From: Bacteroidales bacterium
GTDB taxonomy: Bacteria; Bacteroidota; Bacteroidia; Bacteroidales; UBA10428
Length of the DNA: 64,000 bases
Assembly (NCBI GenBank): GCA_016934055.1
Contig: JAFGTR010000008.1
Location: 69,435-133,434 of the forward strand
Direction of reading: 5' to 3'
How positions within the stretch are numbered: the first letter of the stretch is position 1; each line of letters begins with the position of its first letter. The position numbers and the translations under genes were made by a program. This document shows, one piece after another, positions 1-64,000 of the stretch. A model generated the notes under the pieces. That model had not been told where the DNA came from. It did no database searches and was given only the letters and a program-made list of their open reading frames with translations.

Positions 1-203
1 GGAACTCCCTGTATCTGAAAACGGACGGCAATTTCAGGATTTTGATCCACATCAATTTTTATAACCCGCACCTTTTCACCCAACTCAGCCGCAACATCCT
101 TTAAAACAGGCGACTGATACTTGCATGGAGCGCACCAGGGAGCATGAAAATCGACCACAACGGGCCTGGAATCCCGAATGATCGAGTCAAAATTCCCTTT
201 CAT
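1..203 (-). CDS. Thioredoxin (N-terminal part only; the gene runs off the window edge)
   Basis: Reverse translation from the ATG at 203 gives MKGNFDSIIRDSRPVVVDFHAPWCAPCKYQSPVLKDVAAELGEKVRVIKIDVDQNPEIAVRFQIQGV, with the canonical WCAPC active site. It is absent from the ORF track because it is truncated. Confidence 0.85.
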   Translation of the reverse strand, partial: MKGNFDSIIRDSRPVVVDFHAPWCAPCKYQSPVLKDVAAELGEKVRVIKIDVDQNPEIAVRFQIQGV

Positions 204-211
204 AATCAACT

Positions 212-499
212 TCAGATTTTTTCGGTTTCCACAATCTTGGCCAATAGGTCAGCATAGGGAAGAATCAGGTATTTCCGGCCTTCAAATTCTACTTCAGTTC
301 CACTGAAAGGTTTAAACAACACACTATCACCTGGTTTCACTTCAGCACCTTCAATTGTACTCATCCATACGATCGGTGCAATTTTGGGTTTTTCCCTGGC
401 CGTATCGGGAATAATGATCCCTGAAACAGTACGTTTTTCCTGGTTTGATTCTGAAATATCCAGTACAACTTGTTGATTAATTGGCTGTAATTCTTTCAT
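212..499 (-). CDS. groES: GroES/Cpn10-like co-chaperonin (orphan copy, no adjacent groEL)
   Basis: Within ORF 212..580, the internal start MKELQPINQQVVLDISESNQEKRTVSGIIIPDTAREKPK...GDSVLFKPFSGTEVEFEGRKYLILPYADLLAKI matches the Cpn10 layout (mobile loop TxSGIIIPD, GD.V.F, IL). The 27 aa upstream of this start look spurious. Confidence 0.7.
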   Translation of the reverse strand: MKELQPINQQVVLDISESNQEKRTVSGIIIPDTAREKPKIAPIVWMSTIEGAEVKPGDSVLFKPFSGTEVEFEGRKYLILPYADLLAKIVETEKI

Positions 500-530
500 T
501 GATGATTTTTTTAAAACTATGATTACAAAT

Positions 531-1109
531 TTATGTAATTTCCAACAGTTCTTTAAGTTTTGGCTGATCAAAACCCACAACGATCTGACCGTTTATCTCA
601 GTCTGCGGAACTCCCTGCTGACCTGTCCTTTGCACCAGCTCTGCCGCTGCCCTTTCATCCCTTGAAACATCAATATCGGAAAATGGTATTCCATTTTTCC
701 TTAACCATGCTTTAAGAGTATTGCACCAACTGCAGCCTGGCGCGGAATAAACGGTTACCCGCTTGAGAGTCTTTCCTTCTGCCTTTGCTTTTGCCTGATA
801 AAATGCACTGTCGATAAGGGTTTTGTAAAAAAGCGCATCATGGCATCCTTTAACCGTATTGATATATTGCCCATTCTCAAAAACAAGCAATGAGGGTACA
901 GTATCTATTCCAAACTGCGTATGAATATCCCGCACTTCATTGACATCGGCAATATACACGGGAACTCCGTTTTTATCTTTGACCGCTATTCCAAGGTTGT
1001 CATAAGCACAATTGCTCTGCTGGCTTGCAGATTTATACAACAACAAAAAGGATTTATCAGCTCCTTCTATTTTCTGCATTAAATCAACATAAGATTTTAC
1101 ACTATCCAT
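531..1109 (-). CDS. Thioredoxin-like domain fused to a glutaredoxin/NrdH-like domain
   Basis: The C-terminal half, VTVYSAPGCSWCNTLKAWLRKNGIPFSDIDVSRD...GVPQTEINGQIVVGF, is a typical Grx fold with CxxC. The N-terminal half is Trx-like but has only one Cys (SNC). The start overlaps the stop of the upstream gene by 1 nt. Confidence 0.75.
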   Translation of the reverse strand: MDSVKSYVDLMQKIEGADKSFLLLYKSASQQSNCAYDNLGIAVKDKNGVPVYIADVNEVRDIHTQFGIDTVPSLLVFENGQYINTVKGCHDALFYKTLIDSAFYQAKAKAEGKTLKRVTVYSAPGCSWCNTLKAWLRKNGIPFSDIDVSRDERAAAELVQRTGQQGVPQTEINGQIVVGFDQPKLKELLEIT

Positions 1110-1528
1110 TATCGTATATTGTTAATCTGCTTCATTAAAAATTCTTTATTCTTAATCCCTACAAAACGGTTCATTTCTTTTCCATTTTTAAAAAGGACCA
1201 TTGTGGGAATGCTCCGGATATTGTATTGTTGGGCCAGAACCTGGTATTTTTCAATATCCACCTTGCCCACATAAAAATTACCGGTTAATTCTCCGGCTAA
1301 CTCGTTCAGCACGGGAGCCATCATCCGGCAAGGCGCACACCATCCGGCCCAGAAGTCAACCAGAACAATTTTATTTTTTGTCTGATGATTAAAATTCTTA
1401 TCGGTAAGCATGAGTATTTTTTCATGATCGGCAACAAGCGGTATGTTCTTCATCCTTGCACGTGCCACAAAAAAGAGCAATGCCAACCCGACTAATATAA
1501 AGCCGATTATGATGATTGCTGTTTGCAT
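1109..1528 (-). CDS. Membrane-anchored thioredoxin
   Basis: MQTAIIIIGFILVGLALLFFVARA forms a TM anchor, followed by VLVDFWAGWCAPCRMMAPVLNELA (WCAPC). I chose the start at 1528, immediately after the trxB stop at 1530. The longer track ORF would overlap trxB. Confidence 0.8.
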   Translation of the reverse strand: MQTAIIIIGFILVGLALLFFVARARMKNIPLVADHEKILMLTDKNFNHQTKNKIVLVDFWAGWCAPCRMMAPVLNELAGELTGNFYVGKVDIEKYQVLAQQYNIRSIPTMVLFKNGKEMNRFVGIKNKEFLMKQINNIR

Positions 1529-1529
1529 G

Positions 1530-2501
1530 TTATACAGTAAGGATTTGTTTATGTTTTGATTTGAGTTCATGGATATAATGTGATGCTGCAAGGGCAGCTA
1601 TGGTGCCATCTCCAACTGCCGTTGTAACCTGGCGGTAACGCTTTGCTATACTGTCACCGGCAGCATATACCCCTTTAATTTGCGTCGACATATCCGCTGC
1701 AACTTCAATTTCACCCCAGGAATTCAAAGTTAAAATATTTTTTAAAAACTCCGTATTGGGTACGTAACCAATGAAAACAAAAACACCTTCAGTTTTAAAA
1801 TTGAGGGTCTTACCCGTTTTAAGGTTTTTTATATCCACGCTTTCAATACGCTCATCTCCATAAAAATTCTTAATTTCCGATTCCATGATATAGTGAATTT
1901 TCGGGTTATTCCGGGCCTCTTCCACAGCATATTCAAAAGCCTGAAAATGATCAAACTGATGAACAATAGTTACTTTCCCGGCATATCGGGTCAGGGATAC
2001 CGCTTCTTCAAGGGCTGAATTTCCACCCCACACTACAACGATTTCCTTACCGGTAAAGAAATCGCCGTCACAGGTTGCACAATAGGAAACACCCCTGCCC
2101 TTGAATTTGTCCTCACCGGGAACGCCCAGGGTACGCGGCCGGCCACCGGGCGTAAGAACAATACTGTGAGCAGTATAAATATGGCCATCGGAAAGCACAA
2201 GACTTTTTAACTCACCATCAAGATCCAGACGGGTTATGGAAATATTTGACTTTATATCACATCCGAAAGTCAGAGCCTGTTTTTTCATGATCATGGCAAG
2301 CTGATAGCCGTTGATGCTTTCAACACCTGGATAGTTGGCTATTTCATGGGTTAGCACCAGTTGTCCGCCCACCGTTCCCTCATTCACGATCAGGGTTTTC
2401 AGCTTCGCCCGTGAAAGATAGATACCGGCAGTCAATCCCGCCGGTCCTGCTCCAATGACGATTGCGTCGTAATGTTGAGAAGAATTCATTCTTTTATGCA
2501 A
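1530..2501 (-). CDS. trxB: Thioredoxin-disulfide reductase
   Basis: 323 aa. It has the FAD motif VIGAGPAGLTAG, the redox-active CATCDG, an NADPH motif region (VVVWGGNSALEEA) and a C-terminal GDS..YRQVTTAVGDG. Confidence 0.92.
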   Translation of the reverse strand: MHKRMNSSQHYDAIVIGAGPAGLTAGIYLSRAKLKTLIVNEGTVGGQLVLTHEIANYPGVESINGYQLAMIMKKQALTFGCDIKSNISITRLDLDGELKSLVLSDGHIYTAHSIVLTPGGRPRTLGVPGEDKFKGRGVSYCATCDGDFFTGKEIVVVWGGNSALEEAVSLTRYAGKVTIVHQFDHFQAFEYAVEEARNNPKIHYIMESEIKNFYGDERIESVDIKNLKTGKTLNFKTEGVFVFIGYVPNTEFLKNILTLNSWGEIEVAADMSTQIKGVYAAGDSIAKRYRQVTTAVGDGTIAALAASHYIHELKSKHKQILTV

Positions 2502-2850
2502 TTACAGGCACTGCAAATTCTTTGTCCAGAATGGCTTTAACCTGTTCCCTGGTTTGAATACTCGATGTAGCCTTCACCACCTTGCCGCTCTTATAATAAA
2601 CAGTAAACGGGATCCCCATGAATCCGCGTACCTCCGGCAAACTCCGTATCACGTATGCTCCGGGATTGTCAAATTCCATGTCATAGAACTTCACGTGCTT
2701 ATACTCTTTTTCGAGCTCTTCAGCAATGTCATATACCGGTATGCACATGGGACCCATGCGTCCGCATATCACCATGACGTTTTCATTTTCACTGATTATT
2801 TTTGCATGTTCATCAGCGGTTTCGATGTGTTTTAAATTTGTGTACAACAT
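2494..2850 (-). CDS. Thioredoxin-fold protein with an atypical CGRMGPMC (C-x6-C) site
   Basis: 118 aa with Trx-like topology (VMVICGRMGPMC...GIPFTVYYKSGKVV). It overlaps the trxB start by 8 nt and is the first gene of the minus-strand redox operon. Confidence 0.65.
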   Translation of the reverse strand: MLYTNLKHIETADEHAKIISENENVMVICGRMGPMCIPVYDIAEELEKEYKHVKFYDMEFDNPGAYVIRSLPEVRGFMGIPFTVYYKSGKVVKATSSIQTREQVKAILDKEFAVPVIA

Positions 2851-2962
2851 GACTTTTCGTTTTTAGAATTGATGATACAAAATTACCATGAGCAACAATT
2901 TGTTCAAAGCCATTCACATCGTTATGCAACAACCGTCGAATTGAAATTGAACAGGTTTTTTA

Positions 2963-3093
2963 TTGACACTGATCGTACCCTTGAAGTAAACCTGACAGTG
3001 TCTTTAAGACCTGTCAGTGTTTCATTAAAGTATATGTATGGAAATTATTGTTTTCAACCTCAGACATTGACAGGTTTTTCAAACACTGTCAGG
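2963..3093. promoter_or_regulatory. Array of TGACAG/CTGTCA motifs and an FNR-like half-palindrome in the divergent trx/crp intergenic region
   Basis: The elements are ttgacactgatcg (2963..2975), cctgacagtg (2991..3000), cctgtcagtg (3010..3019), ttgacagg (3067..3074) and cactgtcagg (3084..3093). The last is the exact reverse complement of 2991..3000. Confidence 0.45.
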
Positions 3094-3230
3094 TATTTAT
3101 TCCTGTCTTAAAATGAAACCGTATTAAACTGTATTAAATTTGGTATTTTTGAATGCTCAATTGTTCCGGATAATCTGTATGAACAAAATCTGTAGCAGTA
3201 TATGAACTAAACATTATAGAATATCAACCA

Positions 3231-3926
3231 TTGAAAACCATACTTGAAACCGACCGGGAGTATATCTGCAACATCCAGGCGCCCTGTTTTCAGATGCTGA
3301 CAACGGAAGAAACTGAACTGATAAGGGCCAGTAAAACCCAGGTTCTTTTCCGACGTGATGACAATCTCACCAAACAGGGAGCTTTTGCTTCCTATGTATT
3401 GTTCATCATTACAGGTCTGGCCAAGCAATACCTTGAAGGTGACGGGATGAAGAATTTCAACCTGAGGATTATCAGGCCTGGTGAGTTTGTAGGACTTTCT
3501 GCAGTTTTTACAGAGAATATCTTTAATTATTCTTCCATAGCACTTACAGACTGCCAGGTTTTTCTGGTTGAAAAAGAAGCTATTGCCAAGGTGATAAAAC
3601 AAAACGGAATGTTCGGATACAACATAATCAAAACATATTGTGAACAAAATGCTGCTTTGTTTAACACCATCAGCAACCTTAACTATAAGCAAATGAACGG
3701 GAGGATGGCTGATACCTTATTATATATAGAAAGCCTCAAATCTGAAAACGCCGCTATTTTTCAACTGCTTTCCCGAAAAGACATTGCAGAATTTGCAGGT
3801 GTTTCAACCGAAAGCGCTGTGAAACTGCTCAAAAGTTTCGAAAAGGACGGATTGATCAGGCTGGATGATAAAGATATTACCTTGTTGAATCATAATGCTT
3901 TGCGTGAATTAAGCAGAAAGGGGTGA
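3231..3926 (+). CDS. Crp/Fnr family transcriptional regulator
   Basis: 231 aa with a cNMP-binding-like beta-roll (FRRDDNLTKQGAFASYVLFIITGLAK...IIRPGEFVG) and a C-terminal HTH (LSRKDIAEFAGVSTESAVKLLKSFEKDGLI). It has a TTG start and is divergent from the thioredoxin operon. Confidence 0.85.
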   Translation: MKTILETDREYICNIQAPCFQMLTTEETELIRASKTQVLFRRDDNLTKQGAFASYVLFIITGLAKQYLEGDGMKNFNLRIIRPGEFVGLSAVFTENIFNYSSIALTDCQVFLVEKEAIAKVIKQNGMFGYNIIKTYCEQNAALFNTISNLNYKQMNGRMADTLLYIESLKSENAAIFQLLSRKDIAEFAGVSTESAVKLLKSFEKDGLIRLDDKDITLLNHNALRELSRKG

Positions 3927-3933
3927 GGGAAAG

Positions 3934-4017
3934 GGTAACCGGTAAATGGTAAACGGTGAACTTTGAACGGTAAACGGTAAACAGTGATCAGTGCATAGTG
4001 AAAAACGAAAAGTGATG
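3934..4017. repeat. About 12 tandem degenerate heptamers (GGTAAAC-like)
   Basis: The units read ggtaacc ggtaaat ggtaaac ggtgaac tttgaac ggtaaac ggtaaac agtgatc agtgcat agtgaaa aacgaaa agtgatg. The array starts 8 nt after the crp/fnr stop. Confidence 0.8.
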
Positions 4018-4156
4018 GAATAGCTTTTTAACAGTTTAGCATTTTATAGCTGTTCAGGAGTTAAAAAATATTGAACTTTTATATGCGTATTCCTAAATAC
4101 CTAAACCGCTAAATCCCCGACTGCACGAATACACGACTGCAAAACTATTACATCCC

Positions 4157-4248
4157 CAAACCTGCATGCCGTAGCGGCAGCTCAGGCAGGTCACCAAATC
4201 ACCAAACCTGCCTGCCGTAGCGGCAGCTCAGGCAGGTCACCAAATCAC
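4157..4248. repeat. Two abutting 46-bp direct repeats, each containing a hairpin
   Basis: The unit caaacctgc(a/c)tgccgtagcggcagctcaggcaggtcaccaaatcac occurs at 4157..4202 and 4203..4248 with 1 mismatch. The internal stems are ctgccg-tag-cggcag and an outer cctg..cagg. Confidence 0.9.
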
Positions 4249-4259
4249 CACATAAAAAA

Positions 4260-4285
4260 GGTAGGGTAAAAATATTTTGCTGCGG
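4260..4285 (+). promoter_or_regulatory. Conserved box GGTAGGGTAAAA-N9-TGCGG (copy 1), a candidate ECF-type promoter
   Basis: The same box with the same 9-nt spacing recurs at 8473..8498. Both lie 63-69 nt upstream of a start codon (4348 and 8567) and are embedded in about 50 nt of similarity (aatcacca..ataaaaa..ggtagggtaaaa). Confidence 0.45.
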
Positions 4286-4347
4286 ATTAAGAATAACTAA
4301 CTTTATAACCGAAATGTTATTAAGTTGGTTACAAAGTTCTTAAAACA

Positions 4348-4833
4348 TTGACAAAGGAAGAATTCAAGTTATTATTTGACTCGTATTTCGATGCTGTGCG
4401 CAGTTACCTGTTTTACCGCGGCGCCGATAAGGAACAGGCTTCGGATCTAGCCCAGGATGTGTTTATGCGGATTTGGAAAAAACAAATGAATGTGGATCAG
4501 AAGAAGGCGCTCAGGCTTTTGTACAAGATGGCCGGCGATATGTTCGTGAGCCATTACAGGCGGAAAACACTGGAAATGAATTATATGAATTCTTTGAAGA
4601 ACGACAGGGCTGAAGACTCTCCCGAAGATCAGCTGCAGTATAATGAATTGAAAGAAAAATATGCAAAAGCGCTTGCGGATCTGGGGGAGAAACAACGTAC
4701 TGTTTTTCTGATGGCCCGTATGGAAGGGCTGAAATACCATGAAATAGCGGAACGGCTGAATTTAAGCGTGAAAGCAGTGGAGAAAAGAATGAGTATTGCC
4801 CTTGATTTTTTTAAAAAAGCATTGAAGGAATAA
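4348..4833 (+). CDS. ECF (sigma-70 family) RNA polymerase sigma factor, FecI-like
   Basis: 161 aa. It has region 2 (DLAQDVFMRIWKK) and region 4 (EKQRTVFLMARMEGLKYHEIAERLNLSVKAVEKRMSIAL). The apparent start is TTG. A FecR-like gene follows immediately. Confidence 0.88.
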   Translation: MTKEEFKLLFDSYFDAVRSYLFYRGADKEQASDLAQDVFMRIWKKQMNVDQKKALRLLYKMAGDMFVSHYRRKTLEMNYMNSLKNDRAEDSPEDQLQYNELKEKYAKALADLGEKQRTVFLMARMEGLKYHEIAERLNLSVKAVEKRMSIALDFFKKALKE

Positions 4834-4837
4834 ATAA

Positions 4838-5710
4838 ATGACCGAAAGAAAACAACATAGCAAATCCAAGGCTGAACTTTCTGAAAAGACAACGGAAATG
4901 ATTGCAGGAATTCACATAGCATGGAGCAAGAGCAAGGAAGAGATATGGACTCAGCTGGAGCAAAGGATTGAAGCAAAACAACCGGCAGGAAAAACCGTTG
5001 TCATGGGTTACAGGGCCTGGCTGGCTGTAGCGGCTACTGTTATACTACTGGCAGGAATTGCTGTAATTATGCAGGTTTATACCAAAACGACCAGGGTACC
5101 AGCCGGAAAACACAGCAGTATACTCCTGCCCGATGGCACACACATTCAATTAAATGCACAATCTTCGGTAACATACAAACCCCTCTTATGGAATTTCTCA
5201 AGAAAACTCAGGTTTGAGGGTGAAGCATACTTTGAAGTGGAACCCGGAAGAAAATTCGAAGTCATCTCGGAATACGGAAAAACAACCGTACTGGGAACCA
5301 GTTTTAACATATATGCCAGGAATAAGAATTACCTGGTAACATGTGTTACGGGCAGGGTCATGGTTACAGAAACGCAAAATAATAAAACAGCTGTTCTGTA
5401 TACAGGCCAGAAGGCAGTATTAAAAAGCGACGGATCACTTAATGTATTTTCGGGCGTAAATACAGAACACTCTATTTCATGGATAAATAATATGTTAAGC
5501 TTTACATCGACGCCTTTATCCCTGGTTTTTGAAGAGATCGGCAGACAATATGACGTTGTGATCCGGTTTCCTGGAAACCTGAACAATACCTATACGGGAA
5601 CATTCAAAAAAAGTGTTGAGATTGAGAACTCCCTGAAAGTTGTTTGCAGGCCCTTTAACCTGTCATTTACCCGAATATCAAAAAATGAATATATTGTTAC
5701 CAGTAAATAA
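4838..5710 (+). CDS. FecR family anti-sigma factor / transmembrane sensor
   Basis: 290 aa with one central TM (AWLAVAATVILLAGIAVIM) and a FecR-type periplasmic domain (LPDGTHIQLNAQSSVTY...FEGEAYFEV...F.V....TTVLGTSFNI). Confidence 0.85.
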   Translation: MTERKQHSKSKAELSEKTTEMIAGIHIAWSKSKEEIWTQLEQRIEAKQPAGKTVVMGYRAWLAVAATVILLAGIAVIMQVYTKTTRVPAGKHSSILLPDGTHIQLNAQSSVTYKPLLWNFSRKLRFEGEAYFEVEPGRKFEVISEYGKTTVLGTSFNIYARNKNYLVTCVTGRVMVTETQNNKTAVLYTGQKAVLKSDGSLNVFSGVNTEHSISWINNMLSFTSTPLSLVFEEIGRQYDVVIRFPGNLNNTYTGTFKKSVEIENSLKVVCRPFNLSFTRISKNEYIVTSK

Positions 5711-8246
5711 TAAGAATCTTAATTACAAAATATTTTTATCCCTGATTTTTCTGCAAATAACCGCAAATATTTTTTCGCAGGAGATCAGGATTAATTGTTC
5801 CGACAAACCTTTGAATGAAATTCTCATCACTTTACGTGATGACTACAAAGTGATGTTATCCTTTGATGACAAGCATTTATCAACCTATAAGCTCACTCTG
5901 AACAGAAGATTCTCCTCCCCGGAACAGGCTTTTGATTTTCTGATCAGAGGTTTGCCACTGGCCTATGAGATTAATGAAGGCGTAACAGTTTTTTATACAG
6001 TTCAGCCTCCGGAACAAAGAAAAGAATATGTCATTGCCGGAAAGATATCTGACGCAGTCAGTCATGAAACACTGCCCTTTTCGGCAATTCTCATCAACCG
6101 GTCGGGATTGATTTCCGATGCAAAAGGCAATTTTGCCTACACTTCAACAACTGACAGTGTATTCTCCGTTATTATTTCATATCTCGGCTATTATATACTT
6201 GATACAATTGTAGGTTATGGTTCGCATCATAATTTCAGACTGACACCTTCAGTCATTGCACTGGAAGAAATTGTGGTGATTGGCTCTGAGATTTCACACT
6301 CAATCCAGACAGGCATTTCACCGGGCATATCAAAATTAAACCATAAGGTAGCTTATTATTTACCCGGTAATGGTGATAATTCGATCTTTAACCTGTTAAG
6401 ACTCCAGCCGGGCATACTGGCTGCCGGTGAACAATCGGCCGATCTCATCATCCGGGGGAGTTACGAAGGGCAAAGCCAGATTATCTTCGATGGTTTTACC
6501 ATCTATGGAATGAAAAATTTCAATGATAACATCAGCGCTGTTAATCCCTACATGGCAAAAGACATAAAAGTGATGAAAGGCAGTTATGGCGCAGAATATG
6601 GGGAACGGGTCGGAAGTATTGTTGATATCACCGGAATGGACGGTAACCGTTTATCACCATCGGTGCAATTTAGTATTAACAATATGACGTTGAACGGAAA
6701 GGCCAGTGTCCCTTTCCGTAAACAATCATCTTTACTGATTGCGTACAGGCAAACATTTTACAATTTATACAGCCCTTACAAGTCAACCACTTCGGGAGGA
6801 GGTTTCGGAAGAGGATGGCAAAGCAACGGCGGGGCTGATTATTATGTCAATCCCGATTACGGATTCCGTGATATGAACCTGAAATATTCAGGAAGCGGAC
6901 GGAAAAGCAATTATTTTATCAGTCTTTACGGAGGTATGGACCACTTTTCCTATACATTTGAATATGAGGCCGGACGATTAAACACAACACTAAATCCCGG
7001 AGAGGAAAATCTTCAGCTGGGAGGAACAGCATTCTATGGTTTTAACTGGAAGAAAAAAAACACAAGCAATATAATCCTGAGTTATTCTTCACTTCATTCA
7101 GACAGGGAAAAAACGGAAGAGACTGAAAGAACTTCAGGACACACATTATATTCCAGCTCCTCACAACAGAATAATGTTTCAATCACTGAACTCAACAGCC
7201 GGACAGATAACAGACTTGTATTTTCCGAACAGCATACAGCCGATATCGGATTGGGATTGCTGTATTATTATAGCATGACCAGTGAACACGTGGATCAGAA
7301 TATAACAAATAATGAAAATACAAATCTTAAGATCCCTTATCTGTATCTCCAGGATAATATTACCTTATTAAAAAAGATTACTTTAAAGCCGGGTATCCGG
7401 GCAGATATTTACCTGCCACAACGGGGAGTTGAAGACCCTGTCGCAGTACCATCAAAGAAAATATTCTTCCAACCCCGTTTGTCGGCCAGGTATCGTATTG
7501 ATAATCATTTCAGTGTAAATGCTGCAGCCGGTGTTTACAATCAATTTGTGGCCAAAAACATGACCAATGATACAGCAGGAAATTACACAATGGATTGGTC
7601 ATTATGTGACGGCAACACTGTAAAAGTGCTTAATTCTCAAAGCTATACTCTGGGATGTTCGTATAACAACCATGGCTTTACAGCCAGTCTTGAAGGTTAT
7701 ATCAGGAATACGGGAGGAATTACACGTTACCTGAAAACCGGGGATATAACGACACCTTATGAGGGAGACGGTAAAACAAAGGGGCTGGACGTATTCATTA
7801 AGCAAGAATTTAAAAATCAGACTTTATGGATATCCTATACACTGAGTAAAACGGAAGAATATTTTACGTATTTCCCGTCAGATGAATACCTGCCCGCCAT
7901 GCATGATCAGCGGCACGAATTAAAACTGGCCGGCCTGGCCAGGATAAGATTCTTTCATTTTTCAGCCAATTATGTGTTTGGATCGGGCGTACCTGATCCC
8001 GGTAAGTTACCTGATGTTATTGATTATACCCGGCTTTACAACAGGCTTGATGTTGCAGCCATATTTAAATTCACCCGGAGAAAACTGCATATTGATGCGG
8101 GAATTTCTGTTATGAATGTTTTTAATACTGAGAATATACGATATTCCAATTATATCCGCATCCCTGCCGAAGATACCGAGACCATAAGCCTTTATACCGG
8201 GGCTGTACCTAGAACACCTGCGGTGTTTCTGAACATATATTATTAA
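5685..8246 (+). CDS. TonB-dependent receptor with N-terminal STN signalling domain and CarboxypepD_reg-like domain
   Basis: I chose the start MNILLPVNN. An STN-like segment (CSDKPLNEILITLRDDYKVMLSF...) follows the signal sequence. After it come a carboxypeptidase-regulatory-like segment (IAGKISDAVSHETLPFSAILI), a plug and a barrel. No SusD-like partner lies downstream. Confidence 0.82.
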   Translation: MNILLPVNNKNLNYKIFLSLIFLQITANIFSQEIRINCSDKPLNEILITLRDDYKVMLSFDDKHLSTYKLTLNRRFSSPEQAFDFLIRGLPLAYEINEGVTVFYTVQPPEQRKEYVIAGKISDAVSHETLPFSAILINRSGLISDAKGNFAYTSTTDSVFSVIISYLGYYILDTIVGYGSHHNFRLTPSVIALEEIVVIGSEISHSIQTGISPGISKLNHKVAYYLPGNGDNSIFNLLRLQPGILAAGEQSADLIIRGSYEGQSQIIFDGFTIYGMKNFNDNISAVNPYMAKDIKVMKGSYGAEYGERVGSIVDITGMDGNRLSPSVQFSINNMTLNGKASVPFRKQSSLLIAYRQTFYNLYSPYKSTTSGGGFGRGWQSNGGADYYVNPDYGFRDMNLKYSGSGRKSNYFISLYGGMDHFSYTFEYEAGRLNTTLNPGEENLQLGGTAFYGFNWKKKNTSNIILSYSSLHSDREKTEETERTSGHTLYSSSSQQNNVSITELNSRTDNRLVFSEQHTADIGLGLLYYYSMTSEHVDQNITNNENTNLKIPYLYLQDNITLLKKITLKPGIRADIYLPQRGVEDPVAVPSKKIFFQPRLSARYRIDNHFSVNAAAGVYNQFVAKNMTNDTAGNYTMDWSLCDGNTVKVLNSQSYTLGCSYNNHGFTASLEGYIRNTGGITRYLKTGDITTPYEGDGKTKGLDVFIKQEFKNQTLWISYTLSKTEEYFTYFPSDEYLPAMHDQRHELKLAGLARIRFFHFSANYVFGSGVPDPGKLPDVIDYTRLYNRLDVAAIFKFTRRKLHIDAGISVMNVFNTENIRYSNYIRIPAEDTETISLYTGAVPRTPAVFLNIYY

Positions 8247-8472
8247 GGCTTTTTTTGTCAGAATTGGAATTTGTTTGCACTTAAAGCGTCAATAATTATA
8301 TCAACAAAAATCATCTGACAGTAATTCAATAAATTAATAAAATATTTAGAAGGCACAAGCGAATGCTTGCGCCAGTATAGGGGGACGCACAGTCATGGGG
8401 AAGCTAATTACTGGTTCAAGCGTCGGCTTGGACCTGATTATTACAATTCATCACCCAATCACCAAATAAAAA

Positions 8473-8498
8473 GGTAGGGTAAAACAAATTTCATGCGG
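8473..8498 (+). promoter_or_regulatory. Conserved box GGTAGGGTAAAA-N9-TGCGG (copy 2)
   Basis: See 4260..4285. The core and spacing are identical, and the box lies 69 nt upstream of the ATG at 8567. Confidence 0.45.
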
Positions 8499-8566
8499 TT
8501 TAATGACAAAGAAGCATAAAATGAATCAATTGGCTTCAAACAAATGTTAAATAAAAATTATTCGTC

Positions 8567-9091
8567 ATGAAAAATTTATTTGTAAAAACAATCGGAAGTG
8601 CAATGGCTCTTTTCCTTATTGCAGGAATTTCTTTTGCACAGGAGAACGCAACTGGCTCTGATCTCCAGAATCAGGATCAGAACCAGGTTCAGGAGCAAAC
8701 TCAGACCCAGGAACAAAACCAGGTCATGGAACAAAATGCTGTTCAGGAGCAGACACAGACTCAGGAACAAAACCAGGTTAAAGAACAAACTGCTGTTCAG
8801 GAGCAAAACCAGGAAAGCATCCGTAACCGTAAAAGATTCCGTGAATCTCTCACTGATGAACAGAAGGCCATTCTTGAAAACCAGGAAATGACACAAAATC
8901 AGAAACGGAATGCTTTTAAAGCCTCTCTCTCAGAAGAGCAAAAAGCCATGCTGAGAGAAAACCAGGAACTCCGCAAACAGCAGCGGAATCAATACCGTAC
9001 CAATGTCTCCGAAGAACAGAATCAGCAAATGAGGGAGAACCAGGAGAACACACGCACCCGGACAAGAACCGGCGGACAGGGAGGTAACTAA
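8567..9091 (+). CDS. Secreted Q/E-rich protein with LTxxQ-type motifs (Spy/CpxP-like, tentative)
   Basis: It has a signal peptide (MKNLFVKTIGSAMALFLIAGISFAQE), tandem QEQTQTQEQNQV(M/K)EQ(N/T)AVQEQ repeats, and then LTDEQKAILENQ, LSEEQKAMLREN and VSEEQNQQMREN. Confidence 0.6.
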   Translation: MKNLFVKTIGSAMALFLIAGISFAQENATGSDLQNQDQNQVQEQTQTQEQNQVMEQNAVQEQTQTQEQNQVKEQTAVQEQNQESIRNRKRFRESLTDEQKAILENQEMTQNQKRNAFKASLSEEQKAMLRENQELRKQQRNQYRTNVSEEQNQQMRENQENTRTRTRTGGQGGN

Positions 9092-9113
9092 AATCAGATA
9101 AATACATAAACAG

Positions 9114-9160
9114 GAAGATCCGGAGAATCCGGGTGATAGTTCCGGATCTTTCTTCATTTT
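9114..9160 (+). terminator. Rho-independent terminator after 8567..9091
   Basis: The stem is gaagatccgga (9114..9124) paired with tccggatcttc (9141..9151), followed by a T-rich tract. Confidence 0.6.
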
Positions 9161-9198
9161 CAGGTTAACGAACTATCTTACTTGATAAACGAAGAAAA

Positions 9199-10074
9199 AT
9201 GAGACCGGTTGCTATTCTTTCTGTATTGATTCTTTTCGGATTACCTGCCTTGTCACAAACAGACAGGATCGATTCATTGTTATATGATGTTCTCGGGAAT
9301 GACTGGGAGATGAAAAGACTATTGGACCCACCCTCTTCCTATTGTTATCTGTATGGCGGATTTGCCGGCGACAGCAAGACTTTATATGCAGGAAGGGAAA
9401 TCGGAGAAGATATTTATACTCTGAATGGCAGTCTGTATTTTTTACATTCCAAAGGATTTTACCTTGGAGCTTCAGGCTCGTGGTACAGTCAGTCTGACCC
9501 GGGTTATAGAAATACTATTGCCACAATTGGCTACCTGAAAGCCTTAAACAAGAAAAATACCATGATATTAAGGGCATCTTACAACCGTTACTTTTATAAC
9601 AGTCAGGATACCTCAGTAAATTATGTTTTTAAGAACAATATCGGATCTTCTCTTTCATACAGGAACAAGTGGATTGGCGGACGGCTTTCGATCAATTTCT
9701 TGTTCGGTGAGGAATTCGGGATGAATGTAACCCCTAGTCTTTTTTCACGCATACCTTTGATACGTTTCGGTACTTTCAATAAAATTCAGTTTGAGCCTGA
9801 AATTTCTTTATTTATAGGTTCAGAATCAGTTGAATATGTCAGTGCCGGCAGCCTGAGCGGACATATGTCAGGGTCACAGCAGGAGCTCACAACAAAAGAT
9901 GTATACGGCCTGTTAAACATGCAGTTTTATTTACCGGTATGCCTATATATAGGCGACTTCGATATTGAGCTGGGCTATTCACTGAATGTCCCCTGTACAC
10001 AGGATGAAAACATAACCTTACCGGTGAGTTCATTCTTTACAATTTCACTGGGGTATATGTTGCCGTTAAACTAA
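9199..10074 (+). CDS. Secreted protein of unknown function (possible outer-membrane beta-barrel)
   Basis: It has a signal peptide (MRPVAILSVLILFGLPALSQ). The alternating Y/G/S-rich composition is typical of beta-strand proteins. I recognise no family motif. Confidence 0.5.
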   Translation: MRPVAILSVLILFGLPALSQTDRIDSLLYDVLGNDWEMKRLLDPPSSYCYLYGGFAGDSKTLYAGREIGEDIYTLNGSLYFLHSKGFYLGASGSWYSQSDPGYRNTIATIGYLKALNKKNTMILRASYNRYFYNSQDTSVNYVFKNNIGSSLSYRNKWIGGRLSINFLFGEEFGMNVTPSLFSRIPLIRFGTFNKIQFEPEISLFIGSESVEYVSAGSLSGHMSGSQQELTTKDVYGLLNMQFYLPVCLYIGDFDIELGYSLNVPCTQDENITLPVSSFFTISLGYMLPLN

Positions 10075-10159
10075 AATGATCACTTGCATTTAACCAAAAT
10101 AATAATTCTATACGACTTCTATCCAACCACTTTCATAATCAAATTAAAATCAATTCAGG

Positions 10160-10675
10160 ATGAAAAAATTTCAATTTCAAAGAAAAATTCTAATGCTGTT
10201 GATCATGATTTTCCTGATACTGGTATCAGAAAATCAGGCACAGTCGGTCAAAAGACAATGCATTTCAAGTTATGGTGTAATGGCCATAGCCGGTGATGCG
10301 GCCTTTGCGCAAACGGTTGGCCAGCCCTTCAATACACTGGCCTCCTCCGGAAATTCAGCTGCCATATTACAGGGTTTTCAGCAACCTGTAATGTTTAAAG
10401 CGGAAGCGATAAATTCCGGTCCGTTGAAAAATCTTAACCTTAACGTTTTTCCGAATCCTGCCACCTACACGGTTATTCTTCAGAGCGACAAAACATTAGA
10501 AAAGTCGCGGATTGAGGTAACGGATCTGGCGGGCAGGATCATTTTATCGGAACAAGTAACACAGTTACAACAGTTTGAACTGAACTGCGGATCATGGAAA
10601 AACGGTATTTACATTATCACCGTGCGTGATGACGACCAGAACATCTCGTCCATTAAAGTAACCATCAACAAATAA
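10160..10675 (+). CDS. Small T9SS cargo protein (C-terminal type A sorting domain)
   Basis: It has a signal peptide. The C-terminus, LNVFPNPATYTVILQ...IEVTDLAGRIILSEQV...NGIYIITVRDDDQNISSIKVTINK, matches the Por/T9SS CTD pattern. Confidence 0.75.
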   Translation: MKKFQFQRKILMLLIMIFLILVSENQAQSVKRQCISSYGVMAIAGDAAFAQTVGQPFNTLASSGNSAAILQGFQQPVMFKAEAINSGPLKNLNLNVFPNPATYTVILQSDKTLEKSRIEVTDLAGRIILSEQVTQLQQFELNCGSWKNGIYIITVRDDDQNISSIKVTINK

Positions 10676-10683
10676 TCACGAAT

Positions 10684-11307
10684 ATGAAAAAGATTAGAAT
10701 CATATTGATCATGCTGGCCTTCATCGGCTATGCGGCCACCATAAGTGCACAATCAAGTCTGACAGTGAAAGCATCACCCATGTATGCTTCACTTAAATTC
10801 ACCGACAGCCAGGGAACCAAGCTCAACAGCGAATATTCAGGAATTTTCACCGGGGGTTACGGCCTGGGGTATCGCCTGGTCACCGAAGGCGGGTTTATGG
10901 TTAACGTCGGAGCCGGTATACGTAAGGCAGGAGCCACCATGGTATATGATGAAATGAATTATACCTGGGATCTTCAATATGCCGAGGGACGGCTGGGTGT
11001 AGGATACATGCTGGTCAGCAGTGATATTGGCCCGTACCTTGATGTTGCGGGATATTATGGCTATCTGCTGCGCGGATTTCAGACCATTAACAACGAAGAT
11101 TTCAATATCAAGGAATCGGAATCGATCAATAATTCCGATTATGGCATTGTGATCTCTCCCGGAGTGCAGATCAAGCTTTCCTATGAGATCAGGACCTTTA
11201 TTGAGTTTAACTATCTTATGGGATTGGCGAACCTGGAAAAGGAAGAAAGTCAGAAATCCAAAACTGTTGGCTATGGCCTGACTTTCGGATTTGCCTTCGC
11301 TTTTTAA
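10684..11307 (+). CDS. Outer-membrane beta-barrel protein (porin-family/OmpA-beta-barrel-like)
   Basis: It has a signal peptide (AATISAQS) and G/Y-rich alternating strands. The C-terminal GYGLTFGFAFAF ends in the aromatic OMP signature. Confidence 0.65.
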   Translation: MKKIRIILIMLAFIGYAATISAQSSLTVKASPMYASLKFTDSQGTKLNSEYSGIFTGGYGLGYRLVTEGGFMVNVGAGIRKAGATMVYDEMNYTWDLQYAEGRLGVGYMLVSSDIGPYLDVAGYYGYLLRGFQTINNEDFNIKESESINNSDYGIVISPGVQIKLSYEIRTFIEFNYLMGLANLEKEESQKSKTVGYGLTFGFAFAF

Positions 11308-11338
11308 TGCAATGTTTAACATCATTAATATCAAGCAT

Positions 11339-12568
11339 ATGAAAAAATTAAACATCCTTTGGTCTGTTATCGCGATTTGCTTAATAGGCCAAACCACATA
11401 CGCACAGCAGATAGGTGACCTGAACGGGATTTACTACCAGGCTGTCGCTATTGATGAAAACGGTAAAGAAATTGTCGGAATGGATATTGAAGACAAGCCT
11501 CTTTTTGAGAAAGCAATAGGCGTTAGGTTCACTATAACCAAGGGTCTTAATGGGGCCATACAATGGGAAGAGACTCATACGACCACGACTGATAAATATG
11601 GATTGTTTTCCCTGATTATTGGCAAGGGTACCCCGACAGGAAGTGCTGTCTATACCAGGTTACTGGATATTCCGTGGATTGATGCCGACCAGTTCCTGAA
11701 AGTTGAAATCTCAACTAAAAATGACGGTAACTATGTGTTGGTGAGCAATCAGCAGTTCATGACCGTTCCGTACTCTTTCTATACTGATGATATTGCCGAT
11801 AATGCCATCACCACGGCCAAGGTTTTGAATGAAACACTGCTGGCCGAAGATATCGGCACAGGTTCGATTGAAACTTCCGAGATACTGGATGAAACGATCC
11901 TGGCTGAAGATATCGCAACAGGAGCCGTAACAACTTCTGAAATCCTGAATGAGACCATTGCAGCAGAAGACATTGCAGAAGGGGCCGTAACAACCTCCGA
12001 GATACTGGATGAAACCATCGTGGCCGGGGACATTGCAAGCGGCGCGGTCACCACTGCAGAAATCCTGAACGGTACCGTGGTCAACGAAGACATTGCCGAC
12101 GGCACCATCGACCTGACCTCCAAGGTTACCGGTGTACTGCCGGTTGCCAATGGCGGAATGGGAAATGCCACGCTGACTGTTGATAATATATTGGTCGGAA
12201 GCGGCACTGATCCTATAAAAGCGAAAGTACTGGCGTCAACGGATTCAAGTCTTATTATAACACAAACATCAGACTCCATTATCCTGAAAACGCAGTTTAA
12301 AGCGGCTGAAGTAACCAGTGATCCTGCAGGTACATTCAATATACCGAATATACCTGCCGGCGATACCTGGGTCTCGAATGCCATCAATTATTTCGGGGTT
12401 AATTTCGGAGATATTATTGTCGGCTCGATTGATCAGAGCCTGCAGGGTTGCATGCTCACCGCTTATGTTTCACAGCAAAATGTGATAAGGATTGCCATTT
12501 ATAACGGTACAGGCGGCCAGGTAAATTTCGGCCTTGATGTTAATTTAAGGGTGTTTGTCATACGATAG
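11339..12568 (+). CDS. Tail-fibre-like surface protein with tandem 20-aa repeats
   Basis: The start MKKLNILWSVIAICLIGQTTYAQQ is a signal peptide. The N-terminal module (IYYQAVAIDENGKEI...VRFTITKG...WEETHTTTTDKYGLFSLIIGKG) is followed by 5 repeats of TSEIL(D/N)ETI.AEDIA.GAVT. After the repeats comes VLPVANGGMG, a motif I associate with phage tail-fibre-type proteins. Confidence 0.6.
   Translation: MKKLNILWSVIAICLIGQTTYAQQIGDLNGIYYQAVAIDENGKEIVGMDIEDKPLFEKAIGVRFTITKGLNGAIQWEETHTTTTDKYGLFSLIIGKGTPTGSAVYTRLLDIPWIDADQFLKVEISTKNDGNYVLVSNQQFMTVPYSFYTDDIADNAITTAKVLNETLLAEDIGTGSIETSEILDETILAEDIATGAVTTSEILNETIAAEDIAEGAVTTSEILDETIVAGDIASGAVTTAEILNGTVVNEDIADGTIDLTSKVTGVLPVANGGMGNATLTVDNILVGSGTDPIKAKVLASTDSSLIITQTSDSIILKTQFKAAEVTSDPAGTFNIPNIPAGDTWVSNAINYFGVNFGDIIVGSIDQSLQGCMLTAYVSQQNVIRIAIYNGTGGQVNFGLDVNLRVFVIR
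11786..12115 (+). repeat. About 5.5 tandem 60-bp coding repeats
   Basis: The 60-nt period is visible directly, for example acttccgagatactggatgaaacgatcctggctgaagatatcgcaacaggagccgtaaca / acttctgaaatcctgaatgagaccattgcagcagaagacattgcagaaggggccgtaaca / ... Confidence 0.85.
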
Positions 12569-12622
12569 TAAATCTTTGTTTTCAAAGATCAGATACGGCA
12601 GGTATATTCAGACCTGATCATT

Positions 12623-12662
12623 CCCCGCCGGAGTTGTTAATTTCCCGGCGGGGATTTCTTTT
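12623..12662 (+). terminator. Rho-independent terminator after 11339..12568
   Basis: The stem is ccccgccgg (12623..12631) paired with ccggcgggg (12645..12653), followed by atttctttt. Confidence 0.7.
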
Positions 12663-12716
12663 AAACAAAACCGGAAATGATACGTTGTATACATTCCGTA
12701 TGTTTATTATAACGAA

Positions 12717-13280
12717 ATGACCGACAGTGAAATCATCAAACTGATCCTGCAGGGCGATAGGGAAAAATACAGGGTGCTGGTAGACCGGTATCAGTCACTG
12801 ATTTTCCGCACCTGCATGGGTTTTGTCCACAACAAGGAAGATGCGGATGATCTGACACAAGACGTTTTTATCCAGGTCTTCCGTTCACTTTCAAGGTTCA
12901 AAGGTGAAGCTGCATTTTCCACATGGATCTACCGCATTGCGGTTAATGCCTCCCTCAACCGGATCCGTAAATCTAAGGGTTATTCTCTTCTGAAAAGGAT
13001 CGGATTGACTTCAGGCGAAAGCAATGTCCCAGATCCCTCCCTTCTAATCCCCGAAGATGAAGATCCGGAGTCTGTTCTCATCCGTGAAGAACATCATGCC
13101 TGGCTGCAAAATGCGCTGGACAGCCTTCCTGAAAAGCAGCGCACAGCTTTGGTTCTGAGCAAATACGACGAACTGCCGCAAAAAGATATTGCTGCCATTT
13201 TGAACACCACCGAAGGCGCAGTGGAAGCCCTTATTCAAAGGGCAAAAGCCAATCTCAGGAAAAAACTGAAAAAAAAATAA
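12717..13280 (+). CDS. ECF RNA polymerase sigma factor (RpoE-like)
   Basis: 187 aa. It has region 2 (DADDLTQDVFIQVFRSLSRFKGEAAFSTWIYRIAVNASLN) and region 4 (EKQRTALVLSKYDELPQKDIAAILNTTEGAVEALIQRAKANLR). Confidence 0.9.
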   Translation: MTDSEIIKLILQGDREKYRVLVDRYQSLIFRTCMGFVHNKEDADDLTQDVFIQVFRSLSRFKGEAAFSTWIYRIAVNASLNRIRKSKGYSLLKRIGLTSGESNVPDPSLLIPEDEDPESVLIREEHHAWLQNALDSLPEKQRTALVLSKYDELPQKDIAAILNTTEGAVEALIQRAKANLRKKLKKK

Positions 13281-13343
13281 AAAAAATAAAAAAAGCCGTA
13301 GGAAAATAACAGATTTTGTTTCAAATCATTAAAGTTAACGAAT

Positions 13344-13775
13344 ATGAATTGCCAGGAATGCTTAAAATATTTGGATGAATACCATGAAGACAGTTTGCCC
13401 GGCGGCATAAAGGACCAGGTTAAGGAACATCTTGAAACCTGTACAGGCTGTGCAGAAAGCTACCATCTGATGATCCTTGCCGGCCGGGTTATAAAAGAAG
13501 AAAAGAATGTGCTGTCCAATCCTTTCCTGTCTACCCGTATTATGGCACAGATCGGATCAGATGAAATGCTTAAAGAACCTGCAAAGCAAGTACCCGTTTA
13601 TGTACATATGTTGCAGTCTGTCCTTGTCACATTATCACTTGCCCTGGCTGTAATATCAGGGATTTTTGCAGGAAACATCTATAAACCGGATCAGGCAGAA
13701 TCTCCTTTACCTATTGAAATGGCTTATATAGATGATGCAACTCTTGAAGCCGTAACCTTTTTTACAAATGAGTAA
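13344..13775 (+). CDS. Anti-sigma factor, zf-HC2 type, single-pass membrane
   Basis: MNCQECLKYLDEYHEDSL...HLETCTGC is the putative-zinc-finger anti-sigma signature. A TM segment (LQSVLVTLSLALAVISGIFAG) follows. Confidence 0.78.
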   Translation: MNCQECLKYLDEYHEDSLPGGIKDQVKEHLETCTGCAESYHLMILAGRVIKEEKNVLSNPFLSTRIMAQIGSDEMLKEPAKQVPVYVHMLQSVLVTLSLALAVISGIFAGNIYKPDQAESPLPIEMAYIDDATLEAVTFFTNE

Positions 13776-13787
13776 ACCCTGAAAAAA

Positions 13788-14372
13788 ATGAGATCAGAAA
13801 AAAAACAGAAAATCCTGGTTTGGATCGTAGCGGTGTTGGCACTGATGAACATTTCAACCCTTGCAACCATTCTGGTTCATACCAACCAGGCGAAGAAATC
13901 AGAGACAGTTACAACAACAGTTCAGCGGCAAGCGGCAGCGGATGCAGAAAGATTCGGCGGAAGGTATTTCTGTGATCAACTTGACCTGGATGCGGATCAG
14001 ATGAGAACATTCAGGAATGTCAATACCGTCTTCCGTCAGCAGGCCAGAGATATTACCATAGACCTGGCCCTGTATCGCAGGCAAATGCTGACGGAAATGG
14101 CTGCCGGCCATAGCGACACCAACAGGCTTTACCGGTTATCTGACTCCATCGGCCACTTGCACAGTGATCTGAAGAAGCTGACATTCAGGTATTATCTTGA
14201 TATAAAAAGTATATGCTCCCCGCAACAGCAGGAAAAACTTGAACGACTGTTCGGAACGATTATGGCCCGCGATACACAGATGGGTTATCCCGGAAGACAG
14301 GGGCCTAAAGGCAGACCGAGAGCAAAACAGGAAGGCATATGGTTTCGCAATAAATTTAAAACAGATTTTTAA
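13788..14372 (+). CDS. Periplasmic Spy/CpxP-family-like protein ('periplasmic heavy metal sensor' type)
   Basis: It has an N-terminal TM/signal (ILVWIVAVLALMNISTLATILV) and helical LxxxQ motifs (LDLDADQMRTFRNVN, SPQQQEKLERLF). It is the third gene of a sigma/anti-sigma module, a context typical for this family. Confidence 0.55.
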   Translation: MRSEKKQKILVWIVAVLALMNISTLATILVHTNQAKKSETVTTTVQRQAAADAERFGGRYFCDQLDLDADQMRTFRNVNTVFRQQARDITIDLALYRRQMLTEMAAGHSDTNRLYRLSDSIGHLHSDLKKLTFRYYLDIKSICSPQQQEKLERLFGTIMARDTQMGYPGRQGPKGRPRAKQEGIWFRNKFKTDF

Positions 14373-14400
14373 ACAATACACAATGTAAACTTTTTTGAAA

Positions 14401-14748
14401 ATGAAAACAAAACTTTTTCTTACAGGACTGGCCATAATGGCCATTACAACGTGGGCTGCTGCCCAGGACAACAATACCGGTAACCGGCCGCAAAACGGAA
14501 AAGGCAAAGGCAGTGCCTATGTTGATGCCAATAAAAACGGGATCTGCGATCATTATGAAAACGGAACAGTCACCGGAACAGCAAACCGGGGTGCCGCATA
14601 CGGACGCAATAACGGAACCGGTAAATCGCAGGGTTATAAAAGAGGAAGAGGAATCGGGCAAGGCAGGGGTCGTAACTACATTGACGCCAATAATAACGGG
14701 ATATGTGACCGGCGTGAATCAGTTACTGTGAATGAAAAAGCCGAATAA
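14401..14748 (+). CDS. Small secreted G/R/N-rich protein with two EF-hand-like DxNxNGxCD loops
   Basis: It has a signal peptide (MKTKLFLTGLAIMAITTWAAAQ) and two copies of Y(V/I)DAN(K/N)NGICD..(E): DANKNGICDHYE (14524..14559) and DANNNGICDRRE (14683..14718). I prefer the ATG at 14401 over the TTG at 14395. Confidence 0.6.
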   Translation: MKTKLFLTGLAIMAITTWAAAQDNNTGNRPQNGKGKGSAYVDANKNGICDHYENGTVTGTANRGAAYGRNNGTGKSQGYKRGRGIGQGRGRNYIDANNNGICDRRESVTVNEKAE

Positions 14749-14781
14749 TTCCATTCCAGAAAACAGCGGATATTATTGAGG

Positions 14782-14811
14782 AAATGACAGGCTATAAACC
14801 TGTCATTTTTT
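14782..14811 (+). terminator. Rho-independent terminator after the ECF module
   Basis: The stem is atgacagg (14783..14790) paired with cctgtcat (14798..14805), followed by tttttt. Confidence 0.75.
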
Positions 14812-14991
14812 GCTTTACAGATATAAAAATCAGATAAACATCACGGAAACGGGCAAGGTATGGAGCTGAATGGTGACCCTATTAATGGTTCAGGCAGGCA
14901 TGGTCACAACCATACCGGTGAGACTGAAACTTCAGCAGGATTATGCCATATAAATTTGTTTTTTCAGGAAAAATATTAATCTTTGTGAAAC

Positions 14992-15011
14992 AATTGAACA
15001 ATTGTTCATAT
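14992..15011. promoter_or_regulatory. Palindromic operator, site 1 (aattgaac-aatt-gttcatat)
   Basis: This is a member of the 5-copy motif AA(A/T)TGAAC-N4-GTTCAT(A/T)T. It lies 11 nt upstream of the first possible arsR start. Confidence 0.7.
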
Positions 15012-15021
15012 ATTGAATTAA

Positions 15022-15387
15022 ATGAAAAAACAAAATTCGTATTTATCTGATAATCTATATGTTGAAAAAGACAAAGTGAATTCGGTGAAAAAGACAATGA
15101 AATCCGAAAAGTTTTTTCATTACCTCGCAGAGACTTTTAAAGCCATGAGTGATCCGACAAGAACAAAAATAATCTTTGCCCTCTGCCAGGAAAAAGAATT
15201 ATGCGTCAGCGACATGGCCGCTATAATCGGCACCACAAACTCCGCTATTTCCCACCAGCTAAGAACATTACGAAACATGAAACTGGTCAGATACAATAAA
15301 ATTGGCAGGTTGATTTTTTATTCACTGGATGATATCCATATTAATCATTTATTTGCAGAAGGACTAAGACATGTAGAGGATCTTTAG
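15022..15387 (+). CDS. ArsR/SmtB family metalloregulator (alpha5-site type)
   Basis: The region FKAMSDPTRTKIIFALCQEKELCVSDMAAIIGTTNSAISHQLRTLRNMKLVRY is the ArsR wHTH. The C-terminal LDDIHINHLFAEGLRHVED fits the DxH-x10-H-x2-(E/D) alpha5 metal site of SmtB/CzrA. The start may instead be the ATG at 15097. Confidence 0.85.
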   Translation: MKKQNSYLSDNLYVEKDKVNSVKKTMKSEKFFHYLAETFKAMSDPTRTKIIFALCQEKELCVSDMAAIIGTTNSAISHQLRTLRNMKLVRYNKIGRLIFYSLDDIHINHLFAEGLRHVEDL

Positions 15388-15436
15388 TTTTATTTCACGG
15401 TTGGTTATATGTTCACATATTTACACAAATATAATT

Positions 15437-15682
15437 ATGGTCAGCGAAAACAGTAATATGTCATTAACAGATATGAAAGAAGGTCAGACCGGAATAATTG
15501 TTTCGGTTGCCGGAGGAAAAGGCGCGACAAAAAGACTGGCTGATCTGGGGTTGTCGCCGGGAACCGAGATAAAGGTTATAAGAAAGGCTTTATTTTCCGG
15601 GCCTGTTAAAGTCCTGGTGCGTGGTTCAAGAATAGTCATTGGCCGGGGCCTGGCATTGAAAATCATAGTTGCATTGAAATGA
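15437..15682 (+). CDS. feoA: FeoA family protein
   Basis: LTDMKEGQTGIIVSVAGGKGATKRLADLGLSPGTEIKVIRKALFSGPVKVLVRGSRIVIGRGLALKI is the SH3-like FeoA pattern. I chose the ATG at 15437 rather than the TTG at 15401. Confidence 0.85.
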   Translation: MVSENSNMSLTDMKEGQTGIIVSVAGGKGATKRLADLGLSPGTEIKVIRKALFSGPVKVLVRGSRIVIGRGLALKIIVALK

Positions 15683-17610
15683 CGGAAGAAAAAAAGCTTA
15701 ATATCGTTCTGGCAGGTCAGGGCAATACAGGGAAATCTACTGTATTTAATTTTCTGACAGGTCTGCATCAGCATATCGGCAACTGGGCCGGAAAAACAAT
15801 AGAAAAATCAGAAGGTACCCTTTTCTATAAGGGATATACAGTGGATGTACTTGATCTGCCCGGCATATATTCTTTAACAACTTATTCTGTTGAGGAAGTC
15901 ATATCACGGGAGTATATTATAAATCAGAAACCCGATTGTGTCATAAACATTGTTGATGCCACCAACCTTGAAAGGAACCTGATTTTCACATTTCAGCTGC
16001 TTGAGCTTGAATGTCCGGTTATACTGGTTTTGAACATGGTTGATCTGGCAAAAAAGAAAGGAATTCGCATTGATTCCAAAAAACTCCAGGACATACTTAA
16101 TGTTCATGTTATACCCACCATTGCCTCACGCGGAGCAGGATTAACCTCTATTATTGATAAAGCTATTGAACTAAAAGAAAAAAAAGGGCAACACAAAGTT
16201 CATCATTACGGTAAAGAAATAGAGAATTGCATCAAACAGTTATCCGCTTTACTGGAGGATATAGATATTTCATATCCGGCAAGGTGGATAGCCATTAAGC
16301 TTCTTGAAAAAGATAAGGATATAATAAAACTGGTACAGAAAAAGAAACCGGAAATCCTTGAAAAAACCAAACAACTTCAAGATTATCTTGAGGATATTCA
16401 CGGGCACGATTCTTCACTCGTTATTGCAGATGAAAGAAGCCATCTCACCTGTCGTATCACAAGGGAAACAGAGACAATAGATGCAAACCGGAAGGCTTCA
16501 CTTAATGACAGGCTGTCTGCCATAACCACTGACCGGTTCCTGGGTTATATTGTGATGGTTCTGATTTTGGGAGGGATGTTTCTTACGGTTTTCATGATGG
16601 GCGACTTGCTTTCAGGTTTGTTTGATCCTCTTTTTATCAGCTGGCACAACTGGTGGAATGATACGGTTGGAACCACATTTATTGCTTCGCTTGGATGGGC
16701 GGCGGTTGAAAGTGTACTTGCCCTGGTCCAGATTGCCCTGCCCTATATTTTGCCTTTCTATATTATTTTATATATTCTGGAAGACTGGGGTTATATAGCC
16801 CGGATCTCTTTCCTGATGGACAATCTTATGCATAAAATGGGCATACATGGAAAGGCGTGCATTTCTTTCATCATAGGGCTCGGATGCAATGTTCCCGGGT
16901 GTCTTTCATGCCGCATCATGGAATCAAAACGGGAAAGGTTTATTACTGCCGTTCTTGTCACACTTGTGCCATGTTCAGCCGTATCCGTTATTGTTTTTGG
17001 TCTTGTTGGGAAATATGTGGGATTATTATGGGCTTTCGGATTATACCTTTTTGCACTGTTACTGATTTTCCTGGTTGGAAAAATACTCTCCAGATTGCTT
17101 CTTGGAGAACCTGTGGAGCTTATTATGGCCATGCCCGATTATAAAACACCTCAGATAAAAACAGTGTTATATCAGACATGGGATGCTTTGAAGGAGTTTG
17201 TTTACATAGCGGCGCCAATAGTTGTAATATCAGGCGTTGCAATTCACGGTATTGATCTTGCAGGATGGATGCCGTTTATTTCATCCATTTTAAAGCCTGT
17301 TACTGTTAACTGGCTGGGACTTCCTGCTGTTACGGGCATCCTGCTCATTTTCGGGATTTTGCGAAAAGAACTGATCCTTGTCATGCTGGCAGCATACCTG
17401 GGAACTACTCATTTTTCAGACGTTCTGAGTCCACAACAAATGATAACCTTTGCTGTTGTCAGCATGTTTTATGTTCCCTGCATCGCTACCATATCTGTTC
17501 TCTGGAAAGAATATGGCTGGAAGAAAGCTTTAATTGTATGCGTGCTTGAGATTTTGTTTGCTATACTGCTGGCCGGAATTGTAAACAGGATATTGAATTT
17601 TGTGTTCTAA
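15679..17610 (+). CDS. feoB: Ferrous iron transport protein B
   Basis: The N-terminal G-domain has G1 (GQGNTGKST), G3 (DLPG) and G4 (NMVD). A polytopic membrane domain with gate motifs follows. The start overlaps the feoA stop (ATGA). Confidence 0.9.
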   Translation: MTEEKKLNIVLAGQGNTGKSTVFNFLTGLHQHIGNWAGKTIEKSEGTLFYKGYTVDVLDLPGIYSLTTYSVEEVISREYIINQKPDCVINIVDATNLERNLIFTFQLLELECPVILVLNMVDLAKKKGIRIDSKKLQDILNVHVIPTIASRGAGLTSIIDKAIELKEKKGQHKVHHYGKEIENCIKQLSALLEDIDISYPARWIAIKLLEKDKDIIKLVQKKKPEILEKTKQLQDYLEDIHGHDSSLVIADERSHLTCRITRETETIDANRKASLNDRLSAITTDRFLGYIVMVLILGGMFLTVFMMGDLLSGLFDPLFISWHNWWNDTVGTTFIASLGWAAVESVLALVQIALPYILPFYIILYILEDWGYIARISFLMDNLMHKMGIHGKACISFIIGLGCNVPGCLSCRIMESKRERFITAVLVTLVPCSAVSVIVFGLVGKYVGLLWAFGLYLFALLLIFLVGKILSRLLLGEPVELIMAMPDYKTPQIKTVLYQTWDALKEFVYIAAPIVVISGVAIHGIDLAGWMPFISSILKPVTVNWLGLPAVTGILLIFGILRKELILVMLAAYLGTTHFSDVLSPQQMITFAVVSMFYVPCIATISVLWKEYGWKKALIVCVLEILFAILLAGIVNRILNFVF

Positions 17611-17687
17611 ACACATTTTTATCACAGAAGGGTTAAAAAAAGAAATCATTGAGAAATCGCTTTCTTATTTTTAACAAATATTTTCAC

Positions 17688-18086
17688 TTAAGGATTCATT
17701 GATCTCAGACAATCCAGTTGTTTTGGCTCCTGATTTTCATCCAGCGCCACAAAAACAAAGGTGCCTTCCACCACTTTTTCACGGTTTGAGCCATACATTT
17801 CTTCAGCATAAATCTCCACTTTTACATGAATACGAATAAGCTTAACCTTTTCAATCCGGCCGACTATCTCAATAATCGTATCGGGTTTGATGGTTTTGAG
17901 AAACTTTATCTTCTCAGTGTTCACTGTAAACATATGTTCATGGGCAAAGCGCGTTGCCGTGATAAAAGCCACCTCGTCCATCCACTTCAGGGCTTCGCCG
18001 CCAAATAATGTGTTGTTGGCATTAAGCATACATGGAAATATAGCTTTAAACTGCCGTGTAACACTATTTTCAATAAGATCCAGCAT
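17688..18086 (-). CDS. Acyl-CoA thioesterase (hotdog fold)
   Basis: MLDLIENSVTRQFKAIFPCMLNANNTLFGGEALKWMDEVAFITATRF is typical of YciA/Acot-type thioesterases. I chose the start at 18086 so that the palindrome at 18126 is intergenic. Confidence 0.75.
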   Translation of the reverse strand: MLDLIENSVTRQFKAIFPCMLNANNTLFGGEALKWMDEVAFITATRFAHEHMFTVNTEKIKFLKTIKPDTIIEIVGRIEKVKLIRIHVKVEIYAEEMYGSNREKVVEGTFVFVALDENQEPKQLDCLRSMNP

Positions 18087-18125
18087 GGCAATTAAAATTT
18101 TCTCAAAAATAATGAAAAGTATTTT

Positions 18126-18145
18126 AAATGAACTTATGTTCATTT
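18126..18145. promoter_or_regulatory. Palindromic operator, site 2 (aaatgaac-ttat-gttcattt)
   Basis: This is a perfect 8+8 inverted repeat. It is followed by a TAnnTTTG box (taaatttg, 18153..18160) and then the ATG at 18183. Confidence 0.75.
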
Positions 18146-18182
18146 GTTTTATTAAATTTGTATTAAAAAAGCAATGGATAGA

Positions 18183-18314
18183 ATGAAAAAGATCATAACG
18201 CTGTTATTAACTGTCATGCTGTTTGCATGCTTTTTTTTATCAACAGGTTGTTCAGCTCAAAAGAAGTATAAGGCAGTACCCTGTCCCTGTGAGAAACAGC
18301 ATAAGAACAGATGA
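18183..18314 (+). CDS. Small predicted lipoprotein (43 aa)
   Basis: The sequence is MKKIITLLLTVMLFACFFLSTGCSAQKKYKAVPCPCEKQHKNR, with lipobox LSTGC and a CPC motif. It is below the ORF-track size cut-off. Confidence 0.4.
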   Translation: MKKIITLLLTVMLFACFFLSTGCSAQKKYKAVPCPCEKQHKNR

Positions 18315-18430
18315 AACCACAATAAACCGGAATTGATTGTCCGCGCCCGGTTAAAGATTTTGATCAAAAACAATATCAAAAGAATTATTACATTTAGATA
18401 GAAATTTATATCTGGTTATCAAATAAAAAA

Positions 18431-18844
18431 ATGCCAAACCGAAGAAGATACAGAAGGGTTACCATGCCTCCGCCGATGGAAGGTTTTAAGCCTTTCGGTA
18501 TACCCATGCGTGAACTGGAACCAATTGTTTTACTTTTCGAAGAGTACGAAGCGATCAGGCTTGCCGATTATGAGGATCTGACGCAGGAAGAAGCCGCCTC
18601 TAAAATGAATATTTCAAGGCCTACATTCACCAGAATGTATGACAAAGCCCGAAAAGGTATTGCCAGAGCATTTGTTGAAGGGAAGGCCATTTTCATACAG
18701 GGAGGAACATATGTCACCGATGATTACTGGTACAGATGTTATGACTGCCATGAAACAATGATCTCGATGAAGCCTGCAAAGCACTGCAGAAAATGTGATT
18801 CGGATAATTTAATTCAATTAAACAAACCCGAAAATGCAAAGTGA
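18431..18844 (+). CDS. DUF134 (UPF0251) putative DNA-binding protein with a C-terminal zinc-ribbon extension
   Basis: The N-terminus RRVTMPPPMEGFKPFGIPMRELEPIVLLFEEYEAIRLADYEDLTQEEAASKMNISRPTFTRMYDKARKGIARAFVEGKAI is the DUF134 pattern (sigma-70 region-4-like HTH). The C-terminus has CYDC...CRKC. Confidence 0.75.
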   Translation: MPNRRRYRRVTMPPPMEGFKPFGIPMRELEPIVLLFEEYEAIRLADYEDLTQEEAASKMNISRPTFTRMYDKARKGIARAFVEGKAIFIQGGTYVTDDYWYRCYDCHETMISMKPAKHCRKCDSDNLIQLNKPENAK

Positions 18845-19016
18845 ATCTAAGGGCAATGAATTCTGTATTTGTGTGCACTGCAATACAAGGATATCTCATA
18901 AACGAGGTATTCCCTGCCGTCAGAACAAATGCCCGAACTGTGGGAAGGTTATGCTTAAGGAAGGTTCCTATCATCATCAGCTCTACCTGCAAAAATTCCA
19001 GAATAATAAAAAATAA
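18834..19016 (+). CDS. Small Cys-rich metal-binding protein (CxCxxC ... CxxxxCPxCG)
   Basis: It contains FCICVHCNTRISHKRGIPCRQNKCPNCGKVMLKEG. From memory, this type of small protein accompanies DUF134/NifX-like genes in anaerobes. It overlaps the DUF134 stop by 11 nt. Confidence 0.55.
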   Translation: MQSESKGNEFCICVHCNTRISHKRGIPCRQNKCPNCGKVMLKEGSYHHQLYLQKFQNNKK

Positions 19017-19039
19017 AACACATCTGAAACTTTAATACA

Positions 19040-19516
19040 ATGCCCAGTTTATCCCCGGGTACCCCTGGGGCAAAAGAAGCTTATGGTATTTCAATTATCC
19101 GTGACGATCTAAGCATAAAGATCCCGCCCAAAGCCTTAAACCGTTACGGCTTGTCGGACAACGATATCGTACTGCTTTGTACCACCCGTATCGGCGAAGG
19201 TGGTTTTGGAATTCTGAATAAAGAAAAAGCATATAAAAGTGTTTTTAAAACTGTCATCGACAAAATAGATAAACTGAATTCAATATTCTATATAAAAAGC
19301 AAAGCTTATGCCTTAACAGAGATCATTGAGGGAAAGGTTCTTTTTACAGAACAATTGTTAGAAGCTTTTAATCTGAAAAAAGGCGACCGTCTGCTTGTCA
19401 TTAAAAGCACAACCGTCTCAATGAGCTATTCACCTGTTGAAGTTTGGAAACGAAAATTTGAGCAAAGAGGCTTTTTTGAGGCCGTTGAGAATATGAAAAA
19501 ACTGGAAGAATTCTAA
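19040..19516 (+). CDS. Hypothetical protein, possibly two AbrB/SpoVT-like swapped-hairpin segments
   Basis: Two segments resemble the AbrB/MazE motif: LSIKIPPKALNRYGLSDNDIVLL and VLFTEQLLEAFNLKKGDRLLVIK. The assignment is weak. Confidence 0.35.
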   Translation: MPSLSPGTPGAKEAYGISIIRDDLSIKIPPKALNRYGLSDNDIVLLCTTRIGEGGFGILNKEKAYKSVFKTVIDKIDKLNSIFYIKSKAYALTEIIEGKVLFTEQLLEAFNLKKGDRLLVIKSTTVSMSYSPVEVWKRKFEQRGFFEAVENMKKLEEF

Positions 19517-19652
19517 CGAACTTTATATTTTAAGTTAAGTATTATGTATAATTGTTTATGCCCCGTGAACTTTTAAAGCATTTAAATGTTTTATTTTAAA
19601 TATTCTTACAAACGAGTAATTCTCATAAAATAATAATTTAAATTTAATAATC

Positions 19653-20120
19653 ATGAAAAATCAAATTGGTATAGACAGCAGTTATTCAAACCAGGTTGTA
19701 GAAAAACTCAATGGTTTGTTAAGCAATGTCCAGGTATTTTACATGAATGTCAGGGGATTTCACTGGAACATTACCGGAAGGCATTTCTTCAAACTTCATG
19801 AAAAATTTGAAGAACTGTATGATGATCTGAATGAAAAAGCAGATGAAATTGCAGAAAGGATTCTTATGCTGGAAGGCAAGCCGGTTCATTCTTTCACGGA
19901 ATACCTGAAAACATCTGAAATTAAAGAAAAGCTCAATGTATCTTCCGATATGGCTACAGTAAAAGAAGTCATTGACGGATTGGGCATCTTGTTGAAAAAG
20001 GAGAGGGAAATCGCATCTTTAGCTGCCGAAAATGCTGATGATGGCACAGTTGATTTAATGACAGGATATATTTCCGGACAGGAAAAGATGGTATGGATGT
20101 ACAATGCATTTTTGAAATAA
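19653..20120 (+). CDS. dps: Dps (DNA starvation/stationary-phase protection protein, ferritin-like)
   Basis: VQVFYMNVRGFHWNITGRHFFKLHEKFEELYDDLNEKADEIAERILMLEG carries the Dps ferroxidase-site pattern (H..W....F..LH..F.E.Y...D..AER). Confidence 0.88.
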   Translation: MKNQIGIDSSYSNQVVEKLNGLLSNVQVFYMNVRGFHWNITGRHFFKLHEKFEELYDDLNEKADEIAERILMLEGKPVHSFTEYLKTSEIKEKLNVSSDMATVKEVIDGLGILLKKEREIASLAAENADDGTVDLMTGYISGQEKMVWMYNAFLK

Positions 20121-20294
20121 ACGATAGAATAATTATTTAAGTTCATTATAACGATTGTTCACTTTCTCAAGGAAAGCCAGTTAATGACCATAATCTGACC
20201 ACTTACCGGTCAATCATTACTTCTTACCGATTTTTCATAGTTTCATGGTTTGATTTTTTCAAACTTTCACCTGTTAATTCAAAAAAACAGTGCT

Positions 20295-20936
20295 ATGAAA
20301 AAAAGTAAAGTTTGTCCCTGGTGGATGGGGTATATGCTTCTATTTCCTTTGCGTAAAATTGGTCAGGATCCCAAAAAAATACTTTCACCCTATATTAAGC
20401 CTGGAATGAGTATTATGGATTATGGTTGCGCCATGGGATATTTCAGTATTCCTCTTGCCCGGATGACCGGCAGGAAAGGGCATGTTTATTGTGTTGATAT
20501 TCAAAAAAAAATGCTGGAAAAACTTAAAAAGAGGTCTGTAAAATATAATGTTACATCTATTATACGGCCATTACAGGTGGGCATAAATTATCATCCGGCC
20601 GATTTATCCGGTCAATTGGATTTCATCCTGCTTTTTGCCGTAGTGCATGAGGTACCGGATAAAGAAAAACTATTCCGTGACCTTTATAAGATGTCTAAAA
20701 GCGGATGCAAAGTCCTGCTTGCCGAACCTAAGAGTCATGTAACAACCCGAAATTTTACGAAATCTTTGCTCTTAGCTCAATCAGCCGGATATAAAGTGAT
20801 TGATGAGAAACCTTTGCAAAACGGATTATGTACATTACTGATGAAACCAAAAGTTGTTGAACCTTTTGAAATGACATCACGATTTAATAAAAAAGATGCT
20901 TTTCAAGACCAACCTGAAATATCAATAGAACAGTAA
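20295..20936 (+). CDS. Class I SAM-dependent methyltransferase
   Basis: It has an N-terminal CPWWMGYML and SAM motif I (IMDYGCAMGYFSIPLA). I chose the start MKKSKV. Confidence 0.7.
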   Translation: MKKSKVCPWWMGYMLLFPLRKIGQDPKKILSPYIKPGMSIMDYGCAMGYFSIPLARMTGRKGHVYCVDIQKKMLEKLKKRSVKYNVTSIIRPLQVGINYHPADLSGQLDFILLFAVVHEVPDKEKLFRDLYKMSKSGCKVLLAEPKSHVTTRNFTKSLLLAQSAGYKVIDEKPLQNGLCTLLMKPKVVEPFEMTSRFNKKDAFQDQPEISIEQ

Positions 20937-21148
20937 AGCGGGATAATAAATAAAAGTCTCTGACCATTCTCTTTCCTGAAAAGTAATGCAAGAATTAAGA
21001 GCCAGGAATCATGACGAATACTTCTGATGGTATTGTTTGTCTTCTGATCAATCTGCCAGAGTTTGAAAGACCCGACAGAGCCGATGCAAGAAACACTTAT
21101 ACTGCTTCCGGAATCCAATGCCTGTCGATAAACAAAAGCACAACATCT

Positions 21149-21664
21149 TTAGAATTCAATCCCTTTTCTTGCCTCAACACCCTGCTTATAGTAATGTTTG
21201 ACTTCTTTCATTTCTGTCACAAGGTCGGCTTTTTCATAAAGTCCCGAAGATGCATACCGGCCTGTAATGATTATTTCCATAGATTCAGGTTTTTTATTTA
21301 AAAGCTGCATCAGTTCATCTTCAGTAAAAAGATTATAAAAGACGGCAATACAGGCTTCATCAAGAATAACCATATCAAAATCTCCTTCTTCAATAATCCG
21401 GGATATTTCCTTTAAGCCATTCCTGGCAGCTTCGATATCATTATGGGTTGGTTTATTATAGATAAAACAACCTAAACCATACTGTTTAATGGTTATTGCC
21501 GGCAGAAAAGAGTTTACCGCTTCAATTTCCGAATATGGCTTTCCCTTTACAAATTGGGCAAAAAACACCCGTTTCCCGGCTCCAACTGCCCTTAAAGCCA
21601 GGCCAAAGGCAGCAGTTGTCTTTCCTTTGCCATTGCCGGTATACAAATGAATATAACCTTTCAT
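21149..21664 (-). CDS. cobO: Cob(I)yrinic acid a,c-diamide adenosyltransferase
   Basis: MKGYIHLYTGNGKGKTTAAFGLALRAVGAGKRVFFAQFVKG...ILDE is the CobO/BtuR P-loop pattern. Confidence 0.88.
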   Translation of the reverse strand: MKGYIHLYTGNGKGKTTAAFGLALRAVGAGKRVFFAQFVKGKPYSEIEAVNSFLPAITIKQYGLGCFIYNKPTHNDIEAARNGLKEISRIIEEGDFDMVILDEACIAVFYNLFTEDELMQLLNKKPESMEIIITGRYASSGLYEKADLVTEMKEVKHYYKQGVEARKGIEF

Positions 21665-21855
21665 TTTGTTAAATTATGAAAGTTTCCAGTTACAAAAATA
21701 TTAATATGATTAAGAATTCAGAATCAATGTCATTAAGGGAAGGATTTTTTTGTCCTCTCCCTTCACCCTCTCCGAGAGAGGGACATAATCTGGTCTTAAC
21801 TTAACGACATTGAAATCAGAATGACGATTTTTGATTGTAGAAGGGTAAGATTAAT

Positions 21856-24447
21856 TTAATTAAACCTGTTATGCCTTCTCTGTTGTCTGTTAAGATGTCG
21901 TCTTTCATGACGGAGATTTACTTTATTTTGCTCATTAACAAAAGATTTACCCATTATATTGCCTATTTTAATGCCGAGATACACCGTACGGGGCAGAAGT
22001 GGCCCATACATATAGGCAGGGTCCCGGTCTATGCCTTTATCAAAATCTGACTGCCATGAATTGAATACATTTTTTATGCCCCCAAAGCACTGCAAGCTGG
22101 CTCCGTTAAGCTTTGCCGTATAAGTTAGTTTTACTCCGGCATCAAAAAATACCGGGGATTCATATAATTCACTTCCTTCAATAACATTCCCTTCACGAAT
22201 CTGTGAAATTTCATAAATGCGTTCTGCTGAAAGGACATTATCCTCATAAGGTGTCATCGGTAAGCCTTGCTCATATTCATTATACTGGCTGTTCTCATAA
22301 TCAGCAATGATATCAAAGCCAAAATGGGGAACCAGCATGCAGCCCGTAAAATTGCCTGTGACCGAGAGGCAAAAATCCGGAGCAAAATCCCAATCTATCA
22401 CAAAATACCCGTATTGACCCGGGGTACGAAAAAACCTTCTTTCATCAAACTCCTGTGCAACATCATATTGACTTGATTGTAACGTAAAGCCGGAAGTCAG
22501 AGAAAAATCATTTTGCGGCTTCAATTTAAATTCCATATTGATGCCTGCAACTGTGGCACCGTCCGCCGCATTAATCCGTGTATATCTTACAGTCCCTGTT
22601 TCGTCAGGGTCACCTATATCGTTCACGAAGGGATTATCCAGTCTTGTATAGAAACCTTCCAGCAGAATACCTGTGTAAAAGCTTCCTATCATACCATTAA
22701 AGTCGAGAGATGCCATGAGGCTTTGACTGTTTTCCTGCTTGAGTCCTGGATCATTTACATGTATTACCTTGCGTAATCCGGAAGTTTCAATATGAAGATC
22801 CTCATCAAATATTTGCGGGGCGCGGAATCCTTGTGAATAGCTAACCCTGGCCTGCAATTCCCTGATTACCTCATACATAATGCTGATACGCGGACTAAAG
22901 ACATTGCCTTTTTTAATATCGCCGGTATTTTCAGCAAGGTTTTTCACCTTAAAGTGATCATATCTTGCCCCGACGGCTATTTTCACCTTTTGAAACTTTG
23001 CCTCAACCTGAACAAAACCGGCCGATATTACTGACGACTGGTCTGCCACAATAGTATTCCCTGTATGAGGCAGGTTAACAACACTATCGTTAACAATAAC
23101 TGCATTATCAAAGTCAGGATATCCCAGTTTTTTATCGTTAAGAAACCCGCTTGTATTTTCAATACCGGCTATAATTGATGTATTATCAAAAACAGCTTTA
23201 TACTGAGCGCCGACATTACAGGTTTTATCACTTGAATTACCATAATCAACGAGTGATTGGTTTGCCCCGTAATATGAATCCCTGTTAAGAAACTGCCCTG
23301 AAGCATAAACCGAAAGCAGGTCATAATGCCTGAAGAACTGCTCATAAGTTACAGCACCTGTTTTTAAATTGTGTTTCACAGATTCGGCAATATCCCTTTC
23401 GTGTAAGGGAAGGTCTTGTTTATTTCCCCCGTCCCTTTGTTCCTTTATCACAAAAAAGTCCATTGTCAGCTTATTCCGGTATCCGAAACGATGAAATAAC
23501 CTTGTTCCAAGGGTAAGATTGTTCATAGGAGCTATCTCTGAAAACTCATCACTGTTGGCATCAAACATTTTCCTTTCCCGTGCAAAACCAAATAAGGCCA
23601 TTCCGGTTTTACGATCGTCAGAAACCATCGAAGTATTCATATGAGCAGAATAATCAGGTGCGCTGCTTTCTCCCTCATTAACACCAATACCTGTAAGGGC
23701 ATAATGAACGCCAGCTTCATATGAATTGATGACAGGATCTTTTAAAATAAGATTTATTGTTCCTGCAATGGCATTGCTGCCAAATAATGCGGAACCTCCG
23801 CCACGGACAACTTCCACCTTCTCAATCATATTGGCAGGTATAAGTTCCAGGCCATATACACCAGCCAGTCCGCTAAATACAGGGCGGTTGTTAATCAATA
23901 TCTGGGAATAAGGACCTTCCATACCGTTCATGCGCACCTGTGTAAAACCACAGTTCTGGCAGTTGTTTTCAAGGCGTAAACCCGGTGAAAAATTCAGTCC
24001 TTCACCCAGGGTAACTGACTGCGAACTATTATAAAGCCTTGAGGATATTGTATTAATGATCACAGGGGCGTCAACACGCCTCTGCTCAGTACGGTTCCCT
24101 GATACTACCACCTCCTCGAGGTGCTGAATATCTTCTTCCAGATCAAATTTAATTTCCTCTGTTCTGTTTGCTTTTGCAATAATTGTTTTTTCCTGGGTTT
24201 TATAACCTATCATGCTGGCCATAATGGTTATTTCTCCGGCAGGAACATTTATCAACTGATAGTGTCCTGTTTCATCTGTAACCGTACCTATTGTCGTTCC
24301 TTTTATTGAAACACTTGCAAAAGATATATGTTTTCCGCAACAAACCACATGGCCGACAATATTGGCATCGGTTTTTGTTTTTTGGGAGAAAACCGTACAC
24401 TGTATTGAAAAAAATAATATTACAGAAAAGATATGTAACCTGCTCAT
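21856..24447 (-). CDS. TonB-dependent receptor (CarboxypepD_reg-like N-terminus) with a basic 27-aa C-terminal tail
   Basis: It has a signal peptide, an N-terminal regulatory-like domain (IVGHVV..ASVSIKGTTIGTVTDETGHYQLINVPAGEITIMASMIGY), a plug (VVVSGNRTEQRRVDAPV) and a barrel. After the barrel-type end ...RTVYLGIKIGNIMGKSF the ORF continues as VNEQNKVNLRHERRHLNRQQRRHNRFN. Confidence 0.85.
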   Translation of the reverse strand: MSRLHIFSVILFFSIQCTVFSQKTKTDANIVGHVVCCGKHISFASVSIKGTTIGTVTDETGHYQLINVPAGEITIMASMIGYKTQEKTIIAKANRTEEIKFDLEEDIQHLEEVVVSGNRTEQRRVDAPVIINTISSRLYNSSQSVTLGEGLNFSPGLRLENNCQNCGFTQVRMNGMEGPYSQILINNRPVFSGLAGVYGLELIPANMIEKVEVVRGGGSALFGSNAIAGTINLILKDPVINSYEAGVHYALTGIGVNEGESSAPDYSAHMNTSMVSDDRKTGMALFGFARERKMFDANSDEFSEIAPMNNLTLGTRLFHRFGYRNKLTMDFFVIKEQRDGGNKQDLPLHERDIAESVKHNLKTGAVTYEQFFRHYDLLSVYASGQFLNRDSYYGANQSLVDYGNSSDKTCNVGAQYKAVFDNTSIIAGIENTSGFLNDKKLGYPDFDNAVIVNDSVVNLPHTGNTIVADQSSVISAGFVQVEAKFQKVKIAVGARYDHFKVKNLAENTGDIKKGNVFSPRISIMYEVIRELQARVSYSQGFRAPQIFDEDLHIETSGLRKVIHVNDPGLKQENSQSLMASLDFNGMIGSFYTGILLEGFYTRLDNPFVNDIGDPDETGTVRYTRINAADGATVAGINMEFKLKPQNDFSLTSGFTLQSSQYDVAQEFDERRFFRTPGQYGYFVIDWDFAPDFCLSVTGNFTGCMLVPHFGFDIIADYENSQYNEYEQGLPMTPYEDNVLSAERIYEISQIREGNVIEGSELYESPVFFDAGVKLTYTAKLNGASLQCFGGIKNVFNSWQSDFDKGIDRDPAYMYGPLLPRTVYLGIKIGNIMGKSFVNEQNKVNLRHERRHLNRQQRRHNRFN

Positions 24448-24540
24448 ATTGAATAAATAAAAATTAGCTCCGATAAAATAAGAGCATCTATGAAAGTATA
24501 ATCATCCGGAAATGCCGGATAATAAAAAAAACCGGTTGTA

Positions 24541-24906
24541 TTATTGATAATAAGGCGGCGATCTGCCTTTAAAAGAATCAATTCTTATCAGCAAACATGC
24601 TGAAATCCTGCCAGCAGAGTATAATGTCTTTTTTGTGATAACGGGTATGCCTGTAATTAATACAGCAACGAGGAAAAAGATTTGAATATTATTTAAGAAA
24701 ACAAATTCGTATTGTGTATGGTGATGCGATTTAAAAGGCTGATTATCATCTGATCTGTTGTAGGGGTGGGCATGATTCACAATCGTACCATCCTTCAGTT
24801 GATGTGAATGGGTGAAAATTGCTTTGTTGGCTATCAGCATACCCATAAGGCCAACCATAAAAAAGATGGTAACTTTTATGATTATATGGCTGATAGTTTT
24901 TTTCAT
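24541..24906 (-). CDS. Small His-rich membrane protein upstream of the TonB receptor
   Basis: It has two TM segments flanking FTHSHQLKDGTIVNHAHPYNRSDDNQPFKSHHHTQYEF. I chose the start MKKTISH. Confidence 0.55.
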   Translation of the reverse strand: MKKTISHIIIKVTIFFMVGLMGMLIANKAIFTHSHQLKDGTIVNHAHPYNRSDDNQPFKSHHHTQYEFVFLNNIQIFFLVAVLITGIPVITKKTLYSAGRISACLLIRIDSFKGRSPPYYQ

Positions 24907-25004
24907 CGCGCTGCAAATGTATATGAATTTCATTAATAATTCAATTCATCTCTGCAATGAAATTTGAACATATTGAATACGAAACATCCGGAAAATAGTT
25001 ACTG

Positions 25005-25035
25005 AAAAAAAGCCGCTATTTTGACAATAGCGGCT
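25005..25035 (-). terminator. Rho-independent terminator of the giant SprB-repeat gene
   Basis: The stem is agccgctatt (25011..25020) paired with aatagcggct (26..35). On the minus strand a T6-7 run follows it (plus-strand A-run 25005..25010). Confidence 0.8.
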
Positions 25036-25062
25036 TTGATATGAATTCTTTACATTGACGAT

Positions 25063-28000
25063 CTATAAGGGTATGAATTCAACACGGCGGTTATTGGCCC
25101 TTCCTTCGGGGGTTGCATTCGTGTCAACAGGAACAGATTCTCCAAAACCCTGTGTTTCGAGCCGTGACTCATCTATGCCGAATTTTATCAGACTTTCTTT
25201 AACTGCAGCAGCTCTTTGTCTTGACAATATCAGGTTGGAATTATCATCACCCTGGCTATCGGTGTGACCCTCAATACTAAACCTGAGTTCCGGATGTTCT
25301 TTCATAAATGAAGCTATGCGGCTTATCTCAACAAAGGACCGTTCCTTAATAACAGATTTTCCGACATCAAACAATATGTCACGGGACACAAATTTACCCT
25401 GCGCAATTATTTTTTCATAAATGGTAGCACCCTCTTCCGGCGTATTGACAATGCAACCATTTTGATCCGTTACCATCACCGTATACTGGCCCTCAGCCAA
25501 TCCTGTCACATCCTCAGAAGTTTTCCCATGACTCCACAGGTATTGGTAAGGCCCAACCCCTCCGGTCACTGTAATAAATATTGCACCACTTGTATCGCCG
25601 CAACACTTAACGTTTCTTGCCGAGTCAACTGTTAAAACAAGCTTTGGCGGCTCGTTAACCGTTGTTTTTATGGTACGGTTGCAGCCGTTTGCATCTGACA
25701 CAAGAACTGAATAATCACCAGCCACGAGTTTTTCAAGATTCTGGGTTGTTGCATTGTTACTCCACCTGAAGGTATATGGCGGTGTACCTCCATCGGCACT
25801 TATTGTAATGGTTCCGTTTTTATCGCCATAACAATCATTATGTGTAACAGCCAAAAGATCCGACACAAAAGGTGTTGGCTCCGTAATTGTTGCCTCAAGC
25901 TTTGTTTCGCAGCCATTGCCTTCTTTAATGATAACTGAATATGATCCTGCGGGAACATTAAGTAAATCCTGTGTTGTGTTGCCGTTGCTCCACTGATACG
26001 TGTATGGTGCCAAACCTCCGGATACCGAAATATGAACGGAACCGTTGCTCTCACCATTACAGGTTATATGGTTAACTGCATCAATATTACTATATAAAAC
26101 CGGAGGTTCGGTAACCGAAGCCTTTGTGGTTTTCACACATCCGTTAGCATCAGTAACTGTCAGCTCATAATTGCCGGCCGGCATATTCTGGATATCTTTT
26201 GTAACCGCGCCTGTATTCCACTTATAAGAGTATGGTTCCTTACCACCTGTTACTGAAATGGTAACACTGCCATTTTTTTCGCCGCTGCACCGGTTATTAT
26301 TGACTGCTGTATTGTCAACCAACAAAGGCAATGGCTCTTCAATTGATGCCGTAATGATACTGGCACATCCTTTTGCATCTGCCATTTTCAGTGTATAATC
26401 ACCGGCTGCGACATTCAGTAAATCCTGGGTATTCGCACCGTTGCTCCATGAGTATTTATAAGGTTCTACGCCTCCATTAACTGAAACATCTATGGCGCCT
26501 GCCATATCACCAAAACAATTAATGTGTTGTACATTGCTTATTGAAGCCATTAACTGTTCGGGTTCTTTAATAACGGCATTAAGTGTTATCTCACATCCCT
26601 GGTTATCGGTAACCTTCACACTGTAATTACCGGCAGAAACAGAGGCAAGGTTCTGTTCATTGCTTCCATTGCTCCATCCGAAACGGTATGGTAATGTTCC
26701 ACCCTGAACATCAATGCTGATTGATCCTTCCTTATCTCCAAAACAGTTGATATCGTTAACATTTACTATTCGACCTGTAAGCTGGGCGGGTTCAGTAATT
26801 TCAGTTGACAAAACACTCACACACCCGTTAGAATCAGTTATTGACACATTGTATTTGCCAACATAAAGATTTTGAATTGAGGAAGTTGAATCTCCATTAC
26901 TCCATTTATAGCTGTATGGAGGAGTCCCACCAGTCACAGAAGTGCTTATTGATCCCCTGTTCTCTCCCTTACAAGGCACATCTATGACCTCAGCGAAATT
27001 TGCGACCAAAGCAGGCGGCTCATTGACTGTTGTGCTTATGGTTTTCACACACTGATGAGCATCGACCACTTTTAATGTATAGTTGCCTGCCCTGACATTA
27101 TCAAGGTTCTGTTCCCTGGCCCCATGATTCCAATTGTACCGATAAGGTTTTGTCCCTCCGTTCACAGCAACATATACTTTCCCTTTCAGATCACCATTGC
27201 ATTGAATATGTCCTACATTCAGCACAGTGACTTCAAGCGGATCAGGTTTATCCAGCCTGATGCTGTCAGAGAGTTTGCACCCACGGGCGTCTGTAACAGT
27301 AATCTTATAATAGCCTGAAGTTAATCCTCTGAGATTTTGTGTTGAAGAACCATTGCTCCATTCAAAGGCATAAGGTGTTGTACCACCAGTAATTGTGGTT
27401 TTAATGATGCCGTTATTCAGCTCGTAACAGGTTGGATGCATAACCGAATCGATGGAAAGCGAAAAGGAAGGTGGCTGTACAAGCTTCACTTCCTGTACTT
27501 TAACAGCATCATTTGCATCGGTAACTGTAAGGACATAATCTCCTGCAGGCACATTAACCAGTTCATTTACAGTCATCCCGTTGTTCCATTTAAACCGATA
27601 CGGTTTCAAACCACCCTGCACCGAAGTCCTGACATAGCCGGTCATTTCACCATAACAATGAATATGACTTATTGAATCAATACTTATCTGAATTTCATCA
27701 GGCTGTTCAATATTTGCTTCAAGATCTTTACGGCAACCATATGCATCATATACTATAACGGAATAATTTCCGGCCACCAGATCATTAATATTCTGTGTAA
27801 CCGCACCATTGCTCCAGCTATAGGTATAAGGTGGTTTTCCTCCGTCAACCTTGATATGGATACTCCCGTCTTTGCGACCATATTCTATGATATTTTTTAT
27901 CTCTTCAGCAGTAACAGAAAGAAGTGGAGGTTCTGTGACAGAGGTTTCGAGTGTTTTCATACAATTATTGGCATCCTGTATACGCACACTGTATTTTCCG

Positions 28001-31000
28001 GCGCCAACATTACTGAGGTCCTGTTCCTTGCTGCCATTATTCCATGTGTAAATGTATGGCGTAACACCACCTTTAACAGAAATATCAATATTTCCGGTTT
28101 TCTGATCCTTACATAAGACATCCTGTACCGATACAATATCTGCAATAAGCGGATCGGGTTGAGTTACTGAAGCTGAAAGGTTTTGAGAACACCCCATAGC
28201 ATCGGTAATAACCACACTGTATTTACCTACTGTCAGATTGGAAATATCTTCGGTGACAGCACCATTACTCCATTTAAAGTTATAGGGAAGAGTACCGCCT
28301 TTTACGTCAATGCTAATCGCACCGGTGCTGTCGCCGTGACAATTGATATTTTTAACATCGGCAAATGACGCCACCAGTGGTTCAGGTTGTTTAATGTGAG
28401 CGCTGATCTCCTTACTGCAGCCCTGTATATCAACCACGCTAACTGTATAACTACCGGCAACAAGGTCTGAGAGATCCTCGGTTTCAGCACCGTTACTCCA
28501 GCTAAAGTGATATGGTTTAACGCCACCTTTAACCGATAAGTCAATTATACCGTTATTGCCGCCTGAACATTTAATATCTTCAGTTGAGACTATTGACAAC
28601 TCCAGTGGTGGTGGCTCTTTAATCACAGTTGAAAGACTCTTTTCACAACCAGTAGCACCAGTCACCTTAACCCGGTATTCTCCGGCAGGAAGGCTTGTGA
28701 TATCCTGCGTTTGAGCTCCATTCGACCAATCATAGGTATAAGGTTTAACACTCCCTTTTACAAATATGTCTATTTCCCCTTTCTCTTCGCCATTACATGG
28801 GTTATCAATTGTTGAGATAAGTTGAAGCTCAAGTTCTGTAGGCTGCTCAATTTCTGTTTCCAATGTATCAATACATCCGTTCTGATCAGTGGCAATAAGA
28901 GTATATTTTCCGGCTTTTAGATGATCAATGTCCCTTACCGTTTTCTTATTGTTCCACAGATAGGAATAAGGCGTGACACCTCCTTCAAATGCGGTGTGAA
29001 TTACAGCGTTTGAATCGCCATAGCACCGCAGATGTTTTATCTCAGTAATTCTGCCTGTAAATTCAGGTGGTTCATTAATATCAAGGTCCAGATTTGTAAT
29101 GCATGATTTTGCATCAGTAACAATTAATGTGTAATGGCCTGCTTTCACTTTTGACAGATTTTTCGTTTCAATGCCGTTACTCCACTTAAAAGAATATGGT
29201 TCAACACCGCCGTTCACTGTAACCTCAGCTGCACCTGTTGTAAAGCCATAACAATTTACATGGGTAATTTTGTCTGCTGATGCTGTCAGCATGGTGTTTT
29301 GTGTCACATTTGCCTCAAGTCCGGTTTCACAACCATTCTGGTCAGACACAGTTAACCTGTAATCACCGGCTTTGACACCAATCAAATTCTGTGTCGTCAC
29401 TCCGTTACTCCATCGGTAATTATAAGGCGGGACACCACCGCTTACCACCACATCAACAGCGCCTGTCATCTCATCATAACAATCAATATCTGTTATTTTT
29501 TCAATACTGCTGTTCAGCTTTGTAGGTTCTTTCACTGTTGCACTCAATATATTCACACAACCTTTGGCATCTGTAATTTTTACATTATAACTGCCTGCTT
29601 TAATCCCCATATTATCTTTGTCAGTCCGGCCATCGTTCCACAAATAGGCATAAGGGGCTGTACCACCGCGAACACTAAGGCTTATTGATCCTGTTGAATC
29701 ATCTTTACACTTTACATCCGTTATACTGGCAATTTCTGATTCCAGCAATGATGGCTCGCTTATATTAACATCAAGAGTCTGTTCACATCCTTTTGCGTCA
29801 ACCACTTTCAGATGATATTTTCCGGCTTTTATTTTGGTGAGGTTAGGCGTAACGGTTCCGTTGCTCCAGTTGTATTTATATGGTGAAACACCTCCTGTAA
29901 CCGAAATATTTACCAATCCCTCAGCTTCTCCAAAGCAATTTATATCAACAACTTCAGTGGTTTTAACATCGAGAACGGGATTCTCATTAATTGTAATTCT
30001 TAACGAATCAACACATTGATTTCTGTCGATTATCTGTACAAAATAATCCCCGGCAGGCACACTGGCTATATCCTGTGTTCTGGCACCATTACTCCAGTTG
30101 TATGTATAAGGGGGTGTACCGCCTGAGACATTGATATCGGCAATACCTTGCCGGTCACCAAAACAAAGATTATGACTGAGTGATTGAATTTCTGATTCCA
30201 ATTCATCAGGCTGTTCTATTGTCCCTTTTAAAGTCTTGCTCATGCCATGTGCATCTGTAATTGTGAGGCTGTAGGTGCCGGCGCTTAAATTCCTGATATC
30301 CTGAGTTGTTGCACCATTACTCCAGTTAAATTTATAAGGTGATACGCCTCCTTTGACAGAAACTTCGATATAGCCATTTTTCTCTCCGTAACATAGAATA
30401 TGTTGCAGGTTTTCAATCTCGGCTTCAAGTAAAGTTGGCTGTTCAATGTTAACACTGATAGTACTTACACATTTGTTGGCATCAGTTATTCTACAGGTGT
30501 AATTATTGGCCGGCAGATTGGCAATATCTTTTGTTTTCGATCCATTACTCCATTCGTATTTATACGGGGCAACGCCACCCTTCACATCAAGGTAAACAGC
30601 ACCGTTTGATTCACCAAAGTTCACAACATTTTTAACCTCTTTAACATCAACCTCAACTCTTTCAGGTTCAGTAATTTCCTGCATAAACCGCTTTGTACAT
30701 TTACGGGCATCCGTTAAAACCAGGTTATAGACTCCGGCAGCAAGTCCGGCCAGATCTTCTGTATATGACAAACTATCGTTCCATGCAAAAGTGTAAGGTT
30801 TTGAGCCTCCATCAACTTTAATATTGATGGCGCCGCTTTTATCACCGGCACAATATATATTTCTGATCTCTTCCAATTCAATGATAACCGGATCCGGTTC
30901 AAAAACCTTTGTTGAATAAGCTTCCATACATCCGCGGCTATCAGTCACCTGAACAGTATATGTTCCTGCAACCAGGCTGTCAAGATCTTCAGTAGTCTCT

Positions 31001-31677
31001 CCTGATGTCCACCAATACCGATACGGAGGCACTCCGCCTTTCACATTGATATCTATTTTACCTGTTCTGTCACCTGCACATTCAACATTCTGCACTTTTT
31101 CATCTGACCGGACTATCAGCGGATTTTGTTTAACCACAGCTGAAATGATTTCCTGACAGTGGTTAGCATCGGTAACCAACAGGGCATACTCACCAGCAGG
31201 AACATTCCTCAGATCCTGTGAAGTTGACTGATTACTCCAGCTGTAGGTATAAGGGAGAACACCCCCCTTAACTGTCACGTCAATGCTCCCCTTGTTATAT
31301 CCGTAACATAAAATATCGGCAACAGAATCGATCTTAACGGTTAGTTTTTCAGGTTGTTTAACTTCAATCTCCATGCTGTCAGGACAATTGTGAGCATCAA
31401 CAACCTTAACCTTGTATATCCCCGCTGAAAGTCCGGCAATATCCTGTGTGGTTGCACCATTACTCCATTGATAGGTATATGGCGGTACACCACCGGATAC
31501 CATAATATCTACAGCACCTTTCCGGTCGCCATAGCATGAAACGTGAAGTATGGAATTCACCTTAATTTCAACTATGGTGGTTTGTGTGATTTTGGTACCA
31601 ACCTGGGCATGAGCTGGTTTATAAACAAATAAAAAAATAAGGATTATAAGCAGGAATAAGAAGTAATGCTTTTTCAT
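25063..31677 (-). CDS. Giant (2204 aa) secreted protein: 27 SprB-type repeats plus a C-terminal OmpA-like peptidoglycan-binding domain
   Basis: It has a signal peptide (MKKHYFLFLLIILIFLFVYKPAHAQ) and 27 units of C.G...G.I.....GG..PY.Y.WSNG..T.D...L.AG.Y.V.VTDA.GC. The C-terminal 129 aa (FDVGKS...RFSIEGHTDSQGDDNSNLILSRQRAAAVKESL...NRRVEFIPL) match OmpA_C. Confidence 0.9.
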   Translation of the reverse strand: MKKHYFLFLLIILIFLFVYKPAHAQVGTKITQTTIVEIKVNSILHVSCYGDRKGAVDIMVSGGVPPYTYQWSNGATTQDIAGLSAGIYKVKVVDAHNCPDSMEIEVKQPEKLTVKIDSVADILCYGYNKGSIDVTVKGGVLPYTYSWSNQSTSQDLRNVPAGEYALLVTDANHCQEIISAVVKQNPLIVRSDEKVQNVECAGDRTGKIDINVKGGVPPYRYWWTSGETTEDLDSLVAGTYTVQVTDSRGCMEAYSTKVFEPDPVIIELEEIRNIYCAGDKSGAINIKVDGGSKPYTFAWNDSLSYTEDLAGLAAGVYNLVLTDARKCTKRFMQEITEPERVEVDVKEVKNVVNFGESNGAVYLDVKGGVAPYKYEWSNGSKTKDIANLPANNYTCRITDANKCVSTISVNIEQPTLLEAEIENLQHILCYGEKNGYIEVSVKGGVSPYKFNWSNGATTQDIRNLSAGTYSLTITDAHGMSKTLKGTIEQPDELESEIQSLSHNLCFGDRQGIADINVSGGTPPYTYNWSNGARTQDIASVPAGDYFVQIIDRNQCVDSLRITINENPVLDVKTTEVVDINCFGEAEGLVNISVTGGVSPYKYNWSNGTVTPNLTKIKAGKYHLKVVDAKGCEQTLDVNISEPSLLESEIASITDVKCKDDSTGSISLSVRGGTAPYAYLWNDGRTDKDNMGIKAGSYNVKITDAKGCVNILSATVKEPTKLNSSIEKITDIDCYDEMTGAVDVVVSGGVPPYNYRWSNGVTTQNLIGVKAGDYRLTVSDQNGCETGLEANVTQNTMLTASADKITHVNCYGFTTGAAEVTVNGGVEPYSFKWSNGIETKNLSKVKAGHYTLIVTDAKSCITNLDLDINEPPEFTGRITEIKHLRCYGDSNAVIHTAFEGGVTPYSYLWNNKKTVRDIDHLKAGKYTLIATDQNGCIDTLETEIEQPTELELQLISTIDNPCNGEEKGEIDIFVKGSVKPYTYDWSNGAQTQDITSLPAGEYRVKVTGATGCEKSLSTVIKEPPPLELSIVSTEDIKCSGGNNGIIDLSVKGGVKPYHFSWSNGAETEDLSDLVAGSYTVSVVDIQGCSKEISAHIKQPEPLVASFADVKNINCHGDSTGAISIDVKGGTLPYNFKWSNGAVTEDISNLTVGKYSVVITDAMGCSQNLSASVTQPDPLIADIVSVQDVLCKDQKTGNIDISVKGGVTPYIYTWNNGSKEQDLSNVGAGKYSVRIQDANNCMKTLETSVTEPPLLSVTAEEIKNIIEYGRKDGSIHIKVDGGKPPYTYSWSNGAVTQNINDLVAGNYSVIVYDAYGCRKDLEANIEQPDEIQISIDSISHIHCYGEMTGYVRTSVQGGLKPYRFKWNNGMTVNELVNVPAGDYVLTVTDANDAVKVQEVKLVQPPSFSLSIDSVMHPTCYELNNGIIKTTITGGTTPYAFEWSNGSSTQNLRGLTSGYYKITVTDARGCKLSDSIRLDKPDPLEVTVLNVGHIQCNGDLKGKVYVAVNGGTKPYRYNWNHGAREQNLDNVRAGNYTLKVVDAHQCVKTISTTVNEPPALVANFAEVIDVPCKGENRGSISTSVTGGTPPYSYKWSNGDSTSSIQNLYVGKYNVSITDSNGCVSVLSTEITEPAQLTGRIVNVNDINCFGDKEGSISIDVQGGTLPYRFGWSNGSNEQNLASVSAGNYSVKVTDNQGCEITLNAVIKEPEQLMASISNVQHINCFGDMAGAIDVSVNGGVEPYKYSWSNGANTQDLLNVAAGDYTLKMADAKGCASIITASIEEPLPLLVDNTAVNNNRCSGEKNGSVTISVTGGKEPYSYKWNTGAVTKDIQNMPAGNYELTVTDANGCVKTTKASVTEPPVLYSNIDAVNHITCNGESNGSVHISVSGGLAPYTYQWSNGNTTQDLLNVPAGSYSVIIKEGNGCETKLEATITEPTPFVSDLLAVTHNDCYGDKNGTITISADGGTPPYTFRWSNNATTQNLEKLVAGDYSVLVSDANGCNRTIKTTVNEPPKLVLTVDSARNVKCCGDTSGAIFITVTGGVGPYQYLWSHGKTSEDVTGLAEGQYTVMVTDQNGCIVNTPEEGATIYEKIIAQGKFVSRDILFDVGKSVIKERSFVEISRIASFMKEHPELRFSIEGHTDSQGDDNSNLILSRQRAAAVKESLIKFGIDESRLETQGFGESVPVDTNATPEGRANNRRVEFIPL
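25453..31548 (-). repeat. 27 tandem diverged coding repeats of about 226 bp (75-77 aa)
   Basis: I counted repeats from the W(S/N)(N/D/H)G...AG.Y...V.D..GC signature in the translation. The DNA copies are diverged, and I noticed no long identical stretches. Confidence 0.85.
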
Positions 31678-31810
31678 GATCCAATAATTTATGAACGCTT
31701 AATGATGTTTTTTGAAATGAAGTATTAATTTAAGAATTTTTTTTGAATAAGAAGCAATCTTTCAATAAGATCAAATATTTATTGACATGAAAAAAGACAC
31801 ATATAAAAAT

Positions 31811-31838
31811 AAAAAACCCCGCCATACAAGGGGCGGGG
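31811..31838 (-). terminator. Rho-independent terminator of the CoADR-fusion gene
   Basis: The stem is ccccgcc (31817..31823) paired with ggcgggg (31832..31838). The minus-strand T-run corresponds to the plus-strand aaaaaa at 31811..31816. Confidence 0.8.
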
Positions 31839-31942
31839 CATTAAGACAACTGTTGTTTTTTTACTTTTCTTTTTTTGTAAACAGAAAGTCATAATATGTT
31901 ACTTATAAGACTTAATCCAGTAAAATGAAGTTGTAAGTAACC

Positions 31943-34417
31943 CTATACAAACAGATTAAGATTGGCATATTCGGTCCGTTCAAGGTAAGTAGCCACTCCG
32001 CCAATCTGAACACCATCAATAAATTCTTCGGCTTTAACTCCCATTACATCCATTGACATCTGGCAGGCCACCAATTCAACACCGTTATCCAGGGCAGCCT
32101 GTATCATATTTTCAAGAGAATCAACATTTCTATCGTGCATCACCCTGCGCATCATTTTGCCACCCATGCCGGCCATATTCATTTTAGATAATCCGAGTTT
32201 CTTACTTGATCCCGGCATCATCAGACCAAACATTCTGCCGAAAAAGTCTTTTTTAACCGCCGGTTTCTTATGCCGTTTTATCACATTCAGGCCCCAGAAG
32301 GTAAAAAAGATTGTCACCTTTTTCCCTGAAGCAACAGCACCATTGGCAATCACAAAAACAGCAAGTGCTTTATCAAGGTCATCGCTAAAGCAGATCAAAG
32401 TGGCATTGTTGCCTCCCCTCTGAGAAACCATTCTTCCGGCATGTTCAGTTTTACGGATAATGGCTGTAATTTCAGCACCCTCCTGCTTCAACTCCACCAA
32501 TTCATTCCCGGTAACGTTAGTCCAGGCTTTTACATCCTTTAAAAAACCGGCATCTGTTGCGGTTATATGCAAAGCCTCACCAACGGCCATTTTATCCATT
32601 GACTTCCTTAATTTCAAAACAGGTCCCGGACATTGCAAACCACAGGCATCTATAACGATCAGCTTTTCAGTGTCAATAGGTTTAACGGCAGTTTTTTCAC
32701 CTGTCCCCTGATAAATATGGTCATCGTGACCAACATAATCATGGGCAAATATATCTTCGTTGCTCTGTTTCTGGCTGGCTATTTCATAAGTCTTCAATCC
32801 GCCGGATAAATTATACACATCAGAAAAACCACTTTGTGTCAATATACGACAGGCCACATGTGCTCTTAAACCGACGCCGCAAAAGACAACTATTTTTTTA
32901 TCTCGTGGAATTTCATCAAAATGAAGCCGTAATTCATCAAGTGGAATATTTATGGCTCCGTCAATGGACCCCAGTTGATATTCATCGGGTGTACGAACAT
33001 CCAGCAAAAAGTAATCATTCTCGGCACCCTCTGATATTTCTCTCCATGAAACAGGGATTGTGATCCCTTCCAGTATGTTTTCAGCAACCATTCCTGCAAT
33101 ATTCACCGGGTCTTTGGCTGAAGCATAGGGAGGAGCATAGGCATGTTCAATATCAGCCAGGTCATAAACCGTAGCGCCTTTCTGAATGGCTGAAGAAAAA
33201 AGATCAATTCGTTTGTCAACACCCTTAAAACCAACAATCTGTGCACCAAGCAGACGTCCGTCATCAGGTGAAAAGGATACCTTAACAGACATTGGAACCG
33301 CCCCCGGATAATAACCTGCATGCGATGAAGAATGTGTTATGGAGTCAATATGAGGGATATTCAGTATTCCGAGTTGTTTGCCAGAAACACCGGTAGAGCC
33401 GATTGTAATATCAAAAACCTTGGCTATGGCTGTATTAATTGAACCGTTGTATTTTTTCCGGTTGCCTTTTACGAGGTTATCAGCAACAATACGCCCTTGT
33501 TTATTAGCAGGTCCGGCAAGATAAGTGATCATTTTTGTTCCTGTAACCGGATTTGTGAATTCAATGGCATCACCCAGTGCATAAATATCATCATCAGATG
33601 TTTGCAGAAATTCATTTACTGCAATGCCCCCGGTTTTTCCGATTTGCAATCCCGCTTCCTTTGCCAGACGGCTGTCAGGTTTAACACCGATTGACAATAT
33701 CACCATATCAGTCTCGATTGTTTTCGAAGAGTCCAGTGTTACAATAATATGATCATTGGCTTTTGAGAATGACGCAACGGCATTATTTAAATAAAACTCA
33801 ACATTTTTTGTTTTCAGATGCTGATGTACCAGAGCGGCCATAGAATAATCGAGAGGTGTCATCACCTGTTCGGCCATCTCAACAATGGTCACTCTGAGAC
33901 CAAATTCATGCAGATTTTCAGCCATCTCGAGCCCTATAAAGCCAGCACCAACCACGACTGCATGACGGGGATTTTTCTCTTCGATGTAGCTTTTTATTCT
34001 GTCAGTATCCGGAACATTGCGCAATGTAAATATCCCCTCCTGGTTAATGCCGGGAAGCGGAGGTTTAACCGGTTCAGCACCGGGTGAAAGTATAAGCTTA
34101 TCGTATTTTTCAGTATATAAATTACCATTGCGCAGATCTTTTACCTCAACTTCTTTTTCTGCCCTGTTAATGGACACAACCTCAGAAAAAATTCTGATAT
34201 CAAGGTTAAAACGGGTTCCAAAGGATTCGGGAGTCTGCACAAAAAGATTATCCCTTTCGGTAATTGTACCCCCTATATAATAAGGCAACCCACAATTGGC
34301 ATAAGAAATATATTCGCCTCTTTCAAAAATGATGATTTCACTCTTTTCATCAAGACGCCTCAGCCGGGCTGCTGTTGTAGCTCCGCCAGCCACACCGCCA
34401 ACAATCAAATATTTCAT
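31943..34417 (-). CDS. Four-domain fusion: CoA-disulfide reductase/NADH oxidase-like flavoprotein + rhodanese + TusA/SirA-like + DsrE/DsrF-like
   Basis: The N-terminus has MKYLIVGGVAGGATTAARLRR and the active-site SYANCGLPYY. The rhodanese loop is VVFCGVGLRAHVA (CX5R). The TusA motif is IDACGLQCPGPVLK. The C-terminus resembles DsrE (ATLICFSDDLDKALAVFVIANGA...FFTFWG...ACQMSMDVMG). Confidence 0.85.
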   Translation of the reverse strand: MKYLIVGGVAGGATTAARLRRLDEKSEIIIFERGEYISYANCGLPYYIGGTITERDNLFVQTPESFGTRFNLDIRIFSEVVSINRAEKEVEVKDLRNGNLYTEKYDKLILSPGAEPVKPPLPGINQEGIFTLRNVPDTDRIKSYIEEKNPRHAVVVGAGFIGLEMAENLHEFGLRVTIVEMAEQVMTPLDYSMAALVHQHLKTKNVEFYLNNAVASFSKANDHIIVTLDSSKTIETDMVILSIGVKPDSRLAKEAGLQIGKTGGIAVNEFLQTSDDDIYALGDAIEFTNPVTGTKMITYLAGPANKQGRIVADNLVKGNRKKYNGSINTAIAKVFDITIGSTGVSGKQLGILNIPHIDSITHSSSHAGYYPGAVPMSVKVSFSPDDGRLLGAQIVGFKGVDKRIDLFSSAIQKGATVYDLADIEHAYAPPYASAKDPVNIAGMVAENILEGITIPVSWREISEGAENDYFLLDVRTPDEYQLGSIDGAINIPLDELRLHFDEIPRDKKIVVFCGVGLRAHVACRILTQSGFSDVYNLSGGLKTYEIASQKQSNEDIFAHDYVGHDDHIYQGTGEKTAVKPIDTEKLIVIDACGLQCPGPVLKLRKSMDKMAVGEALHITATDAGFLKDVKAWTNVTGNELVELKQEGAEITAIIRKTEHAGRMVSQRGGNNATLICFSDDLDKALAVFVIANGAVASGKKVTIFFTFWGLNVIKRHKKPAVKKDFFGRMFGLMMPGSSKKLGLSKMNMAGMGGKMMRRVMHDRNVDSLENMIQAALDNGVELVACQMSMDVMGVKAEEFIDGVQIGGVATYLERTEYANLNLFV

Positions 34418-34578
34418 TATTGTTAATTTTAAATATTGCTTCCATTAAATTAACTATTTCCGGTCAATAATGTTCAAAAAATGGAGGAGAAACATTAGTG
34501 CTTATTATTAAATGACAGAACAGCCATCTTTTCGTACATTTATATTTTTATATATCAGACCTTATATCAAATCAGAAA

Positions 34579-35154
34579 ATGGAATCATTAAAAACTGAAA
34601 TTTTACAATGTAAAAAATGCGGTTTGGCCGAAACGCGACACCATGTGATTTTTGGAGAAGGCAACACCCATGCCGGCATATTGATCATCGGGGAGGCCCC
34701 CGGACGTGACGAAGATATCCAGGGAAGGCCCTTTGTCGGTAAATCGGGTCAGTTGCTCGACAAGATACTTGCTGCATGTGGTTTCACCCGGGAAGAACAT
34801 GTCTTTATCAGCAATATCGTTAAATGCAGGCCCCCCGACAACCGTGTGCCTACACCTCTGGAGGCCGCTGCCTGCATGCCATGGTTACTGAAACAGATCG
34901 AGCTGATAAATCCGAAGATTATGATATTGCTGGGTGCAACAGCATTAAAATATATGGCAGGTCCGGATTACAGGATAACCCGCGAACGCGGAAACTGGCT
35001 TAACATACAAAACAGGCTTGCCATACCCGTATACCATCCTGCCGCCTTATTGCGCGATCCTTCTTTAAAACGCGACACGTGGGAGGATTTTAAAAAAATT
35101 GTATTCAAATACCGTGAACTGATAAACCCCGATCATTATTCAAAACATGTTTGA
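34579..35154 (+). CDS. Uracil-DNA glycosylase, family 4
   Basis: It has CKKCGL, then GEAPGRDEDIQGRPFVGKSGQLLDKIL and NIVKCRPPDNR ... HPAALLR, the family-4 UDG motifs with Fe-S cysteines. Confidence 0.88.
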   Translation: MESLKTEILQCKKCGLAETRHHVIFGEGNTHAGILIIGEAPGRDEDIQGRPFVGKSGQLLDKILAACGFTREEHVFISNIVKCRPPDNRVPTPLEAAACMPWLLKQIELINPKIMILLGATALKYMAGPDYRITRERGNWLNIQNRLAIPVYHPAALLRDPSLKRDTWEDFKKIVFKYRELINPDHYSKHV

Positions 35155-35184
35155 AAAACAGGTGATTCCCGGCTTTTTGTTTTA

Positions 35185-35391
35185 TCACAGGCTTTCACTG
35201 ATGCTTCCGTCAGGCAACATATTGTCAGGATGATAGCGGCCATTTTCCTCCATCTTATATCGTATGCAATCCTTCCATTTACCATGACAATAGTTCTCAA
35301 TCCATTTCTTATCCAGTCTGCCCTGTTCAAAAAACCGTTTCATTGGGCATACAGGATACCATTTGCATTGCTTTTTAATAATTGACGGCAT
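35185..35391 (-). CDS. Small Cys-rich protein (68 aa), last gene behind tenA
   Basis: It contains CKWYPVCPMKRFFEQGRLDKKWIENYCHGKWKDCIRYKMEENGRYHPDNMLPDG, with 4 conserved-looking Cys. From memory this family is widespread in anaerobes and is sometimes mislabelled 'uracil-DNA glycosylase'. It starts 6 nt after the tenA stop. Confidence 0.6.
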   Translation of the reverse strand: MPSIIKKQCKWYPVCPMKRFFEQGRLDKKWIENYCHGKWKDCIRYKMEENGRYHPDNMLPDGSISESL

Positions 35392-35397
35392 AGATAC

Positions 35398-36045
35398 CTA
35401 TTGTTTGGCTGCTTCTTCGAACGCCAGTAATTCGTACCTTGTGCCTTCCGCAAAAACACGCATCATTTGGTTTTTGATATCTGCAACGGCCTTTTGACCA
35501 AGGTTCTCGATTATATGGATAAAGTGTTCGGTATACTGTCTGTATTCCTCCCCCGAATAGGTGTCGATCCATTTCCGGTAAGGATTGTTATCAACAGCAT
35601 TTCTTAAAACATAATCACCCGCTTTATAATAGATCCAGAAGCAGGGTAACAATGCCGCAGCGGCAACAGGATAAGGTGAATGAAAAGCATGGTCAAGCAA
35701 AAAATCAGCATATGCTTTAAAAGCCGGTGATTTTTCTGTAGCATTGTTTATTTGAAACTGCTTAATAAATGTATCCTGCAGGGCCCGTTCAATATCCAGT
35801 CCGTCTTTTGCCATCTGAATGAAAAAATATGTTTCTCCAGGATCTTCAGCACGGGCAGCGGTTACAGCAAGAGCTCTTGAATCTTCAATGATATACAAAA
35901 CATCCTGAGCAAGATAATGTGTAAACCATCTTTCAGGAAGTGATCCATCCGTCAGACTTTTTATATAGCTACAATCAATAATCTGCCTGAATAAAGGCTG
36001 AACGGATTCCCATAATTGTCGTGTAAAAGGTCCGGCTGATTCCAT
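35398..36045 (-). CDS. tenA: Thiaminase II / aminopyrimidine aminohydrolase
   Basis: 215 aa with the TenA pattern (F...L.DG.L....F..YL.QD..Y...  ...Y..Y; ALLPCFWIY). Confidence 0.85.
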   Translation of the reverse strand: MESAGPFTRQLWESVQPLFRQIIDCSYIKSLTDGSLPERWFTHYLAQDVLYIIEDSRALAVTAARAEDPGETYFFIQMAKDGLDIERALQDTFIKQFQINNATEKSPAFKAYADFLLDHAFHSPYPVAAAALLPCFWIYYKAGDYVLRNAVDNNPYRKWIDTYSGEEYRQYTEHFIHIIENLGQKAVADIKNQMMRVFAEGTRYELLAFEEAAKQ

Positions 36046-36857
36046 TATTCCCAGTATTTAAAAAAGTGATGAACGGGACCATGTCCTCTTCCCAGGGTAT
36101 ACCCTTCCCCGCTGACAATAGCCCCGGAAATGTATTCCTTTGCTTTTCCCAAAGCCTCATTTAAAGGCAGTCCAAGCGCCAAAAAAGATGCAATGGCAGA
36201 AGAAAGGGTACAACCTGTGCCATGCGTGTTTTTAGTATTTCGTCTTTTTGATCTCAAAGTCAGAACAGTATCTTCCTCAGCGTTATAGAAAACATCGACC
36301 AGTTCACTTTCTGTCAGATGCCCTGCCTTTAGCAGAACTGAGATCTTTCTGTTCATTGACAATTCTTTAGCTGCATCAGGCAATGCCTCCTGGCTGTTGA
36401 TTTTTCTTCCGAGAAGGATTTCTGCTTCAGGAATATTGGGGGTGATAATCCTTACGACCGGTATCAGAACCTTTCTAAGGGTTTCAATGGCCTCATCCTG
36501 CAACAGTATATCACCCGATGTTGCCACCATGACAGGGTCGAGCACAATATTTTCAATGTCATATTTTTCAAGCGTTTGTGTCACAGTTTTAATGACATCA
36601 GATGAATGAAGCATGCCTATCTTAACAGCATCAGCACCTATATCATCAAGAACAGCTGATATCTGGCCGCTCAGTGCTTCAAGAGAAACAGGATAAACAC
36701 CGGTGACGCCAACAGTGTTTTGGACGGTAATAGCGGTGATGGCTGACATGGCATAACAGCCGCACGCCGATATGGTTTTTATGTCAGCCTGTATTCCGGC
36801 TCCTCCGCCGGAGTCGCTGCCGGCGATTGTCAAAACTCTTTTATAGTGCTTTTTCAT
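36045..36857 (-). CDS. thiD: Hydroxymethylpyrimidine / phosphomethylpyrimidine kinase
   Basis: VLTIAGSDSGGGAGIQADIKT...VKIGML...VLDPVMVATSGD...HGTGCTLSSAIA are the ThiD signatures. Confidence 0.92.
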   Translation of the reverse strand: MKKHYKRVLTIAGSDSGGGAGIQADIKTISACGCYAMSAITAITVQNTVGVTGVYPVSLEALSGQISAVLDDIGADAVKIGMLHSSDVIKTVTQTLEKYDIENIVLDPVMVATSGDILLQDEAIETLRKVLIPVVRIITPNIPEAEILLGRKINSQEALPDAAKELSMNRKISVLLKAGHLTESELVDVFYNAEEDTVLTLRSKRRNTKNTHGTGCTLSSAIASFLALGLPLNEALGKAKEYISGAIVSGEGYTLGRGHGPVHHFFKYWE

Positions 36858-36869
36858 GATTTCTGAAAA

Positions 36870-37877
36870 CTAAGCCTTATTGAAATGATTAAATCCAATC
36901 TGATGCAATACAATCTCATCATTGTTTCTTATCCATTTAATGCAGGATTCTCCTGCAATAATATTACCGATCTGATATAAGTCTTTGCCAAAAGCAGCTT
37001 TATAACCGGTATTTATTTCTTTAAATGAATTGGCTTCCAGGGTGACTAAAAGCACATAGTCTTCTCCCCCTGCAGTAATAAGTCTTTCGAGATCCCAGTC
37101 TTGCGAAAGCGCTACTTTTCTGAGTGTTTCAGATACAGGGATTTTATCAATGTCTATCAGGGCTGATTTTCGTGAAGCTTTTAAGATATGCAGCAGGTCG
37201 GAAGAAATACCATCTGATACATCAATCATAGCATGAATCACAGAATGCTTTGCAAGCCACAGCCCCTCATTCACATGAGGTTCAGGCAGATGATGACATC
37301 GAACCAGATGCAGGTTATCCTTTGTTTCCGGCAGCTGATGCAACAAAACTTCAAGTCCACCGGAAGAATCTCCTAAAAAGCCTGTTACACATACAACATC
37401 ATCTTCCTGAGCCATAGAACGCAATCTGGCTGAACCTTTAAGACATTTACCAACAACGCCTACGTTAATGGTTAAATACTCTTTTGATTTTGTAGTATCA
37501 CCGCCAAGGAGAGGAACGTTGTATTTACGGGAAAGATTATGATAGCCCAGCATAACATCATCAAGGTATTCAACCTTTGTCTCAGCGGGTATACCAACAG
37601 ACAGAAAAGAGCCCACCGGTTTTGCTCCCATAGCCGCAATATCACTCAAATTTACGGCAAGTGCTTTATGGCCTAATTCCACAGGGGTTATGCGATCTTT
37701 CAGAAAATGAATGTCTTCAATCAACAAATCTGTTGTGATCACATAATCTTCACTATCATTGCAGGGTATAATGGCACAGTCATCCCCTATTCCCAAAAAA
37801 CCAGGTGAAGACATATCCTCAAACCTTTTCGCAATTCGATCAATATATCCGAACTCCCCTATTTCATGTAATTTCAT
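36870..37877 (-). CDS. thiL: Thiamine-monophosphate kinase
   Basis: It has MKLHEIGEFGYIDRIAKRF...GIGDDCAII and an AIR-synthase-like fold (GGDT, ITAGGEDY). Confidence 0.88.
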   Translation of the reverse strand: MKLHEIGEFGYIDRIAKRFEDMSSPGFLGIGDDCAIIPCNDSEDYVITTDLLIEDIHFLKDRITPVELGHKALAVNLSDIAAMGAKPVGSFLSVGIPAETKVEYLDDVMLGYHNLSRKYNVPLLGGDTTKSKEYLTINVGVVGKCLKGSARLRSMAQEDDVVCVTGFLGDSSGGLEVLLHQLPETKDNLHLVRCHHLPEPHVNEGLWLAKHSVIHAMIDVSDGISSDLLHILKASRKSALIDIDKIPVSETLRKVALSQDWDLERLITAGGEDYVLLVTLEANSFKEINTGYKAAFGKDLYQIGNIIAGESCIKWIRNNDEIVLHQIGFNHFNKA

Positions 37878-37907
37878 ACCATTAAATGGATAATACAATC
37901 TCTTTCA

Positions 37908-38543
37908 CTATTGTTTAAATGTAGCAATTTTCTGTCTGATTTCCCGGGCCGCCATCATAGGATCATCAGCTGAAACAATGGCTGACACAACAGCAATGCC
38001 ATCTGCTCCTGCCCTCACTATATCAACTGCATTTCGTGCGTTGATGCCCCCAATGGCCACGATGCAATGCCTGGAAAAAGAGGCTATCTCACGAACGCCC
38101 TCAATCCCCAATGCAATAGAAAGTTCCGGTTTAGTATCCGTTACAAATACAGGGGATAAACCTATATAATCCACATCCAGTTTATTGGCCTCCCTGGCCT
38201 GGGAAATACTTTCCACGGAAAGTCCGATAATTTTGTCCTTTCCCAGGATTTTTCTTGCAATAACATATGGTATGTCGTGCTGACCGATATGGAGGCCCTC
38301 TGCATCAGCTGCAAGTGCAATATCAAGCCGGTCATTGATGATCAGGGGAACATGAAAGGGGGCAAGTATTCTCTTTATCAGCACAGCAAGATTAAAAAAT
38401 TCCAATGTGGGACAGTCCTTTTCTCTCAGCTGTACCATGGTGACACCACCTTTAACAGCCTGTTCCACAACATTTTCAATCGGGCGACCTTTTGCAAGTG
38501 CTCTGTCAGTGACCAGATAAAGTAAGGGATTACACCTGTTCAT
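37908..38543 (-). CDS. thiE: Thiamine-phosphate synthase
   Basis: LYLVTDR...GVTMVQLREK...LIINDRLDIALAADAEGLHIGQHD...GLSPVF.T.TK...AIGGI is the ThiE pattern. Confidence 0.92.
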   Translation of the reverse strand: MNRCNPLLYLVTDRALAKGRPIENVVEQAVKGGVTMVQLREKDCPTLEFFNLAVLIKRILAPFHVPLIINDRLDIALAADAEGLHIGQHDIPYVIARKILGKDKIIGLSVESISQAREANKLDVDYIGLSPVFVTDTKPELSIALGIEGVREIASFSRHCIVAIGGINARNAVDIVRAGADGIAVVSAIVSADDPMMAAREIRQKIATFKQ

Positions 38544-39340
38544 GATACTGCTTTAAGCAGATTTGTAATATCCTTATCAGACAACTTATACAATTCATCA
38601 AGAAAATACGCCTGCATGGTACCCGGGCCTGCTGATCTTTTTGCTGCAAGTTCACCGGCAATACCCATCACTGCCATAGCATGGGCTGATGACATTATAA
38701 AATCGCAATTAACAGCAACAAATGCACCAACAAGAGCTGTAGCGGTACAACCCATTCCTGTGACCTTTCCCATTAAAGGTGAACCATTCTGTACCTGTAT
38801 TACGGATTTATTATCAACAACATAATCCACCGGACCACTGATGATGATTATGGCACCTGTATCTTTTGCAAGAGTCGTGGCTCCATGAACGGCCGACTCT
38901 GAGGAAGCTACACTATCAACACCTTTTGTATCACTTTGTTTACAGGTCAGTGCCATAATCTCGGATGCATTGCCCCGAATCACATCGGGTTTGCATTCCC
39001 GGATAATCTGAAGGCTTGTCTGCGTACGGTATGCAGTAGCACCCGCACCTACCGGGTCAAGAACAACAGGGATATTCTTTTTTTTGGCTGCCAATCCGGC
39101 TTTTAACATAGCTTCAACCCACGATGGGCTCAAAGTGCCTATGTTTATCACCAGAGATGAAGCAATCTTCACCATATCCTCAACCTCTTCAACAGCGTGG
39201 GCCATCACCGGCGAGGCGCCAATTGCCAATAATGCATTGGCTGTATTGTTCATTACAACAGAGTTCGTTATATTATGAACCAGCGGAGAGCGGGAACGAA
39301 CTTCTTTCAGATCCTTAATAACAGATTCTTTTGATATCAT
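38540..39340 (-). CDS. thiM: Hydroxyethylthiazole kinase
   Basis: PLVHNITNSVVMNNTANALLAIGASPVMA...VLDPVGAGAT.YR...MGCTATALVGAF is the ThiM pattern. Confidence 0.92.
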   Translation of the reverse strand: MISKESVIKDLKEVRSRSPLVHNITNSVVMNNTANALLAIGASPVMAHAVEEVEDMVKIASSLVINIGTLSPSWVEAMLKAGLAAKKKNIPVVLDPVGAGATAYRTQTSLQIIRECKPDVIRGNASEIMALTCKQSDTKGVDSVASSESAVHGATTLAKDTGAIIIISGPVDYVVDNKSVIQVQNGSPLMGKVTGMGCTATALVGAFVAVNCDFIMSSAHAMAVMGIAGELAAKRSAGPGTMQAYFLDELYKLSDKDITNLLKAVS

Positions 39341-39343
39341 GGT

Positions 39344-40048
39344 TTATTTGTTTTTAAAAGCACATATAGCAACATAGTCACCGCAATCAAAACCTTCCAT
39401 GGGTTCTTCAATTGTATTGTCTGAATAAACAGGGTGCCTGGTAAGAGTTTGGGCAAAGGCAAAATCGCTGAAACCAGCTTCTTTTAACATATTGACTTTT
39501 TCGGTTGTAGTCCTCCAGTTGGCTGCTTTTACAAATTCAATCGGATAGGGATCCTTTGGCTGAACACCTTTAAGCAAAGGATGATCCCAGGTACCGAGTA
39601 CCTTGGCCAGGTTATAAAGCAGGGCATATGAACTTTCTTTGGGGACATCGATAACCACAATCCGGCCTCCCTTTCGTAAAGCCTGGCAGGTTTTATTGAA
39701 AGCTTTCTGCAAATCATTTATATAACTTGGTGTGCCATTAAAAAGTATGGCATCATATTGGTTCAGCCCAAAATCACCGTCTTCAGCGGTTTCTATTCTC
39801 ACGGTCATACCACGTTTTTCTGCAATTTCTGCCATTGATTTTGAAGGCTCAATACCATATTTTACAGTAATATTAAATTCCTGTTGAAGAAGCATTTCAA
39901 ATAATCCGCTTCCGCAACCTACCGATAAAGCATCACCGGTATTTTTCAGAAAATGTGCCACCAGTTTTAGTTCAGAATACAAAACATTTTTGTTTTTCAG
40001 GAACCATGCGTCGTATTTTTCTGCATACTGATCAAAATTGTCGTTCAT
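39344..40048 (-). CDS. Class I SAM-dependent methyltransferase (first gene after the TPP riboswitch)
   Basis: It has YDAWF...ALSVGCGSGLFEMLL (SAM motif I) and ILFNGTPSYINDLQKAFNKTCQALRKGGRIVV (post-I/II). Confidence 0.75.
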   Translation of the reverse strand: MNDNFDQYAEKYDAWFLKNKNVLYSELKLVAHFLKNTGDALSVGCGSGLFEMLLQQEFNITVKYGIEPSKSMAEIAEKRGMTVRIETAEDGDFGLNQYDAILFNGTPSYINDLQKAFNKTCQALRKGGRIVVIDVPKESSYALLYNLAKVLGTWDHPLLKGVQPKDPYPIEFVKAANWRTTTEKVNMLKEAGFSDFAFAQTLTRHPVYSDNTIEEPMEGFDCGDYVAICAFKNK

Positions 40049-40060
40049 AGTAGTATAAAT

Positions 40061-40210
40061 AAAAAAACCGCTTCGTTGCGAACGAAACGGTATACAGGTT
40101 ATTGATTATATTCAAAATACAATATACCATTTTCCTCCGCTGTTATTATACATATCAGGTTCAGGGGTATATTCTCAGCTTGTTTTCTGCAAGCACCCCC
40201 AACGGTATTG
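40061..40210 (-). promoter_or_regulatory. TPP (THI-box) riboswitch with terminator expression platform
   Basis: The minus strand reads AUACCguuGGGGGUGCuugcagaaaacaagCUGAGAauauACCCcugaACCUGAUauguaUAAUaaCAGCGgAGGAAAauGGUAU (aptamer 40124..40208). It is followed by the hairpin accguuucguucgcaacgaagcggu (40068..40090) and U7 (40061..40067), 12 nt before the ATG at 40048. Confidence 0.9.
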
Positions 40211-40342
40211 ATACAAAAGTAACAATAATTTAAAACTATCTGTCAGTAATCAGCAATTTTTTATATGATAATATCTGGCCGGTACATTATTTATCATAAC
40301 GGCACAATGCTTAAATGGCCTTATATTAAAACATTAAAATGA

Positions 40343-40972
40343 TTATTTGTTCACTTTTCGCACCACCTTTTCAATCCGTTTTTTCTGCGAATCTTTATCC
40401 AGTTCATTCATTCTTTGCTCCAGCAAACCGATAAACGTCTTCTTGTTGGCCTGGTTAACAGCGGTTTCCGCTTTTTCAGCATACTGTGGCAATTGCTTCG
40501 GCGGACATTTTCTGAGCTGTTCCATGAGCAAAGGAAATGTTGTAACAGAGTATTCAGACACTGCAGAAAGCTTAGCCAATATTGACACACCGTGGTCAAT
40601 GGTAATCACTGATCCTTTATCTATTGCCCCGACAATTGAGGGAAGAATAGCGTATATGATCTTTTTGTTTACACAGGCAATGGTATCCAGTGCAATCATG
40701 GCACCCCATACAAGCCGGTTATTTTTATCTTCAATCAATTTTCCAAATTCAGTGACATAGGGCTCAATCATTTTTGCCGCCCCCCGTTCACCAATCTCAT
40801 AAAGAACTTTAAGACAATCACTCCTGATGTTCTTGTCTTTATTATGAAGATTTTCAGCAAGTTCCTTCACCCAGTCTGAACGGTCTGATCTTATGATCTC
40901 ATCAGCCAGTTCCTGGTTAGGCTTGTCATCGCGACGATTCAGAGAAGTCGAAATCAGGTCGAGGGCTTTCAT
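40343..40972 (-). CDS. HEAT/ARM-repeat-like protein of unknown function
   Basis: It is a 209-aa all-helical protein with repeat-like segments (NIRSDCLKVLYEIGERG..., NRLVWGAMIALDTIA...). I recognise no catalytic motif. Confidence 0.45.
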   Translation of the reverse strand: MKALDLISTSLNRRDDKPNQELADEIIRSDRSDWVKELAENLHNKDKNIRSDCLKVLYEIGERGAAKMIEPYVTEFGKLIEDKNNRLVWGAMIALDTIACVNKKIIYAILPSIVGAIDKGSVITIDHGVSILAKLSAVSEYSVTTFPLLMEQLRKCPPKQLPQYAEKAETAVNQANKKTFIGLLEQRMNELDKDSQKKRIEKVVRKVNK

Positions 40973-41240
40973 TAAATGATTGCTTTTTTACCATTTTATA
41001 AAACTGTTGCAATTCCTGTTTTCTTTCAGTTGGTAACTTATTCCACCGAATACCGTTAATTGCACCGTCCAGTCCGTATAATAAGCTTAAACAAGCACCC
41101 GGATCAATGACCTGAAGGCGTATAAAAGCCTGTTCGCAGCCTGTTGATCTAAGTTTTTCAAAGGTATCAATACCAGCCTGTATCAGTTTGGTTTCGGTGT
41201 CTTTGCCGATATTAATGTGGTTTGAAAGGTCGCTTTTCAT
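40926..41240 (-). CDS. TfoX C-terminal domain protein
   Basis: MKSDLSNHINIGKDTETKLIQAGIDTFEKLRSTGCEQAFIRLQVIDPGACLSLLYGLDGAINGIRWNKLP matches the TfoX_C helix-hairpin-helix pattern. I chose an internal start. Confidence 0.65.
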   Translation of the reverse strand: MKSDLSNHINIGKDTETKLIQAGIDTFEKLRSTGCEQAFIRLQVIDPGACLSLLYGLDGAINGIRWNKLPTERKQELQQFYKMVKKQSFNESPRPDFDFSESSR

Positions 41241-41351
41241 GATCGTGAATTTTTCCTCTTTGTAACTATATAAAACAAATATAACCCAGTCATATGACAA
41301 CAGTATGACAACAGCGAAATTAACTTTATGCCTGACCTCATTTTTCCGGGC

Positions 41352-42305
41352 TTATAATCCGGCACCCAGGCTGAAAGTTCTTGATAAACTCAACGTTGCG
41401 CCGATACCGGCACCCAGTTGTGTGCCATTGAAATACTGGTAGACCGGAATATCTGCCATAGCTGACAGATACCATTTCTCCTGAACCACGTAGTTTATTT
41501 GCGGGGCAACCAAAAAAATAGCACCCCCGGATGATTCTTTCAGCCTGTCGCCAATATGGTCATGTGTCCGGATCTCATTCCGGAATTGCAGAATGGTGGT
41601 CCAGTCGCCTTTCAGCCATTGAAACATGAGGTGTTTGGAAACAAAAAAAGAAGTGAATACAGCGGTGCCCAAATGATAATCCTCCGGGTTGCGCAGGTTT
41701 GTTTCAACCCGGTTGGTAATAAAAAAACGCAGAGCTCTTTCTGAATTTTCCTTAACAAAATACGAACTGAAAACAAATCCATAGGCACCGATGGTAGGTT
41801 GCACCTCAACAGGCAGTTCAACATGATCCACCTCCTGAGGTGTTCTGGAAAACGGGATTTTAACACCCCCTGCAGCAGAAAAATAAACCCTTTTAATATG
41901 ATTGGTATACAGGTTAACTTTTGAAGAGACAACCAGGTTTGTCAATCCCCTGCCGGTGAGGGTATATTCGGGTTCTGTGGCATAATGTTGCGATTTGTTG
42001 ATATAGTATCCGAATTCTGTTTCAAGCGTGATCCTGTGACTCAGACCATAGCCGATAATACCCGACAGGTAGTTATATTGGGCTTTGCGGATCAGGCTGA
42101 AATCAGACCGGCTGTCTTTCTCAAAATAATGTTTTCCCTGACCATATTTATAGAACGAGATAATCCGCAGTGCATTTTTTTCCAGCACAAGCAAATTCTC
42201 GGTACCGCCAACCGGATTAACCGATGAAAGACATTGTGCGTCTGCCATCGCACCAAAAGCAACGCACAACAAAAAGATCAATATGGCTCTTCTATTCAAC
42301 AACAA
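41352..42305 (-). CDS. Outer-membrane beta-barrel protein (transporter-like), unknown substrate
   Basis: It has a signal peptide (LLCVAFGAMADAQC) and alternating beta-strand composition throughout. It overlaps the upstream lipoprotein gene by 14 nt. Confidence 0.5.
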   Translation of the reverse strand: MLLNRRAILIFLLCVAFGAMADAQCLSSVNPVGGTENLLVLEKNALRIISFYKYGQGKHYFEKDSRSDFSLIRKAQYNYLSGIIGYGLSHRITLETEFGYYINKSQHYATEPEYTLTGRGLTNLVVSSKVNLYTNHIKRVYFSAAGGVKIPFSRTPQEVDHVELPVEVQPTIGAYGFVFSSYFVKENSERALRFFITNRVETNLRNPEDYHLGTAVFTSFFVSKHLMFQWLKGDWTTILQFRNEIRTHDHIGDRLKESSGGAIFLVAPQINYVVQEKWYLSAMADIPVYQYFNGTQLGAGIGATLSLSRTFSLGAGL

Positions 42306-42636
42306 TTTTAACTGACTTCAATTGTGAATTGTTATTGCCATCTTTCACCTCGCAGGTTATCTCGTTTTCGCCGGCATGACAGGGTGATGGTGCATAAATA
42401 ACCTCAGCTCCCGAACCCAGAATATCACCTGCTGTAGCAGACCAATGATAGCTGAGATTATATCCCGTGGCCGTGGCAATGATACGCGTACTTTCTCCGG
42501 CAACCAGGGTATACCTGTCGGCTATCAAAGACTCAAAAACCAGTTGCTGGCTCGGGTCACCACCGTTTCCGTCATCTTTTTCACAGGCAATGAAAAACAT
42601 GGTCGCGGTTAACATTATAATCAGATTGTTTTTCAT
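42292..42636 (-). CDS. Small lipoprotein with an Ig/PKD-like domain
   Basis: It has a lipobox (MFFIAC) and a single beta-sandwich-like domain (YTLVAGESTRIIATATG..LSYHWSATAGDI...ITCEVKDGNNNSQLKSVKIVV). Confidence 0.55.
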   Translation of the reverse strand: MKNNLIIMLTATMFFIACEKDDGNGGDPSQQLVFESLIADRYTLVAGESTRIIATATGYNLSYHWSATAGDILGSGAEVIYAPSPCHAGENEITCEVKDGNNNSQLKSVKIVVE

Positions 42637-42831
42637 TTTTCAAATTTTTGGGCATCATTTCATTAAAGTATTGAAATACAAAACCAAGTTGATTGCAATT
42701 TTTTCATCACACAAGGCGACTCAATCAGATTTCATTCTGATTTCATTTGTTATTCTTCCTGTGTTCAACTTTTAAATTCCTGGCAATTCAGATTTAACCA
42801 CATTATATCGGGAATATCATTATCGTAACTG

Positions 42832-44169
42832 TTATCTATCTTTAATACACCGGACCGAAAATCCGTATGATTTCGGAAATGTATTCCATCGCCCGCATAA
42901 ATGAGAATTAATGTCGAGACATCTTCTCCAGGCAAAGTCTCCATCATATGCGGTAGAAGTCCACATGTATTCAAACATGCCGGCCAGGCTGTAAATACCA
43001 CCTGTCGAACGTCTGCCTGATAATTGAGCATTGTAACCTGAGCTGCCCCCAACGATAAGTTTAGTGCCAACACTGTCGCCCCGCCATGTGTTAACCATAT
43101 CAGCTTCTTCCCTTGTCATGCCTAAAAACATTTCCAGCTCTTTATACTCTTCATCGGAAGGAACGTGCCATCCACAGGGACAAATCCCCTGTGCCTGCTC
43201 AACCGTTGAATTATTCATTGCCACATCCCATGTATACAATCTTCCATATACCGGAACATAATTCGTATCATCATTATAGGTATAACTGATAACAGGCTCA
43301 CCGGAAGGATTATGGGTTACCCTCAGGTTTTCCTTCATCCAGGTTTGCTCACCTATCTTAACAATGGCATAAGTATTACCGTCAATATCGGTTAACCTGT
43401 CCGACAGATTCACGGTAATCACCACGGTCTGATCCTCCTGGTCGGTTACAGTCAATACATAAGTACCGGCTCCAAGATCAAACAGATCTTCCTCATTGGA
43501 GCCGTTTGACCATGAACAGGTATAGGGAGGATACCCATTGCTGATGGTAACATCAATGTTTCCATCTTTTAATCCTGTTTCTGAAGGTGAAACAACCGTA
43601 TATTTAACAATAAGCTCACCCTGATCCGGCTGTGATATGAATATACTGTCAGTAAGTGATGAATTCACCGCATCAGTCACGGTAAGATAATACATCCCTG
43701 CTTCCAGGCCTTTTATTTCACTCTCTGAAGAACCATTTGACCATTTGTACCGGTATGGTTCAACACCTCCGGTAACAGTGGCTGAAGCTGATCCGTCGGC
43801 TCCACCGTAGAATGACACATTATTTCCCGTGATCACAAGAACAAGGGTTTCCGGTGCAGGCTGGCTTACAAAAAAAGTGTCTGTCTGTGAACTTTTATTA
43901 TTATCAGTAACTGTTATAATATAAGTCCCGGCAGAAAGGCTGTCGATATCCTCGGTTGTCTTACCGCCTGTCCATAAAAATGAATAGGGTGGTATCCCGC
44001 CTGAAACCGTTAAATCTACGCTCCCGTCATGACCTCCGTATTCCGTTACATCTTCAATTGAAGCACTTAATACAAGAGGGTCAGGGAAAGTTTCTCCGGG
44101 CTCTTCCCTGCAATGCTGCAATGAAAAGAAAAGAATACCATATAAAGCAATATAAAATACTCTTTTCAT
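42832..44169 (-). CDS. Secreted protein: 3 Cys-less SprB-like repeats plus a Fibrobacter succinogenes major paralogous (FISUMP) domain
   Basis: The repeats read GG.PPY...W(T/S).G...E....L.AG.Y..TVTD. The C-terminus DIDGNTYAIVKIGEQTWMKENLRV...YGRLYTWDVAM...CPCGWHVPSDEEYKELEMFLG...GFSVRCIKD matches the FISUMP pattern. Confidence 0.75.
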   Translation of the reverse strand: MKRVFYIALYGILFFSLQHCREEPGETFPDPLVLSASIEDVTEYGGHDGSVDLTVSGGIPPYSFLWTGGKTTEDIDSLSAGTYIITVTDNNKSSQTDTFFVSQPAPETLVLVITGNNVSFYGGADGSASATVTGGVEPYRYKWSNGSSESEIKGLEAGMYYLTVTDAVNSSLTDSIFISQPDQGELIVKYTVVSPSETGLKDGNIDVTISNGYPPYTCSWSNGSNEEDLFDLGAGTYVLTVTDQEDQTVVITVNLSDRLTDIDGNTYAIVKIGEQTWMKENLRVTHNPSGEPVISYTYNDDTNYVPVYGRLYTWDVAMNNSTVEQAQGICPCGWHVPSDEEYKELEMFLGMTREEADMVNTWRGDSVGTKLIVGGSSGYNAQLSGRRSTGGIYSLAGMFEYMWTSTAYDGDFAWRRCLDINSHLCGRWNTFPKSYGFSVRCIKDR

Positions 44170-44215
44170 GGCATAAAATTACACTATATACTTTGCAGTC
44201 GCAATCGATAATGCA

Positions 44216-44707
44216 TTAAAAATCAGCATCAAACCGATCATCGGACTTCATCTTTAACAATTTATGCTTCACAGCGGATAACCAACCTGTTTTAATATCC
44301 TCAATTTTTTCGAAATCAGGGACATAAGGTTTTATATCCAATAGAGGTGTATTATTCACCATATCAACATTTTCGATATATAAAATGTTTTTCTCCACGC
44401 TGCAAAGCCTCACCACAGACAAGCCTATGCTATTCGGTCTTCTTGGCGCTCTTGTGGAAAACAAACCTCTTTTTTTATCATCTAAAAAAGGTCTGACCTC
44501 TAGTTGAAAACCTTTTGATAAATGAAACTGATATAAAAGAATGATGTGAGAAAAGCCATCGAGGTCTTTAAGACCATCAGCATATTCCGGGTAGACTTCA
44601 ACCATTCCTTTTATTCCTTTTCCTGCAGGAGGCTGTATTGGCATGTCTCCGGTATTATCATACGGTGTATGAATAACACCTATGGGTTTGAAGACTATTC
44701 CATTCAT
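44216..44707 (-). CDS. trmO: tRNA (t6A37) methyltransferase TrmO/TsaA family
   Basis: FKPIGVIHTPY...PIQP...G.VEVYPEYADGLKDLDGFSHIILLYQFH...RGLFSTRAPRRPNSIGLSVVRL...VDMVNNTPLLDIKPYVP is the YaeB/TsaA pattern. Confidence 0.85.
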   Translation of the reverse strand: MNGIVFKPIGVIHTPYDNTGDMPIQPPAGKGIKGMVEVYPEYADGLKDLDGFSHIILLYQFHLSKGFQLEVRPFLDDKKRGLFSTRAPRRPNSIGLSVVRLCSVEKNILYIENVDMVNNTPLLDIKPYVPDFEKIEDIKTGWLSAVKHKLLKMKSDDRFDADF

Positions 44708-44757
44708 CTTGATTTCAGTCTGGTTATCCAGTCTGTGTTTCCATACAAATCAAAGGG

Positions 44758-46122
44758 TTATCTTTCCCTGTTCTGAATCTGGTAAATTAACTCTTCAGCT
44801 GCCCTGATAATGGGATTATTAACCGGAGAAGCCGTTAATAAAGGATGTGTGCCAATCTGATAAGAAACCAGTTCAAAAACTGTAATAGATTTCTGGATAG
44901 CCATGCTGATGATATTGATGATCTCGCCAACTGATTTTCCGCCCCAGGCTTCACCGCCCAGAATACTACCATCAACAGGCGAAGCATAGAGTTTCACCGT
45001 CAGGTTTGAAGTATCTGATAAAGTTCCGGGGTGCCTGTCAGGCGATGAGAACTTAGCAGAGATGACATTAGCCTGTGCTTCAATGGCACTCTTTTCATTC
45101 GCCCCTGAAGCCGCCATGGCAAGTTTGTTAATTTCTGTAGAAAATACACCAAGAGTACCCGTAATGCATTTTTTAATGCGAATACCAAAAATATTATGGC
45201 CCAATACACGTGCTTCGGCAGTTGCAGTTGAAGCCAGTTTTATCAGGTCGCTCCGCCCTGTCAGGAAGCCAAAAGTCTGAGCACAGTCACCCACAGCACT
45301 GACGTCTTGAACGGATGTGCGTCCGTAACTGTCAACATGAATATCGCCGTATCTGTTTAATTCAAGACCGGTTTCCTGTGCAAGTCGTGTATTAGCCTTA
45401 TAACCTATTGAAAAAATAACAGCATCAGCTGCAATCTTATTCCCGTCAGCAAGCAATACACTGTTTACCTTATTATCCACCCCGATTATCTCTTTGACGC
45501 GTGTTGAAGTCAGAACATTGACACCTGTCTTCTTAAGCTCTTCCGTGGCTATCTGGCTTAATTCAGGTGAAAAAGCCTTAGAGAAACAGGTTGGTTCACT
45601 TTCAACCAGGGTTACATTTAATTGAGCTGTTGCCAGCTGCTCAGCAACTTCAGCCCCGATGAAGCCACCCCCTACAATAACAATACTTTTAAAGCCACTT
45701 ACCCTTAAAGCCAATTCCTTTATATAATTATAGCTTTTTTTGATATAAAAGATGTTCTGAAGATTATAGCCTGGTATGAAATCAGGAATCTGGGGGAAGG
45801 ACCCTGTGGCAAAAACAAGCTTTTCATAACCAATTTCTCCTCCGGTGTTTAAAACAACAAGCTTTTGCTTTTTATCCACTTTAGCCACTGTATCAACAAG
45901 AACTTCTCCGCCTAAGTCAATAAAAGGCTTTGGACCCATCTTATTCTTTTCGGCATCCCCACCAAGCAAATGAAAAACATAAGGAATCCCACACGGCACA
46001 AGACCGTCTGCCTCTTCTTTAACCATCAATACTTCTTTAGCATTAAAGAACTTCTTAATTGTCATTCCGGTTACAATGGCCGCAGGGCCTCCTCCGATAA
46101 TCACTACATCATACTTTTTCAT
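44758..46122 (-). CDS. FAD-dependent pyridine nucleotide-disulfide oxidoreductase (NADH oxidase/CoADR-like, single Cys)
   Basis: It has MKKYDVVIIGGGPAA and the putative redox Cys in LVPCGIPYVF. A second dinucleotide motif (IVIVGGGFIGAEVAEQL) and GDC follow. Confidence 0.8.
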   Translation of the reverse strand: MKKYDVVIIGGGPAAIVTGMTIKKFFNAKEVLMVKEEADGLVPCGIPYVFHLLGGDAEKNKMGPKPFIDLGGEVLVDTVAKVDKKQKLVVLNTGGEIGYEKLVFATGSFPQIPDFIPGYNLQNIFYIKKSYNYIKELALRVSGFKSIVIVGGGFIGAEVAEQLATAQLNVTLVESEPTCFSKAFSPELSQIATEELKKTGVNVLTSTRVKEIIGVDNKVNSVLLADGNKIAADAVIFSIGYKANTRLAQETGLELNRYGDIHVDSYGRTSVQDVSAVGDCAQTFGFLTGRSDLIKLASTATAEARVLGHNIFGIRIKKCITGTLGVFSTEINKLAMAASGANEKSAIEAQANVISAKFSSPDRHPGTLSDTSNLTVKLYASPVDGSILGGEAWGGKSVGEIINIISMAIQKSITVFELVSYQIGTHPLLTASPVNNPIIRAAEELIYQIQNRER

Positions 46123-46171
46123 ACATTAATAATTAATAATTATTACTCGACTGTTGTTTATAATTAATTGA

Positions 46172-46543
46172 TCATTGCTCCTTAATTTCAAACATATTAC
46201 CGCTCCTGTCCCAGATAAAATACGTTTGAGAACTCATTCCTTTCCTGCTTACGGCTTTATAACCGGCACTGATGGCCCTATGGTATAATGCTTCAGATTG
46301 CCGGTATTTCAGACAAACATGCGAGAACACCTTTCTTTCTTCCAATGGGGTTATAAACATCTCAAATTCCAGATCATTATTCCCCATGACATAAACATCC
46401 ACCTCCTCCGGCACATTAAATACTGTTTCAGAAACATTCTCATTTATTGAAAAAGTGCGTAAGATTGTAAAATGTAAAACATTTTTGTAAAAAGCATCAA
46501 TTTCTTCGGGATCATTTATTGCAAATGCAACATGTTGCAGCAT
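46172..46543 (-). CDS. VOC/glyoxalase family protein
   Basis: It is 123 aa with MLQHVAFAINDPEEIDAFYKNVL and paired beta-alpha-beta-beta-beta modules, including H and E metal-ligand positions (HVAF, HVCL, FEIKE). Confidence 0.65.
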   Translation of the reverse strand: MLQHVAFAINDPEEIDAFYKNVLHFTILRTFSINENVSETVFNVPEEVDVYVMGNNDLEFEMFITPLEERKVFSHVCLKYRQSEALYHRAISAGYKAVSRKGMSSQTYFIWDRSGNMFEIKEQ

Positions 46544-46574
46544 ATCGTCATGTCAATGTAAAAAAAGCAAATTT

Positions 46575-46594
46575 AATTGAACTTCTGTTCATTT
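46575..46594. promoter_or_regulatory. Palindromic operator, site 3 (aattgaac-ttct-gttcattt)
   Basis: It lies in the 88-bp divergent region between the VOC gene (start 46543, -) and the ICMT-like gene (start 46632, +). Confidence 0.7.
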
Positions 46595-46631
46595 TAAAAC
46601 TTATTAGATTAATTTTAAAAAAAATTCAATC

Positions 46632-47153
46632 ATGTTGCTGTTTATACTATTATGTCTTATCTGTTTAACCAGTTATTACCTGCATACACTCTGGCATTAC
46701 CGGATCTATAAAGGAGTTAATTTTGAACAACGGGGTAAACTTTTCAGCTTATACACCCATTTCATAGTTTTTATCGGTTATTTCGCTTTTGGCATGATGA
46801 TCTTTACCGATCCTCTCAAAATAAGTATTGACATTATCCTCAGAATTGCCGGTCTGATCATAGGTTTATCAGGTATTGTGATTGGTGTTGTTGCTACAAT
46901 TCAAAAAAAAGGCTATACCGATACGGATCAATTAATTACAAAAGGAATATATGCCAGGTTACGCAATCCGATGTATCTCGGGATTATTTTTATTCATATT
47001 GGTCTGCCTTTATTCTTCGGGAGCCTGATAACCCTTTTATCCGCTTTTGTCTGGATACCCATGATTATATTATGGAAAATCTGGGAAGAAAAGCACCTTG
47101 AAAACAAATATGGAAAGCAGTACAACACTTATAAAAAACAAACACTTTTTTAG
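46632..47153 (+). CDS. Isoprenylcysteine carboxyl methyltransferase (ICMT/PEMT) family membrane protein
   Basis: It has 4-5 TM segments and the C-terminal motif LITKGIYARLRNPMYLGIIFIHIG...WEEKHLENKYGKQY. Confidence 0.78.
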   Translation: MLLFILLCLICLTSYYLHTLWHYRIYKGVNFEQRGKLFSLYTHFIVFIGYFAFGMMIFTDPLKISIDIILRIAGLIIGLSGIVIGVVATIQKKGYTDTDQLITKGIYARLRNPMYLGIIFIHIGLPLFFGSLITLLSAFVWIPMIILWKIWEEKHLENKYGKQYNTYKKQTLF

Positions 47154-47260
47154 TCGGATTAAACACTCATGAGACAAAGTCGCATCCAACTTAGATCTTT
47201 CAGAACAGCAGGCCGTGTCAATGGCGCTCATTGTCTTTTTTTAGCTAAAAAAGATGTCTT

Positions 47261-47280
47261 AAATGAACAAATGTTCATTT
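47261..47280. promoter_or_regulatory. Palindromic operator, site 4 (aaatgaac-aaat-gttcattt)
   Basis: This is a perfect 8+8 inverted repeat, 33 nt upstream of the ATG at 47313. Confidence 0.75.
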
Positions 47281-47312
47281 TATTATGTTTATTTTTATCA
47301 AAAAAGTGATTT

Positions 47313-48095
47313 ATGATGAAAATAACAGTTCTTACCGATAACACACCCGGAAAGCATACCGAAGCCGAACACGGTTTATCATATCTTATTGAATTCGATG
47401 GTAAAAGACTGCTTTTTGATACAGGGCAAAGCAATTTATTTATAAAGAATGCTGAAGTCATGGGTGTTGATGTGACAAACATTGATATGATCATTCTCAG
47501 CCACGGTCATTTCGACCATGGAGACGGATTACCTTATCTTTCCGGGGGGAAATTATTATGTCATCCGGGATGTTTTGTCAAACGCTACCGGAAAATTGAC
47601 CATTCCTATATCGGATTGGTAAATACGCAGGATGAACTTAAAGAAAAATATGAACTTATAACATCAGCTTCACCTTTTTATATAACGGAAAAGATTATAT
47701 TCCTTGGTGAAATCCCCCGCCTGACTGATTTCGAGTCGAAGCATACTTCCTTTGTTTTTGAAGACGGCAGTCCTGATTTTGTGATGGATGACAGTGCTAT
47801 AGCTATGATCCTTGATAAAGGCATATTTGTTGTCACCGGTTGCGGACATGCAGGAATTGTGAACACGCTTGAACATGCCAGAATAGTGACAGAAATAAAA
47901 AAACTTTATGGTGTCATGGGTGGTTTTCATTTGAAGGCAGCAGACAGGCAAACAGAAGAAACAATCCGTTACCTCAAAGACAGCGGAATAACATATGTTT
48001 ATCCCTCACATTGTACAGTTGAACCGGCCCTTTCTTTGTTTCATAAGAACTTCCCGGCTAAACAGGTGAAGACAGGCGATTTTTTCAGTTTTTAA
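47313..48095 (+). CDS. MBL-fold metallo-hydrolase
   Basis: It has KITVLTDNT...EHGLSYLIEFDGKRLLFDTGQS and ILSHGHFDHGDGL (HxHxDH), then TGCGHAG. Confidence 0.8.
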   Translation: MMKITVLTDNTPGKHTEAEHGLSYLIEFDGKRLLFDTGQSNLFIKNAEVMGVDVTNIDMIILSHGHFDHGDGLPYLSGGKLLCHPGCFVKRYRKIDHSYIGLVNTQDELKEKYELITSASPFYITEKIIFLGEIPRLTDFESKHTSFVFEDGSPDFVMDDSAIAMILDKGIFVVTGCGHAGIVNTLEHARIVTEIKKLYGVMGGFHLKAADRQTEETIRYLKDSGITYVYPSHCTVEPALSLFHKNFPAKQVKTGDFFSF

Positions 48096-48105
48096 CAATC
48101 TTTCC

Positions 48106-49131
48106 ATGGAAGAAATTTTTGTTTCAACACTTAAACAGTCATTAATGATAACAGTTTTTGTTCTGTTTATGATGGTTGTAATTGAATACATCAACGTGCA
48201 GAGCAAAAACCTGTGGGCTGAAAAGTTAAGGCAATCTCCATTTTTACAAATAATAATAGCAGCCTTGCTGGGCATAACACCAGGTTGTATGGGCGCATTC
48301 ACTGTGGTTTCGTTGTACACTCACCGTATGATGGGACTCGCAGGTCTGGTTACCGTAATGATTGCAACATCGGGCGATGAAGCCTTTGTAATGTTTGCGC
48401 TTTTCCCGGGGAAAGCTCTTTTATTAAATGTTGTTTTGCTGACAGTAGCGATAGTGTCAGGATGGCTGGTACACTTATTTAACAGGAAAAGCAATATTAA
48501 AAAAGAGGTACAGGGTTATGTTATACACGAACAGGAATACTGCAAATGCTTTACCAGACATTTAATCGTTCCGCAACTGAAAGCTATTTCATTTGAAAGA
48601 GCTATACTGTTGCTGTTTATTCTTTTGTTTACAGTAATGCTGCTGGCAGGAATCATCGGAAACAGTGAATGGGACTGGAAAAAAATAACATTCCTTTCAG
48701 GCAGCCTTTTCCTTTTATTTGTATTTATTACCGTTCCTGAACATTTCTTAAAAGAACATTTATATGAGCATATCCTTAAAAAACATTTGTTGAGATTATT
48801 TTTGTGGACCTGGGGAGCATTTATTGCATTGCATTTTATCCAAACAAACATAGAATTAAGTAACCTGTTACAAAACAATTCGAGTTTGGTATTACTTTCA
48901 GCTGTTTTGCTCGGCCTTATCCCCGAATCAGGTCCGCATTTGTTGTTTGTCACATTGTTTTCACAAAGCCTTTTGCCTTTCAGCATATTGCTGGCAAATT
49001 CGATTGTACAGGATGGTCATGGTATGTTGCCTTTGCTGGCAGAATCACGTAAAGATTTTGTCAGGGTAAAGGCCATAAACATGCTTGTTGGCCTGCTGAT
49101 TGGATTTATACTTTTACAATTCGGACTGTAA
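48106..49131 (+). CDS. Polytopic membrane protein, putative 10-TM heavy-metal exporter (ArsP_2-like) family
   Basis: It has about 10 TM segments in two halves. GITPGCMGAF and GLIPESGPHLLFVTLF resemble the paired motifs of that family. This is from memory and tentative. Confidence 0.5.
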   Translation: MEEIFVSTLKQSLMITVFVLFMMVVIEYINVQSKNLWAEKLRQSPFLQIIIAALLGITPGCMGAFTVVSLYTHRMMGLAGLVTVMIATSGDEAFVMFALFPGKALLLNVVLLTVAIVSGWLVHLFNRKSNIKKEVQGYVIHEQEYCKCFTRHLIVPQLKAISFERAILLLFILLFTVMLLAGIIGNSEWDWKKITFLSGSLFLLFVFITVPEHFLKEHLYEHILKKHLLRLFLWTWGAFIALHFIQTNIELSNLLQNNSSLVLLSAVLLGLIPESGPHLLFVTLFSQSLLPFSILLANSIVQDGHGMLPLLAESRKDFVRVKAINMLVGLLIGFILLQFGL

Positions 49132-49164
49132 TCAATTATACTTAATGCAGCAAATTATCAGTTA

Positions 49165-49488
49165 ATGGATGAACCTGCAACAGAAACAACACAATCAGAC
49201 CTTCAAAAAGCTGAGATCATTTTTGCCGACATAATGAAATTAAAAAAAAATGAAAGAATAGTATGTCCTGCTATATGGATTGATGATGGTGAAAAATATG
49301 ATAATCAACCGGAAAATATCAAAACAGGATATATTGTGTATGGCATTCATCTTGTTGATATTTTTTTTAACATGTCAAGCAAAGAAACAGGGCACCCCAT
49401 TAATTTAAAGGCTATGAAGACTAATGAAATACACGAAGGATACTATACAAATTCAAACAGGTTTATAATTGAATGGATTGATTACTAA
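49165..49488 (+). CDS. Hypothetical cytoplasmic protein (107 aa)
   Basis: The ORF has plausible codon usage and follows the exporter gene by 33 nt. I recognise no motif. Confidence 0.4.
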   Translation: MDEPATETTQSDLQKAEIIFADIMKLKKNERIVCPAIWIDDGEKYDNQPENIKTGYIVYGIHLVDIFFNMSSKETGHPINLKAMKTNEIHEGYYTNSNRFIIEWIDY

Positions 49489-49611
49489 TTAAAGCCCTGA
49501 TAACCATAATAACACAAAATTAGCGGAATACTTTTAACATAATTAAAGGCACATTTTAAAAAGCTAAAGAGACGCCCGGTAAGTTCTATGACTGTTCAAA
49601 AAAGATAATTG

Positions 49612-49631
49612 AAATGAACCTATGTTCATTT
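49612..49631. promoter_or_regulatory. Palindromic operator, site 5 (aaatgaac-ctat-gttcattt)
   Basis: This is a perfect 8+8 inverted repeat. It is followed by a consensus TAnnTTTG box (tatctttg, 49639..49646) and the ATG at 49673. Confidence 0.75.
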
Positions 49632-49672
49632 ATATTATTATCTTTGTATCTTCAAAATTTAAAATAATTCAT

Positions 49673-49987
49673 ATGATGATTGCTATCCCGGCATCGGCGA
49701 AAAATCCGGATGCCCTAATTGACGAACGATTTGCACGTTGTCCGTTTTTTTGTTTTTACAATACAAAAACCATGGACTTTGACTTTAAAGAGAATACAAA
49801 AAAGGATGCTATGGAAGGCGTTGGACCGCAGGTTGCGGAATTTCTGGCGAATAACGGAATAATGGCTGTATATACGTGCGAAGTAGGACCAAAAGCCAAA
49901 ATGATACTGGAGAAACTCAACATTACAATCAACATCGTCAAGTCAAACCAGACTGTAAAACAAATAACAACATTATTAAATAACTAA
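49673..49987 (+). CDS. NifB/NifX-family (dinitrogenase FeMo-cofactor biosynthesis domain) protein, copy 1
   Basis: MMIAIPASAKNPDALIDERFARCPFFCFYN...GPQVAEFLANNGIMAVYTCEVGPKAKMILEKLNI is the NifX-like fold pattern. I chose an internal start downstream of the operator. Confidence 0.75.
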   Translation: MMIAIPASAKNPDALIDERFARCPFFCFYNTKTMDFDFKENTKKDAMEGVGPQVAEFLANNGIMAVYTCEVGPKAKMILEKLNITINIVKSNQTVKQITTLLNN

Positions 49988-49999
49988 AAATTAATTATT

Positions 50000-50341
50000 A
50001 TGCCACAAGGAGATCGTTCCGGACCCATGGGACAAGGTCCCAGAACCGGAAGAGCAAAGGGTTTTTGCTCAGGATATGATACACCAGGTTATGCAAGAGG
50101 ATTTGGAGGTGGAATGGGCAGAGGCTTTGGATATGACCGGGGCATGGGAAGAGGCCGCGGATATGGCAGAGGGTGGAATATTGGACAAGCCTTTTCCGGA
50201 TTTTTCCACGGATTTCCCTGGACACAGTCCATGAGTAAAAATGATGAAATTGCAATGCTGAAATCGCAGGCAGAAGAGCTTAAACTCTCTCAGAAAAATA
50301 TCGAAAAAAGGCTCAGCGAATTGGAAAAAGAAGGAGAATAG
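50000..50341 (+). CDS. DUF5320 family protein (G/R-rich N-terminus, coiled-coil C-terminus)
   Basis: MPQGDRSGPMGQGPRTGRAKGFCSGY...GMGRGRGYGRG is followed by LKSQAEELKLSQKNIEKRLSELEKE. Confidence 0.75.
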   Translation: MPQGDRSGPMGQGPRTGRAKGFCSGYDTPGYARGFGGGMGRGFGYDRGMGRGRGYGRGWNIGQAFSGFFHGFPWTQSMSKNDEIAMLKSQAEELKLSQKNIEKRLSELEKEGE

Positions 50342-50352
50342 GGAAAAGTATT

Positions 50353-50394
50353 CAGTTAACAGTAAACGGTAAACAGTAAAAAGTAAATGGTTAT
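50353..50394. repeat. Six tandem degenerate heptamers (CAGTAAA-like)
   Basis: The units read cagttaa cagtaaa cggtaaa cagtaaa aagtaaa tggttat. The array starts 12 nt after the DUF5320 stop and belongs to the same family as 3934..4017. Confidence 0.75.
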
Positions 50395-50498
50395 CATTAA
50401 GCAACCGAAACTTTAGCGTTATCGGGTAAAGATGTTGTTACTTGGATTAAGAGGGTAACACAGAAAATTATTATTTTTGAAAAAAATATCATAATTCA

Positions 50499-50837
50499 AT
50501 GAAGCATATCATAGCCATTCCTACGAACAATAATTGTTTATGCCAGCATTTCGGGCATTGTGAGAAATTTGCCATTTATCATGCGGAAGATTATCAAATA
50601 AAAGAAGAATCTTACCTTGATCCACCGGCACATGAACCTGGCGTTTTACCTGCATGGCTTGCATCAAAAGGCGTAACCCATGTAATCTCAGGGGGAATGG
50701 GACACAGAGCTATTTCTCTTTTCAATCAGCAGAACATAGAGGTATATACCGGAGTAGAACCAAAACCAGCCAAAATAATAGCAGAAGAGTTTTTAAACAA
50801 TAAGCTTATTACAGGCACAAATGCCTGCGATCATTAG
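50499..50837 (+). CDS. NifB/NifX-family protein, copy 2
   Basis: MKHIIAIPTNNNCLCQHFGHCEKFAIY...LPAWLASKGVTHVISGGMGHRAISLFNQQNIEVYTG is the NifX-like fold pattern. Confidence 0.78.
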   Translation: MKHIIAIPTNNNCLCQHFGHCEKFAIYHAEDYQIKEESYLDPPAHEPGVLPAWLASKGVTHVISGGMGHRAISLFNQQNIEVYTGVEPKPAKIIAEEFLNNKLITGTNACDH

Positions 50838-50848
50838 TAAGAAAAAAG

Positions 50849-51730
50849 ATGCACAGCGAATGTGTCAGTTGTTTCCTTGTTCAGGCAGACAGAATGCTGG
50901 AAAAGCACCGGATCAGAAATGATGTGGCGAAAGATATAATACTGCGATTTCGTTTATTTGTCGATGACCACAAAGATAATAATCTTACAGCACCGGAAGC
51001 TTCTTGTTTTTTACATCGTTTGATAAAAAAAGCATCGGGAACGAATGACCTCTATAAAAAGGAAAAAAAGCATTATAACAAATTATTATTGAACCTTGAA
51101 GAGGATATCCGGCGTGTCATACACAACTCGGAGAATCCATTTCAGACCGCCTTACGATACGCTTTGGCGGGAAATATTATTGATTTTGGCCCACCAGGTC
51201 AATTTGATGTATTCAAGGCATTGTCATCGGCTGTTTCAAAAGATCCGGCTATTGACCATTCAGGTTTACTGCAAAAAGCATTAAAAAAAGCAGCCAAGGT
51301 ATTGTACCTGGGTGACAATGCCGGTGAAATTGTGCTTGATAAGTTGCTTGTTGAGACTATCAGGCATCCCAACCTGAAATACGCCGTACGCGGGGGAAAC
51401 ATTATCAATGATATTACCATGGAAGATGCCAGAGCTGTTGGTATGACAGAACTTACCACGGTGATTTCAAACGGCTACAGTGCGCCTTCTACATTGGTTA
51501 ACCGTTGCTCGCAGGCATTCAGAAAAATATACAGCGAAGCCGATCTCATCATTTCAAAAGGTCAAGGTAATCTGGAAGGACTAATCGACGAAACCGGAAA
51601 GAAGATTTTTTTCCTGCTCATGATCAAATGCAATGTTATGGCCAAAATAACAGGTGCAAACCAGGGTGATGTTGTCATTCTGTATAACCAAAAGATGTCC
51701 CTGCCAAAAAGGAAGACTGAGAGGTTGTAA
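50849..51730 (+). CDS. DUF89 (ARMT1-like damage-control phosphatase) family protein
   Basis: It has an N-terminal ECVSC, then ALAGNIIDFG, LYLGDNAGEIVLDKLL, ISKGQGNLEGL and the layout typical of DUF89. Confidence 0.7.
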   Translation: MHSECVSCFLVQADRMLEKHRIRNDVAKDIILRFRLFVDDHKDNNLTAPEASCFLHRLIKKASGTNDLYKKEKKHYNKLLLNLEEDIRRVIHNSENPFQTALRYALAGNIIDFGPPGQFDVFKALSSAVSKDPAIDHSGLLQKALKKAAKVLYLGDNAGEIVLDKLLVETIRHPNLKYAVRGGNIINDITMEDARAVGMTELTTVISNGYSAPSTLVNRCSQAFRKIYSEADLIISKGQGNLEGLIDETGKKIFFLLMIKCNVMAKITGANQGDVVILYNQKMSLPKRKTERL

Positions 51731-52048
51731 TGATTGCTGCGTCCATCAAAGCTTACTGTGGTTAATAGAGTCAGGCAGTGAAGGGAAAAAGGGTTGTTTG
51801 AAAACAAATTAAGTCCCGGAGGGGTGGCATGTTGTTAGCCCAGGGCGGTAGCCCCGGGTAACACAGGGAGTGTGGATACTACTGCAGGCACAATCTGACC
51901 AAAAGAATTAACTGCATATGCAGCGAAATGAAACAGGCCTTCCTCCAAAGGTAACAGATCATTTTACATATCAAAAGAATATGGATGAACAAGAATGATT
52001 ATACAAAAAAGACAAAATCGCTTTATCATTAAATAGCCCTGTCAACAA

Positions 52049-52909
52049 ATGAAAATTGCCATTACAAGCGGTAAGGGGGGAACGGGAAAAACAACGGTCA
52101 GCACAGGCCTTTTTCATGTTCTTACAAAATATTATAAATATCATGTACAGTTGCTTGATTGTGATGTGGAAGAACCTGATTGCCATATTTTTATTAAATC
52201 AGTTAAACATGATGAACAACCGGTAACCATTTCTGTACCTGAGATTAAAACCGACCAGTGTACCTTTTGCGGAAAATGCAAAGCTGTTTGTGCATTCAAT
52301 GCAATTGTTATGATGCCATCAGCGAAATTTATAGAAGTTGTGGAAGATATGTGTCATGGTTGCGGCGCATGTTCATATGTTTGCAAAGACAATGCCATTG
52401 TTGAACACAACCGGATAATTGGGACCATCTCGTATTTCGATTATTTTGCCAGAGATGAATTTATTGAAGGCCGCATGAATGTCGGATCCGCATTGCAGAC
52501 AAGGGTAATCAGGGAAACGATAAACCATGCAAAAAAAGCAGGCATAATCCTTTTTGATTCTCCGCCCGGAACTTCCTGTCCCGTAATAGCGACAGTTTCC
52601 AAAGCCGATTATGTTATCCTGGTTACTGAGCCAACGCCTTTTGGTCTTCATGACCTGAAGCTTATGGTTGAGACTGTTAAACAACTGAATAAAAATCGCG
52701 GGATTGTAATCAACAAAGCCGGATTGAATTATAGTCCCCTGTATGATTATATAAAAAAGGAAAATATTGCCCTTCTGGGCGAGATCCCGTTTAAAAAAGA
52801 ATATGCCAAAGCATATTCCCTCGGGAAATTATTACCTGAATATGATCCGGAACTAAGAAATACATTTCAAAGTATTATTAAACAGGTCGTAAATGGAGAA
52901 ACCGTTTGA
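52049..52909 (+). CDS. MinD/ParA-type P-loop ATPase with inserted 2x[4Fe-4S] ferredoxin domain, copy 1
   Basis: It has the deviant Walker A (KIAITSGKGGTGKTTVS) and the ferredoxin motifs CTFCGKCKAVC and CHGCGACSYVC. Confidence 0.85.
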   Translation: MKIAITSGKGGTGKTTVSTGLFHVLTKYYKYHVQLLDCDVEEPDCHIFIKSVKHDEQPVTISVPEIKTDQCTFCGKCKAVCAFNAIVMMPSAKFIEVVEDMCHGCGACSYVCKDNAIVEHNRIIGTISYFDYFARDEFIEGRMNVGSALQTRVIRETINHAKKAGIILFDSPPGTSCPVIATVSKADYVILVTEPTPFGLHDLKLMVETVKQLNKNRGIVINKAGLNYSPLYDYIKKENIALLGEIPFKKEYAKAYSLGKLLPEYDPELRNTFQSIIKQVVNGETV

Positions 52910-53792
52910 AATAGTAATACTGAGCGGAAAGGGGGGGACGGGGAAAACAAGTATAACCGCATCCTTTGCTGCCCTTGCAGAGAATGCAGTATTTGCTGAT
53001 TGTGATGTAGATGCTGCCGACCTGCATCTTTTGTTATCACCTGTGATAGTCCATCAGGAAAAATTTGCCAGTGGTGCAAAAGCAGAAATTGACAATGAAA
53101 AATGCACTGCATGCGGATTATGTCTGGAATTATGCCGCTTTAACGCCATTGAAGCAGAAGATGAAATATACACAATTGACGAATATGCCTGTGAGGGATG
53201 TGGTTTATGTGTTGAAGCATGTCCTTACGCAGCCATCACCATCGAAAAATATGAGAATAACAACATCTATTTTTCAAATTGTCGTTTTGGCCCTATGATC
53301 TATGGGAAATTAGGCATAGCTGAAGAAAATTCAGGGAAACTGGTTTCTCAGATAAGACAATACACAAAAGAAACCGCATTAAAGAACAAATCAGGGCTTA
53401 TCATTACTGACGGGCCTCCGGGTATTGGCTGTCCTGCTATTTCTTCCGTCACAGGTGCAGATATTGTGATTGCCATAACAGAACCCACATTATCGGGATG
53501 GCATGACCTGCAGCGTCTTATGGAAATGATCGGACGTTTTCATACGCCCGTTCAGGTCATCATCAACAAATATGATCTGAATGAGGACATGACAAACACA
53601 ATTGAAAACAGGCTAAAAAGCCAAAATATTCCAGTAATCGGCAAAATACCATATGACGATGCGATGGTTTATGCCTTACTGGAGAGTAAAACTATAATTG
53701 AAACTGAACCGCAGAGTGAGATTACCCATGAATTGAATAATATATGGAAAATATTAACATCAATTATTTATGAATCCAAAAAAAGTATTTGA
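52893..53792 (+). CDS. MinD/ParA-type P-loop ATPase with inserted 2x[4Fe-4S] ferredoxin domain, copy 2
   Basis: It has IVILSGKGGTGKTSITA, CTACGLCLELC and CEGCGLCVEAC. It overlaps copy 1 by 17 nt. Confidence 0.85.
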   Translation: MEKPFEIVILSGKGGTGKTSITASFAALAENAVFADCDVDAADLHLLLSPVIVHQEKFASGAKAEIDNEKCTACGLCLELCRFNAIEAEDEIYTIDEYACEGCGLCVEACPYAAITIEKYENNNIYFSNCRFGPMIYGKLGIAEENSGKLVSQIRQYTKETALKNKSGLIITDGPPGIGCPAISSVTGADIVIAITEPTLSGWHDLQRLMEMIGRFHTPVQVIINKYDLNEDMTNTIENRLKSQNIPVIGKIPYDDAMVYALLESKTIIETEPQSEITHELNNIWKILTSIIYESKKSI

Positions 53793-54585
53793 AAAAATTG
53801 AACTCCCCAACGTAAAGAATATTATCGTTATAGCTTCGGGGAAAGGCGGGGTAGGAAAATCAACTGTCTCAGCCAATCTGGCAGTTTCACTTGCGCGACA
53901 AGGTTTTAAGACTGCCCTCGTGGATGCGGATCTGTACGGGCCTTCAATTCCAATGATGTTTGGTGTACAAAACGAGAGACCTGTCGGTGGTATGAAAGAT
54001 GGAAAAGAAGTGATCATCCCCATTGAAAAATATGGTGTTAAAATGGTATCTATCGGTTTTTTTATATCTGCAGGTCAATCACTCATTTGGCGGGGCCCCA
54101 TGGCATCAAACGGATTAACACAATTGTTCAGGGATACTGACTGGGGAGAGACAGATTATATGATTGTAGACTTTCCTCCGGGTACCGGTGATATACAGAT
54201 CACCACTGTTCAGAAGTTGAATCTTTCAGGAGCTGTTATTGTTACAACGCCACAGGAAGTTGCAATCTCAGATGCACGTAAAGCAGCGTCCATGTTCATA
54301 AATCCCGATCTTAACGTGCCTTTGCTGGGCATTGTTGAAAATATGTCATGGTTTACACCTGCCAATCATCCGGATGAGAAATATTTTATTTTTGGGCAAG
54401 GTGGTGGAGAAAAACTAACACAAGAGTTCAATACAAAACTCCTTGGTCAGATACCTCTGATCATGGAAATTGGCGAAGGTTCAGATAAAGGAATGACAGT
54501 CTACAACCAATCCAATAAATCAATGATAGACGCTTTTGATACTTTGTCACAATCAATCTGTGAAATATTAAGTGTAAAGGCATGA
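53770..54585 (+). CDS. Mrp/NBP35/ApbC-family ATPase (lacks the CxxC bridging-cluster motif)
   Basis: It has IVIASGKGGVGKSTVSANLAVSLARQG, DADLYGPS and IVDFPPGTGD. Where ApbC has ENMS.F.CP.CG, this protein has ENMSWFTPANHPDEKYFIFG with no Cys. It overlaps the previous gene by 23 nt. Confidence 0.85.
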   Translation: MNPKKVFEKIELPNVKNIIVIASGKGGVGKSTVSANLAVSLARQGFKTALVDADLYGPSIPMMFGVQNERPVGGMKDGKEVIIPIEKYGVKMVSIGFFISAGQSLIWRGPMASNGLTQLFRDTDWGETDYMIVDFPPGTGDIQITTVQKLNLSGAVIVTTPQEVAISDARKAASMFINPDLNVPLLGIVENMSWFTPANHPDEKYFIFGQGGGEKLTQEFNTKLLGQIPLIMEIGEGSDKGMTVYNQSNKSMIDAFDTLSQSICEILSVKA

Positions 54586-55520
54586 TCGCATTCGGTCCCA
54601 TACCCTCACGCAGGCTTGGCTTAAGTCTGGGTATCAACAATATTGTTTCACATAAGGTATGCTCATATAATTGTGTTTATTGCCAGATTGGCGATACGGG
54701 GAAAAGACTTTTAAAAAGAGATGTGTTTTATGAACCCGGAAAGATGTTGGAAGCCATTGAATCTCATTTAAACAAGCTCGATAAAGAACATATTCCTGAT
54801 TATCTGACATTTGTAGCTAATGGCGAACCTACTCTCGATATTAATTTGGGAAAAGAAATACAGTTGTTAAAGAAGTTCAACATTCCGGTAGCTGTAATTT
54901 CAAATGCTTCGCATATGGATGATCCAGAAGTACGGAAAGATCTGATGAAAGCCGACTGGGTTTCGGTTAAAGTTGATACCGTGTCAGAAGACATTTGGAA
55001 AAAAATTAACAGGCCATTGGACGGGATAGGATTAAACAACATCCTTCATGGGATAATTGTCTTTGCTGCGGAATACAACGGAAAGCTTCATACTGAAACC
55101 ATGCTGATAAAAGGGCTTAATGATGCTCCCGAGGTTATGAAGGATACAGCATCTTTTATCGGTTTATTAAAACCAAAAAAAGCATATCTTTCGATACCGA
55201 CGAGACCACCTGCCGTAAAAGAAGTTAAACCTATACCTGAAGAGCGGATTGCTGAAGCCTGGCAAATATATCAACAGGAAGGCATCAAAACAGAATTATT
55301 AACGGGCTTTGAAGGAACCAATACAGGTTTCACAGGCAATGTCTTTGAAGATATCCTGAATATTGCAGCAGTGCATCCTTTGCGTGAAGACACAATGGCT
55401 GAGTTACTGAAACAGGACAAAGCCGATGAAAGTGTTGTAAAATCACTTATTAAGCAGGGGTTGATAAAGAAATCAACCTATAATGGCAAAACATATTATA
55501 TAAGAAAATATCATTTTTAA
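54582..55520 (+). CDS. Radical SAM protein
   Basis: GPIPSRRLGLSLGINNIVSHKVCSYNCVYCQ contains the CX3CX2C motif, and the GEPTL motif follows. The start overlaps the mrp stop (ATGA). Confidence 0.85.
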   Translation: MIAFGPIPSRRLGLSLGINNIVSHKVCSYNCVYCQIGDTGKRLLKRDVFYEPGKMLEAIESHLNKLDKEHIPDYLTFVANGEPTLDINLGKEIQLLKKFNIPVAVISNASHMDDPEVRKDLMKADWVSVKVDTVSEDIWKKINRPLDGIGLNNILHGIIVFAAEYNGKLHTETMLIKGLNDAPEVMKDTASFIGLLKPKKAYLSIPTRPPAVKEVKPIPEERIAEAWQIYQQEGIKTELLTGFEGTNTGFTGNVFEDILNIAAVHPLREDTMAELLKQDKADESVVKSLIKQGLIKKSTYNGKTYYIRKYHF

Positions 55521-55525
55521 CAACA

Positions 55526-56041
55526 ATGATCCTGCCCATTATAAAATACGGTTCACCTTTGCTTCGCAAAAAAGCATTTGATATTGATAAAGGTGATTCT
55601 TTCAGTCTTATGGCTGAAAATATGGCGTCAACACTCAAAAAATATGAAGGAATCGGTCTTGCCGGACCACAAGTAGGGGCAATAAAAAATGTATTCATTA
55701 TTGATACAACCCCTATGAAAGAAAGGGGAACAGCAATAGTGGAAAAAGTCTATTATAACCCGGTAATACTCAACTGGAGTGAAAACAGTATTTATTATAA
55801 CGAAGGATGCCTTAGTATTCCCGGCATAAATGAAGATGTACTGCGCCCTGATAAAATAGAAGTGCGATACAGGGATGAAAACTTCGACTGGCGTGAAGAA
55901 GTACTGGATGGCCTGATTGCCCGTATTTTCCAACATGAATATGACCATCTGCAAGGAATATTGTTTATTGATAAGATAGCCCCTATCAGAAAAAAACTAT
56001 TGACAGGCAAACTGAAAGTACTGGCAAAAGAAAATAAATAA
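55526..56041 (+). CDS. def: Peptide deformylase
   Basis: It has the three PDF motifs: GIGLAGPQVG, EGCLSIPG and QHEYDHLQG. Confidence 0.92.
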   Translation: MILPIIKYGSPLLRKKAFDIDKGDSFSLMAENMASTLKKYEGIGLAGPQVGAIKNVFIIDTTPMKERGTAIVEKVYYNPVILNWSENSIYYNEGCLSIPGINEDVLRPDKIEVRYRDENFDWREEVLDGLIARIFQHEYDHLQGILFIDKIAPIRKKLLTGKLKVLAKENK

Positions 56042-56240
56042 TCAAAATGTAGCAAATTGCCCCGGATGAATGGGACCAGCCTTGAATGTAAAAGACCTGA
56101 AACCGGCGGAGGTCGCGTTGAATCCAGAAGAACACTTCAGAGAGAAAAGCAGTTATTGAGAAAAACCGTCAAATCCGGCTGTAATGAAAATCTACTGATC
56201 AATCCTTAACAGACAGAAAGGTTCTGAAACAGAAATGATG

Positions 56241-57308
56241 CTATTTCTTTTTACATATGAACAAAGTATGGCTCACGCCGACGTCGGGGATTTCTTCATC
56301 CAGCACCAGGTCTGATTTCGCGATCAGATTCCTCATATCATCAGTATGGTACATCTGACTGCAACCATTGGCAATGTTTGTAAAATAGAGCGAAATGGCA
56401 TGAAGGCTGTATGTTGAAGCTTTATATTTTTGCTGATCCCAGTATGTTTCAAGAATATACAGGGCTGAATTTTCATGCATAGCCTCTGCCGAACAATTCA
56501 GCAGAGCCAGGATATCATCCTGTGAAAAGCAATCAAGAAATTGACTCATCCATATGATATCAGCACCCCTGGGAAAAGGATTTGAATGATCGAGAAGATC
56601 AATGGAATACAAGTCAATCCTTTCGCTGAAGCCTGCCTCTTTTATATTCTTCTCAGCCATAACCAGTTGTCCCGGCAGGTCAAGGATTGTAATCTTTACC
56701 CCGGGATCATATTCAGCGCACTGTATCGCAAACTTACCCGTATTACCACCGACATCCATAATATGTTTCGGATGGTTTCTGAAAACAACAGGCAGTATTT
56801 CGGGGAAAGCATAATCGGAATAAAAATGATCAAATGCAAACCAGCTTTTCTTCACATGCGCAGGAAGCTGTGACAATCCCTCATAAATAGTCGCCCAATC
56901 TCCAAAAACCTTTAATCCGGTAGGCTTGCCCGTTTTAACAGATTCAGCCAGCGAAAACATGCCCAGATAATTGACATCCTGGGTAAAGTTCATGTTTACT
57001 TTTGTAAGCTCATCGCATAAAATAAACCAGCCCGTTTTGGTCAGGTAGAATTTATTGTCTTCAGCCATCACCACTTCAAGGCTAAGCCCGGCTTCAAGCA
57101 ATACTTTTACCCCGTAAACCGGAAGCTTTAATTTTTCTGCCACCTCTTCAATGGTGATACCGGCTTTTGAATCTTTAACCAGATCAAGTATTCCCAGATT
57201 TCTCAAGGCCATAGCTGCCTGAAACATAACAGGGGCAAAAGCTATCTTTTGAGCATCATACTTTGCATCTAAAGCATGCTTTTTGTCTGAACCGAAGTTT
57301 AAAGCCAT
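56241..57308 (-). CDS. O-methyltransferase family (class I SAM MTase with N-terminal wHTH/dimerisation domain)
   Basis: It is 355 aa with an N-terminal winged-helix-like dimerisation region, SAM motif (IMDVGGNTGKFAIQ) and DLPG. Confidence 0.75.
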   Translation of the reverse strand: MALNFGSDKKHALDAKYDAQKIAFAPVMFQAAMALRNLGILDLVKDSKAGITIEEVAEKLKLPVYGVKVLLEAGLSLEVVMAEDNKFYLTKTGWFILCDELTKVNMNFTQDVNYLGMFSLAESVKTGKPTGLKVFGDWATIYEGLSQLPAHVKKSWFAFDHFYSDYAFPEILPVVFRNHPKHIMDVGGNTGKFAIQCAEYDPGVKITILDLPGQLVMAEKNIKEAGFSERIDLYSIDLLDHSNPFPRGADIIWMSQFLDCFSQDDILALLNCSAEAMHENSALYILETYWDQQKYKASTYSLHAISLYFTNIANGCSQMYHTDDMRNLIAKSDLVLDEEIPDVGVSHTLFICKKK

Positions 57309-57499
57309 TTACTGGAATATGAAATTAATGAATTCATGAGAGTTGTGAAAGGTGGGTTGAGGATACAAATCTATATATTTTTTCACAGCTTTGCGACAAA
57401 TCACGGTTATGAATCCCCAGGATGACCCTGATGATACCCAAAGCATTATACTATTGGCTGTCAAGATGTTACACAACCGGGCAGAATAATATCAGGGGA

Positions 57500-59917
57500 T
57501 TATTCAAGTTTCTGCCTCATGGCAGTATTCCTCACCATCAGATTGTTCAGCACTTCACCGGCAATACCAGGACATTTTTCAAATGAAATGATATCCTTAT
57601 AGCTCACTTTTAAAGACGACAAATTATCAATGATCGATTTATCAGGAATATCTCCCACAAACCTGCTGAATTCAACCACCGGGACAACATCGGTATTTTC
57701 AGGGACTCCATCAACATAATGCCGCAGTGTTATATTATCAGCCAGAAGTCCTGCAAGAATCATATCAACACCGGTAATACCGCTCATTGTTAATTCACCC
57801 TCCCTGTTTATTGTATTAAAGTTTATGTCAGCCCTGCAGTAATCAAGTTGTTGAACCTCTGATGATGCTAACAACAACGTCTGTCCCGCAGCAATATGCC
57901 AAAGCGTAGCATATGGAAAAACAACAGTACAGGATTTTATCAATGATTTGAATTCATTTTCAGAAATCCAGCCTGTTGGCAGCCATTGGCAAAGATATCC
58001 GCCGGCATTGAGTTTTTCATTGCACAGCCTGTAGTATTCTTTGGTATATAAGGCATTACCCATACGAGGATGAGCCCCGTTGCAGATAATGATATCATAG
58101 AACTCTTCAGCTCTGAACAAAAAACTCCGGCCATCCTCTATGGCGATGCTTATATTTTCGTGAACGAGAATGTTGTCGTTAACATATGCGTAGGCATCAG
58201 CAGCAACATTAATAACTTCAGGTGATATCTCAACAATATCAATTTCCGGAATAGCGGCATCAGCCATTGATTTGGCCGTTATTCCTATGCCAAGACCAAC
58301 AATACAGACTTTTTCAGCATCAGGATTGAATAAAAACGGCAAACAACTGAGGAGTTTATCACCTTTCAGCTGACCGGGATCAGAACTGACAGCCCTGTCC
58401 CCGTTAATATAAAGCATGATATCGTTCTGTATGGTTTTATGCACTTCAACAGTAGCTGTACTTCCTTCATGCCGCGTTTCAAGGCTTACATCATCAGAGA
58501 GGTCTCTTCTGGCAGAATCAATTTTCTTTTCATTGAAAATAAAAACCATGGCAACAAATAAAAACAAGGTCGCCATTGTTAATCCGGTCCTTAATGTGTT
58601 TTTAATCCTTCTGTAGCGCAAAAGAATGAAAAGCCCAAGACCGGCATTCAACATTGCCGCACCAACCAGTACCTTGTATGTTCCCAACAGGGGAATAAAA
58701 ATAAAGGTCACAACAAAAGATGCTGTTATAGCTCCAACAACATCAAGAGCACCCAGGATTCCAATTTTTTGTCCCAGCGTTTTCAAATCCTCAGCGTACA
58801 TCCGGGTTACAAGGGGCAATACAAAGCCTGTAAGGGCAACAGGTAAAACAAACACCGACAATAACAATCCTGTTTCTCCTGCCATCAGCATCATCCAGGT
58901 ATCATGAACATCGGAAGGCTGCGAAAAAAGATGAGAGATCTCACTGAACAAAGCAATTGACAACAACGATGCCAGGCCAATCACTATCTCCGTAATGCCT
59001 AAAACCAGAAATTTCTTCATAATTTTATCAGCAAACCTGCTGACAACAAAACTACCTGTTGCGATGCATACAAAAAAAACAACCGACAGTACCGTATAAA
59101 AATATACAGTTTTGTCAGCCGATAATTCCAACAACATTCTGGTCCAACCTATCTTATAAGTGACTGTGGCAAAACAGCCAGTCGTAAAGATCCACAGCAG
59201 TCGTTTTTTCCATTTACCGGCGGCAATGGTCACAAACTCATCCGAACTGTGAGATTTCCGGTAACATTTTTTAAGAGATATCTTTGCTTTATAGCCTTCC
59301 CAGTAAAAAAGCAGAAGAGACATTAAAGCCATCAGCACTGATAATATGGCTGCTGTTTTCAATGAATGCCGGATTCCTATTGTACGGATCATTACAAAGC
59401 CTGTGAGAAAAGCTCCAATCACTAAACCGCAAACATATAAACCATATAGCTTTGCAAATAGCTTCCCGAGGTTAGTCATTTTATCCACAACCAGTTTACT
59501 GAGGACAGGCAAGACACCGCCCATGAGTGAAACCGGTATCAGAAAATATAAAAATGAAACAGCCACCCTGATGAACATAACAGAATAAGGGCCAAGATCA
59601 AACTTACCATTAAGGCAGAGGTAAAAACTAACGACCTTGCTGAATAAAAAAGGATGCAGGAAGATAAATACGCCAATCATCATTTGCATAAGTGCAAAAA
59701 GAAAAAGTTGATTGATCTTTTTATCAGCCAGCTTTCCGAAAAAATAACTGCCCGTGGCCAGACATCCTGAGAAGGTCGCCAGCAAAGCCGTAGCGGAAAT
59801 CATATGAATTCCGAAGATGGTTGTATATTCACGGATCCATATAAGCTGACAAAACATGGTCAGCGCACCGGCCAGCAATACAAATCCATAATAATGAAAT
59901 GCCGATCTTCTGCTCAA
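57500..59917 (-). CDS. Fused polytopic membrane domain + spermidine-synthase-like (aminopropyl/methyltransferase fold) protein
   Basis: The N-terminal region of about 470 aa has about 12-13 TM helices. The C-terminal region has VCIVGLGIGITAKS...EIDIVEISPEV...YDIIICNGAHP, the spermidine synthase-type motifs. Confidence 0.75.
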   Translation of the reverse strand: MSRRSAFHYYGFVLLAGALTMFCQLIWIREYTTIFGIHMISATALLATFSGCLATGSYFFGKLADKKINQLFLFALMQMMIGVFIFLHPFLFSKVVSFYLCLNGKFDLGPYSVMFIRVAVSFLYFLIPVSLMGGVLPVLSKLVVDKMTNLGKLFAKLYGLYVCGLVIGAFLTGFVMIRTIGIRHSLKTAAILSVLMALMSLLLFYWEGYKAKISLKKCYRKSHSSDEFVTIAAGKWKKRLLWIFTTGCFATVTYKIGWTRMLLELSADKTVYFYTVLSVVFFVCIATGSFVVSRFADKIMKKFLVLGITEIVIGLASLLSIALFSEISHLFSQPSDVHDTWMMLMAGETGLLLSVFVLPVALTGFVLPLVTRMYAEDLKTLGQKIGILGALDVVGAITASFVVTFIFIPLLGTYKVLVGAAMLNAGLGLFILLRYRRIKNTLRTGLTMATLFLFVAMVFIFNEKKIDSARRDLSDDVSLETRHEGSTATVEVHKTIQNDIMLYINGDRAVSSDPGQLKGDKLLSCLPFLFNPDAEKVCIVGLGIGITAKSMADAAIPEIDIVEISPEVINVAADAYAYVNDNILVHENISIAIEDGRSFLFRAEEFYDIIICNGAHPRMGNALYTKEYYRLCNEKLNAGGYLCQWLPTGWISENEFKSLIKSCTVVFPYATLWHIAAGQTLLLASSEVQQLDYCRADINFNTINREGELTMSGITGVDMILAGLLADNITLRHYVDGVPENTDVVPVVEFSRFVGDIPDKSIIDNLSSLKVSYKDIISFEKCPGIAGEVLNNLMVRNTAMRQKLE

Positions 59918-60193
59918 GGAAACCTCCGGATATGTATGAAAGCGCCAAAGCTAATAAAAAAAACATTCTTTAACTGTATGCTGTTGAATGTTTTATTGGT
60001 TCACAGTAAAAGTCCACGGCCAACATTCTTTAGTCCACAGTAATGCAGTTAACAGTCATGAAAGACAAAATTTTACTATAAAGGCACCTAAGCGCAAAAA
60101 ACTGCAATACATTGATTAATTGCACTATCCCACATTTTTTGGTGTTTTTGTGTTTTATTGGCTATAAAAGCACCGGCGTATGCGCCGGATCGG

Positions 60194-62032
60194 TTAGTTT
60201 TTTTCTTTCAGCAGTATAAGATCCGGCACAAATTTCGATAACAACTTGATATAACTTGCCTGGTAATATATGGCCGGTTCTGTAATGCTCCATGAGTTTT
60301 CCGGAGGTCCGTTGTTGAAGTCAAGATACATTTTCTGATCAGGTTGCCCATTCCCCTTTAACAACGGATGTGTTCCGTCATAATCACGATTTGGCCCGCC
60401 TGTGACATAGCCCGGTGGCGGATTTTCAGCCCATGGTGTAAACACACTGTACCAGTCGCCCCACATACGCATAACACAATGATCGGCTCCCAATGATTTT
60501 ACATTTGATATATACACCAGGTTCAAAGGGTTGACACCATGAAAATAATGCAGTTGGGATATGGCATGTTGAAGGTATTCAGAATGCCTCACTGTGTCAA
60601 GCGAAAAACTTATCATATCATAATTCACATTACCGATATTCGCCCTGGCTTCGTTACTGCCCCAATGATAATGCTTTGCCGGCATATAAGCCCGGTAAAG
60701 GTCGTCTTCAATGGAATAATTAAAGAAAGGCAGTTCCTTTGCATCTTTTAAGCGGCTTGAGAAAATGATTTTCTTCACAGAGTCGGACGCATCAGGCAAT
60801 AAAGTATAATACAGAAGAGCATCACCCTGCGCAGGATCATAGACGGCTGACTCAGGGATCACAAACTCGCGGGCCAGACGGATATTATCCCTGACATAGT
60901 TGTGATAAATATTATCATCTGTCAGATCAAAAAGGTAAACAGCTGCAGTAACGGCAAGTTGTTCCTGCTCCAAAACAGACATGTCAGCATCGCCTGATTT
61001 TATCTCCTGGTTATCGCATGATTCACTTTTCGGATTGTTGTGATACCATTTCCAGGCCTTAACAGCGCGGTCACGCAATTCCAGAACTTCCCCTTTCAGG
61101 GCAGGAACAGAAGAATATACCAGGGCAGCATGGGCAAACATACCGGCTGCTGCAACAGTGGATGATGAGCACTTGGGCCCGTAATACCGCGGACGCTTAT
61201 CAGCACTGGGAGGGGCCGGTACATTATAATCAATATACCCTGTTTTTATATATACACCGCCATCATTATCCTGCATGCGCTTTATCCAGTCGATTTCCCA
61301 TTTCAATTCATCTATGAGGTCCGGGATGCCATTCCCTGACTCGGGTATTGACAGGTCATCAGTAAAAACATCCGGATGCTGTTCATAGGCTGTGAACAGA
61401 ACATGAACGGGATTAGAGGCAAAGGTTACATATTTATTGTAATCGCCGGCATCATACCAGCCTCCTCTCATATCTTTTGCCGTATGAGAATTCTCTTTAT
61501 CCCCAACATAACGGGCTTCCGCATCCTGACCCGGTCCGAGATGTGATGCACTGTCAGTCCATGCCATACCTGACCAGGGGATCTTTTTCGGATAGTTACA
61601 GCGGTTGTAATAAAACATCTTAACGGCCGCTCTCAGAAGGCCGGAATAGACATTTTCGCAAATCATAAAAGGAAATGAGCTGACCTGATTCTGTACATCA
61701 TAAATATAATACTGTCCGGGTGCAGTGACTTCAGAGAAATCAAACCACCATCCCCTGTCTCCTGAAGATTCCTGTACAGTTCCGTTTTTCCAGCTTACCG
61801 GACTGCCCGTAAAAACGGTAATATTATCCTCCAGCCTTCTTATCTGCAGGCTTTCTCCAGGAAAATAATCATCACCGGCATTAAAACCCATGACAGGATC
61901 AGCAATTACGGCCACTTTCTCATCAGCCGGTCTGTAGCCAAACTGATCGATCATGATCAGGGGTGCCTGTGCAAATACAGGCATGAATAATCCTGTCAAT
62001 GGTACAAATAAAAAGCGTTTAAGTTTGTGCAT
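60194..62032 (-). CDS. Glycoside hydrolase family 9 (endoglucanase-like) with N-terminal Ig-like domain
   Basis: It has a signal peptide and a CelD_N-like N-terminus (IDQFGYRPADEKVAVI). GH9 motifs follow: GGWYDAGDYNKY, and the later HYHWGSN and ITEPAIYYQA regions. Confidence 0.8.
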   Translation of the reverse strand: MHKLKRFLFVPLTGLFMPVFAQAPLIMIDQFGYRPADEKVAVIADPVMGFNAGDDYFPGESLQIRRLEDNITVFTGSPVSWKNGTVQESSGDRGWWFDFSEVTAPGQYYIYDVQNQVSSFPFMICENVYSGLLRAAVKMFYYNRCNYPKKIPWSGMAWTDSASHLGPGQDAEARYVGDKENSHTAKDMRGGWYDAGDYNKYVTFASNPVHVLFTAYEQHPDVFTDDLSIPESGNGIPDLIDELKWEIDWIKRMQDNDGGVYIKTGYIDYNVPAPPSADKRPRYYGPKCSSSTVAAAGMFAHAALVYSSVPALKGEVLELRDRAVKAWKWYHNNPKSESCDNQEIKSGDADMSVLEQEQLAVTAAVYLFDLTDDNIYHNYVRDNIRLAREFVIPESAVYDPAQGDALLYYTLLPDASDSVKKIIFSSRLKDAKELPFFNYSIEDDLYRAYMPAKHYHWGSNEARANIGNVNYDMISFSLDTVRHSEYLQHAISQLHYFHGVNPLNLVYISNVKSLGADHCVMRMWGDWYSVFTPWAENPPPGYVTGGPNRDYDGTHPLLKGNGQPDQKMYLDFNNGPPENSWSITEPAIYYQASYIKLLSKFVPDLILLKEKN

Positions 62033-62086
62033 AAATTAAGCTGAAATACATTAAGTATGTGGTGATATCAAAGGGCTGTGCAAATT

Positions 62087-63310
62087 TTAATATTGAACCA
62101 TCCAGGCTTCGGGGGCCACCTCTCTTCTGATCCTTTCCATTTCCTGAAGTGCCTTTTCCTTATCTGTGAATGATGCATAGCTTACAGCATGAAGATTGCC
62201 AATAGTGCCAAATTTCATAGCATTATATCCCTTTTTTTTCAACTCTTTTACCATTTCATCAGCATTGACTTCATCGCGAAAACATCCGGCCACGATGTAA
62301 TACTTTTTCCCGCCTGAAATTGTTGATCCAGCCGGTACGACAACCGATGCTTTGTCTTCAACACTACCTTCACTGTAAAAATCATCCTCCTGGAGCTCCT
62401 GAAATTCGGATACAGAATCAGTTAAAACCGGCGCCTCTTCAACAGCTGTATCGGTATCTATTATCCTGCCAAGAGTATCAGGAACCGGCTTAGACAGATT
62501 GTGTGCTCCAAAGAAGCTCTTTATCTGGCTGTTAAAGATAAACCATACGTTAATTAACAGAACAACAATAATGATGAGGATAATCCAGATTAATTGATTT
62601 TTCTTGTTTTTCTTTTCCCGACTGGCAGGAGGTTTTGCCACAGGCGTTCCAGAGACAGTCTGCCTTAAAGGAGCACTTTCCACCGGCCTTGGCCTGACAA
62701 CTTCTTCCGGCTTTACCCCAGGCCTTTTATCCTTATCATCAGAAGCAGACTTTGATTCCGACGGTTTTGCCTCCGCTTTCCCTGTTTCAGAAGCAGATGC
62801 TTTTACAGGCTCAGGTCCGGCTTCTTCCTTTGCAGGTTGTGCTATTTCCTTCTTCTCCTGGCCGGTTTTCGGTGATGCAGGCGGTTTCGCTTTTACTGAT
62901 GCCTCTGTTTTTTCTTCCTGCGAAACAGGTTCATCAGCAGAAGATTCCACATCCTTTTTCTCCTGAACCTTTTTTGCAGCCCTTTTTGGAATATCTTTTC
63001 CGGCCTGGATAAATTCAATTTTTTCATCACCTGCCTTACGCAATGTGCCTATACCCTCGAGTTTCACATCTTTGCCGCTTTCAAGCGCTTTGACAAGGTT
63101 CTCTGTAAATTCGGCAACCTGATGCCTGGCCATTTCTTTTTCAATATTCTCATTTTTAGCTATAAAATCAATCAGCAATCCGTCATTATAACGGAGAAAC
63201 TCGTTAAAAACAAGAACCAACGGCTCTTTCTGCCTGATAATAAAAGCCCCGAAATCAGGGATGATAACCCTGAGATTAGTATTTAACAAGTTAAGTATGT
63301 GCTTTTCCAT
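62087..63310 (-). CDS. SPOR-domain protein with HU-like N-terminal domain, P/K/E-rich linker and one TM
   Basis: The N-terminus (VIIPDFGAFIIRQ..., LEGIGTL) is HU/IHF-like. The middle is low-complexity (KPPASPKTGQEKKEIAQPAKEE). A TM segment (LIWIILIIIVVLLINVWFIF) follows. The C-terminus is SPOR (KYYIVAGCFRDEVNADEMVKELKKKGYNA...). Confidence 0.75.
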   Translation of the reverse strand: MEKHILNLLNTNLRVIIPDFGAFIIRQKEPLVLVFNEFLRYNDGLLIDFIAKNENIEKEMARHQVAEFTENLVKALESGKDVKLEGIGTLRKAGDEKIEFIQAGKDIPKRAAKKVQEKKDVESSADEPVSQEEKTEASVKAKPPASPKTGQEKKEIAQPAKEEAGPEPVKASASETGKAEAKPSESKSASDDKDKRPGVKPEEVVRPRPVESAPLRQTVSGTPVAKPPASREKKNKKNQLIWIILIIIVVLLINVWFIFNSQIKSFFGAHNLSKPVPDTLGRIIDTDTAVEEAPVLTDSVSEFQELQEDDFYSEGSVEDKASVVVPAGSTISGGKKYYIVAGCFRDEVNADEMVKELKKKGYNAMKFGTIGNLHAVSYASFTDKEKALQEMERIRREVAPEAWMVQY

Positions 63311-63509
63311 AACCGGAAAATTATAATGATTTATATACCCGTCCAATTTATTTAATTTGTGAGAATAGAGCCGTTAACTTTAAGAATTTTTATCAACAGG
63401 TTGAGAAAAGAAGAAAATGCTTTTATATCGATTTTTTTTTAATTTCTTTGTTGATATATGTGAATGCTCATGATGAAATCATTTTTTACTAAATCATAAA
63501 ATATTGCCC

Positions 63510-64000
63510 ATGAACCTGAAAAATGTACTTGGCATGGATATTGGCGGTTCAGGAATCAAAGCCGCTCCTGTAAATGTAAAAACGGGTAAATTACTCGATG
63601 AAAAATACCGGATACCCACACCTGATAAATCAACTCCGGAAGCACTTGCTGCTGTCATTGTGCAGCATGTAAAGCATTTTAAATGGAAGGGCGCCATAGG
63701 ATGCGGATTTCCTGCCGTCGTTCAGAATGGTGTTGTCTGTACTGCGGCTAATATCGACAGTTCATGGATCGGAACAAACGGAAACAAGTTGTTTTCGAAA
63801 GCTACAGGATTACCCGTCTGGCTTCTTAACGATGCTGACGCGGCCGGCCTTGCTGAAATTAAACTCGGTGCCGGCGCGGGTTTCAAAGGGGCCATACTGG
63901 TTGTTACTGTTGGCACCGGCATAGGCAGTGCATTATTTGTTAAAGGCAGGTTATACCCCAATTCAGAGCTTGGCCATATTTTCCTTAAAGGACAACAGAA
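63510..64000 (+). CDS. ROK family sugar kinase (polyphosphate/ATP glucokinase-like), 3' end outside the window
   Basis: The translation is MNLKNVLGMDIGGSGIKAAPVNVKTGKLL...LLNDADAAGLAEIKLGAGAGFKGAILVVTVGTGIGSALFVKGRLYPNSELGHI. It is absent from the ORF track because no stop lies in the window. Confidence 0.85.
   Translation, partial: MNLKNVLGMDIGGSGIKAAPVNVKTGKLLDEKYRIPTPDKSTPEALAAVIVQHVKHFKWKGAIGCGFPAVVQNGVVCTAANIDSSWIGTNGNKLFSKATGLPVWLLNDADAAGLAEIKLGAGAGFKGAILVVTVGTGIGSALFVKGRLYPNSELGHIFLKGQQ

Follow-up and report, generated by a model that had tools for sequence, protein, structure and literature searches.

A predicted ArsR-type regulon joining ferrous-iron import, a metal exporter and orp-like genes in an uncultured anaerobic Bacteroidales group

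Why does the promoter of a ferrous-iron importer carry the same palindrome as four other promoter regions of one Bacteroidales locus, and which protein reads it? Analysis of the whole 64,000-nt stretch of DNA (the window) and of related loci supports the prediction that one ArsR regulator switches ferrous-iron import, a metal exporter and ORP genes together in this uncultured anaerobic group. In the textbook picture, an ArsR/SmtB sensor switches a single operon for the efflux or sequestration of a metal. The ArsR described here looks canonical, as does its operator, yet at least five promoters, grouped around an importer and uncharacterised Fe-S/ORP-type genes, seem to form its conserved regulon, an unusual role for the family.

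Five palindromes and their promoters

The core TGAACNNNNGTTCA matches the window exactly five times, at 14995, 18129, 46578, 47264 and 49615, and the 20-mer AAWTGAACNNNNGTTCATWT fits without mismatch at 14992, 18126, 46575, 47261 and 49612, as expected from a preliminary description of this DNA, which had listed five near-identical 20-bp palindromes there and held that they could not be chance. Only 0.07 copies of the TGAAC-N4-GTTCA core are expected, and the core never occurred more than once in 100 shuffles of the window. All five palindromes are intergenic, an improbable placement (about 0.11^5) because ~89% of the window is coding, and the end of the 20-mer lies 10-41 nt before the next start codon as read from the sequence, within the 10-60 nt given before. 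Weaker sites in the window were rejected as operators, since the four one-mismatch variants of the core all lie within CDS and all lack the A/T flanks. The sole intergenic two-mismatch match is at 20148, between a Dps-like gene and a methyltransferase gene. The earlier gene calls were reproduced by Pfam, which identified ArsR, FeoA/FeoB, 4HBT, DUF134, VOC, PEMT/ICMT, MBL, 10TM exporter, NifX-like, MinD-like and radical SAM proteins in the window.

Operator O1 (AATTGAACAATTGTTCATAT, 14992-15011) belongs to the arsR-feoAB promoter, ends 10 nt before the arsR start and closely follows a -7 box of near-consensus sequence, AATCTTTG (14978-14985), and therefore covers about +1 to +20. The arsR gene (15022-15387) is followed on the same plus strand by feoA (15437-15682; Pfam FeoA) and feoB (15679-17610; Pfam FeoB_N, Gate and FeoB_C), the latter encoding the Fe(II) transporter. 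The arsR-feoA spacer holds TGGTTATATGTTCA (15402-15415), apparently the decayed relic of a second operator with only its right half intact; the same position in 10 orthologous loci reads TGAATATATGTTCA, with one mismatch. Operator O2 (AAATGAACTTATGTTCATTT, 18126-18145) is located 28-37 nt before the start of a small lipoprotein ORF (18174-18314, plus strand; MKKII...LSTGC in translation) and is followed, after 7 nt, by the -7 box TAAATTTG (18153-18160). The lipoprotein gene is probably co-transcribed with the gene for a putative DNA-binding protein of the DUF134/UPF0251 family (18431-18844, plus strand; Pfam DUF134) with a C-terminal CxxC...CxxC motif; a terminator scan of the gap between the two gave no convincing candidate and was uninformative. 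Divergent from O2 is a 4HBT thioesterase gene (17688-18086, minus strand; Pfam 4HBT), the start of which is likely at 18086, the listed ORF reaching 18143, within the palindrome.

Operator O3 (AATTGAACTTCTGTTCATTT, 46575-46594) separates a divergent pair, a VOC/glyoxalase-family gene (46172-46543, minus strand; Pfam) and a gene for a PEMT/ICMT-like membrane methyltransferase (46632-47153, plus strand; Pfam PEMT), at 31 nt from the VOC start on the opposite strand and 37 nt from the PEMT start, and is abutted by the perfect minus-strand -7 box of the VOC gene, CAAATTTA (46567-46574). Operator O4 (AAATGAACAAATGTTCATTT, 47261-47280) lies 32 nt before a plus-strand operon that encodes a TM1679-like MBL-fold protein (47313-48095; Pfam Lactamase_B; PDB 3h3e, E=1e-30), a 10-TM putative metal/arsenic efflux permease of the ArsP_2 type (48106-49131; Pfam ArsP_2, 139 bits; NCBIfam NF037962, 131.9 bits, cutoff 100) and, last, a small protein (49165-49488) with a homologue in the related locus L034. 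Operator O5 (AAATGAACCTATGTTCATTT, 49612-49631) precedes the first NifX/ORP-like gene of an orp-like cluster by 41 nt and lies 7 nt upstream of the -7 box TATCTTTG (49639-49646); this box and that at 18153 are indeed present where they had been noted, immediately after two of the copies.

Across the window and the related loci, the distance from the core to the start of the TAnnTTTG box is preferentially 10, 18 or 1-2 nt. O2, O3 and O5 fall between the -33 and -7 promoter elements and O1 over the transcription start. Judged from these positions relative to the -7 boxes, a bound repressor would block RNA polymerase, giving in silico support to the promoter occlusion proposed in the preliminary description.

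The ArsR protein and its operator

The product of 15022-15387, the proposed repressor, is an ArsR/SmtB-family metalloregulator by Pfam (PF01022 HTH_5, E=4e-14), NCBIfam (NF033788, 86.7 bits, cutoff 55) and PDB comparison, in which SmtB is the best match (1r1t, E=5e-21), followed by CadC, NmtR and CzrA. Its recognition helix NSAISHQLR aligns with that of SmtB (TTNSAISHQLRTLRN vs VSESAVSHQLRSLRN), and D104, H106, H117 and D120 align with D104, H106, H117 and E120 of SmtB, giving an alpha5 metal site of the form DxHx10Hx2D (D104-I-H106-x10-H117-VE-D120). The 120 orthologues show little or no variation at S74, S77, H78, D104, H106 and H117, the alpha5 residues D104, H106 and H117 being invariant; at position 120, 101 have E and 17 have D. 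The conserved alpha5 residues fit the motif of the family, DxHx10Hx2(H/E) (PMC11672702). Characterised SmtB/ArsR operators, AATACCTGAACA-GA-TGTTCAAGTATT and TACAATTGAATA-GT-TGTTCAATTGTT (PMC8790569), are 12-2-12 repeats (TGAACA-xx-TGTTCA) with the same TGAAC-N4-GTTCA core and geometry as the palindromes, for which 62 unique sites gave the consensus AAaTGAACA-ta-TGTTCATtT. The ArsR/SmtB operator geometry that had been recognised in the core is thus that of the published repeats, and the SmtB recognition helix together with the alpha5 site supports, in silico, the assignment of the palindromes to an ArsR/SmtB repressor.

SmtB from Synechococcus, CzrA from S. aureus and AzuR/AztR from Anabaena are alpha5-type ArsR/SmtB sensors with 12-2-12 operators. 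The protein described here shares with this group its family and fold, the recognition helix SAxSHQLR, the alpha5 ligand set at SmtB numbering, the operator core TGAACA-xx-TGTTCA, the overlap of operator and promoter and a site on the regulator's own promoter. Unlike these sensors, each with a single efflux or metallothionein operon, it would act at five promoters or more, and its predicted targets are of another kind (the feoAB importer, the orp-like Fe-S cluster, DUF134, VOC, PEMT and MBL genes); it also lacks cysteines in the N-terminal arm.

CadC (S. aureus pI258/Listeria) is the second-best structural relative (E=2e-19) and is similar in alpha3, ALCQEKELCVSD in ArsR here against ALCQDEELCVCD in CadC. 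However, residues 1-54 contain no Cys, where CadC has two at its N-terminus, and alpha3 holds C55 and C61 without a CxC, position 63 being S, R or H, with Cys at this position in only 10 of 120 orthologues. With the N-terminal Cys pair and the second Cys of CxC missing, the CadC-type alpha3N Cd/Pb site is therefore incomplete. As(III)-sensing ArsR proteins use a three-Cys As(III) site, e.g. CVC-x2-C in alpha3, which was not found in this ArsR, where only C55 and C61 are present. An arsenic regulon, suggested by the resemblance of ArsP_2, VOC and methyltransferase genes to ars genes, was consequently rejected, the operon tied to ArsR being feoAB.

Conservation in related loci and the candidate regulators

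In a related-locus sample of ~970 kb (about 1 Mb), drawn from the flanks of homologue matches (about 10 kb per side), 78 perfect sites were found vs about 1 expected. Including the window, 78 of 82 perfect sites are intergenic in DNA that is 87% coding, and three of the four others are ORF-calling artefacts. A site lies 22-66 nt before arsR in all 26 related genomes (18 perfect, 5 with one mismatch and 3 with two), and feoA follows arsR in 26 of 26 loci, as does feoB wherever the contig reaches that far. This constancy of position supports the autoregulation suggested earlier from the site on the arsR promoter.

Sites also recur before genes orthologous to MBL(-ArsP_2), DUF5320/NifX, VOC, PEMT and DUF134, the proteins sharing 60-90% identity. 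The 400 nt preceding MBL homologues contain 22 perfect sites and 3 with one mismatch, and 17 of 19 DUF5320 homologues have an upstream site with at most one mismatch. The arrangement VOC-site-MBL was found in L031, L034, L045, L088 and L090, and site-PEMT-MBL in L029; L001 and L034 repeat the thioesterase/O2/lipoprotein arrangement, both with a lipoprotein homologue, and O2 is kept in L001 at 13049. The relatives appear to add NifU-like, ferredoxin, peroxiredoxin and DUF169 genes to the regulon. Conservation before orthologues in dozens of metagenomic loci thus favours the dispersed regulon put forward before, in which feoAB would be joined to Fe-S/NifX-like genes.

These data bear directly on the reading of the palindromes as a non-regulatory repeat, a chance product or a feature of composition. 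Their flanks are A/T-rich, as promoter DNA generally is, but not one of 100 shuffles reached even two copies, the sites keep their place in the promoter from one orthologue to the next while the intergenic DNA around them varies, and 14-20 bp is less than a mobile element or a stable hairpin would need. Statistics, conservation and intergenic placement (78 of 82) leave this reading effectively refuted, with a negligible probability.

A regulatory role still leaves a choice of binder. The DUF134/UPF0251 protein, named as an alternative regulator in the preliminary description, combines a sigma-70 region-4-like HTH with a C-terminal four-Cys motif through which it might detect metal or redox state; if it bound the palindrome, arsR-feoAB would be just one target. 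In many loci its gene forms part of, or adjoins, an operon with the motif (DUF134-MBL, DUF134-NifX-NifX-DUF89-MinD-MinD), and it is physically linked to such operons even more often than arsR is; linkage alone therefore cannot choose between the two. A search for distant DUF134 loci gave matches only from close Bacteroidales relatives. Compared by site frequency in the 400 nt upstream, just 12 of 24 DUF134 homologues carry a site, vs 26 of 26 for arsR, and 8 of 24 have nothing above background. Moreover, genomes with two or three DUF134 paralogues at 40-50% identity (L013, L015 and L046) nevertheless share one invariant motif, and this motif is the published SmtB/ArsR operator, matched by the SmtB recognition helix of ArsR. 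In the literature covered, a search on DUF134/UPF0251 function found nothing relevant. The sites were assigned to ArsR because only half of the DUF134 genes bear one and the operator fits SmtB specificity; DUF134 as the binder is improbable, and the protein is better viewed as a facultative target.

Another dimeric regulator encoded elsewhere could read the 5-4-5 palindrome. FNR-type boxes, TTGAT-N4-ATCAA, share the 4-6-4 geometry of the palindromes, a geometry that Crp/Fnr proteins also use, the window encodes a Crp/Fnr-family protein (3294-3926), and distant Crp homologues adjoin DUF134 or MBL genes in L058, L060, L065 and L067. However, no palindrome lies near 3294-3926, the motif is absent from the Crp-adjacent loci L065 and L067, and conserved linkage of Crp with sites was not found among the related loci. 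As ArsR already covers sequence, position and conservation, the Crp/Fnr protein was rejected as the regulator, and a reader from elsewhere is highly improbable.

Regulon logic and the orp-like cluster

We consider it quite likely that the SmtB/CzrA-type ArsR repressor (15022-15387) has the five palindromes as its operators and controls all five promoter regions, the regulator being assigned from family-level specificity and position. In this model, the winged-helix dimer would place its two NSAISHQLR helices on the TGAA/TTCA half-sites of the 12-2-12-type repeat and repress its own operon, arsR-feoA-feoB, and at least four further units: lipoprotein-DUF134, perhaps with the divergent thioesterase; the divergent VOC and PEMT genes; the MBL-ArsP_2 exporter; and the orp-like genes (ORP/NifX-like, DUF5320, NifX-like, DUF89, two MinD+ferredoxin ATPases, Mrp/NBP35 and radical SAM). 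As with all characterised members of the family, a divalent metal at the alpha5 site (D104, H106, H117, E/D120) would free ArsR and turn all units on together.

As for the signal, a metal-stress or Fe/Fe-S homeostasis response is our working guess: the exporter, iron import and Fe-S carriers may be induced by a competing metal (Zn, Co, Ni or Cd), or by Fe(II) itself. Among the predicted targets is one efflux-type permease, ArsP_2; the regulator is physically tied to the importer operon feoAB, and Fe-S/ORP-type genes make up most of the targets. A review of the family names no sensed metals other than Cu, Zn, Ni, Co, Cd and Pb, and efflux-type responses (PMC11672702). Canonical ArsR derepression would, oddly, induce feoAB as the metal rises, which no characterised family member does, and this derepression of an importer poses a puzzle of control logic. 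In the literature covered, a search for an ArsR-feoAB regulon found nothing relevant.

An alternative is that the ArsR protein works with Fur-like logic, Fe(II) being a co-repressor and the regulon on in iron shortage. In other bacteria metal-loaded Fur or DtxR represses the uptake system feoAB, scarcity of iron or clusters often induces Fe-S carrier genes, and no Fe(II) sensor has so far been assigned in this Bacteroidales clade. As in those systems, a palindromic operator in the feo promoter here ties Fe(II) import to a metal-responsive repressor, although protein family and operator differ. Yet metal is the co-repressor of Fur and DtxR, whereas ligands inhibit all characterised ArsR/SmtB sensors allosterically, releasing them, and never activate them (PMC11672702). 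The ArsP_2 exporter and the adjacent Dps-like gene also fit metal excess better than shortage, and we regard Fur-like logic as unlikely. Somewhat less doubtful, but still tentative, is the broader proposal that this ArsR is possibly the first Fe(II)- or Fe-S-status-responsive member of the ArsR/SmtB family, a master iron/Fe-S regulator of the anaerobic Bacteroidales clade and a functional stand-in for Fur/IscR, coupling Feo import to the ORP machinery, DUF134 and the ArsP_2 exporter by feed-forward induction or by inverted co-repressor allostery. ArsR is a candidate iron or Fe-S sensor in Bacteroidales lineages where such control is poorly known, and the predicted regulon provides regulatory context and testable expression conditions for ORP homologues, DUF134/UPF0251, DUF5320, DUF89, DUF169 and TM1679-like MBL proteins. 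Were the iron/Fe-S-responsive reading true, both the ORP complex and DUF134 would belong to metal and Fe-S trafficking and could be studied by means of a simple genetic switch.

The genes behind O5, all on the plus strand, had been described as cryptic metallocluster genes; their NifX-like, MinD and radical SAM content stood, and the set was refined to orp-like (orange protein complex). The first encodes an ORP/MTH1175-like NifX-domain protein (49673-49987; Pfam Nitro_FeMo-Co), comparable to the orange protein Orp8 with its NifX/Di-Nase domain, with matches to D. gigas ORP (PDB 2wfb, E=1.1e-7) and MTH1175 (E=1e-7). Two overlapping genes for MinD/CbiA P-loop ATPases (52049-53792, comprising 52049-52909 and 52893-53792; Pfam CbiA/ParA and Fer4) each carry a 2x[4Fe-4S] ferredoxin insert similar to that of Orp3/Orp4, a P-loop ATPase pair with two [4Fe-4S] ferredoxin motifs (PMC6345978), and are followed by a gene for an Mrp/NBP35 Fe-S carrier ATPase (53770-54585; Pfam ParA/NUBPL, 297 bits). 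The OrpR-orp system of Desulfovibrio vulgaris, also in an anaerobe, has a similar gene content, with such an ATPase pair, an ORP/NifX-domain protein and an Mrp/NBP35 carrier.

Control differs between the two. Desulfovibrio OrpR is a sigma-54 enhancer-binding activator that senses redox via a [4Fe-4S] PAS domain, with a regulon of only two orp operons (PMC8359166, PMC6345978), whereas the cluster here has a sigma-70-type Bacteroidota TAnnTTTG promoter and an ArsR-type operator. Sigma-54 -24/-12 matches are at chance level (63 vs 58 expected), with none in the O5 promoter region, and OrpR-type control was rejected. The same orp-like genes would thus be wired differently by phylum, under a sigma-54 activator in Desulfovibrio and a predicted ArsR repressor here.

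Gene content differs as well. Mrp here is a single-domain protein without the fusion to a NifX/Di-Nase domain that marks MrpORP, scoring far below the 450-bit cutoff of NCBIfam MrpORP, and the NifX domains are on separate genes, the second at 50499-50837 (Pfam; PDB PH0822 and TM1290-type matches). Additional to the Desulfovibrio set are a DUF5320 gene (50000-50341; Pfam), an ARMT1/DUF89-like gene (50849-51730; Pfam, 211 bits) and a radical SAM gene (54582-55520; Pfam), which is the last conserved gene of the cluster and syntenic in L034, L038 and L024. Directly after it lies def, at 55526-56041.

A palindrome confined to promoter regions

The core palindrome TGAACNNNNGTTCA has exactly five matches in the 64-kb window, at 14995, 18129, 46578, 47264 and 49615, whereas dinucleotide-preserving shuffles of the window gave a mean of 0.07 and a maximum of one. 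In its longer 20-mer form, AAWTGAACNNNNGTTCATWT, the palindrome is found without mismatch at 14992, 18126, 46575, 47261 and 49612 (O1 to O5). All five copies are intergenic, although ~89% of the window is coding in a greedy ORF map, and they end 10-41 nt before the next start codon, confirming the preliminary description, which had reported five palindromes restricted to promoter regions and too numerous for chance. One-mismatch variants of the core number four, all within coding sequence and without the A/T flanks. Among two-mismatch variants a single one is intergenic, the half-palindrome ATAACGATTGTTCA (20148-20161), which falls between a Dps-like gene (19653-20120) and the gene of a SAM methyltransferase (20295-20936) and could represent a weak site or one that has decayed.

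Pfam and NCBIfam profile matches agreed with the gene calls made from sequence alone. O1 precedes the genes for ArsR (15022-15387), FeoA and FeoB, and O2 is associated with a 4HBT thioesterase gene and, divergent from it, a small lipoprotein ORF and the gene of a DUF134 protein (18431-18844). O3 lies between the divergent VOC and PEMT-like genes, and behind O4 is an MBL-fold protein gene followed by that of an ArsP_2 10-TM efflux-type permease, which scores 131.9 bits against the NCBIfam "arsenic efflux protein" model (cutoff 100). O5 heads a long cluster encoding, in order, a NifX-domain protein, DUF5320, a second NifX-domain protein, a DUF89/ARMT1-like protein, a pair of MinD-type ATPases that both carry a double [4Fe-4S] ferredoxin insert, Mrp/NBP35, a radical SAM protein and Def. 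Directly upstream of arsR, an operon at 12717-14372 (+) encodes an ECF sigma factor, a zf-HC2 anti-sigma factor and a 'Metal_resist' (CpxP/ZraP-like) protein, an adjacency not kept in orthologous loci.

Scanning a genome collection with ArsR returned 26 loci from Bacteroidales/Rikenellaceae MAGs, all with the gene order arsR-feoA-feoB and all with the palindrome 22-66 nt 5' of arsR (18 perfect, five with one mismatch and three with two), a position that supports the proposed autoregulation of arsR. A second site with one mismatch lies in the arsR-feoA spacer of 10 related loci, including the 88%-identical L001; the spacer of the window holds only a relic of this second putative ArsR operator, at 15402-15415. 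Scanning metagenomes with the MBL protein gave 80 loci. Where MBL identity is about 60% or higher, a site precedes the MBL gene by ~50 nt (22 perfect, three with one mismatch); sites also precede DUF5320/NifX in 17 of 19 cases, and further ones precede VOC, PEMT and DUF134 genes. Altogether the fetched related loci (970 kb) contain 78 perfect sites against ~1 expected. With the window included, 78 of 82 perfect sites are intergenic at 87% coding, and three of the four others are ORF-calling artefacts. Genes adjoining sites in relatives also encode a NifU-like scaffold, a 2x[4Fe-4S] ferredoxin, a 1-Cys peroxiredoxin, DUF169, DUF4405, a His-rich DUF6769 protein and a second FeoAB. This recurrence before orthologous genes supports the dispersed regulon joining feoAB to Fe-S/NifX-like genes that had been suggested.

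Variants of this arrangement were observed. A Mangrovibacterium sp. MAG (L107), whose gene order resembles 18.4-21.7 kb of the window, carries TGAAC-N4-GATCA at 8467 and 9321, before the MBL gene and before a small ORF ahead of DUF134-Dps-methyltransferase genes. Tandem operators 23-26 bp apart (L015, 12492/12518; L018, 6135/6161; L048, 11740/11766; L074, 8468/8491) precede a divergent DUF134 paralogue (40-48% identity) heading NifX-NifX-DUF89-MinD-MinD clusters, a layout reminiscent of the repeat pair in the operator-promoter of smtA. At 53-59% MBL identity (L065, L067, L068, L069 and L083), TGAACN4GTTCA occurs nowhere in the loci, yet the MBL neighbours come from the same families (Mrp, TrmO, VOC, CobO, Pyr_redox, radical SAM and MinD), and this therefore suggests that regulation was rewired outside the clade with the motif.

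ArsR as the putative regulator

The window has genes for three DNA-binding candidates, namely ArsR, the DUF134 protein and a Crp/Fnr protein (3294-3926). We consider it quite probable, judging from four lines of evidence (the operator, the protein, the conserved site before arsR and the distribution of sites at DUF134 genes), that ArsR binds the palindromes. Its closest solved structure is SmtB (E=5e-21), with CadC, NmtR and CzrA next, and the recognition helices align as TTNSAISHQLRTLRN in ArsR and VSESAVSHQLRSLRN in SmtB. Published "12-2-12" operators of the SmtB/ArsR family, including AATACCTGAACA-GA-TGTTCAAGTATT and TACAATTGAATA-GT-TGTTCAATTGTT (PMC8790569), have the identical core TGAAC-N4-GTTCA, in agreement with the operator geometry given in the preliminary description; the consensus of the 62 non-identical sites collected in this analysis is AAaTGAACA-ta-TGTTCATtT. 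ArsR residues D104, H106, H117 and D120 are in register with the SmtB alpha5 ligands D104, H106, H117 and E120. Among 120 orthologues, S74, S77, H78, D104, H106 and H117 show little or no variation, and position 120 holds E in 101 of them and D in 17, corresponding to the family alpha5 motif DxHx10Hx2(H/E) (PMC11672702). The regulator-operator pair shows the testable sequence features of an alpha5-type ArsR/SmtB sensor. It lacks those of CadC-type alpha3N sensors and of As(III) sensors.

The DUF134 protein, previously offered as the alternative regulator, is better seen, on sequence grounds, as one of the targets, given that a site lies within 400 nt upstream of only 12 of 24 homologues, eight having nothing above background, and that two to three paralogues per genome, at 40-50% identity, stand behind a single unchanged motif. 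No functional study of DUF134/UPF0251 was found in the literature searched; the C-terminal end of the protein carries a four-Cys zinc-ribbon or rubredoxin-like motif, YRCYDC...HCRKC. Control by the Crp/Fnr protein was rejected, since no palindrome lies near its gene and Crp/Fnr genes adjoin regulon-type genes only in motif-less lineages (L065 and L067). In the window, this gene (+) neighbours divergent thioredoxin/glutaredoxin-type genes (531-1570, -).

Proposed promoter occlusion and candidate signals

As previously noted, two palindromes lie just upstream of Bacteroidota -7 boxes, TAAATTTG at 18153 and TATCTTTG at 49639; the VOC gene has a third perfect box on the minus strand (46567-46574), abutting its palindrome. 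Across non-redundant sites, the preferred distances from the core downstream to the start of the -7 box (TAnnTTTG) are 10, 18 and 1-2 nt. At O2, O3 and O5 the operator occupies the spacer between the -33 and -7 elements, and O1, directly 3' of a near-consensus -7 box, thereby overlies the transcription start. These positions support the suggested occlusion of promoters, in which an ArsR dimer on the operators would block RNA polymerase. By analogy with every characterised family member, a ligand bound at alpha5 would weaken DNA binding, so that every unit is derepressed.

For this ArsR cluster, a review (PMC11672702) names Cu(I), Zn(II), Ni(II), Co(II), Cd(II) and Pb(II) as sensed metals, Fe(II) not among them, and canonical ArsR logic would, unusually, turn an importer (feoAB) on as metal rises. 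A competing metal may be sensed and met by export together with iron import and Fe-S carrier proteins. Alternatively, Fe(II) availability may be a feed-forward signal for reducing conditions, which would parallel Desulfovibrio, where the [4Fe-4S] activator OrpR places orp under redox control (PMC8359166, PMC6345978), or the allostery may be inverted, the metal serving as co-repressor.

The finding of the palindrome is real and its initial interpretation is supported. The target set differs from those of all described ArsR/SmtB regulons, and no description of an ArsR-feoAB regulon was found in the literature searched. A canonical SmtB-type repressor and operator appear to run an atypical regulon that spans several promoters, is conserved and has Fe(II) import and ORP/Fe-S genes at its centre.

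The orp-like cluster and other genes of the window

The "orange protein" ORP of Desulfovibrio gigas (2wfb, E=1e-7) and MTH1175 are structural matches of the first NifX-domain protein behind O5. The ORP complex genes of Desulfovibrio vulgaris include Orp3/4, Orp8 and Orp9 (PMC6345978), to which the MinD plus ferredoxin pair, the ORP-like protein and Mrp of the window correspond; unlike in D. vulgaris, Mrp has no NifX fusion and the cluster has added genes. By gene content, the "cryptic metallocluster genes" are therefore orp-like, although they do not form a strict orp cluster.

Whereas Desulfovibrio orp genes are under sigma-54/OrpR, the orp-like genes of the window have a sigma-70-type promoter and a putative ArsR operator. 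Control of the sigma-54/OrpR type was rejected, as -24/-12 motifs in the window are at chance level only. One such match, TGGCATGTTGTTAGC at 51825, lies in a 318-nt gap within the cluster (51731-52048) that separates the DUF89 gene from the first of the MinD genes.

Elsewhere in the window, a TPP riboswitch (Rfam RF00059, 63.5 bits; 40115-40210, -) lies 5' of a thiamine-related block at 35.4-40.0 kb with methyltransferase, ThiE-like and TenA-like genes. A 2204-aa ORF (25063-31677, -) and an SprB-repeat/Fib_succ_major protein (42832-44169, -), the latter with a faint match to the T9SS sorting domain, are probably cell-surface proteins with no relation to the palindrome regulon.

Follow-up and report, generated by a model that had tools for sequence, protein, structure and literature searches.

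A putative Bacteroidales form of the Desulfovibrio ORP gene cluster, with MrpORP divided between two genes and a recurrent palindromic operator

In Desulfovibrio the ORP (orange protein) gene cluster encodes the MinD-ferredoxin ATPases Orp3 and Orp4, the NifX-like proteins Orp5 and Orp8, and MrpORP; the products form a physical complex in which MrpORP transfers Fe-S clusters to Orp3/Orp4, and expression is redox dependent (PMC6345978, PMC8359166). [quoted passage not shown] The same set of families as in the locus described here is induced in Thermococcales within the elemental-sulfur (S0) stimulon, whose "CobQ" was matched to the MinD-ferredoxin pair by annotation text.

The window, the whole 64,000-nucleotide stretch of DNA analysed, contains nine genes that the initial annotation had listed as a same-strand, operator-controlled set and read as an uncharacterised metallocofactor assembly system. 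All nine are present on the plus strand, and their families match by Pfam, each assignment being above the curated cut-off:

49673-49987, plus strand: NifX-like carrier 1 (NifX1); Nitro_FeMo-Co, 58.6 bits
50000-50341, plus strand: DUF5320 gene; DUF5320, 82.6 bits
50499-50837, plus strand: stand-alone Di-Nase domain gene; Nitro_FeMo-Co
50849-51730, plus strand: DUF89/ARMT1-like metal-dependent phosphatase; ARMT1/DUF89, 211 bits
52049-52909, plus strand: MinD-type ATPase A with a 2x[4Fe-4S] ferredoxin insert; CbiA and Fer4
52893-53792, plus strand: MinD-type ATPase B with a 2x[4Fe-4S] ferredoxin insert; CbiA and Fer4
53770-54585, plus strand: Mrp/NBP35-type ATPase without CxxC; ParA/NUBPL, ParA 297 bits
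54582-55520, plus strand: radical SAM enzyme, COG0731-like; Radical_SAM
55526-56041, plus strand: peptide deformylase (def); Pep_deformylase, 152 bits

The first ORF, ending at 49987, has alternative starts at 49622 and 49673; the former lies inside an operator palindrome and is probably not the true start, and 49673 is the likely start of NifX1. The overlaps of 4-23 nt that had been noted among the genes from 52049 to 55520 measure 17, 23 and 4 nt. Between the DUF89 gene and that of ATPase A there is a spacer of 318 nt (51731-52048), and the operon may therefore give two transcripts instead of one.

ATPases A and B are paralogues (31% identical) of the Orp3/Orp4 type; they have the same ferredoxin insert and, as the initial annotation had seen, two CxxCxxCxxxC motifs per protein (C71/74/77/81 and C102/105/108/112 in ATPase A). 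The AF2 model of ATPase A (pLDDT 90.8) matched MinD, Cfd1, NifH and HypB in Foldseek with TMq 0.54-0.60, the ferredoxin insert being present in no solved structure matched. The closest folds are those of MinD (1hyq, 4v03), and an orpR mutant with morphological defects and a polar localisation of MrpORP have been published; all this would suit a MinD-like system for positioning or cell division, which was the role first proposed for Desulfovibrio ORP. Division genes are, however, linked in no locus, the regulon partners (see below) are metal or sulfur related, and both the ferredoxin insert and the partners with an NifX fold speak for redox and cluster chemistry, which makes a positioning role very unlikely.

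The 112-aa, NifX-like product of 50499-50837 matches the NCBIfam model of MrpORP at positions 265-365 (117.4 bits, E = 8e-34) and contains all three Di-Nase motifs, CDH being C-terminal; it appears to be the equivalent of the C-terminal domain of MrpORP. Mrp (53770-54585) covers positions 3-249 of the same model (252 bits) and scores 278.6 bits against ApbC, both values being under the cut-offs, and is the predicted equivalent of the N-terminal domain. MrpORP is here two genes, one for a Cys-less Mrp ATPase and one for a stand-alone Di-Nase domain. True fused MrpORP (499-518 bits; equivalog cut-off 450 bits) adjoins MinDA/MinDB orthologues in seven related loci, which were found via the MinD-ferredoxin alignment. 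The absence of the usual CxxC from Mrp, already noted, was confirmed by orthologue comparison: FTPANHP stands at the site of CPxCG in orthologues from other phyla, and WFTPxxHP[DE]E is kept in 12 of 12 Bacteroidota orthologues.

That these proteins do nothing beyond the work of generic housekeeping Fe-S carriers (delivery of the Mrp/ApbC type) would agree with the ApbC score and with the published transfer of clusters from MrpORP to aconitase in vitro. It is nevertheless highly improbable: the CxxC for the bridging cluster is missing here and in all Bacteroidota orthologues, the genes have a dedicated operator in common with metal transport genes, they share a specific, conserved synteny with DUF134, and the Desulfovibrio genes are expressed only when the redox potential is low.

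Compared with PDB sequences, NifX1 matches TM1290 (1rdu; 1.5e-9), D. gigas ORP (2wfb; 1.1e-7) and MTH1175 (1eo1; 1.3e-7), which suggests a single-domain Nitro_FeMo-Co protein of the ORP/Orp8 and IssA type. The DUF5320 protein has a cationic N-terminal part rich in Gly, Arg and aromatic residues (residues 1-75: 24 G, 10 R/K, 13 FWY, 1 C; pI 10.9), which includes the conserved motif MPxGDxTGPxGxGPxTGR..C, and then a C-terminal coiled coil. Its gene adjoins an NifX1-type gene, in either order, in 19 of the 31 loci having DUF5320. NifX1 and DUF5320 could thus be a split IssA, serving iron-sulfide storage or detoxification: they would hold an anionic, thioferrate-like iron-sulfide polymer or something similar, which the ATPases load or mobilise. 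This possibility, which rivals the ORP-type explanation on function and not on family identity, we consider somewhat doubtful. IssA consists of an IPR003731 domain and a 70-residue tail similar in make-up to the DUF5320 N-terminal part (15 Gly, 7 cationic, 14 aromatic, one Cys; pI 10.7), MTH1175 is treated as an IssA-type protein by Vaccaro et al., and the predicted regulon, with feoAB, a nearby Dps-like ferritin and a CoADR/NSR-like flavoprotein, has its parallel in the S0/iron stimulon, by which IssA is induced. But the likeness of DUF5320 to IssA is one of composition, not homology, the N-terminal motif and coiled coil are undescribed for IssA, the 150 best of the 3618 DUF5320 representatives are without exception stand-alone, with no NifX fusion among them, and DUF5320 is missing from 24 of 41 full loci.

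Homology, synteny across phyla and conservation of the operator were all observed. The initial annotation had stated that such genes recur with DUF134 in anaerobes; synteny is indeed kept in the 80 loci compared, which belong to Bacteroidota, Desulfobacterota, Chloroflexota, Planctomycetota, Ignavibacteria, Omnitrophota, Bacillota and Bathyarchaeia. ATPases A and B occur as a pair in 78 of them. In the full loci (the 41 with at least 5 kb on each side) the MinD pair and an NifX-like gene are always present (both 41/41, the NifX1 entry likewise), followed by the Di-Nase gene (34/41), Mrp (25/41) and DUF134 (24/41). The core is only DUF134, the NifX-like genes and the MinD pair; DUF5320, DUF89 (13/41), the radical SAM gene (10/41) and def (5/41, all except one in Bacteroidota) are lineage-specific accessories. 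The deformylase scores 153.5 bits with NCBIfam (cut-off 125) and has intact EGCLS and HEYDH motifs.

The radical SAM enzyme has three Cys only, forming a single CxxxCxxC cluster motif, and a winged-helix-like C-terminal part; the best Foldseek matches of its AF2 model (pLDDT 81) are PFL-AE, TYW1, NifB and viperin (TMq ~0.55). The initial annotation had drawn an analogy to nitrogenase, CODH and F430 maturation, in which the radical SAM enzyme would carry out the chemistry, with the NifH-like ATPases acting as insertases for the complex cofactor of one enzyme. NifB among the fold matches is in favour, as are NifX-fold carriers together with SIMIBI ATPases whose fold is near that of NifH, HypB and Cfd1. 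We consider such a pathway unlikely, as none of the 80 loci has a candidate client enzyme adjoining the cluster, the fold matches of the radical SAM enzyme are generic, and its gene is outside the core. Nor were structural genes of nitrogenase, hydrogenase or CODH found among the scanned window ORFs (a 2204-aa ORF and some small ORFs left out), in agreement with the earlier reading. What stands of the cofactor assembly proposal is a conserved, co-regulated set of metal-sulfur proteins.

The co-regulation is predicted from the palindrome TGAAC-N4-GTTCA, of which the window has exactly five copies (0.07 expected; five reached in 0 of 100 shuffles). These and the neighbouring genes are:

14995-15008, unstranded: operator copy 1 (TGAACAATTGTTCA), exact match, 14 nt 5' of the ArsR-family gene
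15022-15387, plus strand: ArsR/SmtB-family metalloregulator (Pfam HTH_5), first gene of the ArsR-feoA-feoB unit
15437-15682, plus strand: feoA, ferrous iron uptake (read from sequence)
15679-17610, plus strand: feoB, ferrous iron uptake (FeoB_N, Gate and FeoB_C domains)
18129-18142, unstranded: operator copy 2, exact match, upstream of a small lipoprotein-like ORF and DUF134
18431-18844, plus strand: DUF134 protein (Pfam DUF134, 84 bits, and Sigma70_r4-like HTH)
44216-44707, minus strand: TrmO (Pfam/NCBIfam), divergent unit 44216-46543
44758-46122, minus strand: CoADR/NSR-like flavoprotein (Pfam/NCBIfam), same unit
46172-46543, minus strand: glyoxalase-fold protein (Pfam/NCBIfam), same unit
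46578-46591, unstranded: operator copy 3, exact match, in the divergent glyoxalase/methyltransferase intergenic region
46632-47153, plus strand: PEMT/ICMT-like membrane methyltransferase (Pfam PEMT)
47264-47277, unstranded: operator copy 4, exact match, 36 nt 5' of the MBL-fold gene
47313-48095, plus strand: MBL-fold hydrolase (Pfam)
48106-49131, plus strand: ArsP_2 10-TM permease (Pfam)
49615-49628, unstranded: operator copy 5, exact match, ahead of the nine-gene operon

Four of the five operators are followed at 2-17 nt by -7 boxes of the Bacteroidetes type (TAnnTTTG), among them TAAATTTG 10 nt downstream of copy 2 and, on the minus strand, 2 nt past copy 3, and TATCTTTG 10 nt downstream of copy 5, which itself is about 45 nt from the likely NifX1 start. 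The operator noted ahead of the cluster is real and conserved: 13 distinct loci of related Bacteroidota have the same palindrome 5' of DUF134, NifX1 or MBL, the position of copy 4 is also filled in L004, L010 and L011, and copy 5 has a counterpart ~60 nt 5' of NifX1 in these three and in L026. A perfect TGNNN-N4-NNNCA palindrome, its half-site differing by lineage, precedes 30 of 41 DUF134 genes (0.46 expected), and DUF134, with an HTH domain and a C-terminal CxxC...CxxC whose four Cys are kept in orthologues, is therefore probably the regulator, as judged from position and co-occurrence. The ArsR-family protein (NCBIfam HTH_metalloreg, 86.7 bits; cut-off 55) could alternatively bind the palindrome.

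The predicted regulon would also comprise feoAB, the MBL-fold gene, the ArsP-like permease and the CoADR-like flavoprotein; the glyoxalase/CoADR-like/TrmO unit, an arrangement also seen in L004, is assigned to it from operator copy 3 alone. A Dps-like ferritin gene lies near this regulon. DUF134, ferritin, ArsR-FeoB and ORP genes are contiguous in L013 and L043, and in the latter ArsR-FeoB directly adjoins DUF134-NifX. The PEMT/ICMT-like methyltransferase is not conserved (1 of 80 loci), and MBL is found in 14/41 full loci. An arsenic or metalloid resistance regulon with the ORP-like genes as passengers might be read from the ArsR/SmtB regulator, the permease (NCBIfam "arsenic efflux protein", 131.9 bits; cut-off 100), a weakly ArsM-like methyltransferase at 20250-20936 and the glyoxalase-fold protein. 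Yet ArsP_2 is linked in only 5/41 and ArsR in 3/41 full loci, arsC, arsB, acr3 and arsA were not found, and the ArsR gene heads the feoAB unit, so that this has hardly any probability.

Taken jointly, a Bacteroidales form of ORP, a DUF134-controlled regulon and metal-sulfur handling driven by the MinD-ferredoxin proteins are what we regard as the probable explanation. DUF134 would bind the five palindromes and, since these lie between or just after promoter elements, would probably repress arsR-feoAB, its own gene, the glyoxalase/CoADR-like unit, MBL-ArsP_2 and the ORP operon; its conserved Cys4 motif may sense a metal or Fe-S. After expression, the two MinD-ferredoxin proteins would pair into an ATP-dependent heterodimer that, aided by the Mrp and Di-Nase proteins, loads, reduces or moves a metal-sulfur species to which the NifX-fold carriers and the cationic DUF5320 protein bind non-covalently. 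Our best guess for the biochemical role is iron-sulfide or heterometal-sulfide cluster handling, presumably under very reducing, sulfide-rich conditions.

The cluster is thus not uncharacterised, as had been supposed, but appears to be a variant of the published, anaerobe-specific Desulfovibrio ORP gene cluster, the homology to D. vulgaris Orp3/4/5/7/8 being drawn from the MrpORP profile, the sequence of the ORP crystal structure and published descriptions. It differs from the Desulfovibrio system in that MrpORP is unfused and in that Mrp is without the CxxC, which in MrpORP binds the transferable [4Fe-4S] cluster. Sigma-54/OrpR control is absent (41 sigma-54-like sites versus 36.9 expected, none well placed), and the five-copy palindrome is found instead. 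Alike in both systems are the ATPases, Orp3/Orp4 there and A/B here: a paralogous pair with two ferredoxin motifs per protein.

The nine co-directional open reading frames that the initial annotation placed at 49612-56041 (+) are present with those coordinates, and Pfam confirmed their domain families, every one above the curated cut-offs, in the order Nitro_FeMo-Co, DUF5320, Nitro_FeMo-Co, ARMT1/DUF89, CbiA + Fer4 (two genes), ParA/NUBPL (Mrp type), Radical_SAM and Pep_deformylase. The reported gene overlaps were borne out (17, 23 and 4 nt), as were the two CxxCxxCxxxC motifs in each MinD-type protein. Since the ATG of the first gene at 49622 sits inside the operator palindrome TGAAC-N4-GTTCA, its true start is probably 49673. 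The genes referred to by name are:

49673-49987 (+), NifX1, the first NifX-like gene
50499-50837 (+), Di-Nase, the second NifX-like gene
52049-52909 (+), MinDA, MinD-type ATPase with ferredoxin insert
52893-53792 (+), MinDB, its paired paralogue
53770-54585 (+), Mrp

Between DUF89 and the first MinD gene lies a 318-nt spacer (51731-52048), unique and with a GC-richer core, whose orthologous gap in the related locus L004 measures 5 nt. Rfam gave no match to the spacer, its RNA folds no more stably than shuffled sequences (z = -1.18), and neither the window nor the related loci contain a repeat copy of it. It may be what is left of an insertion, or it may hold an internal promoter. A permissive Rfam scan of 49-56.3 kb gave no credible match. 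At the gathering threshold the whole window yielded only a TPP riboswitch, outside the nine-gene operon (40115-40210 (-), 63.5 bits, above the gathering score), which precedes a thiamine salvage/biosynthesis operon (35398-40048 (-)) with ThiM, ThiE, ThiD, a TenA-like and an AIR-synthase-related gene.

The decisive pointer to the identity of the cluster was the NCBIfam model "iron-sulfur cluster carrier protein MrpORP" (365 positions). The Mrp protein matches positions 3-249 with 252 bits and the Di-Nase protein (112 aa) positions 265-365 with 117 bits, both below the cut-off of 450; the single polypeptide of the model, an Mrp/NBP35 P-loop domain joined to a Di-Nase domain, corresponds in the window to the separate genes 53770-54585 and 50499-50837. 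Seven related loci, retrieved with the MinD-ferredoxin alignment, encode fused Mrp-Di-Nase proteins beside orthologues of MinDA and MinDB; against the MrpORP equivalog model, the six of these that were scored obtain 499-518 bits. These fused proteins tie the window cluster directly to the orange protein (ORP) system of Desulfovibrio, and they show the Mrp and Di-Nase genes of the window to be the two halves of MrpORP. A search for Di-Nase homologues returned only stand-alone proteins among the matches listed. Three conserved motifs are described for the Di-Nase domain (PMC6345978), namely CxHFGHCE, the proline-rich TPPPHxPGxxP and, C-terminally, CDH; their counterparts in the window protein are CQHFGHCE, DPPAHEPGVLP and a CDH at its end. 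The similarity of NifX1 to D. gigas ORP, taken as the sequence of crystal structure 2wfb, is modest (E = 1.1e-7, 35 bits) and roughly equal to that with TM1290 and MTH1175.

Judged by sequence, the window cluster is an ORP system, its kinship with the Orp3/4/5/7/8 proteins being set by published descriptions, and it is therefore not categorically new. The proposal of a conserved, regulated metal-cluster system stands, and the word uncharacterised has to be dropped from it. New here are the split, Cys-less MrpORP, the DUF134/palindrome switch and the extra genes.

The relatives of the MinD-ferredoxin protein number in thousands. A scan with an alignment of both MinD paralogues gave 478 confirmed matches (one genome per species), and the best 80 of these 478 were compared as loci. 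They come from Bacteroidota, Desulfobacterota, Dehalococcoidia, Planctomycetota, Ignavibacteria, Omnitrophota, Zixibacteria, Acidobacteriota, Verrucomicrobiota, Bacillota and Bathyarchaeia. The synteny on which the initial annotation had staked its claim is found elsewhere, the gene set being conserved across the 80 loci. The window proteins were searched against six-frame ORFs of the related loci and counted in the 41 with at least 5 kb of flanking sequence on either side.

Genes linked to the cluster in these 41 loci
MinDA and MinDB, 41/41
NifX1-type gene, 41/41
Di-Nase type, 34/41
Mrp, 25/41
DUF134, 24/41
DUF5320, 17/41
MBL, 14/41
DUF89, 13/41
Radical SAM, 10/41
def, 5/41
ArsP_2, 5/41
FeoB, 4/41

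The gene set is a conserved module of a small core with variable accessories, usually in the order DUF134, NifX, (DUF5320), Di-Nase, (DUF89), MinDA, MinDB, (Mrp), (radical SAM), (def). The window locus and its 80 relatives define as minimal core DUF134, the NifX-like genes and the MinD-ferredoxin pair.

The Mrp protein lacks the CxxC of the Mrp/NBP35/ApbC family and of MrpORP, its single Cys being residue 264. In place of the CPxCG retained by orthologues of other phyla it reads FTPANHP, as first noticed in the initial annotation. The replacement is not decay, because WFTPxxHP[DE]E is kept in all 12 of 12 Bacteroidota orthologues. A second, independent loss of CxxC was found in the cluster-linked Mrp of Dehalococcoidia and relatives, with YLYVPEIDKK or LLLPETGKK (L038, L051, L052, L055, L058, L060, L068 and L081). 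In Desulfovibrio the CxxC of MrpORP binds a transferable [4Fe-4S] cluster (PMC6345978). At least two independent losses in linked Mrp proteins call into question the simple model in which Mrp passes a [4Fe-4S] cluster to Orp3/4. The window Mrp shares with the Mrp/NBP35/ApbC carriers the deviant Walker A (GKGGVGKS at residues 24-31, fitting GKGGhGK[ST]), the Walker B and the overall domain (Pfam ParA, 297 bits); unlike them it has neither the cluster-binding CxxC nor an N-terminal MIP18/DUF59 or Nbp35-type Cys domain, and it scores under both the ApbC and the MrpORP cut-offs.

In its AF2 model (pLDDT 90.8) MinDA is a SIMIBI ATPase resembling MinD, Cfd1, NifH and HypB, interrupted at about residues 50-130 by the ferredoxin domain. 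Sequence and Foldseek searches of the PDB found no solved structure with this insert architecture. MinDA and MinDB have the fold, the dimer-type deviant Walker A and the metal-cluster context in common with NifH, CooC, HypB and Cfd1. They differ in the two-cluster ferredoxin insert and in an extra Cys in PPGxxCP, which is invariant in both paralogues; cluster ligands of the inter-subunit NifH type were not identified.

The radical SAM protein has CxxxCxxC at C27/C31/C34, which are its only Cys, a partial TIM-barrel fold and a Pfam score of 51.8 bits. Its AF2 model (pLDDT 81) matches PFL-AE (PFL-activase), TYW1, NifB and viperin with Foldseek probability 1.0. Since these fold matches are about equal (TMq ~0.55), no substrate can be inferred from them. 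Nor did the searches place the protein in a subfamily: there was no PDB sequence match, NCBIfam matches were all far under their cut-offs, and the fold search was generic. The suggestion that the operon is a cofactor-maturation pathway for a specific enzyme did not find support, because a client enzyme is linked in none of the loci and the radical SAM gene is accessory.

Operator control, also claimed in the initial annotation, gained in strength. TGAAC-N4-GTTCA occurs exactly five times in the 64 kb (14995, 18129, 46578, 47264 and 49615) with 0.07 copies expected, and all five copies are intergenic. Thirteen distinct related loci of Bacteroidota also have the exact palindrome ahead of DUF134, NifX1 or MBL. 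In the 160 nt upstream of each DUF134 gene in related loci (41 regions), a perfect TGNNN-N4-NNNCA palindrome was present in 30 of 41; shuffled sequences would give 0.46, and the background rate is 0.018 per 166 nt. The half-sites vary by lineage (TGAGA 13, TGAAC 10, TGAGC 5), and TGAAC goes with the DUF134 proteins closest to the window's own. In Bacteroidota there are two DUF134 subtypes, with half-sites TGAGA-N4-TCTCA (L006/L008/L019-L037) and TGAAC-N4-GTTCA (L013-L015/L029/L043); L043 holds one gene of each.

DUF134 combines a sigma-70 region-4-like HTH with a C-terminal CxxC...CxxC motif whose conservation extends across phyla. From these patterns we infer that the DUF134 protein (18431-18844) is an autoregulated factor binding all five sites. 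An alternative candidate binder is the ArsR-family protein (15022-15387), whose gene heads one of the putative regulon units; ArsR is linked in only 3 of the 41 loci. The DUF134 protein and the 16-bp palindrome make a testable regulator-operator pair. Promoters of Bacteroides have TAnnTTTG as their -7 element. Four of the operators are followed by such a box at a distance of 2-17 nt, and at the fifth one lies 58 nt upstream, a positioning that fits repression. A literature search for a function of DUF134 or DUF5320 found no paper, and an apparent DUF134 match in a paper on a Bacteroidetes iron stimulon was DUF1349.

The putative regulon comprises arsR-feoA-feoB; a small lipoprotein-like ORF with DUF134; on the minus strand a glyoxalase-fold gene, a CoADR/NSR-like flavoprotein and TrmO; a PEMT-like methyltransferase; MBL with ArsP_2; and the nine-gene operon. 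Beside DUF134 lie:

18174-18314, small ORF between operator 2 and DUF134, with signal peptide, lipobox (MDRMKKIITLLLTVMLFACFFLSTGC...) and a Cys-rich tail PCPCEKQH
19040-19516, 158-aa protein, no family match, conserved divergently beside DUF134 in L033 (248 bits)
19653-20120, Dps-like ferritin following the 158-aa protein; L013 also has a ferritin adjoining DUF134

The small ORF may be co-transcribed with DUF134, and the 158-aa protein and the ferritin, which have no operator copy directly ahead, may be further members.

In the window the DUF134 gene is 31 kb away from the nine-gene operon. One ancestral locus has apparently been split up, because regulator and cluster genes are contiguous in L013 (ferritin, DUF134, glyoxalase, MBL and ORP genes) and in L043 (ArsR-FeoB-DUF134-NifX). 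The 26-kb segment parting the two halves of the putative regulon contains an 824-aa protein (31943-34417 (-)) in which CoA-disulfide reductase, rhodanese, TusA and DsrE domains are fused, a persulfide/sulfur-trafficking flavoprotein. An ORF of 2204 aa is found at 25063-31677 (-), and near it a TonB-dependent receptor (21856-24447) and a protein with SprB repeat and Fib_succ_major domain (42832-44169). Two methyltransferases flanking parts of the regulon, a SAM-dependent, weakly ArsM-like enzyme (20250-20936) and a PEMT/ICMT-like membrane enzyme weakly similar to the methanethiol S-methyltransferase MddA (46632-47153), are both not conserved in the related loci. Arsenic resistance, which ArsR and ArsP_2 bring to mind, was considered, but the synteny counts led to its rejection as the main explanation.

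The context of the ORP genes here, with feoAB, the nearby Dps-like ferritin and the CoADR/NSR-like flavoprotein, suggests iron and sulfur. Through the regulon the system is connected with ferrous iron uptake and with sulfur/CoA-disulfide chemistry, and concrete conditions (iron, sulfide, redox) can therefore be tested. In transcriptomes and proteomes of Thermococcales on elemental sulfur the same families, by annotation, are among the most induced genes. IssA (SipA) of Pyrococcus furiosus stores iron and sulfur as anionic thioferrate by means of a NifX-fold domain with a cationic, Gly-/aromatic-rich one-Cys tail (PMC5524996).

IssA and the window have in common the NifX-fold domain (IPR003731) and the co-occurrence of feoAB, Mrp and NSR-like genes in one stimulon. 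The IssA tail is part of the same polypeptide, whereas NifX1 (104 aa) is tail-less and the IssA-like cationic Gly/aromatic one-Cys segment of about 70 residues is encoded next door by DUF5320, whose product is a separate protein with a conserved N-terminal motif of its own and a coiled coil. Residues 1-75 of DUF5320 contain 24 G, 10 R/K, 13 aromatic residues and 1 C, with a pI of 10.9; this is nearly the composition of the IssA tail, the likeness being one of composition and not of homology. Of the 31 loci with DUF5320, 19 have it next to a NifX1-type gene, in either order. A NifX-DUF5320 fusion as Rosetta stone for a split IssA was not found in the best 150 of 3618 DUF5320 representatives, the longer matches among these 150 being tandem DUF5320 repeats or N-terminal extensions. 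The MinD-ferredoxin ATPases are outside the described IssA system.

The mechanism that we tentatively favour is that an ATP-driven MinDA/MinDB heterodimer, assisted by the Mrp and Di-Nase proteins, would load, reduce or mobilise metal-sulfide species carried by the NifX-fold carriers and DUF5320, expression occurring when iron and sulfide are plentiful and the redox potential is low. In its widest form, which we consider rather unlikely, the proposal is that DUF134, with its HTH and Cys4 metal/Fe-S site, could be the sensor-regulator of an anaerobe-wide iron-sulfide regulon with lineage-variable half-site (TGAAC/TGAGA/TGAGC), that the NifX carrier and DUF5320 could form a two-gene analogue of IssA, and that the MinD-ferredoxin pair and the Cys-less Mrp could load or mobilise the stored metal-sulfide. 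If this is true, the ORP complex, enigmatic for so long, would have a concrete function beyond Desulfovibrio. What the analysis mainly offers is a testable role for each of DUF134 and DUF5320, together with a regulon context that suggests conditions in which to test for ORP function.

The ORP system is widespread in strict anaerobes and has been enigmatic since 2011, work having been confined to Desulfovibrio, where it is under sigma-54 control. The gene cluster of D. vulgaris Hildenborough and D. alaskensis, reportedly described by Fievet in 2011, is said to consist of orp3-orp4-orp5 and orp7-orp8-orp9. We used the published work on Desulfovibrio for comparison (PMC6345978, PMC8359166): the ORP proteins form a complex, in vitro, Orp3/Orp4 receive [4Fe-4S] clusters from MrpORP, the Mo-Cu-S cluster of the orange protein is held non-covalently, and expression needs the redox potential to be very low. 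A role in cell division has been proposed. Orp3 and Orp4 are paralogues with two [4Fe-4S] ferredoxin motifs each, and Orp5 and Orp8 are other components (PMC6345978).

Both systems have a paralogous pair of MinD-type ATPases with two [4Fe-4S] ferredoxin motifs apiece; by the published description MinDA and MinDB fit Orp3/Orp4, being 31% identical paralogues with 8 invariant ferredoxin Cys each and a deviant Walker A. Also common to both are single-domain Nitro_FeMo-Co proteins, one akin to D. gigas ORP (the window has two PF02579 proteins, as expected of Orp8/Orp5), an Mrp/NBP35 ATPase and a Di-Nase domain with the CxHFGHCE, PPxHxPG and CDH motifs, the confinement to anaerobes and a dedicated transcriptional control. 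MrpORP, one protein with a CxxC in the ATPase of Desulfovibrio, is in the window a separable pair encoded by two genes 2.9 kb apart, whose ATPase half has WFTPxxHP[DE]E. Control by sigma-54, OrpR and IHF is replaced by the palindromic operator, probably with DUF134: a scan for TGGCAC-N5-TTGCW gave 41 sites against 36.9 expected, none well placed, and no enhancer-binding protein (EBP) such as OrpR was among the scanned neighbour genes of the window. The Desulfobacter locus L082 (MinDA-MinDB-NifX-NifX) is likewise without an adjacent EBP. The window cluster differs further in lying on one strand as a single operon with DUF5320, DUF89, radical SAM and def added, and, unlike Desulfovibrio ORP, it has its operator in common with feoAB, MBL/ArsP_2 and the CoADR-like unit.
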